From sequence record NC_055709.1: DNA of 64,000 nucleotides. The stretch is one strand, 5' to 3'. The translations under genes and the position numbers were made by a program. Source of the DNA: Escherichia phage phiE142. The first letter of the stretch is position 1, and each line of letters opens with the position of its first letter. The notes under the pieces were generated by a model that worked only from the letters and a program-made list of their open reading frames with translations, made no database searches and was not told the DNA's origin. Of the stretch, positions 1 through 64,000 are shown piece by piece.

Positions 1-19
1 CGCTCAAAACTAATCATAA

Positions 20-235
20 TTAAGCCTTTTTATCAAGAACAGAATTCAGTTTATTAGTAATTTTGTCCAAACGTTCATTGAATTCGCTGGAGGATAAACC
101 CTTTTCTGGAGAAATTAAACTAATCACGAAAAATACACCAGTAAAAGGAATAAGAAAAATAGCTCCAACTGCCATAAACAAAAAGAACGTTACAGTTGTA
201 AGAAAATCAGCTAAACCTTTACGAAATTTGTACAT
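20..235 (-). CDS. hypothetical small membrane protein (71 aa)
   Basis: ORF with one long hydrophobic stretch; lies downstream of nrdG on the minus strand. Confidence 0.4.
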   Translation of the reverse strand: MYKFRKGLADFLTTVTFFLFMAVGAIFLIPFTGVFFVISLISPEKGLSSSEFNERLDKITNKLNSVLDKKA

Positions 236-345
236 ATTTACCCTTAATTAACTAAGCATTGATAATCATTAAACTATATTGCGAATAAAATTCTGGACCA
301 AAACGAAAAATCATATCATTTATAGTATCCATAATGTAATTCAAT

Positions 346-816
346 TTAATCATGTTTCCACACCCCATCGGTATTTGACCAAAGACGCTGATTATCTGAT
401 CCTCGCCACAGTTTTTTGGTCGGAAGATTTTTCTCATACTTCCCATCAATAATAACATCAACATATTTAAGCATTTCTAGTTGTTTAATATCTTCAAACT
501 TATATCCTGTCCACAACCAAATGCTTTTATTAGGATAAAGATTTTTTACTGTTTGAGCAATGCGATGAATAACATCTCGGTTATCAGGATAGAGAGGGTC
601 TCCTCCGGTTATAGTTAATCCTTCTATATAATCATTATTCAAACATTCAATCAATTGTTCTAGTGTTTCACCAGTGAATGGAATACCATTTCTAGCATTC
701 CATGTTGATTTATTATAACACCCTTCGCATTTATGCAAACAACCTGTAACGAAAAGAACGACCCTGCATCCAGGGCCATTCACAAAATCGCAAGGATAAA
801 ATCTATCATAATTCAT
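346..816 (-). CDS. nrdG: anaerobic ribonucleotide reductase activating protein (radical SAM)
   Basis: N-terminal Cys cluster CDFVNGPGCRVVLFVTGCLHKCEGC typical of NrdG activases; 4-nt overlap with nrdD. Confidence 0.9.
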   Translation of the reverse strand: MNYDRFYPCDFVNGPGCRVVLFVTGCLHKCEGCYNKSTWNARNGIPFTGETLEQLIECLNNDYIEGLTITGGDPLYPDNRDVIHRIAQTVKNLYPNKSIWLWTGYKFEDIKQLEMLKYVDVIIDGKYEKNLPTKKLWRGSDNQRLWSNTDGVWKHD

Positions 817-2630
817 TGGTGTTTAACCCTATGCATGATTTCTTTATTTTTACCGAGATTAAATCCGCGTTCGTTCGGATTTCCCAAATAACCGCATGTT
901 CTTCTTATGGTGTTCATCTTTTTAGGATCAGTTTCTCCACAAACTGAACAAACAAATCCGTTTTCAGTAGGAGTCATTTCATGAGTACTTCCGCATGTAA
1001 AACATTTATCCACTGGCATATTAACACCAAAATAATCTAAATGTTGTGCAGCATAATCCCAGACGGCCTCAAGTCCTTTTAAGTTATTTTTCATATCAGG
1101 AAGTTCAACATAAGAAATGTGACCACCTGTCGCAATGAAATGATATGGCGCTTCACGAGAAATCTTTTCAAACGGAGTAATATTTTCTTCTACTGAAACG
1201 TGGAAACTATTAGTGTACCAGCCTTTATCGGTAACATCTTTTACGCTTCCATATTTTTCTGTATCAAGTTTACAGAAGCGATAACACAAGTTTTCAGCAG
1301 GAGTAGAATACAAGCTAAAAGCAAATCCAGTTCTTTCAGTCCACTGTTTAAGATGAGCATTCATTTTAGTTAAAATTTCTTGCCCAATATCACGACCGAC
1401 AAGAATATTCAATTCATGAATACCAATATATCCTAAAGACACTGAACTTCTACCGTTTTTAAATAACTCAATTATGTCGTCATCAGGTTTAAGACGAACA
1501 CCGAATGCACCTTCTTGGTAAAGAATAGGAGCAACAGTCGCTTTAACTCCTTTTAAGGAACTAATTCTACACATCAAAGCTTCAAAACATAAATCCATTC
1601 GTTCATTGAATAATTCAACAAATTTCTGTTCGTTAAATTGCGTTCCAATATAAGAATCTAATGCGATACGAGGAAGATTCAGTGTTACAACACCGAGATT
1701 ATTACGTCCATCAAGAATTTCATTACCAGTCGAATCTTTCCATACGCTCAAGAAACTACGACAGCCCATTGGAGAAACAGGAATAGATGAGCCAGTGATA
1801 GCTTTATTATTCTTAACAGAAATAATGTCAGGATACATTCTTTTGCTTGCACACTCTAGAGCGAGTTGCTTAATATCATAGTTCGGATCGTCTTTATAAA
1901 GATTAACACCCTCTTCGACAAACATAACAAGTTTAGGGAAAATAGGAGTTATTCCATCACGACCAAGTCCTTTAATCCGATTTTTCAGAATTGCTTTCTG
2001 AATCATTCGTTCAGTCCAATCAGTTCCAGTACCAAATGTAATTGTTACAAAAGGCGTTTGTCCGTTTGAACTAAAGAGAGTATTTACTTCATATTCATAA
2101 GCTTGAAATGCGTCATATACATCTTTTTCTGTTTTAGATTGAGCATAATTCAGAATGTCTGGTATTTGCCATTTTTCTGCATCTTCAACATGTTTAGCGT
2201 ATGTACGTTTAACATAAGGAGAAAGAACTTTATCGACATTCGCAAATGTAGTTCCGCCGTACTGATGTGAAGCAACTTGTGCAGTAATTTGTGCCATAAT
2301 TGCAGTAGCAACACCAATCGATTTAGGCGTTTCAATTTGAGCATTGCCTAATTTAAATCCGTTCTCAAGCATCCCCTTTAAATCGACTAAACAGCAATTG
2401 GTAAACGGAAGAGCAGGAGAATAATCAATATCATGCATGTGAATGATTCCGCTTTCATGCGCATGCATAATAAAAGACGGGACCATATTTTTAGCAATGT
2501 GCTTAGACACAATACCAGCCATAAGGTCCCGTTGAGTTGGAAAAACACGAGAATCTTTATTAGCATTCTCGTTCAAAAGATCTTTATTAGTTTTATAAAT
2601 TAATCCTTCAATTTCTTTTTCAATTTTCAT
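813..2630 (-). CDS. nrdD: anaerobic ribonucleoside-triphosphate reductase, class III
   Basis: 605-aa continuous ORF; C-terminal glycyl-radical motif RRTCGYLG and C-terminal Cys cluster; no intron interrupts the ORF. Confidence 0.95.
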   Translation of the reverse strand: MKIEKEIEGLIYKTNKDLLNENANKDSRVFPTQRDLMAGIVSKHIAKNMVPSFIMHAHESGIIHMHDIDYSPALPFTNCCLVDLKGMLENGFKLGNAQIETPKSIGVATAIMAQITAQVASHQYGGTTFANVDKVLSPYVKRTYAKHVEDAEKWQIPDILNYAQSKTEKDVYDAFQAYEYEVNTLFSSNGQTPFVTITFGTGTDWTERMIQKAILKNRIKGLGRDGITPIFPKLVMFVEEGVNLYKDDPNYDIKQLALECASKRMYPDIISVKNNKAITGSSIPVSPMGCRSFLSVWKDSTGNEILDGRNNLGVVTLNLPRIALDSYIGTQFNEQKFVELFNERMDLCFEALMCRISSLKGVKATVAPILYQEGAFGVRLKPDDDIIELFKNGRSSVSLGYIGIHELNILVGRDIGQEILTKMNAHLKQWTERTGFAFSLYSTPAENLCYRFCKLDTEKYGSVKDVTDKGWYTNSFHVSVEENITPFEKISREAPYHFIATGGHISYVELPDMKNNLKGLEAVWDYAAQHLDYFGVNMPVDKCFTCGSTHEMTPTENGFVCSVCGETDPKKMNTIRRTCGYLGNPNERGFNLGKNKEIMHRVKHQ

Positions 2631-3100
2631 TTTAAACTCTTTCTAAGCTGCTTTTTGAATGAAGCTATTAATTGTGTTTTAGTATCAGATTCATTATATT
2701 CAAATCCTCTTTGAAGCATCTCGGTCATCATTTCCTCTTTACCTAGTCTTGAGAACTCTTTAGTTTTGTCTGGAACAAAATTAGGATGGATATTATTATC
2801 AGAATAATCTTGTTTCAAATAAGCAAGAAGAGCTTCAAGCCATTCGAGGTAATCAACGTTTTGACCTTTAAGACCAGAACGGTTGAACTTATGCTTCATT
2901 TGACCTTCTGCTGCGTTGCACAGATTACAGAGTAATCCACGAACCTTACCAGCTTTTGGCCCGTTTAACTCGTGGTCGTGGTCAAGATGGTTACCTTGAA
3001 CATCAGGGTCTAATTCACGGTGGCAAATAGGACACTTACCGTTCTGTGCATCATAAAATTTTTGTTTTTCTTCTTTATATTTTGCGCCTGATAATAACAT
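2627..3100 (-). CDS. 49: recombination endonuclease VII (Holliday junction resolvase)
   Basis: 157 aa, Zn-binding CPICHRELD...HLDHDHELNGPKAGKVRGLLCNLCN signature of T4 gp49. Confidence 0.9.
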   Translation of the reverse strand: MLLSGAKYKEEKQKFYDAQNGKCPICHRELDPDVQGNHLDHDHELNGPKAGKVRGLLCNLCNAAEGQMKHKFNRSGLKGQNVDYLEWLEALLAYLKQDYSDNNIHPNFVPDKTKEFSRLGKEEMMTEMLQRGFEYNESDTKTQLIASFKKQLRKSLK

Positions 3101-3129
3101 GATAAACCCTTACCTTAAATAGATAAGGG

Positions 3130-3137
3130 TATTTATA
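3130..3137 (-). promoter_or_regulatory. T4-type late promoter TATAAATA upstream of gene 49
   Basis: plus-strand tatttata = minus-strand TATAAATA about 30 nt upstream of the gene 49 start. Confidence 0.5.
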
Positions 3138-3139
3138 AT

Positions 3140-3337
3140 TTAGTAAACGTTATAAAAGTTACGATGAGAACGTTTAGCTTTGCGAAGCTGACGTTTAGTA
3201 GGACGAACTGTAAATGGTTGTCCAGAGAAAAAATTCGGATCGGTTTTAATAAGCAAATACCAATCACGCTTGCCATTTTTTAATAAACGGTACAATAATT
3301 TAACTTGCATAATAATCTCTTCCCATTTCCATATCAA
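3140..3337 (-). CDS. hypothetical small basic protein
   Basis: ORF only; Lys/Arg-rich. Confidence 0.3.
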   Translation of the reverse strand: MIWKWEEIIMQVKLLYRLLKNGKRDWYLLIKTDPNFFSGQPFTVRPTKRQLRKAKRSHRNFYNVY

Positions 3338-3438
3338 TTAATTCATTTATTGAAGGTTCATCATAACATGGTTCTTCGTCGTTGTAAACCGTTTCGACGT
3401 CTGGCTCGACAGTCTCCCATCGAGCAGAATACCACGGT

Positions 3439-3795
3439 TTAACCCCGGAGTTTATTGAGCTCTTCATAATCAATCCAGGATTCTAGCCCTGACGGCAGGT
3501 CACATTCAATGTTCCACAGAAGCTCTTCAATGGCTTGCAGGCGATTATATTCTTCAACGGTAATGGTAACCATTGGTGCAACCGGTTCTGCCTTTTTAAC
3601 CATCATGTCATTCATCAGGACATACAAGTCATCACGAACAACAGTATCATTCCATCCCCATGATTTGGCTTCATACGCTAATGATGAAGGGAGCACATTT
3701 AAAACTTCAATAATAGATGGAGATTCAGGACCAAGCTCTGATACACAAACTTCGTATGCATCTTGGAAATCTTTAAGATTTAATGAATATGTCAT
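3439..3795 (-). CDS. hypothetical acidic protein (118 aa)
   Basis: ORF in conserved position between gene 49 and nrdC. Confidence 0.45.
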   Translation of the reverse strand: MTYSLNLKDFQDAYEVCVSELGPESPSIIEVLNVLPSSLAYEAKSWGWNDTVVRDDLYVLMNDMMVKKAEPVAPMVTITVEEYNRLQAIEELLWNIECDLPSGLESWIDYEELNKLRG

Positions 3796-3813
3796 TTAAA
3801 ATATTCTCGCAGT

Positions 3814-4110
3814 TTATTGTTCTACCCAGGCATAGGAAACTTCGAAATCAGGACCACCGTATTCCCAGTGATATTCACCAACAGGAATCCAGTCACCGTG
3901 CTCGTTTTCTTCATAGTCCTCAGCCTCAAGGCCAACGAATCGCCATTGGACACCGATGATTCGATTACCCATCATTACTCTAAATTCACCCCATGGATTA
4001 TCGATAGCATATTGGATATCGTTCTTAGCACGAGAACACATTTCTTGATATAACAAAGCTTCTAATTTACCCTGGTCATAAGAGCCCGGGAAAGTTAAAT
4101 CAATACTCAT
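3814..4110 (-). CDS. hypothetical protein (98 aa)
   Basis: ORF; stop overlaps the next start. Confidence 0.45.
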   Translation of the reverse strand: MSIDLTFPGSYDQGKLEALLYQEMCSRAKNDIQYAIDNPWGEFRVMMGNRIIGVQWRFVGLEAEDYEENEHGDWIPVGEYHWEYGGPDFEVSYAWVEQ

Positions 4111-4370
4111 TTAAAATATTCTCGCAGTTGGTCAAATCCACCAATATGACTTCCATCAGGAGCAAATATCTGTGGCATAGTCAATCCGACTTGTGATTCA
4201 CGTCCAAGCTTAACCAGAAGCTCAGCAATTTTCTCATCATCGAACACACCTTTTTCTGGCATAACATTAATGAATTCGAATGGTTGTTTTTTAACAGTCA
4301 GCAATCGTTTCGCATTATCACAATAAATGCATTTATGAATAGTAGAGTCATACCCGTACACTTTAAACAT
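4107..4370 (-). CDS. nrdC: phage thioredoxin/glutaredoxin
   Basis: MFKVYGYDSTIHKCIYCDNAKRLL... with CxxC active site; matches T4 NrdC; start taken at the internal Met (MFKVYG). Confidence 0.9.
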   Translation of the reverse strand: MFKVYGYDSTIHKCIYCDNAKRLLTVKKQPFEFINVMPEKGVFDDEKIAELLVKLGRESQVGLTMPQIFAPDGSHIGGFDQLREYFK

Positions 4371-4776
4371 TATTTTTCCTTTCATCGATTAAATATGCAA
4401 TGCCAAATACAATACATGTAATAAAACCTGTGATACAGATAGAAACCAACAACACTGTACCAAAGAACCAAATCAAGTTATCTTTAGTAGTTTGTTTGAT
4501 ATCCATCTCACGAATTTCTATAGCTATCGTATCACCTTTATTCAGAAGCGTATAAAACGACGGTGATACACGCCTGTCAAAAACTCGTCCTTGCTCATCT
4601 TTATAGACTGCAATAAATTCTAATTTAGAATATTTTCCTGTAGATTGGCCTGAGATTAATTCCACTACCTCCACAGGAATTACTTTAGTTTCCATGTAAG
4701 TATTCTGGCTGTTCCAAATGAATGGAATAATAGCAAAAACTAAAGCTGCGATAAAACAACGAAGGCTATATCTCAT
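4363..4776 (-). CDS. hypothetical membrane protein (137 aa), nrdC.1 position
   Basis: hydrophobic helices at both the N- and C-terminus. Confidence 0.5.
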   Translation of the reverse strand: MRYSLRCFIAALVFAIIPFIWNSQNTYMETKVIPVEVVELISGQSTGKYSKLEFIAVYKDEQGRVFDRRVSPSFYTLLNKGDTIAIEIREMDIKQTTKDNLIWFFGTVLLVSICITGFITCIVFGIAYLIDERKNNV

Positions 4777-5081
4777 TATAATGTTCTCTCAAATTTGTGG
4801 AAGCATTTACGGCATTTCAATTTCAAGTTATCAGTGGTCCAGTTAACCAGTTGGACTTGGATAGTTCCACATTCCGGACATGGATGTTTTGCTGCCGATT
4901 TGGCAGCATTTTCACGTCGTTCAACCATTTTCATGATTTCGTTCCATGCCGGAGGAACGAACTCTTCTTCATCGTGGATATTATCTCGCTGAACAAATTC
5001 AATCTTTGAACTATCATCAATAAACTTAACCAAGCTGTTATTAGTGCTCATATCAATATCCTCTAAAAGACGTAGGTTCAT
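4776..5081 (-). CDS. hypothetical zinc-ribbon protein (101 aa)
   Basis: C-terminal CPECG...CRKCFHKF four-Cys motif. Confidence 0.5.
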   Translation of the reverse strand: MNLRLLEDIDMSTNNSLVKFIDDSSKIEFVQRDNIHDEEEFVPPAWNEIMKMVERRENAAKSAAKHPCPECGTIQVQLVNWTTDNLKLKCRKCFHKFERTL

Positions 5082-6031
5082 TATAACACCTCAATGGCAT
5101 TTCGTAAACCATCCGCTTTCGCATTCAGAGCTTTTAACGATTTAGTTTGTTCTGCAATCTGGGCTTCGACTTCTTTCAGACGAGATTTGAGATATTCGCG
5201 TTCTTCTCTTAAGTTATCAACTTTTTCTGCTTTAGGTTCTTTAATAGGCTTAGGCTTATACTCGTTAGGGTTCTTCAACTTAATTTGAATGCGAGAACTG
5301 TATAACATTGAACCATTATCTTCGGTTTCATCATACATTTCTACCACGTCCATGATTCTTAACATCATGCGAAGTTTATAAGACAGCGAACGAATGGTTT
5401 TGTTGCGCTTATTAATTTCTTCGGCTTTCATAGTACCGAGATTACGTGAGTAATAATAAGGAACCTGGATATCAATTGATAACGACGCGGTGCCATTACC
5501 GGTTGGTTTGAATACTGCAGTAACCCAATCTTTAACATGAACTTTATTTGTACGATCATCACCGCCTGTGAATAATTTACGTGAATGTTTAAAAAGCATA
5601 TTCACTTGGTTATTGAATTCACAAGCAAATTTATCAGCAAATTTAGTTTCAGGAATGGTAGATAACCAATCAGCCAAATGAGTCTTTTTAACATCATTAA
5701 CAATAGTGAATTCAACCAAATCTGTTTTAGATGTCACAGATTTAATAAAGCTCGGTTTCATAAAGTTTTTAATGTTATCGCGAGCTACAGTAGAAGATAA
5801 TAAACGAGAACGTTTAAACCATTGAAGCAGCGTCCCTAATGAATGAGAATACGCATTTTGAGTATCTTTACAGATATGATTTTCTTGGCCTGTGTATGTA
5901 CCAAAATCGCGAAGAATACCACTTACTACATCTCGGTGTGGAACATCAAATCCTAGTGCGCCAACAGCGCGCTGGGCGTGAACGTTAGCGATAAGTCCTG
6001 CAAAGTAATCAATGTAATGTGAACGTGTCAT
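5081..6031 (-). CDS. hypothetical protein with C-terminal coiled coil (316 aa)
   Basis: long ORF; heptad-like C-terminal 50 aa; own early promoter upstream. Confidence 0.55.
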   Translation of the reverse strand: MTRSHYIDYFAGLIANVHAQRAVGALGFDVPHRDVVSGILRDFGTYTGQENHICKDTQNAYSHSLGTLLQWFKRSRLLSSTVARDNIKNFMKPSFIKSVTSKTDLVEFTIVNDVKKTHLADWLSTIPETKFADKFACEFNNQVNMLFKHSRKLFTGGDDRTNKVHVKDWVTAVFKPTGNGTASLSIDIQVPYYYSRNLGTMKAEEINKRNKTIRSLSYKLRMMLRIMDVVEMYDETEDNGSMLYSSRIQIKLKNPNEYKPKPIKEPKAEKVDNLREEREYLKSRLKEVEAQIAEQTKSLKALNAKADGLRNAIEVL

Positions 6032-6054
6032 AATATTTTCCTCTCGTTAAGATA

Positions 6055-6090
6055 GATTCATTATACTCCAACCATCCTTGGTTGTAAACT
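6055..6090 (-). promoter_or_regulatory. T4-type early promoter (GTTTAC-N18-TATAAT)
   Basis: minus strand reads GTTTACAACCAAGGATGGTTGGAGTATAAT then RBS GAGGAAAAT and ATG; near-identical copy at 7081-7106. Confidence 0.55.
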
Positions 6091-6093
6091 ATT

Positions 6094-7053
6094 TTATGAT
6101 TTTAATGCATTCATTGCGTTAAAAAGTTTAGAATACTGCAACTGGAGATTCGTTACAACACTTTGAGCATCACGAAGCTTAGCTTGTGCTTTGTCAAGTT
6201 CAACAGACAGTTGGTCTACAGTAGCCTTGATTTGATTGTAATGGTAATCTTCGGCCGGAATAAGGTCATTAGAAACATTTAGTTTTACTGCAGACAGTTT
6301 GCACACATTTGGCAAACCTTTAAACATTGATTTACCCGAAGTAGAATAAGCACTTAGGACTTCGGCCTGTTCAATTGGGGTCCCAGTAAGCGATGCTTCA
6401 AACAATGCATTTTCTTTTTTAAGATTTTGATAGTATTCAGAGTCTTTGTGCCACCATGGCGCAGGAACCTTTTTACCAATAGATACACGAGCCTGGATAG
6501 CGATATGGCCCTTATTCTTGATAGGGTCGATAATATTAAGCTCACGAGAATAAATTGCTTTAATCTGGTGAATATTATCACCTAACACTTCCAACGCTTG
6601 GTGGAATACACGAGCAACGTTATCATTCTTAGGTTTATACGTAAGAGTGAACTCGTTCTCACTGATAACCATGATTTCTAACTTATCATAAGTATATTTC
6701 AAATGTTTCATGTTAATTGCTTGAGGACGAATACGAGAAGCAATGGCCATCAGATTGTTAAGGTTATTCCGGAACTGCTTAGCGAAATATTGTCCTTCAC
6801 CGCCAATACAAAAATTACGAAGTTTCTGTTTGGCTAATAAACGGCTGAACTCGCCATTTTTAATGAACTCTTTAACTGGTGTGTTAGTAACGCATTCAAA
6901 TTGAGTAAACTTACGAGAAGTAATCCCATAATATGAACAGACTTCCTCAATCTCTTCAGGAGTCTTTACAGGCATACGGATAGGATTAGGTCCTGGAGTA
7001 TATGCGTTCGAGGTAAATTCTTTGATAAGTTCTTTACGTGTAATAAAAGCCAT
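6094..7053 (-). CDS. hypothetical protein with C-terminal coiled coil (319 aa)
   Basis: long ORF; preceded by a repeat of the 6061-6086 promoter sequence. Confidence 0.55.
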   Translation of the reverse strand: MAFITRKELIKEFTSNAYTPGPNPIRMPVKTPEEIEEVCSYYGITSRKFTQFECVTNTPVKEFIKNGEFSRLLAKQKLRNFCIGGEGQYFAKQFRNNLNNLMAIASRIRPQAINMKHLKYTYDKLEIMVISENEFTLTYKPKNDNVARVFHQALEVLGDNIHQIKAIYSRELNIIDPIKNKGHIAIQARVSIGKKVPAPWWHKDSEYYQNLKKENALFEASLTGTPIEQAEVLSAYSTSGKSMFKGLPNVCKLSAVKLNVSNDLIPAEDYHYNQIKATVDQLSVELDKAQAKLRDAQSVVTNLQLQYSKLFNAMNALKS

Positions 7054-7108
7054 TTTATATTCCTCATGTTGAAAAATTTATTATACTCCAACCATCCTTG
7101 GTTGTACA

Positions 7109-8104
7109 TCATTCCTTAAGAAGTTTTACTACTTGAATAAGATTAGCTCGTTCTGTTTTATTTTTACCATTTAAGCCTGCTAATCGTGAGATTTCATCGT
7201 CAGTCTGTTGAATAGTTACATTAAGTTCGTTAATCAAAGCTTCAAAGTATTTGATTTGCTCAGCATGTTTTGATTCAAATTTCTGAACAGGAATAACGTC
7301 TTGGTTCAGTTCATCAATAAGGTCTTTAAGAGCATCTTCTTGGTTGATATCATATTCAACTTCTTTTATTTCTTCAACGAGCTCGTCTTTATATCTAACG
7401 TCTTTTAGTCCTGGTGCTGGTCCTGAAATCTCTTCTTTAAGAGTACAAACATATCCAATACGGTATCCAGTTCCGTCTCGCTTGATATCAACTTCGTCGA
7501 TAAATCCACAATGTTTAAGCCCGGAGCCGATTATGTCAAAATATCCTTGACGTCGTCCTTCAAACGTTACACGAACTACTAAGACAGTTTTACCTGCAAC
7601 CTTTTGAAGCTCACATTTATAAAAGTCAGTTGAACCTGAATAACGTGGATGAGTTTTAAAGTTCATCTGACGATCTAGGCCCATTTGTAAGCGTGCTGTT
7701 ACGGCCATAAAACGTGTTTGGTTCTCGTTAAGATGAGCAACAATCCATTTCAAAGGCATTTTACACTGTTCACGGCCGAACAAATCAGTACGTCCTAGAT
7801 TACGCAGGATGTTGTTAGAGTTAATCATCGACAGAACGTTAAGTTTATTCAGCGCGCTGAAGATTCCATCAGCCATTGATTTTCCATAACCTTTACACGC
7901 TTTAATAAGTGCTCGCGGCAGATTAGTATAGATTTCAGACGGCATATGAAAATCAAATTTACTAGTCAGTAATTGATGAACTTGGATAGCAATTTGTTCA
8001 TAATTAAGTGCCCTGCGATCATTATGGTCTTTAAACCATACTTTAATCTGTGAAGCACATAAACCGTTAATTTCATGTTTTACCGCATCAGATGTAATGC
8101 TCAT
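7109..8104 (-). CDS. hypothetical protein with C-terminal coiled coil (331 aa)
   Basis: long ORF with same architecture as the two upstream ORFs. Confidence 0.55.
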   Translation of the reverse strand: MSITSDAVKHEINGLCASQIKVWFKDHNDRRALNYEQIAIQVHQLLTSKFDFHMPSEIYTNLPRALIKACKGYGKSMADGIFSALNKLNVLSMINSNNILRNLGRTDLFGREQCKMPLKWIVAHLNENQTRFMAVTARLQMGLDRQMNFKTHPRYSGSTDFYKCELQKVAGKTVLVVRVTFEGRRQGYFDIIGSGLKHCGFIDEVDIKRDGTGYRIGYVCTLKEEISGPAPGLKDVRYKDELVEEIKEVEYDINQEDALKDLIDELNQDVIPVQKFESKHAEQIKYFEALINELNVTIQQTDDEISRLAGLNGKNKTERANLIQVVKLLKE

Positions 8105-8166
8105 AACTATTTCCTCAGATTGAATTGGAACTCAAAACCATTATAACCCGTCCTTGGGTAAAGCGT

Positions 8167-8694
8167 TTATGCGTGAACCGTCTTTAAACGTTCTTCAAAT
8201 TTCCGAAGAGTACTAATACGTTCTGCTTTCTGTTTTGTATAGTTTGCAATACGTTCTGAAGTGAGAGCGTATCGTTCGTTTACTGATTCTTTCATGAAGT
8301 CAGGGATTTCACGAGAAGCTTTAATTTCATCAAACTTATCGAGTACTGCCTGGTCTTCAGCAATTAAATTTTCGTACATCTCGATATCTTTCTTGATGAA
8401 GTCGATATCTTCCTGGGTTACTTTGGATAAACGAGATGCTTTATCCTTTTTGTACTGTTCGTTAGTTTCACGAGACCAGAATAATGTACGTTTTTTGTTA
8501 GTGTTTTTATAGACTTCCACAATTCCAACTGAATCGATGATAACAATCCAATTCCAGCGAGATTTGAAAATCTGACCTCCGTCCACGGTAATCTCGTTAC
8601 CATAAGCAACGTCATTAAAGAACTTGCTTTGTGCTTCAGATTTAAATTTACCGTCGTTATAATTTACCAGGTTGAAAATATCTTTAGCGTTCAT
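8167..8694 (-). CDS. hypothetical protein (175 aa)
   Basis: ORF with GGAGG RBS and early promoter at 8712-8750. Confidence 0.5.
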   Translation of the reverse strand: MNAKDIFNLVNYNDGKFKSEAQSKFFNDVAYGNEITVDGGQIFKSRWNWIVIIDSVGIVEVYKNTNKKRTLFWSRETNEQYKKDKASRLSKVTQEDIDFIKKDIEMYENLIAEDQAVLDKFDEIKASREIPDFMKESVNERYALTSERIANYTKQKAERISTLRKFEERLKTVHA

Positions 8695-8752
8695 GTTTTA
8701 CCTCCAGTAGTTGATAGGTCTATAATAACATAACCATAGACCTTGTAAACAA

Positions 8753-9028
8753 CTAAAAGAAACTTTTTTCGGTATTTTTTCCACTGAACCAAACAGACTT
8801 CGGGATTTTTTGTAATTTTTCAGATTTAAGTTTCTCTTCCTGTTCTTTCTTATATACACTCTTGTCGTACTGGAGCATCTCTATGGCATTCTTTTGCAAA
8901 CGATCTAAGGTAATTAAGGCTTTAGTTTTTCCTTTCAAGGAAGAGTCCTGGCGAACCTCCTCGCTATATTGTTCTGTTGCACTAATCATACGATGGGCAT
9001 ATAATTCACGACTGGCTTGGATATTCAT
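8753..9028 (-). CDS. hypothetical charged protein (91 aa)
   Basis: ORF only. Confidence 0.4.
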   Translation of the reverse strand: MNIQASRELYAHRMISATEQYSEEVRQDSSLKGKTKALITLDRLQKNAIEMLQYDKSVYKKEQEEKLKSEKLQKIPKSVWFSGKNTEKSFF

Positions 9029-9035
9029 AATTTCC

Positions 9036-10028
9036 TCATTTCAGTAAAGTAACTTCCGAGATTTCCTCCCAACCATCTTTATCGGTTGAAATAAAATCTG
9101 CTACATAAAGAGCCGTACGTAATGATACATTGCGAAGACGAGATACGTTAGCCTTCATCCAGGACAATGCTTTGTACGTTTCAGCATCAGTCAAGCCACG
9201 TTTCTGCATCATGTCAGTAGATAATATTACATCTTCAACTCGAACCATAATCTCTTCATTAGAGTGTACTCCAAGGTCGAGATACACTGAACGAGATACT
9301 AAAGCTTGAAGGTGCGGAGCAAGTTTCGAACCGCGTTCTAACTCTTTATCAATATCAACGTTTGTAATGAAAACGATAGTACCTTCAAACTCAAATTCTT
9401 TATCAATACCCTTATCATCAAGATAAGATGACGCAGTGCTCCAGCAAACTTTGCGTTTATCGCCAGTATCTAATGCGGCTTTAAGAAGGTTCAAGATGTC
9501 CATATCCGAGAATACGTCAACGTCGTCGATTAAGAGAACGCTGTCTGCATCACGGTTGAGCCAAAGTTGTTCGTAAAGGCCAATACCTGAGATTTTACCA
9601 TTAATGCTTTTGTATTTGATGAAACCATTATCATTAGCATTATTAAGCGCTTTATCCAGAGAATACGTCTTACCAATACCTGCTGCACCTGAAATAATGA
9701 GTGAACGAATTTTGCCATCGATAATGCCATTCGTCATCATGTTCATTACTTTAAAGCGTTTGTTGATACGAGTTTTCATATCTTCCGCGTTTTCAACAAC
9801 TGCAACTGGTGATGTCTCAACTCCTTCCATTACGATGTCTGATTTGAAGACCCATACTCCACGTTCAGAACCATCAATCATAACGAAAATTTTACCGTCA
9901 CCTAAGTGGGAACATTCAGGATTAAGCTTTGCCGGGAACCATGTCTTTGTGGCAACATAAGAACCAGAGATTTCGTTATTACGATAGATACCTTTTTTGA
10001 TTTGAACGTTGAACATTTTATTCTCCAA
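9036..10028 (-). CDS. P-loop NTPase (AAA-like ATPase), 330 aa
   Basis: Walker A GAAGIGKT and Walker B LLIDDVD. Confidence 0.6.
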   Translation of the reverse strand: MENKMFNVQIKKGIYRNNEISGSYVATKTWFPAKLNPECSHLGDGKIFVMIDGSERGVWVFKSDIVMEGVETSPVAVVENAEDMKTRINKRFKVMNMMTNGIIDGKIRSLIISGAAGIGKTYSLDKALNNANDNGFIKYKSINGKISGIGLYEQLWLNRDADSVLLIDDVDVFSDMDILNLLKAALDTGDKRKVCWSTASSYLDDKGIDKEFEFEGTIVFITNVDIDKELERGSKLAPHLQALVSRSVYLDLGVHSNEEIMVRVEDVILSTDMMQKRGLTDAETYKALSWMKANVSRLRNVSLRTALYVADFISTDKDGWEEISEVTLLK

Positions 10029-10086
10029 ATTTACTCATTTCGTTTCGATAGGTCTATAATAACATGTTTAAAGCAAAAGTAAACAA

Positions 10087-10305
10087 TTATTTGCGATGAG
10101 ATTTTTTGGTAAGAGGTTGAAAGAACACTGCTTTACCAGCAGGAGTCAAAGTGACTCGTAATGCATTACCGATTCCCAAGGATGCTTTAACCAGACCTTT
10201 AGATTTCAGTTCACCGAATGCTTGTCGTTGGTCTGCATCACGAGTGTTAACCATAAGTCCTTTATCACCAGCTTCACGAATCATTTCTAACATTTTGGTT
10301 TTCAT
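10087..10305 (-). CDS. hypothetical small protein (72 aa)
   Basis: ORF only. Confidence 0.4.
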   Translation of the reverse strand: MKTKMLEMIREAGDKGLMVNTRDADQRQAFGELKSKGLVKASLGIGNALRVTLTPAGKAVFFQPLTKKSHRK

Positions 10306-10392
10306 TTTGTTTTCTCCTCTTGTTTTGATAGGTCTATAATAACATATCCTAAAAGCATGTACACTACTTTTTAAAAATATTTTGACCCCCTA

Positions 10393-10410
10393 AAGGGCCC
10401 GAAGGCCCTT
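10393..10410 (-). terminator. GC-rich stem-loop downstream of 10412..11398
   Basis: aagggcc-cgaa-ggccctt hairpin; short U tract, so weak as an intrinsic terminator. Confidence 0.4.
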
Positions 10411-10411
10411 A

Positions 10412-11398
10412 TCATTTATAGTATGAATTGTGATTTTCTAAGTAGACTTGCTCAAGGAAGTCATCCCAGAAACTCATATCTACTTTTTGCTGCATACCGT
10501 TCTTAGCAGCTTGTTCTGCCGCATGTTCAACTTGGTCAACGATATCTTCTAAGAATTCTTGTACGGTTTTAAACGTATGTTTACCAAGCTTAACATCGAG
10601 AATAAATGGAGCATCCTGAAGCGGGTAAACCAGGTCGCCGGTTTTGTAAATTTCTAAGAGCTGAAGTCCACCACGGCACGCGTGACTCAATGCTTTCCAA
10701 TCAATACCTTCATTGGCTTCTGCCTTACGAGCACGTTCACCGTAGTTCTCTTCAAGTTTAACCAGGATGGCATTGAACTCTTTGTTAGTTAACGTATCTT
10801 GGAATTTACGGTCTAACAGACTATAGAATGTTTGCTTACCTGTTTTCTCGTTTTCAGTTTCAACCCATGAAGCAAATTCACTTACAGGCAGAACATTCTT
10901 CATATGTGATAAACGAATTACTGCACCATTATCAAAGTATTGTCCCCATTCATTAGAACGTTTAAGGGCTTGACGAAGAACAGCCAGTCGAGAACCCTTG
11001 ACGCCATATTTAGAAGCTTGCTTACGGACATACCCTAAATAAGATTTCATGTTAGTGGTATAGAAACGAGACCTGTTGTCTTGAATATACTTCCATACAT
11101 CAGGCAAATCAGATTTAACTACTAGACTTTGTGGAGTGTGAAGCATATCTAATGCGACGGTTTCACCGTCTGCAGCTAGTTTAAAGAAATATTTGAGACT
11201 ATACAACTCATGATCCACGTCGTCTTTTGTGTTCTTAGAAGCAGTGTTATTCGTGTTCTTGCTCATGTGTTCTTTAACGTTACCGGTCAAGATATCACGA
11301 GCATGAGGGACATAAATTTCTTTAAAATCGACGTCAGATTCAGGAGTAGACGTTCCATAAAGGTGGCTACCAAAGTAAGCCTTAACAATCGTTTTCAT
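10412..11398 (-). CDS. Pol-beta superfamily nucleotidyltransferase-fold protein (328 aa)
   Basis: N-terminal FGSHLYGTSTPESDVDF fits the GS-x(9-13)-D-x-D NTase signature; candidate third acidic residue in ALDMLH. Confidence 0.55.
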   Translation of the reverse strand: MKTIVKAYFGSHLYGTSTPESDVDFKEIYVPHARDILTGNVKEHMSKNTNNTASKNTKDDVDHELYSLKYFFKLAADGETVALDMLHTPQSLVVKSDLPDVWKYIQDNRSRFYTTNMKSYLGYVRKQASKYGVKGSRLAVLRQALKRSNEWGQYFDNGAVIRLSHMKNVLPVSEFASWVETENEKTGKQTFYSLLDRKFQDTLTNKEFNAILVKLEENYGERARKAEANEGIDWKALSHACRGGLQLLEIYKTGDLVYPLQDAPFILDVKLGKHTFKTVQEFLEDIVDQVEHAAEQAAKNGMQQKVDMSFWDDFLEQVYLENHNSYYK

Positions 11399-11871
11399 TA
11401 TTTAGCCTTATATTCAAGAGTAGGACAGACTTTTTCTTTACGAGCTTTAAGGTATTCACCTATTAATGATTTCTTACGTTCAATAGGCTCAAGTCCATTT
11501 TTAATTCGTTCTTGGTTTTGTGCAATGAGCTCAACTTCTTTATAATACTTCCGCTCTCTGTATAAGTCGATTAGCCACGGTATGCCTAATACTAAAACTA
11601 TAGAAATACCAACACATAATGCAATGAATAAAACACCTACACCAATTGAGGCCGGAACCAATGTCCATAAACTACTAAAGACAAAGAATTTAGTTAAAAT
11701 TTCCTGGCCAATGATTGTGACTGCTGCTAAAATCGCAAATCCAATAATTGAAGCAGCCAATACCGGGATTAACGTTTTCCAAAAATAAGCACACAACGTT
11801 TTCGGACGATTCCATGTACTATTGAACGCGGCATAAATTTTAAAGTGCCAAGAGTTTTCATTGATAATCAT
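11398..11871 (-). CDS. hypothetical integral membrane protein (157 aa)
   Basis: three predicted TM helices, basic C-terminal tail. Confidence 0.5.
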   Translation of the reverse strand: MIINENSWHFKIYAAFNSTWNRPKTLCAYFWKTLIPVLAASIIGFAILAAVTIIGQEILTKFFVFSSLWTLVPASIGVGVLFIALCVGISIVLVLGIPWLIDLYRERKYYKEVELIAQNQERIKNGLEPIERKKSLIGEYLKARKEKVCPTLEYKAK

Positions 11872-11880
11872 AATAATTCC

Positions 11881-12423
11881 TTATTTCAAAGTTGGGATAA
11901 TGGAATCGAGATAAGCTTTAAGAGCTACAGCTTCGTCTTTGGTAAATGTAGTAACATGTGAACGTAAATCATCATTTTGGCGAATAGTTACTACATCACC
12001 ATCTTCATAAGAATTCATGACAGCCAAAGTCGTGGTATAGTTTGGAGCTATTGGATTAATAATGTAAGCACCACGACTGATACCCCATTTAAGTTTAGCC
12101 TTTTCAGGTGGTTCGGATTCCAAGAATTCTTTCACCTTAGCAACGAATGTTTTCCAGTTATCGATAGAAAGGCATTTGTCTTCAGTTTCGATATTAGCAC
12201 CGTTATAAAGCCCATGATAAAAACGAGCCTGAAGGTCTCCACCAATATTAATTGCCGATGCATGACCAGGCGGATTGAGTTTCAAAATCTCGTCTAGTTC
12301 CATAGGACAAATAGTAATACCATCATCTTCCTGAGTCAGAACGTATACATTACCACGTTTTTCGATAGTCAAATCACCGAACAGTTCGGTTGTTTCAATT
12401 ACAGTTTTCATATTATTCACCAA
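11881..12423 (-). CDS. hypothetical protein (180 aa)
   Basis: ORF; no HNH or GIY-YIG motif (T4 has homing endonuclease mobD near here). Confidence 0.5.
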   Translation of the reverse strand: MVNNMKTVIETTELFGDLTIEKRGNVYVLTQEDDGITICPMELDEILKLNPPGHASAINIGGDLQARFYHGLYNGANIETEDKCLSIDNWKTFVAKVKEFLESEPPEKAKLKWGISRGAYIINPIAPNYTTTLAVMNSYEDGDVVTIRQNDDLRSHVTTFTKDEAVALKAYLDSIIPTLK

Positions 12424-12756
12424 TTAAAGTTTCAACAAAATTCACCAAATCATTCTGACGAGCATCAACTTGTTTTTCATAAAAGTCTCCATAGTCATTT
12501 ACTGCATGATAAGCTACATCATTTAAATCTGAATCAGCTTCACGTAAGTCATGGATAAGGTCCATCAATTTATTAGCTTGTTCGCGTGTCATTTTACCAT
12601 ACTCGCTTCAATAAGATTCACTATGCCGTTTACCATGTTATAAGTAAACATCGGATAATTGTATTGTACTACAACATAAGCGATAAGCAAAAGTTTCATT
12701 TTGTTCTCCGTTCGTTTTGGTAGGACTACTATAACATAATCCTACCAAGATGTAAA

Positions 12757-12990
12757 CTACCGATTGTGTTTTAAATGTTGATAAAGTTCTTCAACTTGTT
12801 TAGGGTCCAAAACAATTAGGTCATTTTCTTGACGAAGATAAATCCATCCCTTATCCCCAGGTCCATTTTTACAAAACATCACCACCGTATCATCATCTTC
12901 AGCGCTTTCAGGTAAAAGTTCAAGTACACCGTCTTCAGATTTTCCAGTATAATCGTAAAGCATAATATCCTCACATAATCTCGTTAACAT
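12757..12990 (-). CDS. hypothetical protein (77 aa)
   Basis: ORF only. Confidence 0.4.
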   Translation of the reverse strand: MLTRLCEDIMLYDYTGKSEDGVLELLPESAEDDDTVVMFCKNGPGDKGWIYLRQENDLIVLDPKQVEELYQHLKHNR

Positions 12991-13150
12991 ACATTTGCAA
13001 TTCGGTGTGGGCTTCGGCCATCTTTTTCATAGCTCTGTTAATGTCGATGTCTCCATCTTCGCAACCATGAGCATTTTCCCAATCAGATACCGCATTAGCG
13101 TACTCTTCAATCAAAAACATCAACTTAGAAATCTTTTCTTTACGTGTCAT
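12971..13150 (-). CDS. hypothetical small protein
   Basis: start moved to internal ATG preceded by GAGGAG RBS and early promoter at 13165-13205. Confidence 0.4.
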   Translation of the reverse strand: MTRKEKISKLMFLIEEYANAVSDWENAHGCEDGDIDINRAMKKMAEAHTELQMYVNEIM

Positions 13151-13216
13151 AGCGTTCTCCTCTAGTAAGTAAGGTTTACTATAACACAACCTGAGGAGAA
13201 GTAAACTGATAGATGC

Positions 13217-13245
13217 CAAAAAGCCCCAACCATAAGGAAGGGGCT
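13217..13245 (-). terminator. intrinsic terminator downstream of rI
   Basis: hairpin agcccc...ggggct followed by U-run on the minus strand. Confidence 0.55.
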
Positions 13246-13251
13246 AGTAAA

Positions 13252-13554
13252 TTAGATAGATGTAGGCTCTAATTTTATTTTCATGAACTCGGCAAATTGT
13301 CTGGCAGTTTTTATGCCTTGTTCATGACATTCAAATGCATCATCACAGAGGCTATTTTTGTAATGCTTTGCCATATACTTATAGAATTTTTCAGAATTCT
13401 CAACATTTTGAATTTCGAACAAAGTATATACGTTTTTAATCCCTGATTCCATAAAGTTATCAAAGTATGGGTCAACATATGCAGTACCAACGATAGGAGT
13501 TGTTGCTGCAAAAAACCCTAGCATCGCCATGACAGCTATCGCTCTTAAGGCCAT
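13252..13554 (-). CDS. rI: lysis inhibition regulator (antiholin)
   Basis: 100 aa with N-terminal signal-anchor; VDPYFDNFMESGIKNVYTLFE and C-terminal KIKLE match T4 RI. Confidence 0.85.
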   Translation of the reverse strand: MALRAIAVMAMLGFFAATTPIVGTAYVDPYFDNFMESGIKNVYTLFEIQNVENSEKFYKYMAKHYKNSLCDDAFECHEQGIKTARQFAEFMKIKLEPTSI

Positions 13555-13566
13555 ATAGGCCTCCTG

Positions 13567-13779
13567 TTAATTTTGGCCAGTATTTATTTTTCGCCTTTGG
13601 ACGGCCTTAACATCTGTGAGGTATTTTTCCAGCTTGCGCTTGCGTGTATAATCAGCTTTAGAACCAGTTTGACGGATATCCTCGTTTAAATGAGAAATAG
13701 AATGTCCTAATTCTCTTCGGATTTCATCCAATTGGGTTACAGTAAGATTACGAAGTTGTCTTTCGTTTAATTGCTGCAT
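13567..13779 (-). CDS. hypothetical protein (70 aa)
   Basis: ORF only. Confidence 0.45.
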
Positions 13780-13806
13780 ATATACCTCTTGGTTAGATAT
13801 TAGTAT

Positions 13807-14388
13807 TTATAACAACCCTGTCAAATCATTCCAATGCTTCCGGCATAATGACACGTATCTATCGGTATCACCAATTTCAATTTGACTGCCATCTGTAATT
13901 GGAAGTCCGTCTTCCGTGACTCTAGCTACCATTGTGGCCTTTTTACCACAATGACAGACACCTTTAAGTTCAACAAGCTTATCGGCAATAGCCATTAATG
14001 CTTGAGAACCTTCAAATAGATTACCTTTAAAATCTGTTCGTAGTCCGTATGCCATTACCGGCACATTGTATACGTCAACAATACGACTAAGTTGATACAC
14101 CTTTTCAGTAGTTAAGAACTGAGCTTCGTCAACAAATACACAGTGAATATCCTTTTGTGCTGCAGCCCATTTATAAAATTCAAAGATATCCATGTCTTTT
14201 GTAATTATATTGGCATCCTGACGAATACCAATACGAGAGACTATTTCACCTTTTGAATCGCGAGTATCAATAGCCGGTTTAAGAACTAATACACCCATGC
14301 CACGTTCTTTATAGTTATGTGCGGCAGTAAGTAATGAAGCAGACTTACCAGCGTTCATAGCGGCATAGGTAAAAATTAAACTAGCCAT
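13807..14388 (-). CDS. tk: thymidine kinase
   Basis: 193 aa; P-loop NAGKSASLL and Zn-binding CHCGKKA motif. Confidence 0.9.
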   Translation of the reverse strand: MASLIFTYAAMNAGKSASLLTAAHNYKERGMGVLVLKPAIDTRDSKGEIVSRIGIRQDANIITKDMDIFEFYKWAAAQKDIHCVFVDEAQFLTTEKVYQLSRIVDVYNVPVMAYGLRTDFKGNLFEGSQALMAIADKLVELKGVCHCGKKATMVARVTEDGLPITDGSQIEIGDTDRYVSLCRKHWNDLTGLL

Positions 14389-14397
14389 AAGAGTCCC

Positions 14398-14580
14398 TTA
14401 TAGTGAATTCACGTAGTCAATGAGTTCTTGTTCTTTCCTGTCAAATGATTCCATCAATGCTTGATATTCTTCGTCTGTTAAAGGAGCATATTCATCGTAC
14501 GCATTGGTGGCTGCTTGCTCATCCAATAGGTCATGGATAAGTTCGAACAGTTTAGTTTTCTCTTCTTTAGTCAATTTCAT
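14398..14580 (-). CDS. hypothetical acidic small protein
   Basis: ORF only. Confidence 0.4.
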   Translation of the reverse strand: MKLTKEEKTKLFELIHDLLDEQAATNAYDEYAPLTDEEYQALMESFDRKEQELIDYVNSL

Positions 14581-14804
14581 TTAGGTTCACCTTCTTTAAC
14601 GAAATCTGGGTAAGGGTAAAATCCTGAGTAAAACCCTTCACCTTTATGATTGCTACAACCTTTGTTCGAACAGTAACACCAATAATCAAAATCACAAGCC
14701 ATTTCGTCATTGCATAAAGCAAAAACTACAGGCCATTCGCATTTTTCGCATTTAGCACCTGTAAGAATTTTTGTTTGGCTCATAACCATTTGACCTGCAT
14801 GCAA
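14577..14804 (-). CDS. hypothetical Cys-rich small protein
   Basis: multiple CxxC-like pairs. Confidence 0.4.
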   Translation of the reverse strand: MHAGQMVMSQTKILTGAKCEKCEWPVVFALCNDEMACDFDYWCYCSNKGCSNHKGEGFYSGFYPYPDFVKEGEPK

Positions 14805-15007
14805 TATTCTTCGACATGCTTTTTACGACCTTTCTTATCAATAAAGGTATATTCCATAAAGCGTCCATGATAACGACGTTCAACATCGTGAGGGGTGTTA
14901 ATAGGACACTTAGTCTGACGAATTTCTTCCCATTCACGAATAATAACTGCTTTATTCTTTGGGTCATACGGGTGAGGATAATGCACATTCATAACAATGG
15001 TTCCCAA
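14780..15007 (-). CDS. hypothetical protein (75 aa)
   Basis: preferred over the overlapping same-strand ORF 14752..14988 on composition. Confidence 0.4.
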   Translation of the reverse strand: MGTIVMNVHYPHPYDPKNKAVIIREWEEIRQTKCPINTPHDVERRYHGRFMEYTFIDKKGRKKHVEEYCMQVKWL

Positions 15008-15456
15008 TCAACAATCACAATTTCTAGTTTAGTGGAATATGTATCAAGAATTTCTTCAATGATATCCCAGTTTCCACCACCTATACCTGCTCCAATTCTT
15101 GGCATGTAAATCACAGGCTTTGTTATCTTATTTTTTCCGAATTCATTTAATTCTATTATACAATTCATTAAAGCAGAGTACTCAAAATTAGGTCCCGGCT
15201 CAAACTGAGTATAAAGATTAAAGCAATAAGCTTTATGAGTCTTAAAATATTTTTCATAAACCGAATAAGTCCCAAGTTTAGACTCGTCTCCGAATTCAGT
15301 TTGAAGTTTATCGGCTTCCAGAATTTTTGGATAAGCCTTTGCCAATTGACCTGCTACACCGGCGCCCATTGTATGAAAACAATTGCACCCATGAGCAATA
15401 TTATTACCTTTAGAAAACAGGGCGACAATATCGCCCTTGATATAGTTTTTAATCAC
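14989..15456 (-). CDS. macro-domain-like protein (155 aa)
   Basis: KGDIVALFSKGNNIAHGCNCFHTMGAGVAGQ and MPRIGAGIGGGNW resemble the two glycine-rich ADP-ribose-binding loops of macro domains. Confidence 0.55.
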   Translation of the reverse strand: MIKNYIKGDIVALFSKGNNIAHGCNCFHTMGAGVAGQLAKAYPKILEADKLQTEFGDESKLGTYSVYEKYFKTHKAYCFNLYTQFEPGPNFEYSALMNCIIELNEFGKNKITKPVIYMPRIGAGIGGGNWDIIEEILDTYSTKLEIVIVDWEPLL

Positions 15457-15796
15457 TTGCTACAAGTCCTCTAGTATAAGAGTCAACTAGACGGTCCACC
15501 ATAGAATTGCATGCTGCCTTATCTTTAGGTTCCGCCACCGAGCATTCTAATATTTGCCATTTTTTATGATATCGTTTAATTAAGGTAGACGCCTTGAACC
15601 TACTAGACGCCCCATCTTTTTCTCCGTCTTTATACGCATATAACAATTTTTGTGAAAAATCTACTTTACACTCTTGACTTTTACCACAGTAATCAGACGC
15701 CGTTCTGTTTGTATACTCCGTTACATCAGTATATGTAGTATTAGCAAGAGCGTTAAATGAAACCAAGCTAACTATTAAAGCCAACATTTTGGTCAT
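15449..15796 (-). CDS. secreted Cys-containing protein (115 aa)
   Basis: Sec-type signal peptide MTKMLALIVSLVSFNALA plus 4 Cys. Confidence 0.5.
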   Translation of the reverse strand: MTKMLALIVSLVSFNALANTTYTDVTEYTNRTASDYCGKSQECKVDFSQKLLYAYKDGEKDGASSRFKASTLIKRYHKKWQILECSVAEPKDKAACNSMVDRLVDSYTRGLVASD

Positions 15797-16335
15797 TCTT
15801 TTATTTCCAGTAGTTTATTTGATTTAAGGTAATTAGCCTTTTCTAGGACTTCAGAAGCATATTTACTTCCAGCACTTGTCTTCCATCCCGCATTATATGA
15901 GGATATAGCTTTTCTTATATCCCCGTTATGTATATTTAACCAATAAGAAAATTCGATATAAGCCCATCTGGCTGAATTAGACCGCTTAGATAGCATTTTC
16001 TTAATTTGGGCATCAGTCATATTATAACCAAGCTGGTTAATTCTTGCCCTCATTGTTGGTAGATAGTTTTGGAACATTCCATACGCATGGTGACCTTTCT
16101 TATCTTTAAGATTAATACCGGCAGATGATTCTTGCCATAGTATTGCGGCCATTATGTATCCAAGTCCTTTCTTATGCATATTTTCATGCGTTTTAAATTT
16201 TCCGTCCTTAGAAAACTGTTCCCCAAACTGATAAGCATAATTTAAGTTATCGAGTTGGACATTACTAAAAGTATGCTCGGAGCTATGTGCTGATAATGAA
16301 AGAGCAAATAGACCAGCGAGTAGTGCTTTTCTCAT
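15793..16335 (-). CDS. periplasmic SLT-domain lytic transglycosylase (180 aa)
   Basis: signal peptide MRKALLAGLFALSLSAHS; SLT motifs WQESSAG, YGMFQ, SYNAGW. Confidence 0.7.
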   Translation of the reverse strand: MRKALLAGLFALSLSAHSSEHTFSNVQLDNLNYAYQFGEQFSKDGKFKTHENMHKKGLGYIMAAILWQESSAGINLKDKKGHHAYGMFQNYLPTMRARINQLGYNMTDAQIKKMLSKRSNSARWAYIEFSYWLNIHNGDIRKAISSYNAGWKTSAGSKYASEVLEKANYLKSNKLLEIKE

Positions 16336-16343
16336 GTTTACCT

Positions 16344-16802
16344 CTAGATTTTAATCACTGCTTTAGAAGCTTTTCCTGGTAGTCGTTTACTGTTAATAAT
16401 AGCCATTCTACATTGAAGAGTCTTCATTTTGAATGCCGGATTTTCACGACAAACTGTAAGGCCTAACCAAAGATTTCCATCAGTTATTTCTAAACGGCCT
16501 GGGCGGTATTCGACACCTTCGACAAAATCTTCGTCAACATCTGGACGTGCAGGCATTGATAAAAATTCTGCAACTTCTTTAACGTGATTTTTTACTTTAC
16601 GAAATAATTCAAAAACGTAATTCTCATCTATTTCTCTCTGGATGGCACGATCTAAGAGATGTTGAGAATACTTGATATGAAAGCCTGGTAGTCCAAGAGA
16701 CTCTGCAGCATCTTTTATACCGGCATTGATTTGACGAAACTCCGTTTCAAAGATTCGACGGAGTTTATTGCGACGGATAAAAACTTCCGAATTGATAGTC
16801 AT
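16344..16802 (-). CDS. regB: sequence-specific endoribonuclease RegB
   Basis: 152 aa; MTINSEVFIRRNKLRR...YSQHLLDRAIQREIDE...GRLEITDGNLWLG matches T4 RegB. Confidence 0.85.
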   Translation of the reverse strand: MTINSEVFIRRNKLRRIFETEFRQINAGIKDAAESLGLPGFHIKYSQHLLDRAIQREIDENYVFELFRKVKNHVKEVAEFLSMPARPDVDEDFVEGVEYRPGRLEITDGNLWLGLTVCRENPAFKMKTLQCRMAIINSKRLPGKASKAVIKI

Positions 16803-16809
16803 TTTTATT

Positions 16810-16860
16810 TCTCCTCTAGTTGACAGGTCTATAGTAACACAACTAGAGGAGAAGTAAACT
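16810..16860 (-). promoter_or_regulatory. early promoter flanked by a 10-bp inverted repeat complementary to the regB RBS
   Basis: GTTTAC-N17-TACTAT on minus strand; ctcctctagt (16811-16820) is the reverse complement of actagaggag (16842-16851). Confidence 0.5.
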
Positions 16861-16863
16861 ACT

Positions 16864-17079
16864 TTATTGATAAAATGGAGTTAAAGCCCAAGATTCTTTA
16901 GATACTATATTAGCGAAATGCCTCATCTCTTCGATTTGGCGACGACGCTGGTCAGCATAATCTTCTTCGCCTTCTTCCTTACAATCTTCAAGGTCTTCTT
17001 CAAGATACTTTAAGTATTCACTACAAATTTTGTTAACCTTTTCTTGGAAGTCCAACAACCCAGTAATAGTAGAAGCCAT
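16864..17079 (-). CDS. hypothetical acidic protein (71 aa), vs.3 position
   Basis: ORF only. Confidence 0.4.
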   Translation of the reverse strand: MASTITGLLDFQEKVNKICSEYLKYLEEDLEDCKEEGEEDYADQRRRQIEEMRHFANIVSKESWALTPFYQ

Positions 17080-17345
17080 TAGTATTTTTCCTCAGGACGA
17101 AATACTGCACGACAGGCCCACATGCTGGCTTCTTTTAGATGTTGCTTAGCGTACTTAAGAGCCTGCACTGCATCCATATCTTCTTTGGTTTGATGCTCTG
17201 TTTCATTTTCTTTCAAGATATAGGCTTCTTCAATCAGAGCATCAAACATCAATCCAAGACGGACTTCTGCATCTTTAATAGCGTTCACTTTACCTATTTT
17301 ATCGTCGGTATGTGGCTTGTAGCCTTTAATATCTTCAATCGACAT
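17079..17345 (-). CDS. hypothetical protein at the T4 vs.4 position (possible Acb2-like sponge)
   Basis: 88 aa from internal ATG (MSIEDIKG...); assignment by gene order only. Confidence 0.35.
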   Translation of the reverse strand: MSIEDIKGYKPHTDDKIGKVNAIKDAEVRLGLMFDALIEEAYILKENETEHQTKEDMDAVQALKYAKQHLKEASMWACRAVFRPEEKY

Positions 17346-17559
17346 AAGGAATTTCCTCATCGGTGGCAAGGTCATATTCGACCAATTGGATAGGCTCATT
17401 AATACCATATCCACGTACAATGATATCAGTTGTCGGATAGTTTCCAGTAATATCACCCATTCTAAATGCTTCAGTGAATGATTGCTCGCCTGAGCAACTA
17501 AACCAGGCGGCAAAACATTTTAAAACATCTTCAGACCCTTCTATAATCAATTTAGCCAT
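17335..17559 (-). CDS. hypothetical protein (74 aa)
   Basis: ORF only. Confidence 0.4.
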   Translation of the reverse strand: MAKLIIEGSEDVLKCFAAWFSCSGEQSFTEAFRMGDITGNYPTTDIIVRGYGINEPIQLVEYDLATDEEIPYVD

Positions 17560-17921
17560 TATAGACTCTCAGTAAAGGTACGAGCGATAACGTCGCGCTG
17601 CTGTTCCGGAGTCAGAGAGTTAAAGCGAACTGCATAACCGGATACACGGATGGTCAGCTGCGGATATTTTTCCGGATGCTTAACTGCATCTTCCAGAGTT
17701 TCACGACGCAGAACGTTAACGTTCAGGTGTTGACCACCTTCAATTTTAACTTTAGGTTGATGTTCAATTTCAATTTCACGGGCATTCAAACCGTAGAAAA
17801 TTTCCGGGTCTACAATAGCGTCTTCTTTAAAAGTCTTAGAGACAATAATCCGGGCTTGAGTACCGTCTTCAAAATAAATAGTGCCTTTGTGTGTGCCTTC
17901 AAGAATTTGATATGCTTTCAT
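17559..17921 (-). CDS. autonomous glycyl-radical cofactor (GrcA/YfiD-like)
   Basis: C-terminal ~60 aa [59 protein letters not shown] essentially identical to E. coli GrcA as recalled; RVSGY glycyl-radical motif; T4 encodes a homolog (Y06I). Confidence 0.85.
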
Positions 17922-17927
17922 ATAACC

Positions 17928-18236
17928 TCAATTAGAAAATAAATTTATCCAAGTTTTTTCTTTAATCAAAAATGGGACGGAATTAAACGCCATTAAACTT
18001 TGAGTGATTAATCCCTTAAATGGCCCATCAATAAATTCCATTTTGAAATGTGGAATACTAGTCATCAACCGTGCATTAGGAGCAGTACAAAGAACCTGCT
18101 GCCCTGCGAACGGACCTTTAGTCAAACGATATCGTTTAGGTTTAAAATGGTAAATCTCGTAATTTTCTACAAGAGCCCTTTTATTGCATACTGGGCTGTT
18201 ATAACAATACTCAAAAACTTCAATAGTGGTCATCAT
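17928..18236 (-). CDS. hypothetical protein
   Basis: start placed at the ATG overlapping the upstream stop (ATGATGA). Confidence 0.4.
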   Translation of the reverse strand: MMTTIEVFEYCYNSPVCNKRALVENYEIYHFKPKRYRLTKGPFAGQQVLCTAPNARLMTSIPHFKMEFIDGPFKGLITQSLMAFNSVPFLIKEKTWINLFSN

Positions 18237-18772
18237 TGCATTCCAATCACAAAAAATTGAGGACGAGCAATACCACCGATGCAATATTTGCTTTTGCAAC
18301 AGTGTTGGACTGTTTTAATATGTATGTCGTAAATCTTATCCATATCAGGAGCTTTAATAGGCTCGTCAATTATATACAGAATACGAGAAAGCGTTAATCC
18401 ACGGAATTTAGAACCTTCATTGCCAATAAAACTACGAACAGAATCAGTAAATAAACGGAATCGAATATCATCGCTAGAATAACGAGAAAATTCTTTTTTA
18501 ATGTTGCCAACAGAAATTTTAGCATAAGCTGAAGTATTAGAAAGAACAATAACTGTTCCACCATCATACAGCCAATTAACAGCAAAATTAGTTACTGCGG
18601 TCGATTTACCTGATTGTCTGCCGCCGTCTAAACGAAGTGTACAGTACTGCTTGAGTACGTCTTCAAATAGTGGGGCATAACCGTTCTTACAAATTTCTTC
18701 TACTCTAGCATCAGAATGGTGTGTAAAAGCATTCATCAGGGATAGATAAGGTCCAGTTAAAAACGTTCTCAT
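18233..18772 (-). CDS. small P-loop NTPase (179 aa)
   Basis: Walker A GGRQSGKST; candidate Walker B LYIIDE. Confidence 0.5.
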   Translation of the reverse strand: MRTFLTGPYLSLMNAFTHHSDARVEEICKNGYAPLFEDVLKQYCTLRLDGGRQSGKSTAVTNFAVNWLYDGGTVIVLSNTSAYAKISVGNIKKEFSRYSSDDIRFRLFTDSVRSFIGNEGSKFRGLTLSRILYIIDEPIKAPDMDKIYDIHIKTVQHCCKSKYCIGGIARPQFFVIGMQ

Positions 18773-18950
18773 ATTATTTCTCTTAAGGTTTGGGCCGTTC
18801 CGTGGCGCATGAATTGTCCATTTCTGTATTTACCCATTACCGCACTTGGGCTCGACCTTATTACAGGTTGGCGGGAATCCCTCATAGAATCATGAGGTCC
18901 AGGTTGTTCTTATTTTATTTGAATGTAAATAGGCCTAAGTATAGGCCTTA

Positions 18951-19529
18951 TTAATTACCACGGGCTGCATTAGCAACGGCGTAAGCATACTGAATATTAG
19001 CGTCTTTAAACGTACCTTTAGAGGTATCTATTTCCGCCTTAAAGCCGCCTTTAGCCATAACATCGGCAAATTCTTTACGGAAAGCCATTGCATCAAGACC
19101 TTTCCATGATGATTTATGCTTGGCAAATTCAAGACCAGCGTAGTTGACAGCTTTAGCCAATTTATTATCAATGACCCATTTACCTGCTTTAGGCACAAAC
19201 TTCGGGCCTTTTTGTTTAGAGAACAGTTTTAAATTCCAGCGACGAAGGTCACTGTCGGCTTTAACAAAAGCTGCGTCTAAGTTACTAGCAACGACATCTT
19301 CAATATGAGCAAATTTAAGTCCGTCAACTTCAATATTTAGATCGTTACGCCAGCGTAGTCCTTCCCAAGCGAAGGCTTTAAAATCAGAAGCTTTTGTGGC
19401 TAGATATCGTTCAAGTGGAGCAGTTTTAGGGTCAAAACCATTTCCGCCACGATAATTCCACTCGTCCTTATTAATGCCTTGGACTTTTCCTGCAAAGGCC
19501 TCGGCGATAAATTCTTTATATGTTTTCAT
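18951..19529 (-). CDS. capsid internal protein, IPIII-like (192 aa)
   Basis: N-terminal capsid targeting sequence MKTYKEFIAEA. Confidence 0.7.
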   Translation of the reverse strand: MKTYKEFIAEAFAGKVQGINKDEWNYRGGNGFDPKTAPLERYLATKASDFKAFAWEGLRWRNDLNIEVDGLKFAHIEDVVASNLDAAFVKADSDLRRWNLKLFSKQKGPKFVPKAGKWVIDNKLAKAVNYAGLEFAKHKSSWKGLDAMAFRKEFADVMAKGGFKAEIDTSKGTFKDANIQYAYAVANAARGN

Positions 19530-19592
19530 TTTTGTTTCCTTGTTTGTTTTGATAGAGTAATTATACCATATTAATACTTAAGCGTAAACAAT

Positions 19593-19853
19593 TTAAGCTT
19601 TACCGCCAGAAATAATTCCGAAGTTGTTAAAATCGTATCCAATATCGTCAGCATCTACTTTAGGACTTGCTACAACATAAGCAATTTCACGACGTTTTGC
19701 ATAGGTGTTTATTTCTTTACCGTTGCCACCTAAGAAAGAATACCCATTACGTTTTAATGAGCCAAAGTCTTCGGCATCACCAACGAAAGCTTTAACTTTA
19801 AATTTGGGGTCTTTGGCATCCGCTTCAGTGATAAATTCTTGATACATTTTCAT
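19593..19853 (-). CDS. capsid internal protein, IPII-like (86 aa)
   Basis: N-terminal MKMYQEFITEA capsid targeting sequence. Confidence 0.65.
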   Translation of the reverse strand: MKMYQEFITEADAKDPKFKVKAFVGDAEDFGSLKRNGYSFLGGNGKEINTYAKRREIAYVVASPKVDADDIGYDFNNFGIISGGKA

Positions 19854-19859
19854 TTTTCC

Positions 19860-20273
19860 TTAGTAAATTGATTTACCATAGTATTTGTACCAAGTGGGAC
19901 GTTGAGCAATTTTTTCATCTAAGCGTGCTTGACTTATCGCAATGGACGCTTCGGACGGGACATAATTATTACGAAATTCTACAGGAATGTCGGAAATATC
20001 CTGGACTGTCGTGTCCTTGATTTTGAAACCACGTTTCAAACATTCAGCTATTAGCTCGATTTGACGTAAACGTAAAAATTCGAGTTTGTCGTAAAAGAAT
20101 GTTACGTGGCCCGTGCCTAAAATAAATGTTGGAGAGATTTTAAAATCTTTTACACGTTTACCATTTTGAACATGTTTACGGACTGCACCGAATACACGAG
20201 GTAATTCACGATACTCAGCCATAAGATGTTGGTCGGTCAGTTCAGAAACAAGTGTTAAATTGATACGAGTCAT
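19860..20273 (-). CDS. denV: endonuclease V (pyrimidine-dimer DNA glycosylase)
   Basis: [12 protein letters not shown]...[16 protein letters not shown]...[11 protein letters not shown] matches T4 DenV; start at MTRINL. Confidence 0.9.
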
Positions 20274-20331
20274 AATTTCCTCCAAGTAGTTGATAGATGT
20301 ATAGTATCAAAACCCTTGGAGGAAGTAAACA

Positions 20332-20613
20332 CTATTTTTCTGAAGCGCCTGAAATATATTTTTCAAGACGTTGTTTCATTAACGAGCCGTTCTTAGCGAT
20401 TTCTTCCGGTTTATCGCACATACGCAGCAGTGCTTCAAGCTTAACGATATCACTGGTGCGCTCAAATTTGCGAGTATCTATCTTACTGGCAAGTTCAGAA
20501 ATACGTGCTAATAGACTTTCAGCTTCAACTAAAGCTGCACCTAGCTTAGTTGCAAATGTGTCAGTAGCTTCATTAAGAATAGATTCTGATAAAAATTCAT
20601 TATATGTTTTCAT
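20332..20613 (-). CDS. capsid internal protein-like (CTS-bearing)
   Basis: [12 protein letters not shown]-terminus; start overlaps the e stop (ATGA). Confidence 0.6.
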
Positions 20614-21098
20614 ATATACGCTTTCCAAGTTCCTGTTTTAAATGTTGAGATTACGCGTTTCGCGCGATTAGGCGTCTGACGATACCATTTAGATTGGGCT
20701 AGATTTACTGCCGCTTCATCCCAACGTTTCTGTTGAAGCATACGAAGAGAATTAGTAAAACCGGCGACGCCTGATACGCCCATTTGGAAGACCATATTGA
20801 CCAATGCACATCGACGAACCGCATCTAAAGAATCATATACCGGTTTAAGTTTAGCATTACCCAAGATTCCGCGAATGGCTTTATCGACGTCTTCATTAAA
20901 TAACTTTTCAGCCTCATCAAGGGTAATTGTACCGTTGCATTTACGACCGATCATCCTGTCAAGTTCAGCTTTAGCTACGGCTAAAGACGGGTTCTTTGTT
21001 ACTAAATGGCCTATGCCAATCGTCCAAAAGCCTTCGGTGTCTTTGTATAAAGTCAGTCTAAGACCTTCGTCATTACGAAGCATTTCAAATATATTCAT
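20610..21098 (-). CDS. e: endolysin (T4 lysozyme family)
   Basis: [28 protein letters not shown]; roughly three-quarters identical to T4L from memory. Confidence 0.95.
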
Positions 21099-21100
21099 AA

Positions 21101-21126
21101 TACCTCCTACGTTTATAGGAGGTATT
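21101..21126 (-). promoter_or_regulatory. RBS-sequestering inverted repeat upstream of e
   Basis: atacctccta-cgttta-taggaggtat perfect 10-bp inverted repeat containing the Shine-Dalgarno. Confidence 0.6.
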
Positions 21127-21132
21127 TATTAC

Positions 21133-21591
21133 TTATAGGATGGTAGTGAGCACCTTATATAATGATTTGCCCATTACATATTCCCATTGAGAAGGTTTAA
21201 TTAAAGCGAATGCATCAAATTCAGGAATCTGTCGTCCGTCTGGGAATGTATGATAGGAATTACAAACACTGTTTCTGAATTGCTCGTGCTCTACAGGGAT
21301 GGTATATTGGAATAGATGAATATTCTTATTGTCTGAGTAATGATGTTCGCCTAGGTCTTTCAGGAAGGCAGGGTCATATTGTGTAAACCCAGTTTCTTCT
21401 TCGCATTCACGAATAGCGGCTTCAATAGGAGATTCACCTGGCTCGACACGGCCTTTAGGAATATCCCACCGATGAGCTAATGCACCTTTAGGACGAGAAC
21501 CAGTTACACGGCCCATGAATAACTCTTTATCTTTTGTCATGAAGATAATACCGGCTGATAGTTCTTTCACTTTATTTTTCTTACTCATCAT
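21133..21591 (-). CDS. nudE: Nudix hydrolase
   Basis: Nudix box GRVEPGESPIEAAIRECEEETGF. Confidence 0.85.
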   Translation of the reverse strand: MMSKKNKVKELSAGIIFMTKDKELFMGRVTGSRPKGALAHRWDIPKGRVEPGESPIEAAIRECEEETGFTQYDPAFLKDLGEHHYSDNKNIHLFQYTIPVEHEQFRNSVCNSYHTFPDGRQIPEFDAFALIKPSQWEYVMGKSLYKVLTTIL

Positions 21592-21832
21592 CTCGGTCCC
21601 ATGATTTGGCCATTAATTCGGACATAAATTCTTCAATGCGCGTTTCTTTAGATGGACTTTCACTATTAGAAACCGCAAGTTTGTAATCTGCAATAGGACA
21701 GAACATATCAAGGTCCATATTAAGATCGTCTTTGATTTTTTCTTCTGACACATCTTTATCATATGTGTACAGATAACTATCACATGATTCTGATTTAATG
21801 TAAATTGCTATACTCATCTCAAATTCCTGCAT
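21581..21832 (-). CDS. hypothetical acidic protein (83 aa)
   Basis: ORF only. Confidence 0.4.
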   Translation of the reverse strand: MQEFEMSIAIYIKSESCDSYLYTYDKDVSEEKIKDDLNMDLDMFCPIADYKLAVSNSESPSKETRIEEFMSELMAKSWDRDDE

Positions 21833-22305
21833 TCGGTAATAAAACGTTCAACTTCATTATTCTTGGCCTTTATCTTGTCTTTACGTTCCTGTAAACTACT
21901 TTTAACAAGATTAATAATGATGCCTATAGTACCTCCACCAATAATACCACCAATAATACTTACGATAGTAGATGCTAATAATATAGCGATAATATCTGGT
22001 ATGGCAAAGGCACTTACTTTAGTACTAAAAAACCATACCGACGGTACAAATATAATCCATCCTGTTATCCATTGGCACTTATTGAAAAACTTTTCAAGCT
22101 CAGCTTGAGTTGTTCTTATTACTTCATCGATAGGTTGATATCCATTAATGTATCTGTTCACGATAATACCTGCTGGCTGGTCGATTTTAAATTCTTGGCA
22201 AATACGTTTCACTAAGTAGGATGGACATCCTGTCCAATCTACTGAGTAGTACGAAATACCTTCATTACCGTCGTCTATATTAGACCAATATGTTTTGTTA
22301 ATCAT
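21814..22305 (-). CDS. hypothetical membrane protein (163 aa)
   Basis: two TM helices incl. Gly-zipper IIGGIIGGGTIGII; C-terminal ERFITECR tail. Confidence 0.45.
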   Translation of the reverse strand: MINKTYWSNIDDGNEGISYYSVDWTGCPSYLVKRICQEFKIDQPAGIIVNRYINGYQPIDEVIRTTQAELEKFFNKCQWITGWIIFVPSVWFFSTKVSAFAIPDIIAILLASTIVSIIGGIIGGGTIGIIINLVKSSLQERKDKIKAKNNEVERFITECRNLR

Positions 22306-22991
22306 TACCAGCCTTCCATAGGGAATTCCAGATAAACTTGAGCATTGACACGAATTTCATTGGTAATCTTTTTAACTCGGTCTGTATTACGAGATACACG
22401 TCCGAACCAACGCCATCCATTACTAATTGCACGAGATCCAGTGTGCCATGTTTGCCAATCAAACTGAAGAAGAGTACGGTCTGGAGCTTCCCATTTCTCT
22501 AGTTCACCTTTTTCAATTTTTTCGAGGACTTCTTTGTGCCACTGGCGATAGATAAGTTCGCCATCAGGAATCTGACTGAACTCTGCAGTTCCTGTTGCAA
22601 AATGAGTAGGACACACGTCAGCGTTAACAAGGCCAAGAATATGTTCAGACAAATAGCGAGGATTGTCATAGTCAGGTTGTCCTGCAGTAATAAAATGTTG
22701 ACCAACTGGAATATCCGGGCGTGGTACATCGTCATGGTGATAACCTGGGATAGCAGGGTACCAACCAGGCATCAGCATGTGGACTCGTGAATCAAATACT
22801 ACATCCGAGCCTTTCCAATCGTCAGGGAGATTTTGGATAAAGCTACGAGTAATTGGACCGCCATTATTAAAAGCAAAATTCAAATCGCAGTTAAAGAACA
22901 TAGGCTCGTTTTTAATCTGGTCATTTTTAATCTCATGAGCAAAACCACCTACTGCACGAGCTTGACTATTAAACACTTTAGAACTATTCAT
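22305..22991 (-). CDS. hypothetical protein (228 aa)
   Basis: long ORF, His/Asp-rich segment PGYHHDDVP; no family assigned. Confidence 0.5.
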   Translation of the reverse strand: MNSSKVFNSQARAVGGFAHEIKNDQIKNEPMFFNCDLNFAFNNGGPITRSFIQNLPDDWKGSDVVFDSRVHMLMPGWYPAIPGYHHDDVPRPDIPVGQHFITAGQPDYDNPRYLSEHILGLVNADVCPTHFATGTAEFSQIPDGELIYRQWHKEVLEKIEKGELEKWEAPDRTLLQFDWQTWHTGSRAISNGWRWFGRVSRNTDRVKKITNEIRVNAQVYLEFPMEGW

Positions 22992-22992
22992 A

Positions 22993-23298
22993 TTATTTTC
23001 CTCGACATTCTTTAATGAAATTTTCTAGATTGGTAGATTCAATAGCTTTTTTACGAGCTTCTGCATGTTCTTCTTCAGACAATTTACATTTATAATTAAC
23101 CCAGACGTTATGGTCAAAACTAGTCGTGGCATATAATAACAAAGCCCCGACGAATAATAAAAATGGTGATAAGAATACAAAACCAGGAGCACCATCCATA
23201 TCGTAAGCCTTTTGTAATACTGCAACAGAAAGAGCTGCGTAAAAAGGTGATGCAAATATTGTAAAAAGACCAATTCGGTTGGTTTCGCCTAATTTCAT
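22993..23298 (-). CDS. hypothetical membrane protein (101 aa)
   Basis: two TM helices; C-terminal NFIKECR tail resembling 21814..22305. Confidence 0.45.
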   Translation of the reverse strand: MKLGETNRIGLFTIFASPFYAALSVAVLQKAYDMDGAPGFVFLSPFLLFVGALLLYATTSFDHNVWVNYKCKLSEEEHAEARKKAIESTNLENFIKECRGK

Positions 23299-23368
23299 AA
23301 TATTCTCCTCATGTTTTAATAGGACTACTATAACATAGTCCTATAATTGTGTAAACAGTTTTGCGAAA

Positions 23369-24325
23369 TTATTTGAAAGGTTTTACCATATGGAAATTTT
23401 GTTTGAAACGTTTGACGTAATCATCATGTCCTAAGCTTTTATACATACTTACTACTTTGCTGTAGTTTTCCCAGGCGTATTCACGAAACCAACCGGAGGT
23501 GATGCTTGTACAGACTTTTTCCAATGCCATCATAAAACTATCACGTGGATGGATTTTAAAGTCATTAGGAATCTGAGAACGTTCTAATGCTAGTACACAT
23601 GATTCTTCGTATACACCGGCCAATTTGACCATTTCTGGTAATGATTCGAACTTCTCGCGTGAGGTCATGACTTCAGAACCATCTTTCATATAAAATGTAT
23701 ACGCTGGACGGTCCGTTAGTGCAATGGCTTCGTGAATAGTATCATGATCGTATGTGTAGATATCATCTTTAAAGAATGCGCTTTTAGAAGTGTCAAGAAC
23801 TGGGTGAGCATAGTTCAAGGTTTCTTTCTGGCGTTTCAGCATAATTTCAGTAAGTTCATCGTTCAGTTTAACACCTTTACCACGAAGATACTGAATATGG
23901 TTCATAGTCTTTAAAAAGAATGGATTATTTTTCTTGAAACGATGAGACATCTTAATTGCAAGACACATCTCAGGAGTTGCCCAGTAAAACCCGTTCAAAC
24001 GGTCTTTAGTCAAATTTTTCTTGGCGTATTTTAAAAGGTCATAAGAAGACGTGAAATCTTCAGGAGTGAGTTCACCGACTAATTCACGGACATTAGTGAT
24101 TGCCGGAACAATATATGCTTCAAAATGAGTTTCGCGTCCATTATGGAAGCATTTGAAAACTTGGACATCAGGGTTATCTTGGTGAACATATACGCCCATC
24201 ATTTGATTTTTGAATGCATTCCAAGAACCTTGGTCCGCAATAAAGTCCCAATCACTGTTTTTGATAGCGCTAGAATCAATAAGGCCGTGATAGTGAAGTG
24301 CACGAGAACCAATAACTAACATCAT
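23369..24325 (-). CDS. hypothetical protein (318 aa)
   Basis: long ORF with early promoter upstream; weak GS...SDWD N-terminal motif. Confidence 0.5.
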   Translation of the reverse strand: MMLVIGSRALHYHGLIDSSAIKNSDWDFIADQGSWNAFKNQMMGVYVHQDNPDVQVFKCFHNGRETHFEAYIVPAITNVRELVGELTPEDFTSSYDLLKYAKKNLTKDRLNGFYWATPEMCLAIKMSHRFKKNNPFFLKTMNHIQYLRGKGVKLNDELTEIMLKRQKETLNYAHPVLDTSKSAFFKDDIYTYDHDTIHEAIALTDRPAYTFYMKDGSEVMTSREKFESLPEMVKLAGVYEESCVLALERSQIPNDFKIHPRDSFMMALEKVCTSITSGWFREYAWENYSKVVSMYKSLGHDDYVKRFKQNFHMVKPFK

Positions 24326-24353
24326 AATATTTTCCTCTGATTAATTCATTAAC

Positions 24354-24605
24354 TTAAATTTCACGACATGCGATATTATATTCATCCCAGAGGTCGTCAT
24401 GTGAAGCCTCTACCAATGGAACGATTGTACCGTTTATGTCTTCATTATAAGGACAAATTGTACAGTGCGCATCTTCGAATCGTATGCCTTTGTGTTCAGA
24501 TTTTTTATAACGCATATCGAATATCTTTGCAAACTTTTCACGAGTAATAGTTTTAGCAACTACTTCGGTTCCGATACTTTCGTAATAAATCATTGTAGAC
24601 TCCAT
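24354..24605 (-). CDS. hypothetical protein (83 aa)
   Basis: ORF with early promoter at 24611-24651. Confidence 0.4.
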   Translation of the reverse strand: MESTMIYYESIGTEVVAKTITREKFAKIFDMRYKKSEHKGIRFEDAHCTICPYNEDINGTIVPLVEASHDDLWDEYNIACREI

Positions 24606-24655
24606 TTAATTTGATAGGACTACTATAACATAGCCCTATCTTGTTGTAAACTGTT

Positions 24656-24853
24656 TTAGCAAGAATAACTAGACGATACCCAGCCTTGAACAGTAATACT
24701 ATTATTTGATAACGAGATTGCGTCCTGGAGATTAAGACCTGCGTTATCTTCAATCCACAATGTAACTTCTTCACGCTCTTCGGTTGCAATCTGGAACAGG
24801 TTTTCTAGAGCAGCTACTGCGGTACGTACAGCACAATCTAATTCACGAGACAT
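24656..24853 (-). CDS. small paralog A with C-terminal GWVSSSYSC tail (65 aa)
   Basis: shares terminal G-W-V-[SA]-S-S-x-x-C with the next two ORFs. Confidence 0.5.
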   Translation of the reverse strand: MSRELDCAVRTAVAALENLFQIATEEREEVTLWIEDNAGLNLQDAISLSNNSITVQGWVSSSYSC

Positions 24854-24862
24854 ATGGTTTCC

Positions 24863-25135
24863 TTAGCAAGTGTGAGAAGATGCAACCCAACCGCCATCTT
24901 CAAGGCTCAAGTTGTAGTCGTATTGGTAAACATCGGCCCATTCAGCATAACCGTTTTTTGTACAACGTTCAAGATCGGCTTTAAGATGTCCGGGTGAATG
25001 ATAGGTTCCACCCATACCATAAGCTGGATACAAGTCGAATGTTGTGTTTTGTTTATTAGCAATTTCTTTGGCAGCCTCAATAGCTGCATAGATTTTTGCT
25101 ACGGCTTCAGCCAGTTCGGTTTGTTCTTTAGACAT
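24863..25135 (-). CDS. small paralog B with C-terminal GWVASSHTC tail (90 aa)
   Basis: tandem paralog; AAGGAA RBS coupling. Confidence 0.5.
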   Translation of the reverse strand: MSKEQTELAEAVAKIYAAIEAAKEIANKQNTTFDLYPAYGMGGTYHSPGHLKADLERCTKNGYAEWADVYQYDYNLSLEDGGWVASSHTC

Positions 25136-25144
25136 AATGATTCC

Positions 25145-25450
25145 TTAGCACAATGCAGAAGACGAAACCCAAGCACCTTCAGTAATAACATAACCATTAC
25201 CTTCACGCTTAACATCACCACCATTATTTTCAATTTCATCTTTCATCCACTGGGATACAATTTCACCCTTAGGATAATAAGTACGACCGCTACCATAATC
25301 ACCTACAGAAAACGATACGGCGTATTGGTCTGCGATCTTTGTTGCTTCTTCTTCGATACGTTCAGCTTGATTCAGAAGTTTATAAATTGCATCTGAAGCG
25401 GATTTGGCATCATTAAACTCTGGTACTTTAATTTCAATAATCTTACTCAT
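25145..25450 (-). CDS. small paralog C with C-terminal AWVSSSALC tail (101 aa)
   Basis: tandem paralog; shares MSK start and YG(S/M)G(R/G)TY core with paralog B. Confidence 0.5.
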   Translation of the reverse strand: MSKIIEIKVPEFNDAKSASDAIYKLLNQAERIEEEATKIADQYAVSFSVGDYGSGRTYYPKGEIVSQWMKDEIENNGGDVKREGNGYVITEGAWVSSSALC

Positions 25451-25548
25451 TTTCTACATTCCTTAATAAAGTTTTCGATTGTTTCATTTTCACGTCTAGC
25501 TAGGAGTTCATTATAACTAATCATTTGAGAAGCGTAAACAGCATAAAT

Positions 25549-25941
25549 TCAGTTCAGGCTTTTGCATCTTATTTCCTTAACGAATTCCATAGCTTCTTCA
25601 TATTCATACTTTTTAACAGCTTCATCATACTGAGCTTGGGCTTTTGCGCACTGAACTTTCCATTCTCTTAATCGGGCTCTGTGATGACGGCCTTGGTGCC
25701 AATATCCTACCCAATTAATAGGCATTAATAAAAACGGTACAATAAGTGGTGCGACGAACATTAATGAAAACGCTGCATCAGACGATATAACTTTATTGGA
25801 ATCTAAAATAGCTCCTATAATCATAAAGATTAAAAATGCTAAAGCTAAAATAGGACCAAATAGTACTTCATTTGGGATTAATTTACGCTTGTATTCATAC
25901 GCCCAGGGCTTAATTGGCATGTATAGGGTTGGCTTTGACAT
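25549..25941 (-). CDS. hypothetical membrane protein
   Basis: two TM helices; start trimmed to reduce overlap. Confidence 0.4.
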   Translation of the reverse strand: MSKPTLYMPIKPWAYEYKRKLIPNEVLFGPILALAFLIFMIIGAILDSNKVISSDAAFSLMFVAPLIVPFLLMPINWVGYWHQGRHHRARLREWKVQCAKAQAQYDEAVKKYEYEEAMEFVKEIRCKSLN

Positions 25942-26506
25942 ATTCTCTACATTCCATAATAAATTGCTCAAGGATTAAATTGTTAGTGAAATTAGGACTA
26001 ACAACCATAGTTTCATAAAGCGCATCAATAGCACTTAAAGCATCAACTCTTTTAAGCAAAGGCTTGCCTTCATACATAGTTTCAGAATCGACGATTAACG
26101 TAAAGTAATATTTTTTATTATCGACTAGAACTTCTGTATCGATATAAAACATATTAGACCTCAGAAGCTTATCTCTAAAACCATAATAATCTTCAGAGCG
26201 TTCGCTGATATATTCCAATTCAGTGTTTAAACAACAAACAGACCATGTAGGAGCAACGAAATCAGTGAATCTAATATCATGATCTGCAACTAGTTTAGCA
26301 ATAGCTCCGATATCATGAATCATAATACCTGGGGCTAATAAAGATTTTCGGTTATTTGCATATTCAGTTGTCTCATAAGAAGACGACCAATACCATTTAC
26401 GTCCAGTTGCAACATATCGTAATGAATCAACTAAAGACGTAGGTGGATTTACCTTATCTCGGAACTCTTCGAACATTGAGTCAATATCATTATTTTGGTT
26501 TCGCAT
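25910..26506 (-). CDS. hypothetical protein (198 aa)
   Basis: start at the ATG preceded by AAGGAG. Confidence 0.5.
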   Translation of the reverse strand: MRNQNNDIDSMFEEFRDKVNPPTSLVDSLRYVATGRKWYWSSSYETTEYANNRKSLLAPGIMIHDIGAIAKLVADHDIRFTDFVAPTWSVCCLNTELEYISERSEDYYGFRDKLLRSNMFYIDTEVLVDNKKYYFTLIVDSETMYEGKPLLKRVDALSAIDALYETMVVSPNFTNNLILEQFIMECREYVKANPIHAN

Positions 26507-26555
26507 GTTAACTCCTTTATTATCCAAAAGGAGGACCGGAGTCCTCCGTATTATT

Positions 26556-27149
26556 TTATTTCAAAGAGTTAATATATTCTTGTACATCAGCAGAAGTGGT
26601 TTCAACACCGGCTGGAGTGCCATTGAATGTTTCAACACGAGTCAGAGTGTCTTCGATATCAACCTTAGTCAGTGCAGCAATTTCGATTACATCATCAGCC
26701 GTAGAGATACCAAGGGCATTGGCTGCTCGAGTTTCGCGGATGTATTCAAGTTTGATTGCCAGATTCTGACGAGCATCATCAAGTTCAACCACCTTACGAG
26801 CAATTTCAATTCGCATGGCGGCATACCCGTCAGCTTTTGTATTAAGTTGTTCGGCGGTTCGACGATACAGAAGACCAAGCTTAGCATGCATGGTAACATC
26901 TTGTCCTTCAGCCAGGAGCTTACGAATTTCACGTTCCTTAGAAGCGGCTTGCTTGTTCTTTTCATTAACAAGTTCGCGAATACGTTTTTCTTCATTAATA
27001 GATTTAATAGAAGCAGTTTTTAGTTCTTTGATTTGGGTAATCAACTTATCTGCAGCTGCGTTATACTGTTCTTCGACAGTCAGATTTTTAGCCATAGCAG
27101 TACCCAGTTTAGTGCGGATGAATTCAACAAGTTTCTTCAGTGTGTTCAT
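26556..27149 (-). CDS. hypothetical coiled-coil protein (197 aa)
   Basis: start at ATG (MNTLKKL); largely alpha-helical heptad-rich sequence. Confidence 0.5.
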
Positions 27150-27220
27150 ATTATTACCTTTCAATTGGTGGTTTTATTATCCAACGAGAGCATTATACTC
27201 TGCTCTCAAGAGTTTGTAAA

Positions 27221-27448
27221 TTATTTTTTAATCAAATTGACATAAAACTTGGCGTCTTCTGGGTGCATGCCTTCGCAGTATTCTTCAACCATGAACTTCT
27301 TAACAGCTTCATAAGGACCACTCAGATTAAGCTCAGTTGTCCAGAACTTGGAATCTTGGACTGAATCGATACGAACTTCAGGGTGACGGTTGCGAATAAC
27401 TTCTTCGGTGTATTCATAATCAACGACATCAATACTAACTGTAGCCAT
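27221..27448 (-). CDS. hypothetical acidic protein (75 aa)
   Basis: ORF only. Confidence 0.4.
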   Translation of the reverse strand: MATVSIDVVDYEYTEEVIRNRHPEVRIDSVQDSKFWTTELNLSGPYEAVKKFMVEEYCEGMHPEDAKFYVNLIKK

Positions 27449-27506
27449 TTTGTTTCTCCTCTTGATTTGATAGGTCTATAGTAACACCGTCCATGGTGTT
27501 TGTACA

Positions 27507-28037
27507 TCATTTATTTTTAATTTTGCAAATTTTTCCAGCTTCGATACATGCAGCATAGATGATGCTCTGGGCAATTTTATTGCTAGTAGACCTTGCAATC
27601 ACACTAAGAACAATTTCTTTTTCTTCACCACCACAACCCCAGGACCTTTGCTCATGAGTACCTTTAACTACGGCTGAAACTTCAACAGAACGTCCGCCAT
27701 CAGAAGTTTTAACATCTACAACCCAATCGCCATCTTTCTCTTCAACCTGTGGTTTATCCCAAGAAATACTAATATATGATTCACTGTCAATAGAAGTCGC
27801 CGGGTTTTTCTTTACTGTAAGACCTTCACTTTCCAGCCATTCAATAGTATTTGCGCATAAATCAGAAGAACACCTCATCGGAAACTGGCAAGATTTTTCA
27901 CCTTTAGCTGCAGCGTTATACATCTTTTCTAAAATACGCTTTTGCACGTTTTTAAAAATAGTTTCAGCAGATTCTTCAGATTTTTTATTCAGTTCAGTAT
28001 AAAGACTCATAACATTCTTCTCATTAATAGGGCTCAT
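27507..28037 (-). CDS. hypothetical protein (176 aa)
   Basis: ORF only. Confidence 0.45.
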   Translation of the reverse strand: MSPINEKNVMSLYTELNKKSEESAETIFKNVQKRILEKMYNAAAKGEKSCQFPMRCSSDLCANTIEWLESEGLTVKKNPATSIDSESYISISWDKPQVEEKDGDWVVDVKTSDGGRSVEVSAVVKGTHEQRSWGCGGEEKEIVLSVIARSTSNKIAQSIIYAACIEAGKICKIKNK

Positions 28038-28067
28038 AATATCTCAATCATAAGCCCATGTACGCAT

Positions 28068-28343
28068 TTATTTCATATTATCGAAATATTCTTCAGCGAT
28101 TTCGACATTATCATGGTAAACTTTAGAAGACAGTTTAACATAACCTTCTGCTGCGAACATATTAATCACAACCTTTACAGTATACCATTGTCCGTCTTCA
28201 TTACCCATTACTGCGTAAGTTTCAAACATCGGATGGTTAGGTCCAATAACTTTAATATCATTCACCGTACGTCCGAAATCTTCTGGAACGCATTTCATAA
28301 AGAAATTGAACAGTTCACCGTAATTATCCATTTCATTCTCCAA
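28068..28343 (-). CDS. hypothetical protein (91 aa)
   Basis: ORF with early promoter GTTTAC-N17-TACTAT upstream. Confidence 0.45.
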   Translation of the reverse strand: MENEMDNYGELFNFFMKCVPEDFGRTVNDIKVIGPNHPMFETYAVMGNEDGQWYTVKVVINMFAAEGYVKLSSKVYHDNVEIAEEYFDNMK

Positions 28344-28539
28344 GGTTTTTCTGTATCAGTGGTTGATAGTTGTATAGTACCACGGAAGAACAGGGATGTA
28401 AACAGTTTTGTGAAAAAAAATTTAAAAAGTTTTTTTGGGGAATTCTAGAGCAGGGAGGGGAAATCAAAGGATAGAATAATATATTATAAAGGGCAGAAAC
28501 TAAATGATGCCTAGAGAGGCCTGGAAAGGCCTAGATACC

Positions 28540-28566
28540 AAAAAGCCCTATCTAAATGATAGGGAT
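28540..28566 (-). terminator. intrinsic terminator
   Basis: ccctatc-taaat-gataggg hairpin followed by U-run on the minus strand. Confidence 0.55.
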
Positions 28567-28572
28567 TTAAAA

Positions 28573-29136
28573 TTATTTACCTAGTTTAGTTATTATAGCT
28601 TCGGCAGCAGCTTTTAGCTTAGATGCAGTGTTAATACGATTTTTAATTTCAGTATACGCATCGCCAAGAACATCAAGGCTATCAGAATAAACACTTACAC
28701 TATTGCGTTCGCTATTTGAAATAGAACCTTTAGTTTTACGATCAAAATCAGTGTACACGTCTTGAAGATCACGGGCCGCCTTCTTTGCATCATCCAATGC
28801 ATCAAGAGCTTTATTCAAAGCATTGACATATTTTTTAGTGTCAAACATATTCTTAGAAATTTTAACGGGTGCACGTTCAGGAGTAGCTAAGGCGGATTTA
28901 GGAACCTGCGTGCCAGATGCCAGTTTCTTAGAAATTTTGAAAAACGCTTTATTGAAACTATTTTCTTGACTCATCGTAAAAGAACTAGTATCGATGTTAT
29001 ACATTTCAATAGCTTTAGCTTTCCACTTAAGAAAATCGCCACGGTCTTTTGGATCCAAGTTGAAGAATACTTTAGTAAGATCTGCTTCAGATGGTAATTT
29101 TGCTGCTTCGGTTAAAAATTCGGCGTAGGTTTTCAT
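28573..29136 (-). CDS. capsid internal protein-like (CTS-bearing, 187 aa)
   Basis: MKTYAEFLTEA N-terminus. Confidence 0.6.
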   Translation of the reverse strand: MKTYAEFLTEAAKLPSEADLTKVFFNLDPKDRGDFLKWKAKAIEMYNIDTSSFTMSQENSFNKAFFKISKKLASGTQVPKSALATPERAPVKISKNMFDTKKYVNALNKALDALDDAKKAARDLQDVYTDFDRKTKGSISNSERNSVSVYSDSLDVLGDAYTEIKNRINTASKLKAAAEAIITKLGK

Positions 29137-29225
29137 TTAAAATCCTTGAAATAATTTATCGGTTGGTTATTAATTATTTATTACTTTGGTATTATCAGTA
29201 ACAGCATTCTCTGAGAGATTCAAAC

Positions 29226-29254
29226 TAAAAAGCCCCAACCTTTTGGCTAGGGCT
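29226..29254 (-). terminator. intrinsic terminator
   Basis: agcccctagcc...ggttggggct hairpin plus U-run on the minus strand. Confidence 0.5.
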
Positions 29255-29261
29255 AAGAATG

Positions 29262-29726
29262 TTATTTGATTTGTTTAGCAGACCAAATGCGGTCTTTAAT
29301 AAGTTTTTGGATATCTTCAACATACTCAAGGCTATGAGCGTGAGGATTATCTTTGAAGCTATGTGCTCGTGCCAGTTTCTGGCCTTCAGTTTTGATTACC
29401 AAAAGTTCTTTAAGAATTGCTTCATACTTAGAAATAATTCCTTTGGCGATATTTTTTTCTTGAGCTGCTTTAGGGCCCGCTTTTGGTGCTGGTGCTTTAC
29501 CTGTAGCTTTCTGGAACAATTCACCTGATGCAGCTAGGCTTTTAAAAACTCGGCTAACAGTATTAGCATTAGTAAAACCTTCGGCTTTAAAATCTCTAAT
29601 AAAACGGAAACGTTCTTCATCAGAGGCGTCTTTGTAAGAATATTTACCTGCTTGAATTGCTGCAATCGCAGCGGCTTTTACATCTGAACTAGATTGTTCA
29701 GTCAAAAATTCTGCATATGATTTCAT
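29262..29726 (-). CDS. capsid internal protein-like (CTS-bearing, 154 aa)
   Basis: MKSYAEFLTEQ N-terminus. Confidence 0.6.
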   Translation of the reverse strand: MKSYAEFLTEQSSSDVKAAAIAAIQAGKYSYKDASDEERFRFIRDFKAEGFTNANTVSRVFKSLAASGELFQKATGKAPAPKAGPKAAQEKNIAKGIISKYEAILKELLVIKTEGQKLARAHSFKDNPHAHSLEYVEDIQKLIKDRIWSAKQIK

Positions 29727-29773
29727 GTTACTTTTCCTAAGTTAATTAACTTATCTATTTATTATTATTATGC

Positions 29774-29802
29774 AAAAAAGCCCCAACCTTTCGGAAGGGG
29801 CT
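29774..29802 (-). terminator. intrinsic terminator downstream of the tRNA cluster
   Basis: gcccc-aacctttcggaa-ggggc hairpin plus U5 on the minus strand. Confidence 0.55.
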
Positions 29803-29853
29803 AAGCCTTGCGGCAGCCTTGTCGGGGTTCCACCTGCTAAGGCAAGTGTTTGT

Positions 29854-29944
29854 ACGAAACGCCGGGATTCGAACCCGGTTATTAAGCAGTTGACGCTACT
29901 CAATATTTTTAAAGGCCATATCTCGACCATATCCGAACGTTCCG
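29854..29944 (-). tRNA. tRNA-like element (about 91 nt, anticodon not resolved)
   Basis: canonical T-arm CCGGGTTCGAATCCCGG and 7-bp acceptor pairing CGGAACG/CGTTTCG; no encoded CCA; remaining arms do not fold cleanly by eye. Confidence 0.4.
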
Positions 29945-30114
29945 TCAAAAACGCTACTCGGCTTACGGCAAAGATATTTCCTCGAATCGATAATTCTGTG
30001 CGCCGTTTCTGCTGTGATGTAAGGGGATATTAACGAATCATAAAGATTTATTAAGACCAGTCCTTACTCAGGGAACATCAGTCCGACGACTTGCCGGTAG
30101 CGACCCGGCTTCTC

Positions 30115-30459
30115 TTATTTTGGCATATCATCAATTTGCTCTCTACGCCGACGCCATAGATTAATCGCTTCATAGGCACATTCTGCGTTTGGTATATGAC
30201 GGCAATAATATAATGATTCACGTTTCTGAAACCGATGTTGCAATGGGATTTCGTTTAAAAGGTCTTTGCGATCAAAGTATTCAAAACTAGTTAACCCGGA
30301 ACGGTTTTTAATGAACTTCCAATGACCGAATTCATTTTGAACATAGATGTAATCGGCATGCTGATAAAGTGAATTAATCAATCGATGAGAAATAACTGTA
30401 TCATATTCATTAAAATAAAACGTTAAATCATGAACTACTAAGTAAACATTACCTTTCAT
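30115..30459 (-). CDS. hypothetical protein embedded in the tRNA cluster
   Basis: ORF between tRNA-Arg and the tRNA-like element; start trimmed to internal Met to avoid overlapping tRNA-Arg. Confidence 0.4.
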   Translation of the reverse strand: MKGNVYLVVHDLTFYFNEYDTVISHRLINSLYQHADYIYVQNEFGHWKFIKNRSGLTSFEYFDRKDLLNEIPLQHRFQKRESLYYCRHIPNAECAYEAINLWRRRREQIDDMPK

Positions 30460-30477
30460 ATTTTCCTCACTTATAAT

Positions 30478-30554
<77 letters not shown>

Positions 30555-30560
30555 AATATA

Positions 30561-30634
30561 TGACCCAGACCAGATTCGAACTGGTAACCTTTCCCTTATG
30601 AGGGGACTGCTGCTAACCGTTGAGCTACAGGGCC
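30561..30634 (-). tRNA. tRNA with CAU anticodon (Ile2 or Met)
   Basis: T-arm ACCAG-TTCGAAT-CTGGT, anticodon loop CUCAUAA; acceptor has one U-U mismatch and the D-arm is irregular. Confidence 0.6.
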
Positions 30635-30713
30635 TAAATAACTTTCTATTATGAAAGGCACTTTAGAGCACCTTTGGTAATAGAGGGTATGAATTAATAA
30701 TAACACATAATTC

Positions 30714-31229
30714 TTAAAGCAAATCAATCATTTTAACAGTCGGCAAAATGATTTCTTCTTCAATATAAGCAAATTCAACACATTCAACTACACGCAAGAA
30801 ATCATAATCATAATATTCAGAAGCATGGCCAAGAATATCAATGAGACCTTCTGATACTAAATATCCATTCTCACGGAACAGGTCAAATACACGTGATTCG
30901 TCTTCTTCAGATTTATTACCAAGGTCGACTTCAATATCAAAGACCTTTTTAATGAATTCTGGATAAAGCTGGTCTGAGAACAGTCCTTCAACCAGATATT
31001 CGTAGATAATAAGCGAGCAATCACTGAATGGTGTATTACCGCAATAACGTTCGGCTTTGGTGCTAGAATGACGACTCTTAAATTTCTTCAAAAGATATTT
31101 AAACTGTTGGAGCTCATGCTCTTCCACTTCAAACAATGTTTTGGTTTTATAGTTGTCACCATCGTTTTCATAGGTAGTGACATCAATTACGTAACCTTTA
31201 GGTATTGTACTGCCTAAACAAATATTCAT
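30714..31229 (-). CDS. hypothetical acidic protein (171 aa)
   Basis: ORF only. Confidence 0.5.
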   Translation of the reverse strand: MNICLGSTIPKGYVIDVTTYENDGDNYKTKTLFEVEEHELQQFKYLLKKFKSRHSSTKAERYCGNTPFSDCSLIIYEYLVEGLFSDQLYPEFIKKVFDIEVDLGNKSEEDESRVFDLFRENGYLVSEGLIDILGHASEYYDYDFLRVVECVEFAYIEEEIILPTVKMIDLL

Positions 31230-31233
31230 TTAC

Positions 31234-31524
31234 TCACCGTACCATATTAATGTAATTATATTCAATGCAACGTAATTTCAAAGGATTCTTGAAAATATCA
31301 TATTCAAGAGGGCCTTTTTCTGTTTCAATAAAGAAATCAAAGTTAACTGTGTTAAATTTATAATCTTCACAGAGTAATTTAACTTGCGAAGACGAACGGT
31401 CGATATAAACCTTTTCAACCTCAAAGTTAGTCAGAATACCGTAGTCATCAACTAGTGCTTTAGCTGCACGTTGATCGCTTTCGTATCCGTTCTCAATAGA
31501 TGACACTTTAGCATAAAGAATCAT
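31234..31524 (-). CDS. hypothetical protein (96 aa)
   Basis: ORF only. Confidence 0.45.
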   Translation of the reverse strand: MILYAKVSSIENGYESDQRAAKALVDDYGILTNFEVEKVYIDRSSSQVKLLCEDYKFNTVNFDFFIETEKGPLEYDIFKNPLKLRCIEYNYINMVR

Positions 31525-31883
31525 GAATGTTCCACCACTTCAAAGCTATGGGCATCAACAATATGATACCAGTCAAAATTTTCTTCTGCGTTTTTATAAA
31601 TTTCGCGAAGAGCCTCAACGGTTTTTCCTGTAGCAACAAGGTCGTCAATACCACCAAGAGGATAACAGTCGTAACCAGCAAACAGAAGGAAATTAATAGT
31701 TTCTGTAGGTTCTGGATGCAGAACACCGTTATCATCTACCACTTCAAAGAAAGTGTAAGAAGGAGTACAAGTTTTAATCCAAGCCCATGCTTGAGCTGCC
31801 GAATCAAATGGTCTACGTATCAAACGACAATCAGGGTCTTTAGAAGGATTTGCTTCAAAATCTGCATATACATGATATTTCAT
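31521..31883 (-). CDS. hypothetical protein (120 aa)
   Basis: ORF; 4-nt overlap with the next gene. Confidence 0.45.
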   Translation of the reverse strand: MKYHVYADFEANPSKDPDCRLIRRPFDSAAQAWAWIKTCTPSYTFFEVVDDNGVLHPEPTETINFLLFAGYDCYPLGGIDDLVATGKTVEALREIYKNAEENFDWYHIVDAHSFEVVEHS

Positions 31884-32090
31884 TTACTCACCTTTTGCAA
31901 TTTTATCCATAACAATAGCGATTAAACCGATTAGAAATGCTACTACCAATGAGATAGAATTTTCGGTTGTTGTCAGTAGTCCGCAAATGAATCCTACAAA
32001 CATCGAAAAACTAAAAGCCATTGAAGCAATTACTACAGCAACATTACGAATCAGTTCAGCGCGTTTCATTTTATTTCTCCATTTACTCAT
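31884..32090 (-). CDS. hypothetical small membrane protein (68 aa)
   Basis: two hydrophobic helices. Confidence 0.4.
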   Translation of the reverse strand: MSKWRNKMKRAELIRNVAVVIASMAFSFSMFVGFICGLLTTTENSISLVVAFLIGLIAIVMDKIAKGE

Positions 32091-32139
32091 TTTGTTTTGA
32101 TAGGACTACTATAACATAGTCCTATAGGCTTGTATACCT

Positions 32140-32403
32140 TTATTTCAAATATATTGCGTATTTTTTATAGCCACCAGGCTCATGTCGAAGACCTTTATCA
32201 TTCGCAAAACGTTGAATGTTATTGAACTGATTTTCGTCAAGTTCGGATGTGTTAAATATGAAAAAGTTTCGTTTGTTACCAAGCGTGATATGCGGAGTTA
32301 AGTCAATGTTATACAAATTAAGAATATCAGCAATAACCTGATTGACCGCTTTGTTAATTTTCACACCAGACGATTCTGAGATGAATTCGTTGAAAGTTTT
32401 CAT
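32140..32403 (-). CDS. capsid internal protein-like (CTS-bearing)
   Basis: MKTFNEFISES N-terminus taken from the internal Met. Confidence 0.55.
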   Translation of the reverse strand: MKTFNEFISESSGVKINKAVNQVIADILNLYNIDLTPHITLGNKRNFFIFNTSELDENQFNNIQRFANDKGLRHEPGGYKKYAIYLK

Positions 32404-32464
32404 TTTAGGTTCCATTTTGTTGTTTTGTTAGGACTACTATAACATAGTCCTACCAAGATGTAAA

Positions 32465-32776
32465 CTATTTTATGCCTTTAGATGAAATAGTGTTCTGGCG
32501 TTTAACCCCAGTTTGTGAAAAATCATGGTTATCAATTTGGTCAACTCGCATAACACCAAACGCAGATTTAATTTTGGCCTTTGAACCTTTTTTGATACTA
32601 ATTACCATATAAGTGTCATTTTTCTTATATTCGTAATTTGATACTTCAACGCCTTGATTAGAAATTGACTTAATAATAGCATTAGCGTATTCATCATCTA
32701 ATGGGCCGTTAGTGTTAATAACAAAATTTTTATCCGCTTTAGTAGCTTCAGCGATGAATTCTTTATAGGTTTTCAT
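32465..32776 (-). CDS. capsid internal protein-like (CTS-bearing, 103 aa)
   Basis: MKTYKEFIAEA N-terminus. Confidence 0.6.
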   Translation of the reverse strand: MKTYKEFIAEATKADKNFVINTNGPLDDEYANAIIKSISNQGVEVSNYEYKKNDTYMVISIKKGSKAKIKSAFGVMRVDQIDNHDFSQTGVKRQNTISSKGIK

Positions 32777-32853
32777 TTTATTTCCTTGAGGCTGTTTATT
32801 TGATAGGATGATAGTAACACACCATCATCTTTATGTAAACTGTTTTGTGAAAA

Positions 32854-33539
<686 letters not shown>

Positions 33540-33543
33540 TTTA

Positions 33544-34278
33544 TTACCTTAAGATTTTTTCAATTTTAGAATAAAGCTCTTCTAACGAGCCGTCGTTTGT
33601 AATAACTAAGTCGCCTTCTTCAATAGGCAACCCAGCTTCTGTAATATGTTTATCAGTGGATTCCGTACCAGAGCGAACCACATGAATAACTGTAGCACCC
33701 ATCGCTCTAGCGGTTTCCATTTCATGGACTTGGCGTGTATCGGTCACAACGTAGTAATCGAAATCACTTCCAATATAATCCATATAATTTAATGCAAAAA
33801 GCTTAACCCAATACATACGGTCAAATAAATTAACGACAACATCCGTACCGAGGGCTTGCATAAGACGGCGGATCGACCATGTGTCGTTGATATTATTTAT
33901 AGCTTCACGCAAGGCTTCGTACGGTTTAATATCTAGATATGAATATCCACCTTCTAACGATGATAATACTTTAACATTATTAATTGGTAAATATTGACTT
34001 TGCAAATAAATTAGCGCTTCTTCCAATAATTCAATAACATCCAACTTATTGAGATTTAATGGTGTTTCACGGTCGTATCCAATGCCTTCAAAGTATTCAT
34101 ATTTCAACTCGGTGAATACATCAGGGTTTTCGACATGTTTACGCTCCCAAGCTATTGCTAGAGCGTCTTTAATTGGATATGCTAATTGATATTTTATGGA
34201 TTTAAAGTTTGAATTGATGTAATCAGCAGTAGTGTCTTTACCACTACGTTTGATGCCGCTTAAAAAGATTAGCTCCAT
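33544..34278 (-). CDS. 1: deoxynucleoside monophosphate kinase
   Basis: P-loop GIKRSGKDTTADYI; FDRMYWVKLFAL and ARAMGATVIHVVR match T4 gp1. Confidence 0.9.
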   Translation of the reverse strand: MELIFLSGIKRSGKDTTADYINSNFKSIKYQLAYPIKDALAIAWERKHVENPDVFTELKYEYFEGIGYDRETPLNLNKLDVIELLEEALIYLQSQYLPINNVKVLSSLEGGYSYLDIKPYEALREAINNINDTWSIRRLMQALGTDVVVNLFDRMYWVKLFALNYMDYIGSDFDYYVVTDTRQVHEMETARAMGATVIHVVRSGTESTDKHITEAGLPIEEGDLVITNDGSLEELYSKIEKILR

Positions 34279-34331
34279 AGGTTTTCCTCATATAATTTAT
34301 GAACGATTATAACATATGGAGCTAGAAGCGA

Positions 34332-34916
34332 TTAGCGCAAGGAAGGGTGTCTAGAAATGGATTTAGATTCGGCAGCCTGACGTGGTTGTTGAGATACAAT
34401 GACTTCACCGTCTTTTTCTATCGTCATATACGCGTAATGAATAGTTGCTACGCAAGTAACGGCAGGGTCAGAGTCTTCAGTGTAACTAAATTCAATTTCG
34501 CTCAAATCAGAAATCCATGGTTTATAGAAATTTGCCGTCAAAACCACTTCAGTCTTATTGTTGTTTAAAATGTGTAAAGTAACAAACTCAGGACCATCGG
34601 CATGGGCTGTATTATGACCGGTTATATAGTTATTAGTGCTGAGCATCCATTTATACATGTTCATCCAGGACGTCATGTCTTCATCAACTATAAATCGTAC
34701 AATAAAAGGGTCATATTCAAATGTTGTGCCTGCACGCATTGCACGCCCTAGCCCCATTGTGCCAGTCACAGTTTCAACAACAGGAATTCTCACACCAGGT
34801 AATGGAGCTGTTTGAGCATTAAGCACAAAACCTGAAGTTCGTGTACTATCCGGGATATCCACAACAAAGTTTGTTATATTTGTTTGGTTAAAAATCTGTC
34901 TCGCTGGACGAGTCAT
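34332..34916 (-). CDS. 3: tail completion / sheath stabiliser protein
   Basis: position between genes 1 and 2; start uncertain. Confidence 0.55.
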   Translation of the reverse strand: MTRPARQIFNQTNITNFVVDIPDSTRTSGFVLNAQTAPLPGVRIPVVETVTGTMGLGRAMRAGTTFEYDPFIVRFIVDEDMTSWMNMYKWMLSTNNYITGHNTAHADGPEFVTLHILNNNKTEVVLTANFYKPWISDLSEIEFSYTEDSDPAVTCVATIHYAYMTIEKDGEVIVSQQPRQAAESKSISRHPSLR

Positions 34917-35018
34917 AAGCACCTCAAAAACGCTTTAATAAAAATGCAGTATAATGGTTTTAGGTCTCTTCCATTAATCCGGTTTAGCAGAATATCAGAA
35001 GAACGGAAGAGAATAGAA

Positions 35019-35840
35019 TTAAGATTTCCAAACAGTATTCGCAGAGAAACGTTTTCCTTTTGACATAAACTGCTGAGTAGGTAACATGATTATGTTAGCC
35101 CAGTCTTTAGGAGCTATTTCTGTTATTGTTCCTCTAATGTGGCCTGGCAGGTATGCTTTAATCATTTTGTCAGCACCTTGAAATCCTTTCACCTTGCTCC
35201 AGTCTATCTTCAACTTTGTGTTATTAGTAATAGTAGTTGTGCTAGCATATTGCTTCAGCAATTCTTCAAGAAACTGTTGACGTGCTTTAGGCGGGATATA
35301 GTGCAAGTTTAGCCCATACATCAAATTATGTTTACCTAATCCTAAATAAATAATCAAAGGATATCTGTCCCAATACGGCAGAGTATCTTTATGTTTAGCA
35401 TCATACACGTAAGTATAAATTTTGCCTGGCGTAGGCTTGACTACTTTATGACCTTTTACACTTTTCTTAATTGTTTCAACAAACCATTTAGATGATTTGT
35501 TGTTTACTGCTGCGCCTTCATTTCTAATCTTTTCTCGTATTGAACTGCGAAACGAGTTTATCATCAGAAGTTGACGTTCTTGCTTATTGAGTTTATTTTT
35601 AGGTTTAGATTCAAGCGTTTCAATTTTCTGTGCAGTCTTAATAGATGATGCATATCTAGACATTGCAGATGTAAACGACGAGTATTTTATTCCTTTTGAT
35701 TCTGCAAATGCTTTTGCGGTGATTCCTTTCTCTTTAGCTTTCTTGTATTCTAATCCTATCTCAATCCATTTTCTTTCATTCATAGACTGAGCAATCTTAG
35801 GGGCTTGTACGCCTTCAGATATAATTTGGAATATGCTCAT
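35019..35840 (-). CDS. 2: DNA end-protector protein
   Basis: 273 aa, basic, in conserved position. Confidence 0.7.
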
Positions 35841-35842
35841 AA

Positions 35843-36292
35843 TTACCCCTTGTATCCGAGTTTCCTAAGTCCGTCTTCGGTTAGAACTCGAAATTTTATA
35901 TTTCTCTTTTCTGCGACAGCAGAAGCAGCTTTCCATTTGTCACAATTCACAGACCAGGTGTATATTTCATTCATATAACGTTTCTTTGCTGCGGTCGTAA
36001 GATTTGCAGGCTTAATAGGTGGCTGAGTTTCTTTCTTTGGTTTTATTTCTACAAAGAACTCTTGACCTGATGCATCTTTCATCCATATATCCATAAAGTA
36101 TCGACGTTTTTTACCTTCTGCGTTACAGAAATATGGAATTACTGCCGTTTCGCTGCCCCATGCAATAATTTCTGGATTTTTATCTAACCATTCGAAAAAG
36201 AATTTTTCCCAGTTTGAACGATACGTTATTTTGGTATGGTCTCCACGGTATTTTTTTAAATTTTTTGGGACCCATTTACCAGAGTAGGCCAT
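35843..36292 (-). CDS. 4: head completion protein
   Basis: start at internal MAYSGKW giving about 150 aa; divergent late promoter upstream. Confidence 0.7.
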
Positions 36293-36303
36293 GTTGTCCT
36301 CCT

Positions 36304-36311
36304 TATAAATA
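36304..36311 (+). promoter_or_regulatory. late promoter TATAAATA for genes 53-5
   Basis: TATAAATA about 40 nt upstream of the gene 53 TTG start with GGAGAC RBS. Confidence 0.55.
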
Positions 36312-36318
36312 GTATTAT

Positions 36319-36326
36319 TATTTATA
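36319..36326 (-). promoter_or_regulatory. late promoter TATAAATA for gene 4
   Basis: plus-strand tatttata in the 4/53 divergent intergenic region. Confidence 0.5.
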
Positions 36327-36353
36327 CCAATTTCATATTGGAAGGAGACTATC

Positions 36354-36929
36354 TTGTTATTTACATTCTTCGACCCAATAGGATATAGTGCTAAAACCAT
36401 TAATAAGAATGCACCTACTATTCCTATGACAGACATATTTCGTAATTATAAAGAGTACTTTAAACGTGTTGCGACCAACTATAGATTACAAACTTATTAT
36501 ATTAAAGGTTCTCCACGCCCAGAAGAACTAGCAAATATCATTTATGGTAATCCACAATTATACTGGGTCCTTTTGATGTGTAATGACAATTACGACCCGT
36601 ATTATGGTTGGATTACATCTCAGGAAGCAGCGTATCAAGCGTCTATTCAGAAATATGCAAATGCTGGCGGAGACCAAATTCTTTATCATATTAACGAAAA
36701 ACGCGAGAAATTTTATAACTTAGTTTCATATCCAGATGAGCCATTAGTATGGTATGATAAAGGCGATAAAGCTCGTAAGTATCCACAATATAAAGGACCT
36801 TTAGCTGCAGTAGATACTTATGAAGCTGCTGTACTAGATAATGAAAAACTTCGTAAAATAAAAATTGTTGCAAAAGAAGATATAAACTCGTTTATTACTG
36901 ATTTGATTCGTGAGATGGAGATTGCATAA
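36354..36929 (+). CDS. 53: baseplate wedge subunit gp53
   Basis: MLFTFFDPIGYSAKT...GNPQLYWVLLMCNDNYDPYYGWITSQEAAYQ matches T4 gp53; TTG start. Confidence 0.85.
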   Translation: MLFTFFDPIGYSAKTINKNAPTIPMTDIFRNYKEYFKRVATNYRLQTYYIKGSPRPEELANIIYGNPQLYWVLLMCNDNYDPYYGWITSQEAAYQASIQKYANAGGDQILYHINEKREKFYNLVSYPDEPLVWYDKGDKARKYPQYKGPLAAVDTYEAAVLDNEKLRKIKIVAKEDINSFITDLIREMEIA

Positions 36930-38662
36930 TGGAAATGATTAGTAGTAGCCTTAATTGGTTCGTGGGTGTTGTCGAGGACAGAATGGACCCATTGAAACAA
37001 GGGCGTGTTCGAGTACGAGTCGTAGGACTTCATCCAGCGCAGAGAGCACAAGGTGACGTACAAGGTATTCCTACCGAAAAACTTCCATGGATGACTGTTA
37101 TTCAACCTATTACATCGGCATCAATGTCGGGTATTGGTGGTTCTGTTACAGGCCCTGTCGAAGGAACTCGAGTATATGGTCATTTCTTAGACAAATGGAA
37201 AACAAACGGTATTGTACTCGGTACATATGGTGGAATTGTACGCGAAAAGCCTAATAGACTCGAAGGTTTTTCCGACCCTACAGGTCAATATCCACGACGT
37301 TTAGGTAATGATACGAACGTATTAAACCAAGGTGGTGAAGCTGGTTATTATTCGAATTCTAACGTAATTCAAGACAACAACTTGGATTATGGTATAAACC
37401 CAGATGATACAGATTTAGCAAATATTCCAGAAGATGATGACCCTAATTTTACAATAACAGAAATGTTACGTCGTGATGAAGGTCTTCGTGATAAAGTGTA
37501 TTGGGACCATCTAGGGTATCCTACAGTAGGTATTGGACACCTTATCGTAATGGAAAAGACCCGAGACATGACTCGAATTAATAAATTGTTATCCGATCAA
37601 GTAGGGCGTGAAGTAACAGGAAATCCAGGAACTATTACATTAGAAGAAGCAACAGCTCTATTTGAGAAGGACCTTGCTAAGATGCAGAAAGACATTCGTT
37701 CTAATTCTAAAGTAGGTCCTGTTTATGCTAAAATGAACAGGTCTCGTCAAATGGCATTAGAAAACATGTGCTTCCAAATGGGCGTTGGCGGTGTAGCAAA
37801 ATTCAATACTATGCTTAAAGCAATGGCCACAGGTGATTGGAAAACTGCATACAAATCTGGGCGTGATTCATTATGGTTCCAACAGACTAAAGGGCGTGCT
37901 TCACGTGTAACAACAATTATTTTAACTGGTAATATGGAATCATATGGCGTTCCTGTTAAAACACCACCTTCACCAGGAGTCGGTGCCGATTTAGTTACTA
38001 GAAATACCGATCCAGAAGACCCGGCTGGTCCTCCTGTTCCATTAGATTCACGCATCCTTTTTAAAGAACCGGAATCAAGTTATCGTGGTGAGTATCCATA
38101 CGTTCATGCTATGGAAACAGAAAGTGGTCATATCCAAGAATTTGACGATACTCCAGGTAATGAACGTTATCGCTTAGTTCATCCAACAGGGTCATATGAG
38201 GAAGTTTCTCCATCCGGGCGTCGTACTCGTAAAACTGTAGAAGACCTTTTTGACATCACTAATGGTGATGGGAACTTTTTGATTTCTGGCGATAAGCTTG
38301 TTAACGTTGGTGCTAATGAAATATATTATAACATGGCAGACCGCCTCCATCAAATAGATGGCAATGACACAATCTTTATTCGTGGCAACCAAGTTAAAAC
38401 TGTTGAAGGCGATGGAACTCTTTACGTTAAGGGCAATATCAAAATAGTCGTTGACGGGAATGCAGATATTCTTGTTAAAGGCGATGCTAAAACTCAAGTT
38501 GAAGGGAATCATGACTATACTGTCAATGGTAATGTTAAATGGACTGTTAATGGTAATGTTGATATGACTGTTGCTGGGGATTGGGCAGAAACGATGTCTA
38601 CAATGAGCTCAATAGCTTCAGGACAATATACTGTTGACGGATCTCGTATTGATATTGGGTAA
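36929..38662 (+). CDS. 5: baseplate hub / cell-puncturing protein with tail lysozyme domain
   Basis: 577 aa; N-terminal OB domain, central lysozyme domain (RRDEGLRDKVYWD...GIGHL), C-terminal beta-helix VxGxxxx repeats. Confidence 0.95.
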   Translation: MEMISSSLNWFVGVVEDRMDPLKQGRVRVRVVGLHPAQRAQGDVQGIPTEKLPWMTVIQPITSASMSGIGGSVTGPVEGTRVYGHFLDKWKTNGIVLGTYGGIVREKPNRLEGFSDPTGQYPRRLGNDTNVLNQGGEAGYYSNSNVIQDNNLDYGINPDDTDLANIPEDDDPNFTITEMLRRDEGLRDKVYWDHLGYPTVGIGHLIVMEKTRDMTRINKLLSDQVGREVTGNPGTITLEEATALFEKDLAKMQKDIRSNSKVGPVYAKMNRSRQMALENMCFQMGVGGVAKFNTMLKAMATGDWKTAYKSGRDSLWFQQTKGRASRVTTIILTGNMESYGVPVKTPPSPGVGADLVTRNTDPEDPAGPPVPLDSRILFKEPESSYRGEYPYVHAMETESGHIQEFDDTPGNERYRLVHPTGSYEEVSPSGRRTRKTVEDLFDITNGDGNFLISGDKLVNVGANEIYYNMADRLHQIDGNDTIFIRGNQVKTVEGDGTLYVKGNIKIVVDGNADILVKGDAKTQVEGNHDYTVNGNVKWTVNGNVDMTVAGDWAETMSTMSSIASGQYTVDGSRIDIG

Positions 38663-38665
38663 TAT

Positions 38666-39181
38666 ATGGCACAAATACTTCCTTTAAATACCAACTTAGG
38701 AGAAGACATGGAAGGGGCGTCTATTGACGTCCTTTTTACTCCGCAGTTAGAAACTACCGAAACTTTGGTGTCAATAAATATAATAGATTATGAACCAACA
38801 CAAGGCATTACAGTTGACGGTAATCACTTATATGGAACATATGAAAGCGTATTTAGCTTTTCTTCAGATGCATTGAAATATCGATTAAACGATGATTTTA
38901 AAACTGCATCTTCATGGGAAGATTTACCACAAGACCAAAGCACTCAACTATATTTGTGGAGAGCTCCTCAGAACCTCCGTAAAGTATTTAGTTATACGGT
39001 TGAAATGATTTATAACTACCAAGAAGAAAGTTCATCAGGCGGTTCTAGAAGTGACTCTGGTACAGAACCTCCACCGGCTCCAGTACAAAAAACTCTTACT
39101 AAGGTTTATACAAAAACTATAGTAGGAAATTGGAGCAAATGGGCTCAACAATTACGAAACTATGTTTATGCGAGGCCATAA
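38666..39181 (+). CDS. 5.1: baseplate-associated protein gp5.1
   Basis: 171-aa ORF in conserved position. Confidence 0.6.
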
Positions 39182-39183
39182 AA

Positions 39184-39477
39184 ATGTCTGGATTAAGTTA
39201 CGACCAGTGCGTTACAACAGGTCATGAAGCATGGCCTCCTACAGTAATTAATGCTTCTCAATCTAAAGTATTCACCGGCGGTATTCCTGTTCTTGTAGCA
39301 GGAGACCAAATAACACCTCATACAGAAATTAAAAAACCGTACGAGACTCATGGCGGTGTTACTGAACCTCGTACATCTAAAGTATATGTCACCGGTAAAA
39401 AGGCCGTTCAAATGGCTGACCCAATTTCATGCGGGGACACTGTTTCTCAGGCCTCGTCAAAAGTCTTTATAAAATAG
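39184..39477 (+). CDS. 5.4: PAAR-repeat spike tip protein gp5.4
   Basis: 97 aa from MSGLSYDQ; PAAR-like spike-tip assignment by size and position. Confidence 0.7.
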
Positions 39478-39485
39478 GAATTAAA

Positions 39486-41456
39486 ATGGCAAACACTCCT
39501 GTAAATTATCAGTTAGTCAGAACGGCGAATGCTATTCCCGAAATTTTTATCGGGGGCACATTTGCCGAAATTAAAACAAATATAATCGAATGGCTCAATG
39601 GACAGAACGAATTTCTTGATTATGATTTTGAAGGTTCACGTTTAAACGTATTGTGTGACCTTTTAGCATATAATACTCTTTATATCCAACAGTTCAGTAA
39701 TAGTGCAGTGTATGAAAGCTTTATGCGTACTGCTAACTTGCGCAGTTCCGTTGTACAAGCGGCTCAGGATAATGGATATCTGCCTGCATCTAAATCAGCA
39801 GCACAAACAGAAATTATGCTCACATGTACGGATGCATTAAATAGAAACTATATCACTATTCCGCGTGGTACTCGTTTCCTGGCGTATGCTAAAGGTACTT
39901 CTGTAAATCCATATAACTTTGTTTCCACCGAAGACGTCATTGTAGTTAAAGACAAAAATAATCAATATTTCCCACGTCTTAGGTTAGCTCAGGGACGTAT
40001 TGTTCGTACTGAATTAACATTTGATAAATTAAAACCTATCATTATTCGTGATAAGAACATTGACCGTAATTTGGTTAAATTGTATGTTGACGGAGCAGAA
40101 TGGATTAACTGGACTCGCAAATCGATGGTTCATGCTGGTTCTACTTCAACCATTTATTATATGCGAGAAACTGTTGACGGGAACACTGAATTTTATTTTG
40201 GTGAAGGTGAAATCTCTATTAACACGTCAGAAGGTGCTTTAACATCTAACTACATTGGCGGCCTTAAACCTGTCCAGGGTTCTAAAATCGTAATTGAATA
40301 TATTTCTACTAATGGTGCTGAAGCAAATGGTGCAGTAGGATTCTCTTATGCTGATACATTAGCTAATATCACAGTTATTGGAATTAATGAAAACCCAAGT
40401 AATAACCCTGACTTCGTTGGTGCTGATGGCGGTGGCGACCCTGAAGATATTGAACGTATCCGTGAATTAGGTACAATTAAACGCGAAACTCAACAACGAT
40501 GTGTGACTGCGACCGATTACGACACATTCGTCTCTGAACGATTTGGTTCTATTATTCAAGCGGTTCAGACATTTACGGATTCATCTAAGCCTGGGTACGC
40601 ATTTATTGCTGCTAAACCTAAGTCTGGGCTATATTTGACTTCCGTCCAACGAGACGATATTAAAAATTATCTTAATGAGTATAACTTAGGGACGATAACT
40701 CCTGTTGTTATTTCTCCTGATTATTTGTTTATTAAAATGAATATTCGCGTTACGTATGCATTGAACAAATTACAGGAATCTGAACAATGGTTAGAAGGCC
40801 AAATTATTAATAAAATCGACCGGTATTATATTGAAGACGTGGAAATTTTTAACTCGTCATTCGCAAAATCTAAAATGCTAACGTATGTAGATGACGCAGA
40901 TATTTCTATCATTGGTTCGTCTGCGACTATTCAAATGGTTCGCGAGGTACAGAACTTCTACAAAACACCTGAAACAGGTATTAAATACAATAACCAGATT
41001 AAAGATAGAACATTAGAATCTAACGTGTTTTCATTTGATAGTTTACGCGTTGACCCTGAAACGGAAGCTACTATTAAATACGACGTTCGCATTGTAGGTT
41101 CAGATAGAAATGACCGTGGCATTGGACAAGTTATTATTGGCCCGTTTGCAGATGGCGACGTTATAGAAAATGCTTATATTCAACCATATACTGGTGACGA
41201 TTTTAATAAACTTCATGTTACGGACGGAAGAAACAAATATTACTCTATAGGTGAAGTAAATTATCCGGCTGATTCAATTTATTGGAATATAGCTAAAATT
41301 GATTTAACTTCTGATAGGTTTGAAGTTCAAACTATTGAACTCTATTCAGACCCAGCTGATGATGTTATCTTTACTAAAGACGGGTCATTAATTGTATTTG
41401 AAAATGACTTACGTCCGCAATATTTAACCATAGATTTGGAGCCTATTTCACAATGA
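39486..41456 (+). CDS. 6: baseplate wedge subunit gp6
   Basis: MANTPVNYQLVRTANAIPEIF...; start at the Met matching the T4 N-terminus. Confidence 0.9.
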   Translation: MANTPVNYQLVRTANAIPEIFIGGTFAEIKTNIIEWLNGQNEFLDYDFEGSRLNVLCDLLAYNTLYIQQFSNSAVYESFMRTANLRSSVVQAAQDNGYLPASKSAAQTEIMLTCTDALNRNYITIPRGTRFLAYAKGTSVNPYNFVSTEDVIVVKDKNNQYFPRLRLAQGRIVRTELTFDKLKPIIIRDKNIDRNLVKLYVDGAEWINWTRKSMVHAGSTSTIYYMRETVDGNTEFYFGEGEISINTSEGALTSNYIGGLKPVQGSKIVIEYISTNGAEANGAVGFSYADTLANITVIGINENPSNNPDFVGADGGGDPEDIERIRELGTIKRETQQRCVTATDYDTFVSERFGSIIQAVQTFTDSSKPGYAFIAAKPKSGLYLTSVQRDDIKNYLNEYNLGTITPVVISPDYLFIKMNIRVTYALNKLQESEQWLEGQIINKIDRYYIEDVEIFNSSFAKSKMLTYVDDADISIIGSSATIQMVREVQNFYKTPETGIKYNNQIKDRTLESNVFSFDSLRVDPETEATIKYDVRIVGSDRNDRGIGQVIIGPFADGDVIENAYIQPYTGDDFNKLHVTDGRNKYYSIGEVNYPADSIYWNIAKIDLTSDRFEVQTIELYSDPADDVIFTKDGSLIVFENDLRPQYLTIDLEPISQ

Positions 41457-44400
41457 CAGTAAAAGCGCCAGCAGTCACGAGTCTCAGATTATCTAAATTG
41501 TCCGCAAACCAAGTTCAAATTCGCTGGGATGAGGTTGGCGCTAATTTCTACTATTTTGTGGAAATAGCTGAGACCAAAACAGCTAACGGGGAAGCAATTC
41601 CCCGTAATAGCTATAGATGGACTAATTTAGGATATACCGCTGATAACAATTTCTTTGAGTCTGGTTTAAATTCATTAACAACATATATGATGCGTGTGGC
41701 TACAGCAGCGGAGGGATTTGAGCAGTCTGATTGGAGATACACTGAAGAGTTTGAAACATTTGAAATAAACGCTTACACATTCCAACATATGATTGAAATG
41801 CAATTAGCTAACGAGTTTATTTCTGAAAAATTTACAAAAAATAATACAAACTACGTTGATTTTAATAATGACACGATCATGGCAGCACTGATGAGCGAGT
41901 CGTTCCAATTCAGTCCTGCATACACCGATGTGTCATCGATTAGAAATTTTATAATTGGTGAAAATCAGTATCATGAAATCCAGGGGCATATCCAGGATGT
42001 ATGTAAAGATATAAATCGAGTATATCTAATGGAATCTGAAGGAATTCTTTACCTTTTTGAAAGATTCCAACCTATTGTAAAAGTGTCTAATGATAAAGGC
42101 CAAACATGGAAAGCGGTTAAATTGCTTAATGACCGTGTAGGATATCCACTTTCACGAACCGTATATTACCAATCAGAATATACGACGTATTTGCTCGGCT
42201 ATGATAAGATTTTTTACGGGCGTAAATCATCCGATATTCGTTGGTCTGCTGATGATGTTCGTTTCAGTTCACAAGACGTAACATTTGCTAAAATCTGGGA
42301 TCAATTAAATTTAGGTTTTGATGTAGAGATTTTCGGTACATACGCGTCATTACCAGGAAACGTATCACGTATTGCAGAAGCTATTACTTGTAATGATGAC
42401 TATGTTTATATTGCGGCCAGAGATAAAGTTCGCTTCGTTAAAACCAGTAACGCTCCTATTGATTCAGATCCATTATCTCCGACCTATTCCGAACGGTTGT
42501 TTGAACCTGAGACGTTTACAATAACAGGCAACCCTAAAGCAGTTTGTTATAAAATGGATTCTGTTGGTGGAAGAATATTCGCTCTTATTATTGGTGAAGT
42601 TGAAAACGTTAATGACGACCCAAGAACAAAGCCTATTTTGGATTCCGTTGATAAAGGTGTATACGTTTTAGACCATGACGCTGGAACATTTAAAAGGATA
42701 TTTGGTAATACCGAAGAAGAACGCCGTCGTATAGAACCGGCTTTCACCAATATGTCTACTGATGGTGTTGAGCTTTATATCTCTTCTAGTAATTTTAAAT
42801 TTTTAGAATCTGATATTGTTGACGACCCAGAAACGCAATCTAAGTACGGACTTTTGGGAGCAGTTAAGTATGAATATCCTAGAGAATGGCTCGCAGATAA
42901 ACATTACCATATGATGATTTTCGCATCAAACGAAGAAAGTAATTGGGAAACTTTTTCACCAACTCCTATGCAGTATTATGCAGAACCTTTCTTTAGTTAT
43001 TCTAGAAAATCAGGCACACGTTCTTGGATTAATAACTCTGATAGAGCGGTAGTGATTTATTCTGATTTGCTTTACACAAAGGTAGTGGAAAGCTACCCTA
43101 GCACTTCACCTGATCGTAAAGTTCACGAATACTGGAATGACGGCGATTGTAAGATTGTTATGCCGAATATAGAATTCACTGGATTTAAAAAATACGCATC
43201 TGGTATGTTGTTTTATAAATCATCAGGTGAAATAATTTCATATTACGATTTTAGTTATCGTGTTAGAAATAACGTTTCTATAATTTGGAAGCCCACTAAC
43301 GTATTTTTGACCGCCTCATTACAAAACCAAGAAAAAGAAACTTCTTGGGTTCCTGTTGAAGAGACAGGTCTAGCTGACCCGGATTTACGCCCATTACTCA
43401 CTACAATGATGCCAGAGTCTTATCTGTTGGATAATACAAACTTTGAAGCATTTTGTGAAGCGTATATTCAATATCTTTCTGATGGATATGGGACTCATTA
43501 TAATAACTTATTGAATTTGATTAAAAATAAATACCCACGAGAAGAACACGCATGGGAATATCTTTGGTCTGAAATTTATAAACGGAACATTTATTTGAAT
43601 GCTGAGAAACGTGATTTAGTTTCTAGGTTCTTTGAGTCCAGAAGTTATGATTTTTATTCTACTAAAGGAACTGAAGCATCGTATAAGTTTTTGTTTAAAG
43701 TTCTTTATAACGAAGACGTTGAAGTAGAAATCGAGTCATCTGCTGGAACAGAGTATGATATCATAATTCAATCTGATTCTATAAGTGAAGATTTGGTTGG
43801 ACAAACTATATACACCGCTACAGGTAGATGTAATGTTACATATTTAGAAAGAAGCTATTCTAAAGGTAAATTACAATGGACTGTGACTATTCATAACCTT
43901 TTAGGTAGGCTTTTAGTCGGTCAAGAAGTAAAAGCCGAAAGACTAGCAGATTTTGAAGGTGAAATAGTTCGCGGTATTAAAGGTAAAGAACTTGCCCAAA
44001 ACACTATCGATTATTTTAATCGTGGTAGAGCTTATTACGTCATGAAAATAAAGTCAAATCTTCCATCCTCTCGTTGGAAATCTGACGTACTACGTTTTGT
44101 ACATCCGGTAGGATTTGGATTTATTGCAATAACCTTATTAACAATGTTTATTAATACAGGATTAACGCTTAAACATGTTGAAACTATTATTAATAAATAT
44201 AAAAATTATAAGTGGGATTCCGGACTGCCTACGGAATATGCAGACCGCGTCGCTCGTTTAGACCCTCAAGGTAATGTAGAATTCAATCCTGTTACAGGTG
44301 AAGTAATTTATGATGCTGGTCCTTATGCCGGTATCGAATACCCTTTACCTGCAAATTATAATGAAGAAAATGATAACTCTATTTTCCAAGGACAATTACC

Positions 44401-44551
44401 GTCCGAACGACGCAAGCCGATGAGCCCATTATTTGATGCATCAGGTACAACGTTCTCTAGATTTAGAGAGCTTGTTAATGAAAGATTGTTAGATAACGTG
44501 GGAAATCCTAGAGACCCGATTAATCCACCACAGGTTAAATTAGATGAATGA
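41453..44551 (+). CDS. 7: baseplate wedge initiator gp7
   Basis: 1032 aa, same length as T4 gp7; overlapping start/stop with gene 6. Confidence 0.9.
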   Translation: MTVKAPAVTSLRLSKLSANQVQIRWDEVGANFYYFVEIAETKTANGEAIPRNSYRWTNLGYTADNNFFESGLNSLTTYMMRVATAAEGFEQSDWRYTEEFETFEINAYTFQHMIEMQLANEFISEKFTKNNTNYVDFNNDTIMAALMSESFQFSPAYTDVSSIRNFIIGENQYHEIQGHIQDVCKDINRVYLMESEGILYLFERFQPIVKVSNDKGQTWKAVKLLNDRVGYPLSRTVYYQSEYTTYLLGYDKIFYGRKSSDIRWSADDVRFSSQDVTFAKIWDQLNLGFDVEIFGTYASLPGNVSRIAEAITCNDDYVYIAARDKVRFVKTSNAPIDSDPLSPTYSERLFEPETFTITGNPKAVCYKMDSVGGRIFALIIGEVENVNDDPRTKPILDSVDKGVYVLDHDAGTFKRIFGNTEEERRRIEPAFTNMSTDGVELYISSSNFKFLESDIVDDPETQSKYGLLGAVKYEYPREWLADKHYHMMIFASNEESNWETFSPTPMQYYAEPFFSYSRKSGTRSWINNSDRAVVIYSDLLYTKVVESYPSTSPDRKVHEYWNDGDCKIVMPNIEFTGFKKYASGMLFYKSSGEIISYYDFSYRVRNNVSIIWKPTNVFLTASLQNQEKETSWVPVEETGLADPDLRPLLTTMMPESYLLDNTNFEAFCEAYIQYLSDGYGTHYNNLLNLIKNKYPREEHAWEYLWSEIYKRNIYLNAEKRDLVSRFFESRSYDFYSTKGTEASYKFLFKVLYNEDVEVEIESSAGTEYDIIIQSDSISEDLVGQTIYTATGRCNVTYLERSYSKGKLQWTVTIHNLLGRLLVGQEVKAERLADFEGEIVRGIKGKELAQNTIDYFNRGRAYYVMKIKSNLPSSRWKSDVLRFVHPVGFGFIAITLLTMFINTGLTLKHVETIINKYKNYKWDSGLPTEYADRVARLDPQGNVEFNPVTGEVIYDAGPYAGIEYPLPANYNEENDNSIFQGQLPSERRKPMSPLFDASGTTFSRFRELVNERLLDNVGNPRDPINPPQVKLDE

Positions 44552-45548
44552 TTCAAGTGTTGTCTATCGTGCGATAGTTACTTCAAAATTTAGAACTGAA
44601 AAAATGTTGAATTTCTACAATTCAATAGGTGATGGTGATAATAAAAACACCATCTTTATAACGTTTGGTCGGTCTGAACCATGGGCTGCTAATGAAAATG
44701 AGGTGGGCTTCGCCCCACCGTATCCAACAGACTCGGTTTTAGGTGTAACAGATATGTGGACTAACATGATGGGTTTAGTTAAAGTTATCCCATCTATGTT
44801 AGACTCTGTTATTCCTAGACGTGACTGGGGAGATATTCGTTATCCGGACCCTTATACATTCAAAATAAATGATATAGTCGTATGTAATACAGCCCCATAT
44901 AATGCCACTGAAGTCGGAGCTGGATGGTTAGTATACCGTTGCGTAGATGTTCCTGATGTTGGGATGTGTTCTATTGAGTCTCTCGACAACAAAGAAGAAT
45001 GTCTTAAATTAGGCGGTAAATGGACTCCATCTGTTAGGTCTTTAACCCCTCCTGAAGGCCGTGGAGACGCTGAAGGGATTATCGAAGTTGGTGATGGATA
45101 TATATGGGAGTATCTTTATGAGATTCCACCCGATGTGTCTATAAACCGATGTACTAATGAATATATAGTCGTTCCATGGCCGGAAGAAGTTAAAGAAGAC
45201 CCTGCTCGTTGGGGATATGAAAACAATCTAACCTGGCAACAAGATGATTTTGGCCTTGTGTATAGAGTTAAAGCAAACATAATTCGTTTTAAAGCCTATT
45301 TAGACTCAGTTTATTTCCCTAATGCAGCACTGCCTGGTAATAAAGGATTTAGACAAATTTCTATTATCACAAACCCGTTGGAAGCTAAACTCCGTCCTAA
45401 TGACCCTAATATAAAAGCTGAAAAGGATTATTATGACCCCAGAGATTTACAGCGTCATTCCGGTGAAATGATTTATATGGAAAACCGTCCACCTATTATT
45501 ATGGCAATGGACCAAACCGAAGAGATCAATATTTTGTTTATGTTCTAA
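44544..45548 (+). CDS. 8: baseplate wedge subunit gp8
   Basis: 334 aa as in T4. Confidence 0.9.
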   Translation: MNDSSVVYRAIVTSKFRTEKMLNFYNSIGDGDNKNTIFITFGRSEPWAANENEVGFAPPYPTDSVLGVTDMWTNMMGLVKVIPSMLDSVIPRRDWGDIRYPDPYTFKINDIVVCNTAPYNATEVGAGWLVYRCVDVPDVGMCSIESLDNKEECLKLGGKWTPSVRSLTPPEGRGDAEGIIEVGDGYIWEYLYEIPPDVSINRCTNEYIVVPWPEEVKEDPARWGYENNLTWQQDDFGLVYRVKANIIRFKAYLDSVYFPNAALPGNKGFRQISIITNPLEAKLRPNDPNIKAEKDYYDPRDLQRHSGEMIYMENRPPIIMAMDQTEEINILFMF

Positions 45549-45552
45549 TTTA

Positions 45553-45573
45553 GGGAGACTTCGGTCTCCCTTT
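45553..45573 (+). terminator. stem-loop after gene 8
   Basis: gggagac-ttcg-gtctccc followed by TTT. Confidence 0.45.
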
Positions 45574-45577
45574 CGTG

Positions 45578-45585
45578 TATAAATA
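45578..45585 (+). promoter_or_regulatory. late promoter TATAAATA for gene 9
   Basis: 26 nt upstream of the gene 9 ATG. Confidence 0.55.
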
Positions 45586-45610
45586 GTATAAACTATTAAG
45601 GATTAGCCAC

Positions 45611-46474
45611 ATGTATATTCAAACTCCAAAACAATTGATTGACGTTGGCGAAATTGGTACCGCTTCTACAGGCGATATCCTTTTTGACGGCGGTGTTAAA
45701 ATAAACAATGATATAAATGCTATTTACAATGCGTTTGGCGACCAACGAAAAATGGCAACTGCTAATGGGACAGGACCAAATGGACAAATAATCCATGCTA
45801 CTGGATACTACCAAAAAGGAGGTCCTACTGATTATTTCACCCCTGTTCCAGTAGGAAGTAGACACGACATAGATGCTTCTACTGGTGGTGTTATTGTTAC
45901 TGTTGCTAGAGGTGAACTCGGTGATTCCGTGGAATTTATAAATTCAAACGGGTCAATTTCGGTAAACAACCCATTAAGTATCCAAGCATTAGATTCTATT
46001 AAAGGTGTTGCAGGTAATTTAGTTATAACTACACCTTATACTAAAGTTACTCTTCGTTGTATTTCTTCTGGTACAGGCGGTTCAATATGGGATTATTCTA
46101 CAGAAAGTATGTTTAGTCATACCGAAATTCCTGTAGACGGGACATGGAATATTATTTCAGACTATATCAATATTCCTCTATTTTATAAAACTGAATATAA
46201 TGCTGCTAAACTTTTGGTTACATGCCAATCTGCCAACGGCAGAAAAATTAAATCATGCGAAATAAATATTCTAATAGATACAATTAATTCAAGAGTTATT
46301 TCAACCGAATACGCAGTGATGCGCATTGGTAATGATAACGAAGAAGATGAAATTGCGAATATTAGTTTTTCGATAATTAACAATTTTGCCACTATGACAG
46401 TTTCTTCACATATAAATGGTCTTCGAGTGGCAGCTAAAGTTATTTCAACTCAGAAAATTAGGGTCGCTCAATAA
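45611..46474 (+). CDS. 9: baseplate wedge / long tail-fibre socket gp9
   Basis: 287 aa in conserved position. Confidence 0.85.
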   Translation: MYIQTPKQLIDVGEIGTASTGDILFDGGVKINNDINAIYNAFGDQRKMATANGTGPNGQIIHATGYYQKGGPTDYFTPVPVGSRHDIDASTGGVIVTVARGELGDSVEFINSNGSISVNNPLSIQALDSIKGVAGNLVITTPYTKVTLRCISSGTGGSIWDYSTESMFSHTEIPVDGTWNIISDYINIPLFYKTEYNAAKLLVTCQSANGRKIKSCEINILIDTINSRVISTEYAVMRIGNDNEEDEIANISFSIINNFATMTVSSHINGLRVAAKVISTQKIRVAQ

Positions 46475-48288
46475 TGAAACAAAATATTAAAATTGGGAAC
46501 GTCGTTGATGACGGACAAGGCGATTACCTTCGTCGTGGTGGTGCAAAAATTAATGAAAACTTTGATGAGTTGTATTATGAATTAGGCGATGGCGAAGTTC
46601 CATATTCCGCTGGTGCCTGGAAAACATACCATTCTTCAGATGGACTTAATTTAGCTGCTGAATGGGGTAAATCATACGCAATTGATACTTCAACAGGGCG
46701 TGTTTCTATAAATTTACCTAAAGGAACAGTGGAAGATTATAATAAAGTAATTAGAGCCCGTGATGTATTCGCCACGTGGAATATTAACCCTGTAACATTA
46801 ATTGCTGCCAGCGGTGATACTATTAAAGGTTCTTCCAGCCCAGTAGAAATCAATGTGCAGTTTTCAGACTTAGAATTAGTTTACTGTTCTCCTGGGCGCT
46901 GGGAATACGTTAAAAATAAACAAATAGACAAAATTACTAGTTCTGATATTAGTAGTGTAGCTCGTAAAGAATTTTTAGTCGAAGTTCAAGGTCAAACTGA
47001 TTTTCTTGATGTATTTGGGCCTGTTTCTTATAATGTGAATAATATCCGTGTAAAACATCGTGGTAACGAATTATACTACGGTGATGCGTTCAGTGACAAT
47101 AGTGACTTTGGTTCACCAGGAGCTAATCCTGGTGAAATCGTTGCATTAGATGGTAAAAACATCCGTCTAAGACAACCGTGTAATATCGGCGACACCGTAC
47201 AAATTGAAACCTTTTTGGATGGGATTACACAATTACGCAGTTCTTATTCTCGCCGCCAAATACGTATTTTAGATTCGAAATTAACAACCCGTCCTTCCTT
47301 AGAAGGAAGTGTATATGTCGCTGATTTGTCAACTTTGAAATCTATTCCTTTTTCCGCATTTGGAGTTAATCCTTCAGAACCGGTCAATACCAATTCTTTA
47401 GAAGTTCGTTTTAACGGTATTCTTCAAGAATTAGCTGGTACTGTTGGTTTACCTATGTTCAGATGTGAAGGAGCTGACGCAGAAACTTCTACTGAGTGTT
47501 CAGCTTTAGGTGGGACTTGGGTTACATCTAACACAGATTATTCTATTGAATATGATGATAACGATGCAACTATCGCACGTGCTTTAGTCTTTGACCGTAA
47601 GTTTGAAGACCAAGACATTATTGATATTACATGGTTTAATAACGATTTAGGCACTTTATTAAGTATCGATGACATTTTAGATACAACTGATGAAAGGTAT
47701 GTCGCACAAGGTGCAACCGTAAATGTGACAGGCGATGTGGCTTTGACCGATTTCAATAATATCGGATGGCCTAATGTAGAATCTGTTCCTGCATATAGCA
47801 GGGAATTCTCGTCTATTGCAAATATTTTTAACACCATTTACCCTGTCGGTACTATTTACGAAAATGCAGTGAACCCTAATAACCCAGCCACGTATTTAGG
47901 ATTTGGCTCTTGGAAATTATGGGGGCAAGGAAAAGTATTAGTTGGATGGAACGACGATATTAGCGATCCTAATTTTGCATTAAATAATAACGACCTTGAT
48001 TCTAGCGGGAATCCTACACATACCGCCGGTGGAACAGTCGGAACAACGTCTAACACACTAACTAATTCTGATTTACCTCCTACTCAAACTGACGAGAAAG
48101 TTCTTATTTCCGATGAGAACGGTACAATTATTATTGGTGGTTGTCAATACGACCCTGATGCAGAAGGTCCTATATACACCAAATACCGTGAAGGCCACGC
48201 CACAACGAATAGTACACACATACCGCCTCAAGCCGTAAATAATATTCAACCGTCAGTTACCGTATACCGTTGGGTAAGGATTGCATAA
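46474..48288 (+). CDS. 10: baseplate wedge subunit gp10
   Basis: 604 aa (T4 about 602). Confidence 0.9.
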
Positions 48289-48947
48289 TGACCATACTTA
48301 ATACTAAAGCGGGAGTAATATCCCGCGAAGCAGATTTTTTAGGATTTAGAAAAAATCCTACTCAAATTGATATTTTAAACAACCAAGGCGTAGGTTCTGT
48401 AACTATTTCTCAATTGGCAAAAGGATTCTACGACGATAACGTAGAATCTGCAATAAACGATGTTCATAATATTGCTAGAGCAGATGTAGGAACAGTTACA
48501 ATTAACACCTCAGGTGTATCTCCTGAAGGAACTTCACAGGTAGATTATTGGTCCTTTAGTGGAAGTGTAACTGACCCTAGTTTGCCCGATGGAAGCCCTG
48601 TTATTGTAAAAGTTTACGGGCTTCCTGTTAATGCTACTGTAGGTATGACAGCCGACGAATTTGTTGTACAATTACGTACTACTCTCCGGAATGCGATTTC
48701 CGACCAAATGGCTATTGCAGAGTATAAAGATGACCCTACTGTTGGGACTAAATTACAAATAACATATTTAGATAACCAAAGACACGTACTCCCAACGTAT
48801 TCCTCTTATGGTATCACGGTTTCTCAAGAAATAGTGTCTCAGGCTAAGTCCGGGTACGGCACTTGGAATTTACTAGGTGCGCAAACCATTACTCTTGACA
48901 ACCATATTTCACCTACAACCTTTTATTATTTTGTGAGAACCGCATGA
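48288..48947 (+). CDS. 11: baseplate wedge subunit gp11
   Basis: 219 aa from the TAATG overlap start; [11 protein letters not shown]...[12 protein letters not shown] matches T4 gp11. Confidence 0.9.
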
Positions 48948-50494
48948 GTAACAATACATATCAACACGTTTCGAATGAATCGGTATATGTTGAATTTGAC
49001 CCGGTAGGGTCAAATTTTGATAGTTCAATAACCAATGTCCAGGCAGCCTTAGCCTCAATTAGCGCATATGGTGTTAAAGGTGTTCCGGACGCAAGCGAAG
49101 CAGAAAAAGGTGTAATTCAATTAGCGACAGAACAAGAAGTTCTTGATGGATTTAATAGTACTAAAGCCGTTACACCAGCCACATTAAATGCAAGACTTCA
49201 GTATCCGAACGCGTCAGAAACACAATACGGTGTAACTAAATATGCAACACAAGAGGAAGCCATTGCCGGCACTTTAGACACTGTTTCTATTACTCCACTT
49301 AAATTAAACCAAACTATTGATAACACGTTCTCTACTCGTTATTCCACCGAAACAACTAACGGTGTTATTAAAATTGCAACTCAAACCGCTGCACTTGCCG
49401 GGTCTGATGATACCACGGCAATGACACCGCTTAAAACTCAGCAATTAGCAATAAAATTAATTTCTCAAATAGCTCCTAATAACGACCCGGCTTCAGAATC
49501 TATTACTGGTGTTGTGCGTTTAGCTACGGTGGCTCAAACACGTCAAGGAACTCTTCGCGAAGGATATGCAATTTCCCCATATACCTTTATGAATTCTGTT
49601 GCAACACAAGAATATAAAGGTGTTATACGTCTAGGAACACAAACGGAAATTAATAGTAATTTAGGAGATGTTGCTGTAACAGGTGAAACGCTAAATGGTA
49701 GAGGAGCTACCGGTTCTATGCGTGGAGTCGTAAAATTAACGACGCAGGCCGGTGTTGCACCCGAAGGCGATAGTTCTGGAGCATTAGCATGGAACGCAGA
49801 TGTAATTAATACACGCGGTGGGCAAACTATTAATGGTTCTTTAAATTTAGACCATCTCACGGCAAATGGAATTTGGTCACGTGGTGGAATGTGGAAAAAC
49901 GGTGACCAGCCGGTTGCAACAGAGCGATATGCATCTGAACGTGTTCCTGTTGGAACAATTCAAATGTTCGCAGGTGATAGCGCTCCTCCAGGTTGGGTTT
50001 TATGTCATGGCGGGACCGTTTCTGGGAACCAATTTCCAGACTATCGAAATGTGGTTGGAACGAGATTTGGCGGTGATTGGAATAATCCTGGAATTCCAGA
50101 CATGCGCGGTCTTTTTGTTAGAGGAGCTGGTACAGGCAGCCATATTTTAAATAATCGCGGTCAAGATGGCTATGGAAAGGATAGATTAGGTGTAGGATGT
50201 GACGGTATGCATGTTGGTGGTGTCCAAGCACAGCAAATGTCATATCATAAACACGCTGGTGGATGGGGCGAATATCAACGTCATGAGGCACCATTCGGAG
50301 CATCCGTATATCAAGGTTATTTGGGTACTAGAAAATACGCTGATTGGGATAACGCATCATATTTCACAAATGACGGCTTCGAATTAGGTGGTCACCGCGA
50401 CGCAACAGGCACTCTTAACCGTGAAGGACTTATCGGATATGAGACTCGTCCATGGAATATATCTTTAAATTATATTATTAAAGTCCATTACTAA
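48944..50494 (+). CDS. 12: short tail fibre gp12
   Basis: 516 aa; repetitive central region and receptor-binding C-terminus; 21 nt longer than copy 2. Confidence 0.9.
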
Positions 50495-50503
50495 GGGTAA
50501 AAA

Positions 50504-51946
50504 ATGATCGAATTAAAAAGTCTACCATACGTTGATGGCCCTCCTGATGAGGGTCAAAAACGCTTAAACTGGATTAAAAATTCAGAAGAAATAACTGGCG
50601 CTGATACGTTATACGGTTCTGAAGGAGTAATGAACCGTCCAATAACAGAAGTTCAACGAAATGTAGAAACAATTAACGATAACGTTAAGACTATCGCAGA
50701 ATCTTTAGATACCGCTAATGCTGATATTGTCACAATTAAAAGTATCTTGGATGTTTCTGGTGATGTAGATGCTTTAGCACAAATTGGACATAACACTGAT
50801 GATATTGAAGTATTAAAACACACTGTAAATTCACACGGTGTTGATATTTTAAACACTGAAGAAAAACTAGATGATACTATTGCTAATATCGGAGTAGTTA
50901 ATCCAGAAACAGATTCAGTGTATCGTACGGTGCGTAACGACCTTCTTTGGATTAAAACCGAATTAGGGCAATATACTGGGCAAGATATTAATGGTGTCCC
51001 GACCGAAGGTAATGAAAGCACCGGGATGAAACGACGTATTATTACTAACAGCTCAGTGTTGGTTGACCAAGGCGTTCGTTTAACCGAGTTAGAAAATAAA
51101 TTTGCCGATTCTGATGTTGGGGCTCTGACAACCGAAGTTGAAAACCTCCGTCAAGAAATAGGTCCTAGACCATCGTTAACAGTACCGGTTTACACTCGTT
51201 TATCCGGTATTGATTCATCCATTTCTATCCAAACTAGAGATATTGCGGCATTAAAAGATTTTGTTGGATATCCTAATTCAACCGCTATTAAAACTCAAGT
51301 CGAGGCCAATCGTCTTTCTATATCAACAATAAATTCAGACATTAACTCGCCTGGCGGTATTAAACCACGTTTGACAACGTTAGAAACTACTATAGGCTCT
51401 CCAGATTTACCAACTACTCTTCAGGGTAAGATCAAATTAAATACCGATTCCATTTCAGGTATTAACACAGTTTTAGGTGTTGATTCTTCTAGTGGTTTAC
51501 GTTTTAATGTAGCATGGCTTAATCAGGTGGTTGGAGTTGATTCAAACGGTGGACAACCTGAACCGGCTGGTTCACTTTTATATAGGACTCGTGTTCTTGA
51601 AACTGGTGTTACCGACCTAGGCAATAACATTCAAAACGTTCAAACTGAATTGGGAACTAATTCGTCCGGTATTAAAGGACAAGTAACTAGTTTAAATAAA
51701 CTTATAAGCGGTACCAACCCAAACGGTCAAACCGTAGAAGAACGTGGTATATTGCCAACGGTTAAAAACCATGACACAACAATTATGGCTTTAACTACGC
51801 GTGTTACCACTTTAGAAACCGACCTTGCTGAAGCAGAAGCAGAAATTCAGGCCCTTAAAGAGGCTGGATATATCGAAGATGCTCCTTCAGACGGTAAATT
51901 CTATGTTCGTAAAGATGGTGCTTGGGTTGAACTTCCTACAGCTTAA
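50504..51946 (+). CDS. wac: fibritin (whisker protein)
   Basis: 480 aa coiled-coil protein with C-terminal foldon GYIEDAPSDGKFYVRKDGAWVELPTA. Confidence 0.85.
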   Translation: MIELKSLPYVDGPPDEGQKRLNWIKNSEEITGADTLYGSEGVMNRPITEVQRNVETINDNVKTIAESLDTANADIVTIKSILDVSGDVDALAQIGHNTDDIEVLKHTVNSHGVDILNTEEKLDDTIANIGVVNPETDSVYRTVRNDLLWIKTELGQYTGQDINGVPTEGNESTGMKRRIITNSSVLVDQGVRLTELENKFADSDVGALTTEVENLRQEIGPRPSLTVPVYTRLSGIDSSISIQTRDIAALKDFVGYPNSTAIKTQVEANRLSISTINSDINSPGGIKPRLTTLETTIGSPDLPTTLQGKIKLNTDSISGINTVLGVDSSSGLRFNVAWLNQVVGVDSNGGQPEPAGSLLYRTRVLETGVTDLGNNIQNVQTELGTNSSGIKGQVTSLNKLISGTNPNGQTVEERGILPTVKNHDTTIMALTTRVTTLETDLAEAEAEIQALKEAGYIEDAPSDGKFYVRKDGAWVELPTA

Positions 51947-51948
51947 TG

Positions 51949-51970
51949 AAAAGGGCCTTCGGGCCCTAAA
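51949..51970. other. GC-rich stem-loop between wac and gene 13
   Basis: aaagggcc-ttcg-ggcccttt; same stem family as the hairpin at 10393-10410. Confidence 0.4.
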
Positions 51971-51978
51971 GGATTTAT

Positions 51979-52876
51979 ATGTCAGGTTATAATGCACAAA
52001 ACCCTAAAGAATTAAAGGATGTAATATTACGTCGTTTAGGCGCTCCTATTGTAAATGTTGAATTAACTACAGACCAAATTTATGATTGTATTTCCAGAGC
52101 ATTAGAACTTTATGGCGAATATCATTTTGATGGATTGAATAAAGGTTTCCATGTATTTTTTGTTGACGACGAAGAAAAATACCGTCACGGCGTATTTGAT
52201 ATGCGTGGTTCTAATGTATTTGCTGTAACAAGAATTATAAGAACAAACGTTGGCTCTATTACTTCAATGGATGGTAACGCAACTTATCCATGGTTCACTG
52301 ATTTCCTTTTAGGAATGGCAGGCGTTTCTGGTGGTATGGGTAGTAATTGTGGTAAATTCTACGGTCCGAACGCTTTTGGTGCCGACCTCGGGTATTATTC
52401 TCAATTAGTATCTTATATGGGTATGCTTCAAGATATGATTGCTCCTCTTCCAGATTTTTGGTTTAACTCTGCAAACGAGCAATTAAAAGTAATGGGTAAC
52501 TTTAGACAGAAAGATGTTATTATCGTTGAATCGTATGTTCGCTCTTATATTGAGACACATAAGATGGTAGGAAATACAGTAGGTTATGGACAGGTCGGTC
52601 CTCGTGATTCATGGTCTATTTCTGAGCGGTATGACAACCCAGACCATAATTTAGTCGGACGTCGAGTTGGTGAAGATCCTGCAACTAAACAAGGCGCATA
52701 TAACAACCGCTGGGTTAAAGATTATGCAACTGCATTAGCTAAAGAGCTTAATGGACAAATTCTTGCTAAACATCAAGGTATGATGTTACCAGGCGGTGTC
52801 ACTGTTGATGGTGTTCGATTAATTGAAGAAGCCCGTTTAGAGAAAGAAGCTTTACGAGAAGAGTTATATTTACTGG
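51979..52876 (+). CDS. 13: neck protein gp13, 3' end lost in N-gap
   Basis: ORF in conserved position after wac; runs into the N-run at 52877 roughly 10 codons short of the T4 length. Confidence 0.75.
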
Positions 52877-52924
52877 NNNNNNNNNNNNNNNNTNNNGTAN
52901 NTNNNNNNGGNNANNNNNNNNNNN
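52877..52924. other. N-masked junction
   Basis: 48 positions, mostly N; the 8 called bases all match gp5.4 sequence at 39378-39398 under the +13515 offset. Confidence 0.9.
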
Positions 52925-52992
52925 AAATGGCTGACCCAATTTCATGCGGGGACACTGTTTCTCAGGCCTCGTCAAAAGTCTTTATAAAATAG
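52925..52992 (+). other. 3' fragment of a second gp5.4 copy
   Basis: identical to 39410-39477; no start codon of its own. Confidence 0.6.
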
Positions 52993-53000
52993 GAATTAAA

Positions 53001-54971
53001 ATGGCAAACACTCCTGTAAATTATCAGTTAGTCAGAACGGCGAATGCTATTCCCGAAATTTTTATCGGGGGCACATTTGCCGAAATTAAAACAAATATAA
53101 TCGAATGGCTCAATGGACAGAACGAATTTCTTGATTATGATTTTGAAGGTTCACGTTTAAACGTATTGTGTGACCTTTTAGCATATAATACTCTTTATAT
53201 CCAACAGTTCAGTAATAGTGCAGTGTATGAAAGCTTTATGCGTACTGCTAACTTGCGCAGTTCCGTTGTACAAGCGGCTCAGGATAATGGATATCTGCCT
53301 GCATCTAAATCAGCAGCACAAACAGAAATTATGCTCACATGTACGGATGCATTAAATAGAAACTATATCACTATTCCGCGTGGTACTCGTTTCCTGGCGT
53401 ATGCTAAAGGTACTTCTGTAAATCCATATAACTTTGTTTCCACCGAAGACGTCATTGTAGTTAAAGACAAAAATAATCAATATTTCCCACGTCTTAGGTT
53501 AGCTCAGGGACGTATTGTTCGTACTGAATTAACATTTGATAAATTAAAACCTATCATTATTCGTGATAAGAACATTGACCGTAATTTGGTTAAATTGTAT
53601 GTTGACGGAGCAGAATGGATTAACTGGACTCGCAAATCGATGGTTCATGCTGGTTCTACTTCAACCATTTATTATATGCGAGAAACTGTTGACGGGAACA
53701 CTGAATTTTATTTTGGTGAAGGTGAAATCTCTATTAACACGTCAGAAGGTGCTTTAACATCTAACTACATTGGCGGCCTTAAACCTGTCCAGGGTTCTAA
53801 AATCGTAATTGAATATATTTCTACTAATGGTGCTGAAGCAAATGGTGCAGTAGGATTCTCTTATGCTGATACATTAGCTAATATCACAGTTATTGGAATT
53901 AATGAAAACCCAAGTAATAACCCTGACTTCGTTGGTGCTGATGGCGGTGGCGACCCTGAAGATATTGAACGTATCCGTGAATTAGGTACAATTAAACGCG
54001 AAACTCAACAACGATGTGTGACTGCGACCGATTACGACACATTCGTCTCTGAACGATTTGGTTCTATTATTCAAGCGGTTCAGACATTTACGGATTCATC
54101 TAAGCCTGGGTACGCATTTATTGCTGCTAAACCTAAGTCTGGGCTATATTTGACTTCCGTCCAACGAGACGATATTAAAAATTATCTTAATGAGTATAAC
54201 TTAGGGACGATAACTCCTGTTGTTATTTCTCCTGATTATTTGTTTATTAAAATGAATATTCGCGTTACGTATGCATTGAACAAATTACAGGAATCTGAAC
54301 AATGGTTAGAAGGCCAAATTATTAATAAAATCGACCGGTATTATATTGAAGACGTGGAAATTTTTAACTCGTCATTCGCAAAATCTAAAATGCTAACGTA
54401 TGTAGATGACGCAGATATTTCTATCATTGGTTCGTCTGCGACTATTCAAATGGTTCGCGAGGTACAGAACTTCTACAAAACACCTGAAACAGGTATTAAA
54501 TACAATAACCAGATTAAAGATAGAACATTAGAATCTAACGTGTTTTCATTTGATAGTTTACGCGTTGACCCTGAAACGGAAGCTACTATTAAATACGACG
54601 TTCGCATTGTAGGTTCAGATAGAAATGACCGTGGCATTGGACAAGTTATTATTGGCCCGTTTGCAGATGGCGACGTTATAGAAAATGCTTATATTCAACC
54701 ATATACTGGTGACGATTTTAATAAACTTCATGTTACGGACGGAAGAAACAAATATTACTCTATAGGTGAAGTAAATTATCCGGCTGATTCAATTTATTGG
54801 AATATAGCTAAAATTGATTTAACTTCTGATAGGTTTGAAGTTCAAACTATTGAACTCTATTCAGACCCAGCTGATGATGTTATCTTTACTAAAGACGGGT
54901 CATTAATTGTATTTGAAAATGACTTACGTCCGCAATATTTAACCATAGATTTGGAGCCTATTTCACAATGA
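53001..54971 (+). CDS. 6: gp6, second copy
   Basis: protein identical to 39486..41456. Confidence 0.6.
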   Translation: MANTPVNYQLVRTANAIPEIFIGGTFAEIKTNIIEWLNGQNEFLDYDFEGSRLNVLCDLLAYNTLYIQQFSNSAVYESFMRTANLRSSVVQAAQDNGYLPASKSAAQTEIMLTCTDALNRNYITIPRGTRFLAYAKGTSVNPYNFVSTEDVIVVKDKNNQYFPRLRLAQGRIVRTELTFDKLKPIIIRDKNIDRNLVKLYVDGAEWINWTRKSMVHAGSTSTIYYMRETVDGNTEFYFGEGEISINTSEGALTSNYIGGLKPVQGSKIVIEYISTNGAEANGAVGFSYADTLANITVIGINENPSNNPDFVGADGGGDPEDIERIRELGTIKRETQQRCVTATDYDTFVSERFGSIIQAVQTFTDSSKPGYAFIAAKPKSGLYLTSVQRDDIKNYLNEYNLGTITPVVISPDYLFIKMNIRVTYALNKLQESEQWLEGQIINKIDRYYIEDVEIFNSSFAKSKMLTYVDDADISIIGSSATIQMVREVQNFYKTPETGIKYNNQIKDRTLESNVFSFDSLRVDPETEATIKYDVRIVGSDRNDRGIGQVIIGPFADGDVIENAYIQPYTGDDFNKLHVTDGRNKYYSIGEVNYPADSIYWNIAKIDLTSDRFEVQTIELYSDPADDVIFTKDGSLIVFENDLRPQYLTIDLEPISQ

Positions 54972-57900
54972 CAGTAAAAGCGCCAGCAGTCACGAGTCTC
55001 AGATTATCTAAATTGTCCGCAAACCAAGTTCAAATTCGCTGGGATGAGGTTGGCGCTAATTTCTACTATTTTGTGGAAATAGCTGAGACCAAAACAGCTA
55101 ACGGGGAAGCAATTCCCCGTAATAGCTATAGATGGACTAATTTAGGATATACCGCTGATAACAATTTCTTTGAGTCTGGTTTAAATTCATTAACAACATA
55201 TATGATGCGTGTGGCTACAGCAGCGGAGGGATTTGAGCAGTCTGATTGGAGATACACTGAAGAGTTTGAAACATTTGAAATAAACGCTTACACATTCCAA
55301 CATATGATTGAAATGCAATTAGCTAACGAGTTTATTTCTGAAAAATTTACAAAAAATAATACAAACTACGTTGATTTTAATAATGACACGATCATGGCAG
55401 CACTGATGAGCGAGTCGTTCCAATTCAGTCCTGCATACACCGATGTGTCATCGATTAGAAATTTTATAATTGGTGAAAATCAGTATCATGAAATCCAGGG
55501 GCATATCCAGGATGTATGTAAAGATATAAATCGAGTATATCTAATGGAATCTGAAGGAATTCTTTACCTTTTTGAAAGATTCCAACCTATTGTAAAAGTG
55601 TCTAATGATAAAGGCCAAACATGGAAAGCGGTTAAATTGCTTAATGACCGTGTAGGATATCCACTTTCACGAACCGTATATTACCAATCAGAATATACGA
55701 CGTATTTGCTCGGCTATGATAAGATTTTTTACGGGCGTAAATCATCCGATATTCGTTGGTCTGCTGATGATGTTCGTTTCAGTTCACAAGACGTAACATT
55801 TGCTAAAATCTGGGATCAATTAAATTTAGGTTTTGATGTAGAGATTTTCGGTACATACGCGTCATTACCAGGAAACGTATCACGTATTGCAGAAGCTATT
55901 ACTTGTAATGATGACTATGTTTATATTGCGGCCAGAGATAAAGTTCGCTTCGTTAAAACCAGTAACGCTCCTATTGATTCAGATCCATTATCTCCGACCT
56001 ATTCCGAACGGTTGTTTGAACCTGAGACGTTTACAATAACAGGCAACCCTAAAGCAGTTTGTTATAAAATGGATTCTGTTGGTGGAAGAATATTCGCTCT
56101 TATTATTGGTGAAGTTGAAAACGTTAATGACGACCCAAGAACAAAGCCTATTTTGGATTCCGTTGATAAAGGTGTATACGTTTTAGACCATGACGCTGGA
56201 ACATTTAAAAGGATATTTGGTAATACCGAAGAAGAACGCCGTCGTATAGAACCGGCTTTCACCAATATGTCTACTGATGGTGTTGAGCTTTATATCTCTT
56301 CTAGTAATTTTAAATTTTTAGAATCTGATATTGTTGACGACCCAGAAACGCAATCTAAGTACGGACTTTTGGGAGCAGTTAAGTATGAATATCCTAGAGA
56401 ATGGCTCGCAGATAAACATTACCATATGATGATTTTCGCATCAAACGAAGAAAGTAATTGGGAAACTTTTTCACCAACTCCTATGCAGTATTATGCAGAA
56501 CCTTTCTTTAGTTATTCTAGAAAATCAGGCACACGTTCTTGGATTAATAACTCTGATAGAGCGGTAGTGATTTATTCTGATTTGCTTTACACAAAGGTAG
56601 TGGAAAGCTACCCTAGCACTTCACCTGATCGTAAAGTTCACGAATACTGGAATGACGGCGATTGTAAGATTGTTATGCCGAATATAGAATTCACTGGATT
56701 TAAAAAATACGCATCTGGTATGTTGTTTTATAAATCATCAGGTGAAATAATTTCATATTACGATTTTAGTTATCGTGTTAGAAATAACGTTTCTATAATT
56801 TGGAAGCCCACTAACGTATTTTTGACCGCCTCATTACAAAACCAAGAAAAAGAAACTTCTTGGGTTCCTGTTGAAGAGACAGGTCTAGCTGACCCGGATT
56901 TACGCCCATTACTCACTACAATGATGCCAGAGTCTTATCTGTTGGATAATACAAACTTTGAAGCATTTTGTGAAGCGTATATTCAATATCTTTCTGATGG
57001 ATATGGGACTCATTATAATAACTTATTGAATTTGATTAAAAATAAATACCCACGAGAAGAACACGCATGGGAATATCTTTGGTCTGAAATTTATAAACGG
57101 AACATTTATTTGAATGCTGAGAAACGTGATTTAGTTTCTAGGTTCTTTGAGTCCAGAAGTTATGATTTTTATTCTACTAAAGGAACTGAAGCATCGTATA
57201 AGTTTTTGTTTAAAGTTCTTTATAACGAAGACGTTGAAGTAGAAATCGAGTCATCTGCTGGAACAGAGTATGATATCATAATTCAATCTGATTCTATAAG
57301 TGAAGATTTGGTTGGACAAACTATATACACCGCTACAGGTAGATGTAATGTTACATATTTAGAAAGAAGCTATTCTAAAGGTAAATTACAATGGACTGTG
57401 ACTATTCATAACCTTTTAGGTAGGCTTTTAGTCGGTCAAGAAGTAAAAGCCGAAAGACTAGCAGATTTTGAAGGTGAAATAGTTCGCGGTATTAAAGGTA
57501 AAGAACTTGCCCAAAACACTATCGATTATTTTAATCGTGGTAGAGCTTATTACGTCATGAAAATAAAGTCAAATCTTCCATCCTCTCGTTGGAAATCTGA
57601 CGTACTACGTTTTGTACATCCGGTAGGATTTGGATTTATTGCAATAACCTTATTAACAATGTTTATTAATACAGGATTAACGCTTAAACATGTTGAAACT
57701 ATTATTAATAAATATAAAAATTATAAGTGGGATTCCGGACTGCCTACGGAATATGCAGACCGCGTCGCTCGTTTAGACCCTCAAGGTAATGTAGAATTCA
57801 ATCCTGTTACAGGTGAAGTAATTTATGATGCTGGTCCTTATGCCGGTATCGAATACCCTTTACCTGCAAATTATAATGAAGAAAATGATAACTCTATTTT

Positions 57901-58066
57901 CCAAGGACAATTACCGTCCGAACGACGCAAGCCGATGAGCCCATTATTTGATGCATCAGGTACAACGTTCTCTAGATTTAGAGAGCTTGTTAATGAAAGA
58001 TTGTTAGATAACGTGGGAAATCCTAGAGACCCGATTAATCCACCACAGGTTAAATTAGATGAATGA
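54968..58066 (+). CDS. 7: gp7, second copy
   Basis: protein identical to 41453..44551. Confidence 0.6.
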   Translation: MTVKAPAVTSLRLSKLSANQVQIRWDEVGANFYYFVEIAETKTANGEAIPRNSYRWTNLGYTADNNFFESGLNSLTTYMMRVATAAEGFEQSDWRYTEEFETFEINAYTFQHMIEMQLANEFISEKFTKNNTNYVDFNNDTIMAALMSESFQFSPAYTDVSSIRNFIIGENQYHEIQGHIQDVCKDINRVYLMESEGILYLFERFQPIVKVSNDKGQTWKAVKLLNDRVGYPLSRTVYYQSEYTTYLLGYDKIFYGRKSSDIRWSADDVRFSSQDVTFAKIWDQLNLGFDVEIFGTYASLPGNVSRIAEAITCNDDYVYIAARDKVRFVKTSNAPIDSDPLSPTYSERLFEPETFTITGNPKAVCYKMDSVGGRIFALIIGEVENVNDDPRTKPILDSVDKGVYVLDHDAGTFKRIFGNTEEERRRIEPAFTNMSTDGVELYISSSNFKFLESDIVDDPETQSKYGLLGAVKYEYPREWLADKHYHMMIFASNEESNWETFSPTPMQYYAEPFFSYSRKSGTRSWINNSDRAVVIYSDLLYTKVVESYPSTSPDRKVHEYWNDGDCKIVMPNIEFTGFKKYASGMLFYKSSGEIISYYDFSYRVRNNVSIIWKPTNVFLTASLQNQEKETSWVPVEETGLADPDLRPLLTTMMPESYLLDNTNFEAFCEAYIQYLSDGYGTHYNNLLNLIKNKYPREEHAWEYLWSEIYKRNIYLNAEKRDLVSRFFESRSYDFYSTKGTEASYKFLFKVLYNEDVEVEIESSAGTEYDIIIQSDSISEDLVGQTIYTATGRCNVTYLERSYSKGKLQWTVTIHNLLGRLLVGQEVKAERLADFEGEIVRGIKGKELAQNTIDYFNRGRAYYVMKIKSNLPSSRWKSDVLRFVHPVGFGFIAITLLTMFINTGLTLKHVETIINKYKNYKWDSGLPTEYADRVARLDPQGNVEFNPVTGEVIYDAGPYAGIEYPLPANYNEENDNSIFQGQLPSERRKPMSPLFDASGTTFSRFRELVNERLLDNVGNPRDPINPPQVKLDE

Positions 58067-59063
58067 TTCAAGTGTTGTCTATCGTGCGATAGTTACTTCA
58101 AAATTTAGAACTGAAAAAATGTTGAATTTCTACAATTCAATAGGTGATGGTGATAATAAAAACACCATCTTTATAACGTTTGGTCGGTCTGAACCATGGG
58201 CTGCTAATGAAAATGAGGTGGGCTTCGCCCCACCGTATCCAACAGACTCGGTTTTAGGTGTAACAGATATGTGGACTAACATGATGGGTTTAGTTAAAGT
58301 TATCCCATCTATGTTAGACTCTGTTATTCCTAGACGTGACTGGGGAGATATTCGTTATCCGGACCCTTATACATTCAAAATAAATGATATAGTCGTATGT
58401 AATACAGCCCCATATAATGCCACTGAAGTCGGAGCTGGATGGTTAGTATACCGTTGCGTAGATGTTCCTGATGTTGGGATGTGTTCTATTGAGTCTCTCG
58501 ACAACAAAGAAGAATGTCTTAAATTAGGCGGTAAATGGACTCCATCTGTTAGGTCTTTAACCCCTCCTGAAGGCCGTGGAGACGCTGAAGGGATTATCGA
58601 AGTTGGTGATGGATATATATGGGAGTATCTTTATGAGATTCCACCCGATGTGTCTATAAACCGATGTACTAATGAATATATAGTCGTTCCATGGCCGGAA
58701 GAAGTTAAAGAAGACCCTGCTCGTTGGGGATATGAAAACAATCTAACCTGGCAACAAGATGATTTTGGCCTTGTGTATAGAGTTAAAGCAAACATAATTC
58801 GTTTTAAAGCCTATTTAGACTCAGTTTATTTCCCTAATGCAGCACTGCCTGGTAATAAAGGATTTAGACAAATTTCTATTATCACAAACCCGTTGGAAGC
58901 TAAACTCCGTCCTAATGACCCTAATATAAAAGCTGAAAAGGATTATTATGACCCCAGAGATTTACAGCGTCATTCCGGTGAAATGATTTATATGGAAAAC
59001 CGTCCACCTATTATTATGGCAATGGACCAAACCGAAGAGATCAATATTTTGTTTATGTTCTAA
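58059..59063 (+). CDS. 8: gp8, second copy
   Basis: identical to the first copy. Confidence 0.6.
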   Translation: MNDSSVVYRAIVTSKFRTEKMLNFYNSIGDGDNKNTIFITFGRSEPWAANENEVGFAPPYPTDSVLGVTDMWTNMMGLVKVIPSMLDSVIPRRDWGDIRYPDPYTFKINDIVVCNTAPYNATEVGAGWLVYRCVDVPDVGMCSIESLDNKEECLKLGGKWTPSVRSLTPPEGRGDAEGIIEVGDGYIWEYLYEIPPDVSINRCTNEYIVVPWPEEVKEDPARWGYENNLTWQQDDFGLVYRVKANIIRFKAYLDSVYFPNAALPGNKGFRQISIITNPLEAKLRPNDPNIKAEKDYYDPRDLQRHSGEMIYMENRPPIIMAMDQTEEINILFMF

Positions 59064-59125
59064 TTTAGGGAGACTTCGGTCTCCCTTTCGTGTATAAATA
59101 GTATAAACTATTAAGGATTAGCCAC

Positions 59126-59989
59126 ATGTATATTCAAACTCCAAAACAATTGATTGACGTTGGCGAAATTGGTACCGCTTCTACAGGCGATATCCTTTTT
59201 GACGGCGGTGTTAAAATAAACAATGATATAAATGCTATTTACAATGCGTTTGGCGACCAACGAAAAATGGCAACTGCTAATGGGACAGGACCAAATGGAC
59301 AAATAATCCATGCTACTGGATACTACCAAAAAGGAGGTCCTACTGATTATTTCACCCCTGTTCCAGTAGGAAGTAGACACGACATAGATGCTTCTACTGG
59401 TGGTGTTATTGTTACTGTTGCTAGAGGTGAACTCGGTGATTCCGTGGAATTTATAAATTCAAACGGGTCAATTTCGGTAAACAACCCATTAAGTATCCAA
59501 GCATTAGATTCTATTAAAGGTGTTGCAGGTAATTTAGTTATAACTACACCTTATACTAAAGTTACTCTTCGTTGTATTTCTTCTGGTACAGGCGGTTCAA
59601 TATGGGATTATTCTACAGAAAGTATGTTTAGTCATACCGAAATTCCTGTAGACGGGACATGGAATATTATTTCAGACTATATCAATATTCCTCTATTTTA
59701 TAAAACTGAATATAATGCTGCTAAACTTTTGGTTACATGCCAATCTGCCAACGGCAGAAAAATTAAATCATGCGAAATAAATATTCTAATAGATACAATT
59801 AATTCAAGAGTTATTTCAACCGAATACGCAGTGATGCGCATTGGTAATGATAACGAAGAAGATGAAATTGCGAATATTAGTTTTTCGATAATTAACAATT
59901 TTGCCACTATGACAGTTTCTTCACATATAAATGGTCTTCGAGTGGCAGCTAAAGTTATTTCAACTCAGAAAATTAGGGTCGCTCAATAA
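59126..59989 (+). CDS. 9: gp9, second copy
   Basis: identical to the first copy. Confidence 0.6.
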   Translation: MYIQTPKQLIDVGEIGTASTGDILFDGGVKINNDINAIYNAFGDQRKMATANGTGPNGQIIHATGYYQKGGPTDYFTPVPVGSRHDIDASTGGVIVTVARGELGDSVEFINSNGSISVNNPLSIQALDSIKGVAGNLVITTPYTKVTLRCISSGTGGSIWDYSTESMFSHTEIPVDGTWNIISDYINIPLFYKTEYNAAKLLVTCQSANGRKIKSCEINILIDTINSRVISTEYAVMRIGNDNEEDEIANISFSIINNFATMTVSSHINGLRVAAKVISTQKIRVAQ

Positions 59990-61803
59990 TGAAACAAAAT
60001 ATTAAAATTGGGAACGTCGTTGATGACGGACAAGGCGATTACCTTCGTCGTGGTGGTGCAAAAATTAATGAAAACTTTGATGAGTTGTATTATGAATTAG
60101 GCGATGGCGAAGTTCCATATTCCGCTGGTGCCTGGAAAACATACCATTCTTCAGATGGACTTAATTTAGCTGCTGAATGGGGTAAATCATACGCAATTGA
60201 TACTTCAACAGGGCGTGTTTCTATAAATTTACCTAAAGGAACAGTGGAAGATTATAATAAAGTAATTAGAGCCCGTGATGTATTCGCCACGTGGAATATT
60301 AACCCTGTAACATTAATTGCTGCCAGCGGTGATACTATTAAAGGTTCTTCCAGCCCAGTAGAAATCAATGTGCAGTTTTCAGACTTAGAATTAGTTTACT
60401 GTTCTCCTGGGCGCTGGGAATACGTTAAAAATAAACAAATAGACAAAATTACTAGTTCTGATATTAGTAGTGTAGCTCGTAAAGAATTTTTAGTCGAAGT
60501 TCAAGGTCAAACTGATTTTCTTGATGTATTTGGGCCTGTTTCTTATAATGTGAATAATATCCGTGTAAAACATCGTGGTAACGAATTATACTACGGTGAT
60601 GCGTTCAGTGACAATAGTGACTTTGGTTCACCAGGAGCTAATCCTGGTGAAATCGTTGCATTAGATGGTAAAAACATCCGTCTAAGACAACCGTGTAATA
60701 TCGGCGACACCGTACAAATTGAAACCTTTTTGGATGGGATTACACAATTACGCAGTTCTTATTCTCGCCGCCAAATACGTATTTTAGATTCGAAATTAAC
60801 AACCCGTCCTTCCTTAGAAGGAAGTGTATATGTCGCTGATTTGTCAACTTTGAAATCTATTCCTTTTTCCGCATTTGGAGTTAATCCTTCAGAACCGGTC
60901 AATACCAATTCTTTAGAAGTTCGTTTTAACGGTATTCTTCAAGAATTAGCTGGTACTGTTGGTTTACCTATGTTCAGATGTGAAGGAGCTGACGCAGAAA
61001 CTTCTACTGAGTGTTCAGCTTTAGGTGGGACTTGGGTTACATCTAACACAGATTATTCTATTGAATATGATGATAACGATGCAACTATCGCACGTGCTTT
61101 AGTCTTTGACCGTAAGTTTGAAGACCAAGACATTATTGATATTACATGGTTTAATAACGATTTAGGCACTTTATTAAGTATCGATGACATTTTAGATACA
61201 ACTGATGAAAGGTATGTCGCACAAGGTGCAACCGTAAATGTGACAGGCGATGTGGCTTTGACCGATTTCAATAATATCGGATGGCCTAATGTAGAATCTG
61301 TTCCTGCATATAGCAGGGAATTCTCGTCTATTGCAAATATTTTTAACACCATTTACCCTGTCGGTACTATTTACGAAAATGCAGTGAACCCTAATAACCC
61401 AGCCACGTATTTAGGATTTGGCTCTTGGAAATTATGGGGGCAAGGAAAAGTATTAGTTGGATGGAACGACGATATTAGCGATCCTAATTTTGCATTAAAT
61501 AATAACGACCTTGATTCTAGCGGGAATCCTACACATACCGCCGGTGGAACAGTCGGAACAACGTCTAACACACTAACTAATTCTGATTTACCTCCTACTC
61601 AAACTGACGAGAAAGTTCTTATTTCCGATGAGAACGGTACAATTATTATTGGTGGTTGTCAATACGACCCTGATGCAGAAGGTCCTATATACACCAAATA
61701 CCGTGAAGGCCACGCCACAACGAATAGTACACACATACCGCCTCAAGCCGTAAATAATATTCAACCGTCAGTTACCGTATACCGTTGGGTAAGGATTGCA
61801 TAA
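59989..61803 (+). CDS. 10: gp10, second copy
   Basis: identical to the first copy. Confidence 0.6.
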
Positions 61804-62462
61804 TGACCATACTTAATACTAAAGCGGGAGTAATATCCCGCGAAGCAGATTTTTTAGGATTTAGAAAAAATCCTACTCAAATTGATATTTTAAACAACCA
61901 AGGCGTAGGTTCTGTAACTATTTCTCAATTGGCAAAAGGATTCTACGACGATAACGTAGAATCTGCAATAAACGATGTTCATAATATTGCTAGAGCAGAT
62001 GTAGGAACAGTTACAATTAACACCTCAGGTGTATCTCCTGAAGGAACTTCACAGGTAGATTATTGGTCCTTTAGTGGAAGTGTAACTGACCCTAGTTTGC
62101 CCGATGGAAGCCCTGTTATTGTAAAAGTTTACGGGCTTCCTGTTAATGCTACTGTAGGTATGACAGCCGACGAATTTGTTGTACAATTACGTACTACTCT
62201 CCGGAATGCGATTTCCGACCAAATGGCTATTGCAGAGTATAAAGATGACCCTACTGTTGGGACTAAATTACAAATAACATATTTAGATAACCAAAGACAC
62301 GTACTCCCAACGTATTCCTCTTATGGTATCACGGTTTCTCAAGAAATAGTGTCTCAGGCTAAGTCCGGGTACGGCACTTGGAATTTACTAGGTGCGCAAA
62401 CCATTACTCTTGACAACCATATTTCACCTACAACCTTTTATTATTTTGTGAGAACCGCATGA
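61803..62462 (+). CDS. 11: gp11, second copy
   Basis: identical to the first copy. Confidence 0.6.
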
Positions 62463-63988
62463 GTAACAATACATATCAACACGTTTCGAATGAATCGGTA
62501 TATGTTGAATTTGACCCGGTAGGGTCAAATTTTGATAGTTCAATAACCAATGTCCAGGCAGCCTTAGCCTCAATTAGCGCATATGGTGTTAAAGGTGTTC
62601 CGGACGCAAGCGAAGCAGAAAAAGGTGTAATTCAATTAGCGACAGAACAAGAAGTTCTTGATGGATTTAATAGTACTAAAGCCGTTACACCAGCCACATT
62701 AAATGCAAGACTTCAGTATCCGAACGCGTCAGAAACACAATACGGTGTAACTAAATATGCAACACAAGAGGAAGCCATTGCCGGCACTTTAGACACTGTT
62801 TCTATTACTCCACTTAAATTAAACCAAACTATTGATAACACGTTCTCTACTCGTTATTCCACCGAAACAACTAACGGTGTTATTAAAATTGCAACTCAAA
62901 CCGCTGCACTTGCCGGGTCTGATGATACCACGGCAATGACACCGCTTAAAACTCAGCAATTAGCAATAAAATTAATTTCTCAAATAGCTCCTAATAACGA
63001 CCCGGCTTCAGAATCTATTACTGGTGTTGTGCGTTTAGCTACGGTGGCTCAAACACGTCAAGGAACTCTTCGCGAAGGATATGCAATTTCCCCATATACC
63101 TTTATGAATTCTGTTGCAACACAAGAATATAAAGGTGTTATACGTCTAGGAACACAAACGGAAATTAATAGTAATTTAGGAGATGTTGCTGTAACAGGTG
63201 AAACGCTAAATGGTAGAGGAGCTACCGGTTCTATGCGTGGAGTCGTAAAATTAACGACGCAGGCCGGTGTTGCACCCGAAGGCGATAGTTCTGGAGCATT
63301 AGCATGGAACGCAGATGTAATTAATACACGCGGTGGGCAAACTATTAATGGTTCTTTAAATTTAGACCATCTCACGGCAAATGGAATTTGGTCACGTGGT
63401 GGAATGTGGAAAAACGGTGACCAGCCGGTTGCAACAGAGCGATATGCATCTGAACGTGTTCCTGTTGGAACAATTCAAATGTTCGCAGGTGATAGCGCTC
63501 CTCCAGGTTGGGTTTTATGTCATGGCGGGACCGTTTCTGGGAACCAATTTCCAGACTATCGAAATGTGGTTGGAACGAGATTTGGCGGTGATTGGAATAA
63601 TCCTGGAATTCCAGACATGCGCGGTCTTTTTGTTAGAGGAGCTGGTACAGGCAGCCATATTTTAAATAATCGCGGTCAAGATGGCTATGGAAAGGATAGA
63701 TTAGGTGTAGGATGTGACGGTATGCATGTTGGTGGTGTCCAAGCACAGCAAATGTCATATCATAAACACGCTGGTGGATGGGGCGAATATCAACGTCATG
63801 AGGCACCATTCGGAGCATCCGTATATCAAGGTTATTTGGGTACTAGAAAATACGCTGATTGGGATAACGCATCATATTTCACAAATGACGGCTTCGAATT
63901 AGGTGGTCACCGCGACGCAACAGGCACTCTTAACCGTGAAGGACTTATCGGATATGAGACTCGTCCATGGAATAAAGTCCATTACTAA
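62459..63988 (+). CDS. 12: gp12, second copy (7 codons shorter at C-terminus)
   Basis: 509 aa; identical to copy 1 except it lacks 21 nt (ISLNYII); sequence after the stop differs from copy 1. Confidence 0.6.
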
Positions 63989-64000
63989 TGTTCTCCTGAA

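Follow-up and report, generated by a model that had tools for sequence, protein, structure and literature searches.

The deposited genome of Escherichia phage phiE142 presents the same baseplate gene block twice, and the question raised by this locus is whether the phage carries a duplication or whether the second block was introduced during assembly. The stretch of DNA analysed (the window) comprises the last 64,000 nt of the phiE142 record (KU255730.1, 121,442 bp), an identity established by exact protein matches together with the published ORF table (PMC5154165 Table S2), record coordinates being obtained by adding 57,442 to window coordinates. Applied to the window ORFs at 51979-52992 and 62459-63988, this offset yields the limits tabulated for ORF187 (109,421-110,434) and ORF194 (119,901-121,430), so that window position 64000 is the record end at 121,442 and no sequence follows the second copy. 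That copy (110,335-121,430 in record coordinates) consequently makes up the closing 11.1 kb of what was deposited.

The repeated block

Comparison of window positions 39410-50459 with 52925-63974, at an offset of 13,515, demonstrated identity over 11,050 nt with 0 mismatches, a perfect repeat far beyond what chance could produce. The first-pass annotation had described the segment 39378-50459 as recurring at 52893-63974, with wac and a truncated gene 13 separating two copies that differ only at the far end, and each of these points was upheld: wac (fibritin), present as a single copy, occupies 50504-51946, gene 13 is cut at 52876, and the difference consists of 21 nt lost from the gp12 C-terminus.

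Copy 1 (39378-50459), delimited by its identity to copy 2 and by its ORFs, with gene names taken from the phiC120 annotation, Pfam and ORFs 178-185 of Table S2, lies in its native context; it is on the + strand, as are wac, gene 13 and copy 2. It comprises the 3' part of the gp5.4 (PAAR needle) ORF (39184-39477), followed by gp6 (39486-41456), gp7 (41453-44551), gp8 (44544-45548), gp9 (45611-46474), gp10 (46474-48288), gp11 (48288-48947) and gp12 (48944-50494; 516 aa). Copy 2 (52925-63974; phiE142 ORFs 188-194) starts in a 3' fragment of gp5.4 and continues with gp6 (53001-54971), gp7 (54968-58066), gp8 (58059-59063), gp9 (59126-59989), gp10 (59989-61803), gp11 (61803-62462) and gp12 (62459-63988; 509 aa). 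Within the phiE142 record gp7 and gp10 carry two accession numbers apiece. By an exact-sequence cluster look-up, ALY07999.1/YP_010088661.1 of phiE142, from a 121,442-bp contig, proved identical to the 509-aa gp12 encoded in copy 2. Exact-protein contig look-ups gave no match for this 509-aa gp12 or for gp7, and for the 516-aa gp12 of copy 1 pointed to phiC120 and ESh27 alone.

The junction within gene 13

Comparison of its translation with phiC120 gp13 indicated that gene 13, encoding the neck protein, is authentic through codon 299 (51979-52876), and up to 52876 its DNA is 100% identical to that of phiC120. At that position it is cut, 29 nt ahead of the stop codon and with loss of the terminal DPPAGILVG*. 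The non-ACGT characters of the window are confined to the run that follows (52877-52924), which consists of 40 N and 8 called bases: T at 52893, GTA at 52897-99, T at 52902, GG at 52909-10 and A at 52913. That the called bases of this 48-nt run match gp5.4 had been noted at first pass, and they do indeed equal copy 1 at 39378-39398; they also fit the normal gene 13/14 continuation.

Across 52893-52924 the record proved to be a strict consensus of two sequences, namely the end of gene 13 and start of gene 14 (tttggtaggttaatatggcgacttatgataaa) and the interior of gp5.4 at 39378-39409 (taaagtatatgtcaccggtaaaaaggccgttc): the 8 positions at which these agree are called, the 24 at which they disagree are N, and all 32 of the 32 positions are thereby reproduced. 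When 317,808 candidate 32-mers were considered, just one reproduced the N pattern, and this was the gene 13/14 continuation in the exact register expected; a random 32-mer would do so with a chance of about 1.5e-8 (0.25^8 x 0.75^24). Since called bases mark agreement and N marks disagreement, two different sequences have been overlaid here, one of which is the wild-type 13-to-14 junction, and no single defined novel junction sequence is present. The preceding 16 consecutive N (52877-52892), in register for gene-13 bases, are not accounted for by the two-sequence consensus, as 52882-84 would be CCT in both and yet are N. Read through the ambiguous run, the 1,014-nt ORF annotated as 'neck protein' (ORF187; 51979-52992) is a chimera of gp13 residues 1-299, a series of X residues, and the last 21 residues of gp5.4.

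Like the N runs that mark scaffold joins, this run separates two assembled pieces. By comparison with a scaffold gap, however, which is pure N of estimated length and joins neighbours, 32 of its 48 positions encode the agreement of two unrelated sequences, and the piece that it attaches is a repeat of sequence already in the record. Two other sources for the run were tried. A 15-nt insertion of the phiC120 type (agttatatttactgg) failed to reproduce the pattern, and a microhomology recognised by eye between gene 13 (ttactggacc) and gp5.4 (ttactgaacc), with 9 of 10 positions matching, was discarded as an explanation for the join because it is displaced by 4 nt from the repeat register and predicts called bases where N stand. 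Any equation of the 48-50-nt ambiguous zone with k-1 of the Velvet k-mer is only speculation.

The record end and the nearest relatives

At its far end copy 1 runs from ccatggaata through tatctttaaattatattatta and aagtccattactaa into gggtaaaaaatg, the start of wac. Copy 2 passes from ccatggaata directly to aagtccattactaa and then to tgttctcctgaa, where the window stops. The segment tatctttaaattatattatta (50460-50480), which copy 1 shares with all relatives and copy 2 lacks, amounts to 7 codons specifying gp12 residues ISLNYII. The tip of copy 2, which is also the record end (63975-64000), comprises the last 14 nt of gp12 followed by 12 unrelated bases, in accord with the original observation that this copy leads into sequence other than the start of wac; the second unit thus finishes with the gp12 stop and 12 unmatched nt, and does not run on into wac-13-14. 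Deletion and tail both fall within the last 47 nt. In a gp12 cluster of 90 members, all 14 of the other members listed are 516 aa in length and none has the deletion. The copy-2 tail was absent from IMG/VR in an exact pattern scan, INPHARED blastn matches (word size 11) stopped at the deletion point, and tgttctcctgaa was not present at 0 mismatches in the whole phiC120 genome, matches with 1-2 mismatches having the appearance of chance.

The record is also incomplete. Its 5' end lies inside gene 36, and genes 14-35, about 58 kb, are absent, leaving it with no terminase, sheath, tube, portal or major capsid gene; a length of 121 kb results from this loss. Michniewski et al. (2019) independently described phiE142 as incomplete, about 50 kb short and without major structural and terminase genes. 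Once the ~58.4 kb that phiC120 has in addition is counted, the unique length of 110.3 kb rises to about 169 kb, a size matching that of the relatives, and the phage itself almost certainly has the gene order 12-wac-13-14... in a genome of about that size.

Genes 12, wac and 13 are contiguous in 45 records of the phage collection, of which 0 span the 13'-to-5.4' junction, and that junction was found in no other record of the collection. Segment by segment, the unique sequence of the window (52.9 kb) is 98.1-99.6% identical to Mosigvirus c120, and across the repeated block 31 sites separate phiE142 from phiC120, the nearest phage known. The phiC120 record (KY703222.1/NC_055718.1; 186.6 kb) itself carries a 17,135-nt exact duplicate, the two copies lying at its ends and 169,329 nt apart. 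It shares with phiE142 its laboratory of origin, a Geneious-based assembly of 100-nt Illumina reads, duplication of the identical baseplate-neck block at 100% identity, a duplicate that breaks at the same gene-13 nucleotide (...ttatatttactgg), and unmatched junk bases at the contig tips. It differs in that its copies are one genome length apart in a genome otherwise complete, whereas in phiE142 the extra block stands 13.5 kb downstream, attached through the ambiguous-base overlay, and about 58 kb is absent. The common breakpoint of the two records was examined for an underlying repeat, but neither the agttatatttactgg 15-mer nor the junk tails of phiC120 recurred elsewhere. The phiC120 record additionally holds both variants, gcggg and gcagg, of one gene-13 site.

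Origin of the second block

Taken together, these data make it very probable that the second 5.4-12 block is a redundant contig mis-joined to the record end, and not a duplication. The published pipeline consisted of Velvet inside Geneious R8, supplied with 100-nt reads at about 10,000x coverage, with the BioProject listed as NA (PMC5154165). Under such a pipeline the reads that gave copy 1 would also have yielded a redundant contig, in keeping with the absence of mismatches over 11,050 nt, and an assembly or finishing step would have attached it to the main contig's end. In truth the main contig would have proceeded past gene 13 to gene 14; its final ~48 nt would have been overlaid on the first bases of the unrelated redundant contig, which would start inside gp5.4, and a consensus step would then have placed an ambiguous base at each disagreeing position. 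Loss of the 21 nt and the 12 terminal bases without a match would represent contig-tip error, and the differences at the tip are read as probable mistakes of assembly; the step responsible presumably lay within the Velvet/Geneious pipeline. In their Mauve comparison the phiE142 authors reported a block 'in different order' and placed the main dissimilarity at 110,000-121,000 bp, a region that corresponds to copy 2.

The first-pass preference for a mis-joined assembly over a true tandem duplication is thus supported by the overlay, by the placement of the block at the close of a record that lacks about 58 kb of essential genes and by the lack of the junction in relatives. A 'collapsed' assembly, its alternative suggestion, is at odds with a block that has been redundantly expanded.

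Against this, a real tandem duplication with a 13.5-kb unit, whether carried by the phage itself or by only part of the lysate, would join codon 299 of gene 13 illegitimately to the interior of gp5.4, the N run then reflecting a mixture of reads from wild-type (13->14) molecules and from rearranged ones (13->5.4). T4 offers precedents for tandem duplications of several kb (the rII-region examples of the 1960s-70s), and the head-to-tail layout and identical copies of phiE142 resemble them, as would be expected of a recent event; the fused gene 13/gp5.4 ORF is in frame, and a mixed read population could in principle also yield N wherever the continuations differ. However, genuine duplications of the T4 type have one defined novel junction and a second unit that enters the normal downstream genes, whereas in phiE142 the junction combines the wild-type sequence with another in a consensus, and the second unit lacks wac-13-14, carries a deletion and unmatched bases, and stops 12 nt past gp12 at the end of a record missing a third of the genome. 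The ambiguous zone extends for 48 nt only, which is not a read length, and the junction is seen in no relative. A de Bruijn assembler should, moreover, be unable to output one 11-kb stretch twice from a single graph, and the second copy would therefore have had to enter during a subsequent merging step. Packaging presents a further difficulty: headful packaging of the T4 type provides a terminal redundancy of roughly 3%, which 13.5 kb exceeds, and genuine duplications of this kind shorten terminal redundancy and segregate quickly, so duplicated phiE142 genomes would have to sacrifice terminal redundancy or carry compensating deletions. A real duplication is accordingly regarded as highly improbable, and the same low probability attaches to a lysate sub-population with the gene 13'->gp5.4' junction and a 13.5-kb tandem duplication of the baseplate/short tail fibre/fibritin module.

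A comparably slight likelihood is assigned to a mixture of two close phages, with copy 2 derived from a co-isolated variant having a gp12 shorter by 7 residues and a different downstream neighbour. The 3' end of copy 2 does differ, both in its 21-nt deletion and in the bases that follow, and the occurrence of gcggg and gcagg in phiC120 hints that the read sets of this laboratory may not be clonal. Nevertheless, not one of 11,050 nt differs between the copies, as against the 31 sites that distinguish even phiC120, and the 'mix of two variants' proposed at first pass was therefore not sustained; the deletion and tail occur in no other INPHARED or IMG/VR record, the 516-aa length is uniform among the other gp12 cluster members listed, and the differences are located within the last 47 nt of the contig, where assembly errors concentrate. 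Least probable of all, and already refuted by the layout of the record, is an untrimmed overlap of a circularly permuted genome, in which the same stretch is assembled at both contig ends: circular permutation is a property of T4-type genomes, overlaps of this sort are common in assembler output and phiC120 has exactly this overlap of the same gene block, but only phiC120 carries its copies at both ends, those of phiE142 being 13,515 nt apart in the 3' half of a record whose 5' end in gene 36 is outside the 5.4-12 block, with a repeat period nowhere near genome length.

With the second block read as a mis-joined redundant contig, the locus offers nothing new biologically, and its value is one of data hygiene. 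The artefactual record is present in GenBank, RefSeq and UniProt (ALY/YP accessions, A0A0U4IIL0), and its errors therefore propagate: a chimeric 338-aa 'neck protein' in which the gp5.4 tail follows gp13, a gp12 'variant' of 509 aa, seven structural proteins entered twice and a genome size of 121 kb. Genome scans for 'duplication' should treat both the phiE142 and the 186.6-kb phiC120 records as defective assemblies. The phiE142 record is, furthermore, the sole member of the ICTV genus Carettavirus, placed outside Tevenvirinae, a placement that contrasts with the near-identity of its unique window sequence to Mosigvirus c120.

Repeated block and junction

Comparison of the gp5.4'-gp12 block in its native context (39378-50459, copy 1) with its repeat (52893-63974, copy 2) confirmed the 11-kb repeat around wac and a truncated gene 13 described in the first-pass annotation: positions 39410-50459 equal 52925-63974 (offset 13,515 nt) over 11,050 nt with 0 mismatches, and between the copies come wac and a gene 13 whose genuine sequence reaches codon 299, its final 29 nt being absent. 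The difference reported at the far ends was likewise borne out, copy 1 reading ccatggaata-tatctttaaattatattatta-aagtccattactaa-gggtaaaaaatg, the last element being the wac start, and copy 2 ccatggaata-aagtccattactaa-tgttctcctgaa before the window ends. The 21 nt absent from copy 2 leave a gp12 C-terminus without ISLNYII; neither INPHARED nor IMG/VR contained a record with this deletion plus tail, and in the 90-member gp12 cluster the 14 others among the matches listed are all 516 aa long.

Non-ACGT characters in the window are confined to 52877-52924, a run of 40 N and 8 called bases, all 8 of which equal copy 1 in the repeat register, as expected from the earlier assignment to gp5.4. A query of 50300-53400 matched contiguously up to this run in 45 phage records, with the order 12-wac-13 at the match in all of the 45 among the matches listed, and gene 14 follows gene 13 in the two relatives whose flanks were read, phiC120 and ESh27. 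None of the 632 records matching a junction query (52600-53300) spanned it, the two halves always mapping apart.

In close relatives, gene 13 continues after ...gagttatatttactgg with accctcctgc(g/a)ggtattttggtaggttaatatggcgacttatgataaa, the end of gene 13 plus the start of gene 14. When this stretch was superimposed on the interior of gp5.4 (39362-39409) and N written at each difference, the result, NNNNNCCTNNNNNNNNTNNNGTANNTNNNNNNGGNNANNNNNNNNNNN, reproduced 52893-52924 of the window at 32/32 positions; the 'junction' there is therefore a consensus of two superimposed different sequences, and not a DNA sequence as such. The chance of a random 32-mer fitting the N pattern is 0.25^8 x 0.75^24 (~1.5e-8), and in a scan of 317,808 32-mers (both strands of the window and of 95 kb from phiC120) the gene 13/14 stretch was the only real sequence to reproduce it, and it lies in exactly the register it should have if the first 16 N of the run replace 16 gene-13 bases. 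One overlaid sequence thus shows that the ordinary 13-to-14 junction is present in the assembly data here. Positions 52882-84 are N despite CCT in both overlaid sequences, so an additional cause must lie behind the first 16 N.

Layout of the phiE142 record

The record coordinates of two ORFs in Table S2 of PMC5154165, ORF187 'neck protein' (109,421-110,434; window 51979-52992, +) and ORF194 'short tail fibers' (119,901-121,430; window 62459-63988, +), equal the window coordinates plus 57,442, so the window is the 3'-terminal 64,000 nt of KU255730.1, which ends at window position 64000, and copy 2 forms the record's final 11.1 kb. ORF187, a fusion of gene 13, the N-run and the gp5.4 tail that is in frame by chance, was deposited as a 338-aa protein, and a chimeric neck protein with X residues is now present in protein databases. 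Copy 2 encodes a 509-aa gp12, deposited as ALY07999.1/YP_010088661.1 in the 121,442-bp record, which also holds two accessions each for gp7 (ALY07985.1, ALY07994.1) and gp10 (ALY07988.1, ALY07997.1); gp6-gp12 are entered twice in Table S2, as ORFs 179-185 and 188-194 (PMC5154165).

The record begins inside gene 36 and proceeds through 37, 38, t, the early region, genes 2, 4, 53, 5, 5.4, 6-12, wac and the truncated 13 to the repeated block (Table S2, PMC5154165). Genes 14-35, which include the neck gp14, gp15, terminase, sheath, tube, portal, prohead and major capsid genes, are absent from that table. The missing stretch is ~58.4 kb by phiC120 coordinates and, added to the unique sequence (121,442 - 11,124 = 110,318 nt), gives ~169 kb, matching the size of RB69-like relatives; Michniewski et al. 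described phiE142 as ~50 kb short, without major structural and terminase genes. The phiE142 authors recorded a Mauve block 'in the different order' and placed the main dissimilarity, among 'phage-host recognition' ORFs, at 110,000-121,000 bp (PMC5154165), a region that is copy 2.

Origin of the second copy

The second copy is perfect and sits where the record ends, the junction is a composite of two sequences that includes the wild-type continuation, and the assembly is grossly incomplete. The repeated block is almost certainly no real feature of phage phiE142; the two-sequence junction and terminal position uphold the earlier preference for a mis-joined assembly over tandem duplication. Judged from how de Bruijn assemblers operate, a single graph does not yield an identical 11-kb stretch twice, and the second copy must then have arisen at a merging step. 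A redundant gp5.4'-gp12 contig, its sequence already in the main contig, would have been joined at the main contig's 3' end, probably during finishing and with a forced overlap of ~48 nt; the copy-2 deletion and 12 unmatched terminal bases would be contig-tip errors. The assembly was made with Velvet inside Geneious R8 from 100-nt reads at ~10,000x coverage, yielding 'one final contig' (PMC5154165).

A mix of two phage variants, another option raised in the first-pass annotation, is unlikely because the copies show no difference over 11,050 nt, whereas phiC120 differs there at 31 sites. A minor rearranged sub-population in phiE142 is very improbable, although a mixed read set could likewise yield N at differing positions. 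Real tandem duplication fails on three counts: the junction is undefined, the second unit has no wac-13-14 after it, and 13.5 kb is more than the terminal redundancy (roughly 3%) of headful packaging in T4-type phages. An untrimmed circular overlap is excluded by the 13.5-kb spacing of the copies and the record's 5' end in gene 36.

The sister record, taxonomy and the early region

The closest known case is assembly redundancy in phiC120, a sister phage from the same laboratory and the nearest record to the window in the phage collection (98.2% identity over 1-20000, 99.5% over 32754-52876, 100% only over 47494-52876). In KY703222.1, 30-17164 equals 169359-186493 (17,135 nt, 100% identity; 30-17164 and 32789-49923 in the extracted stretches L001 and L002), a duplicate of genes 2-4-53-5-5.4-6-12-wac-13 at both record ends. 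The duplicate is an overlap left untrimmed, which puts the real genome at ~169.3 kb, as against the published 186,570-bp 'complete genome' (RefSeq NC_055718.1). Like the copy-2 tip of phiE142, both tips carry comparable junk: a 23-nt fold-back of the gene 2 start at the 5' tip and, at the 3' tip, a 15-nt tandem copy, a gene-13 tail with a different allele (gcagg) and 34 unmatched nt. The phiC120 duplicate breaks off at precisely the nucleotide of gene 13 (...agttatatttactgg) at which the phiE142 N-run starts (window 52862-52876; L002 49908-49937), and the breakpoint 15-mer has no further repeat elsewhere in the genome. Possible reasons are that one record served as a guide for the other or that the two read sets are mixed.

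The ICTV genus Carettavirus, 'floating' outside Tevenvirinae, has phiE142 as its only member, and the phiE142 record is without the marker genes for capsid, portal and terminase. Window 1-52876 is collinear with RB69-like phages and 98.1-99.6% identical by segment to Mosigvirus c120 (phiC120); a truncated, partly duplicated record is the probable reason for the separate genus. These findings constitute a warning on two RefSeq records and on the monotypic genus resting on phiE142.

Repeated cassettes of ~60 nt, in several families, lie upstream of minus-strand early genes (8711-8769, 10030-10103, 10310-10383, 12694-12757, 16805-16878, 19526-19593, 23271-23378, 24566-24673, 32052-32159, 32402-32487 and 32796-32862, all minus). 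On that strand they comprise GTTTAC, a 17-nt spacer and TAT(T/A)AT and contain an inverted repeat (TAGGACTA...TAGTCCTA); in this they resemble early promoters of the T4 type with stem-loops, presumably akin to the 'PeSL' cassettes of other T4-type phages. ARAGORN called, on the minus strand, a 94-nt 'tRNA-Stop(tta)' (29852-29945) and the pair tRNA-Arg(tct) and tRNA-Met(cat) (30478-30554 and 30561-30634). Rfam supported only that pair as tRNAs, and two tRNAs were reported for phiE142 (PMC5154165); the 'tRNA-Stop(tta)' probably represents either a stable RNA resembling a tRNA or a spurious prediction.
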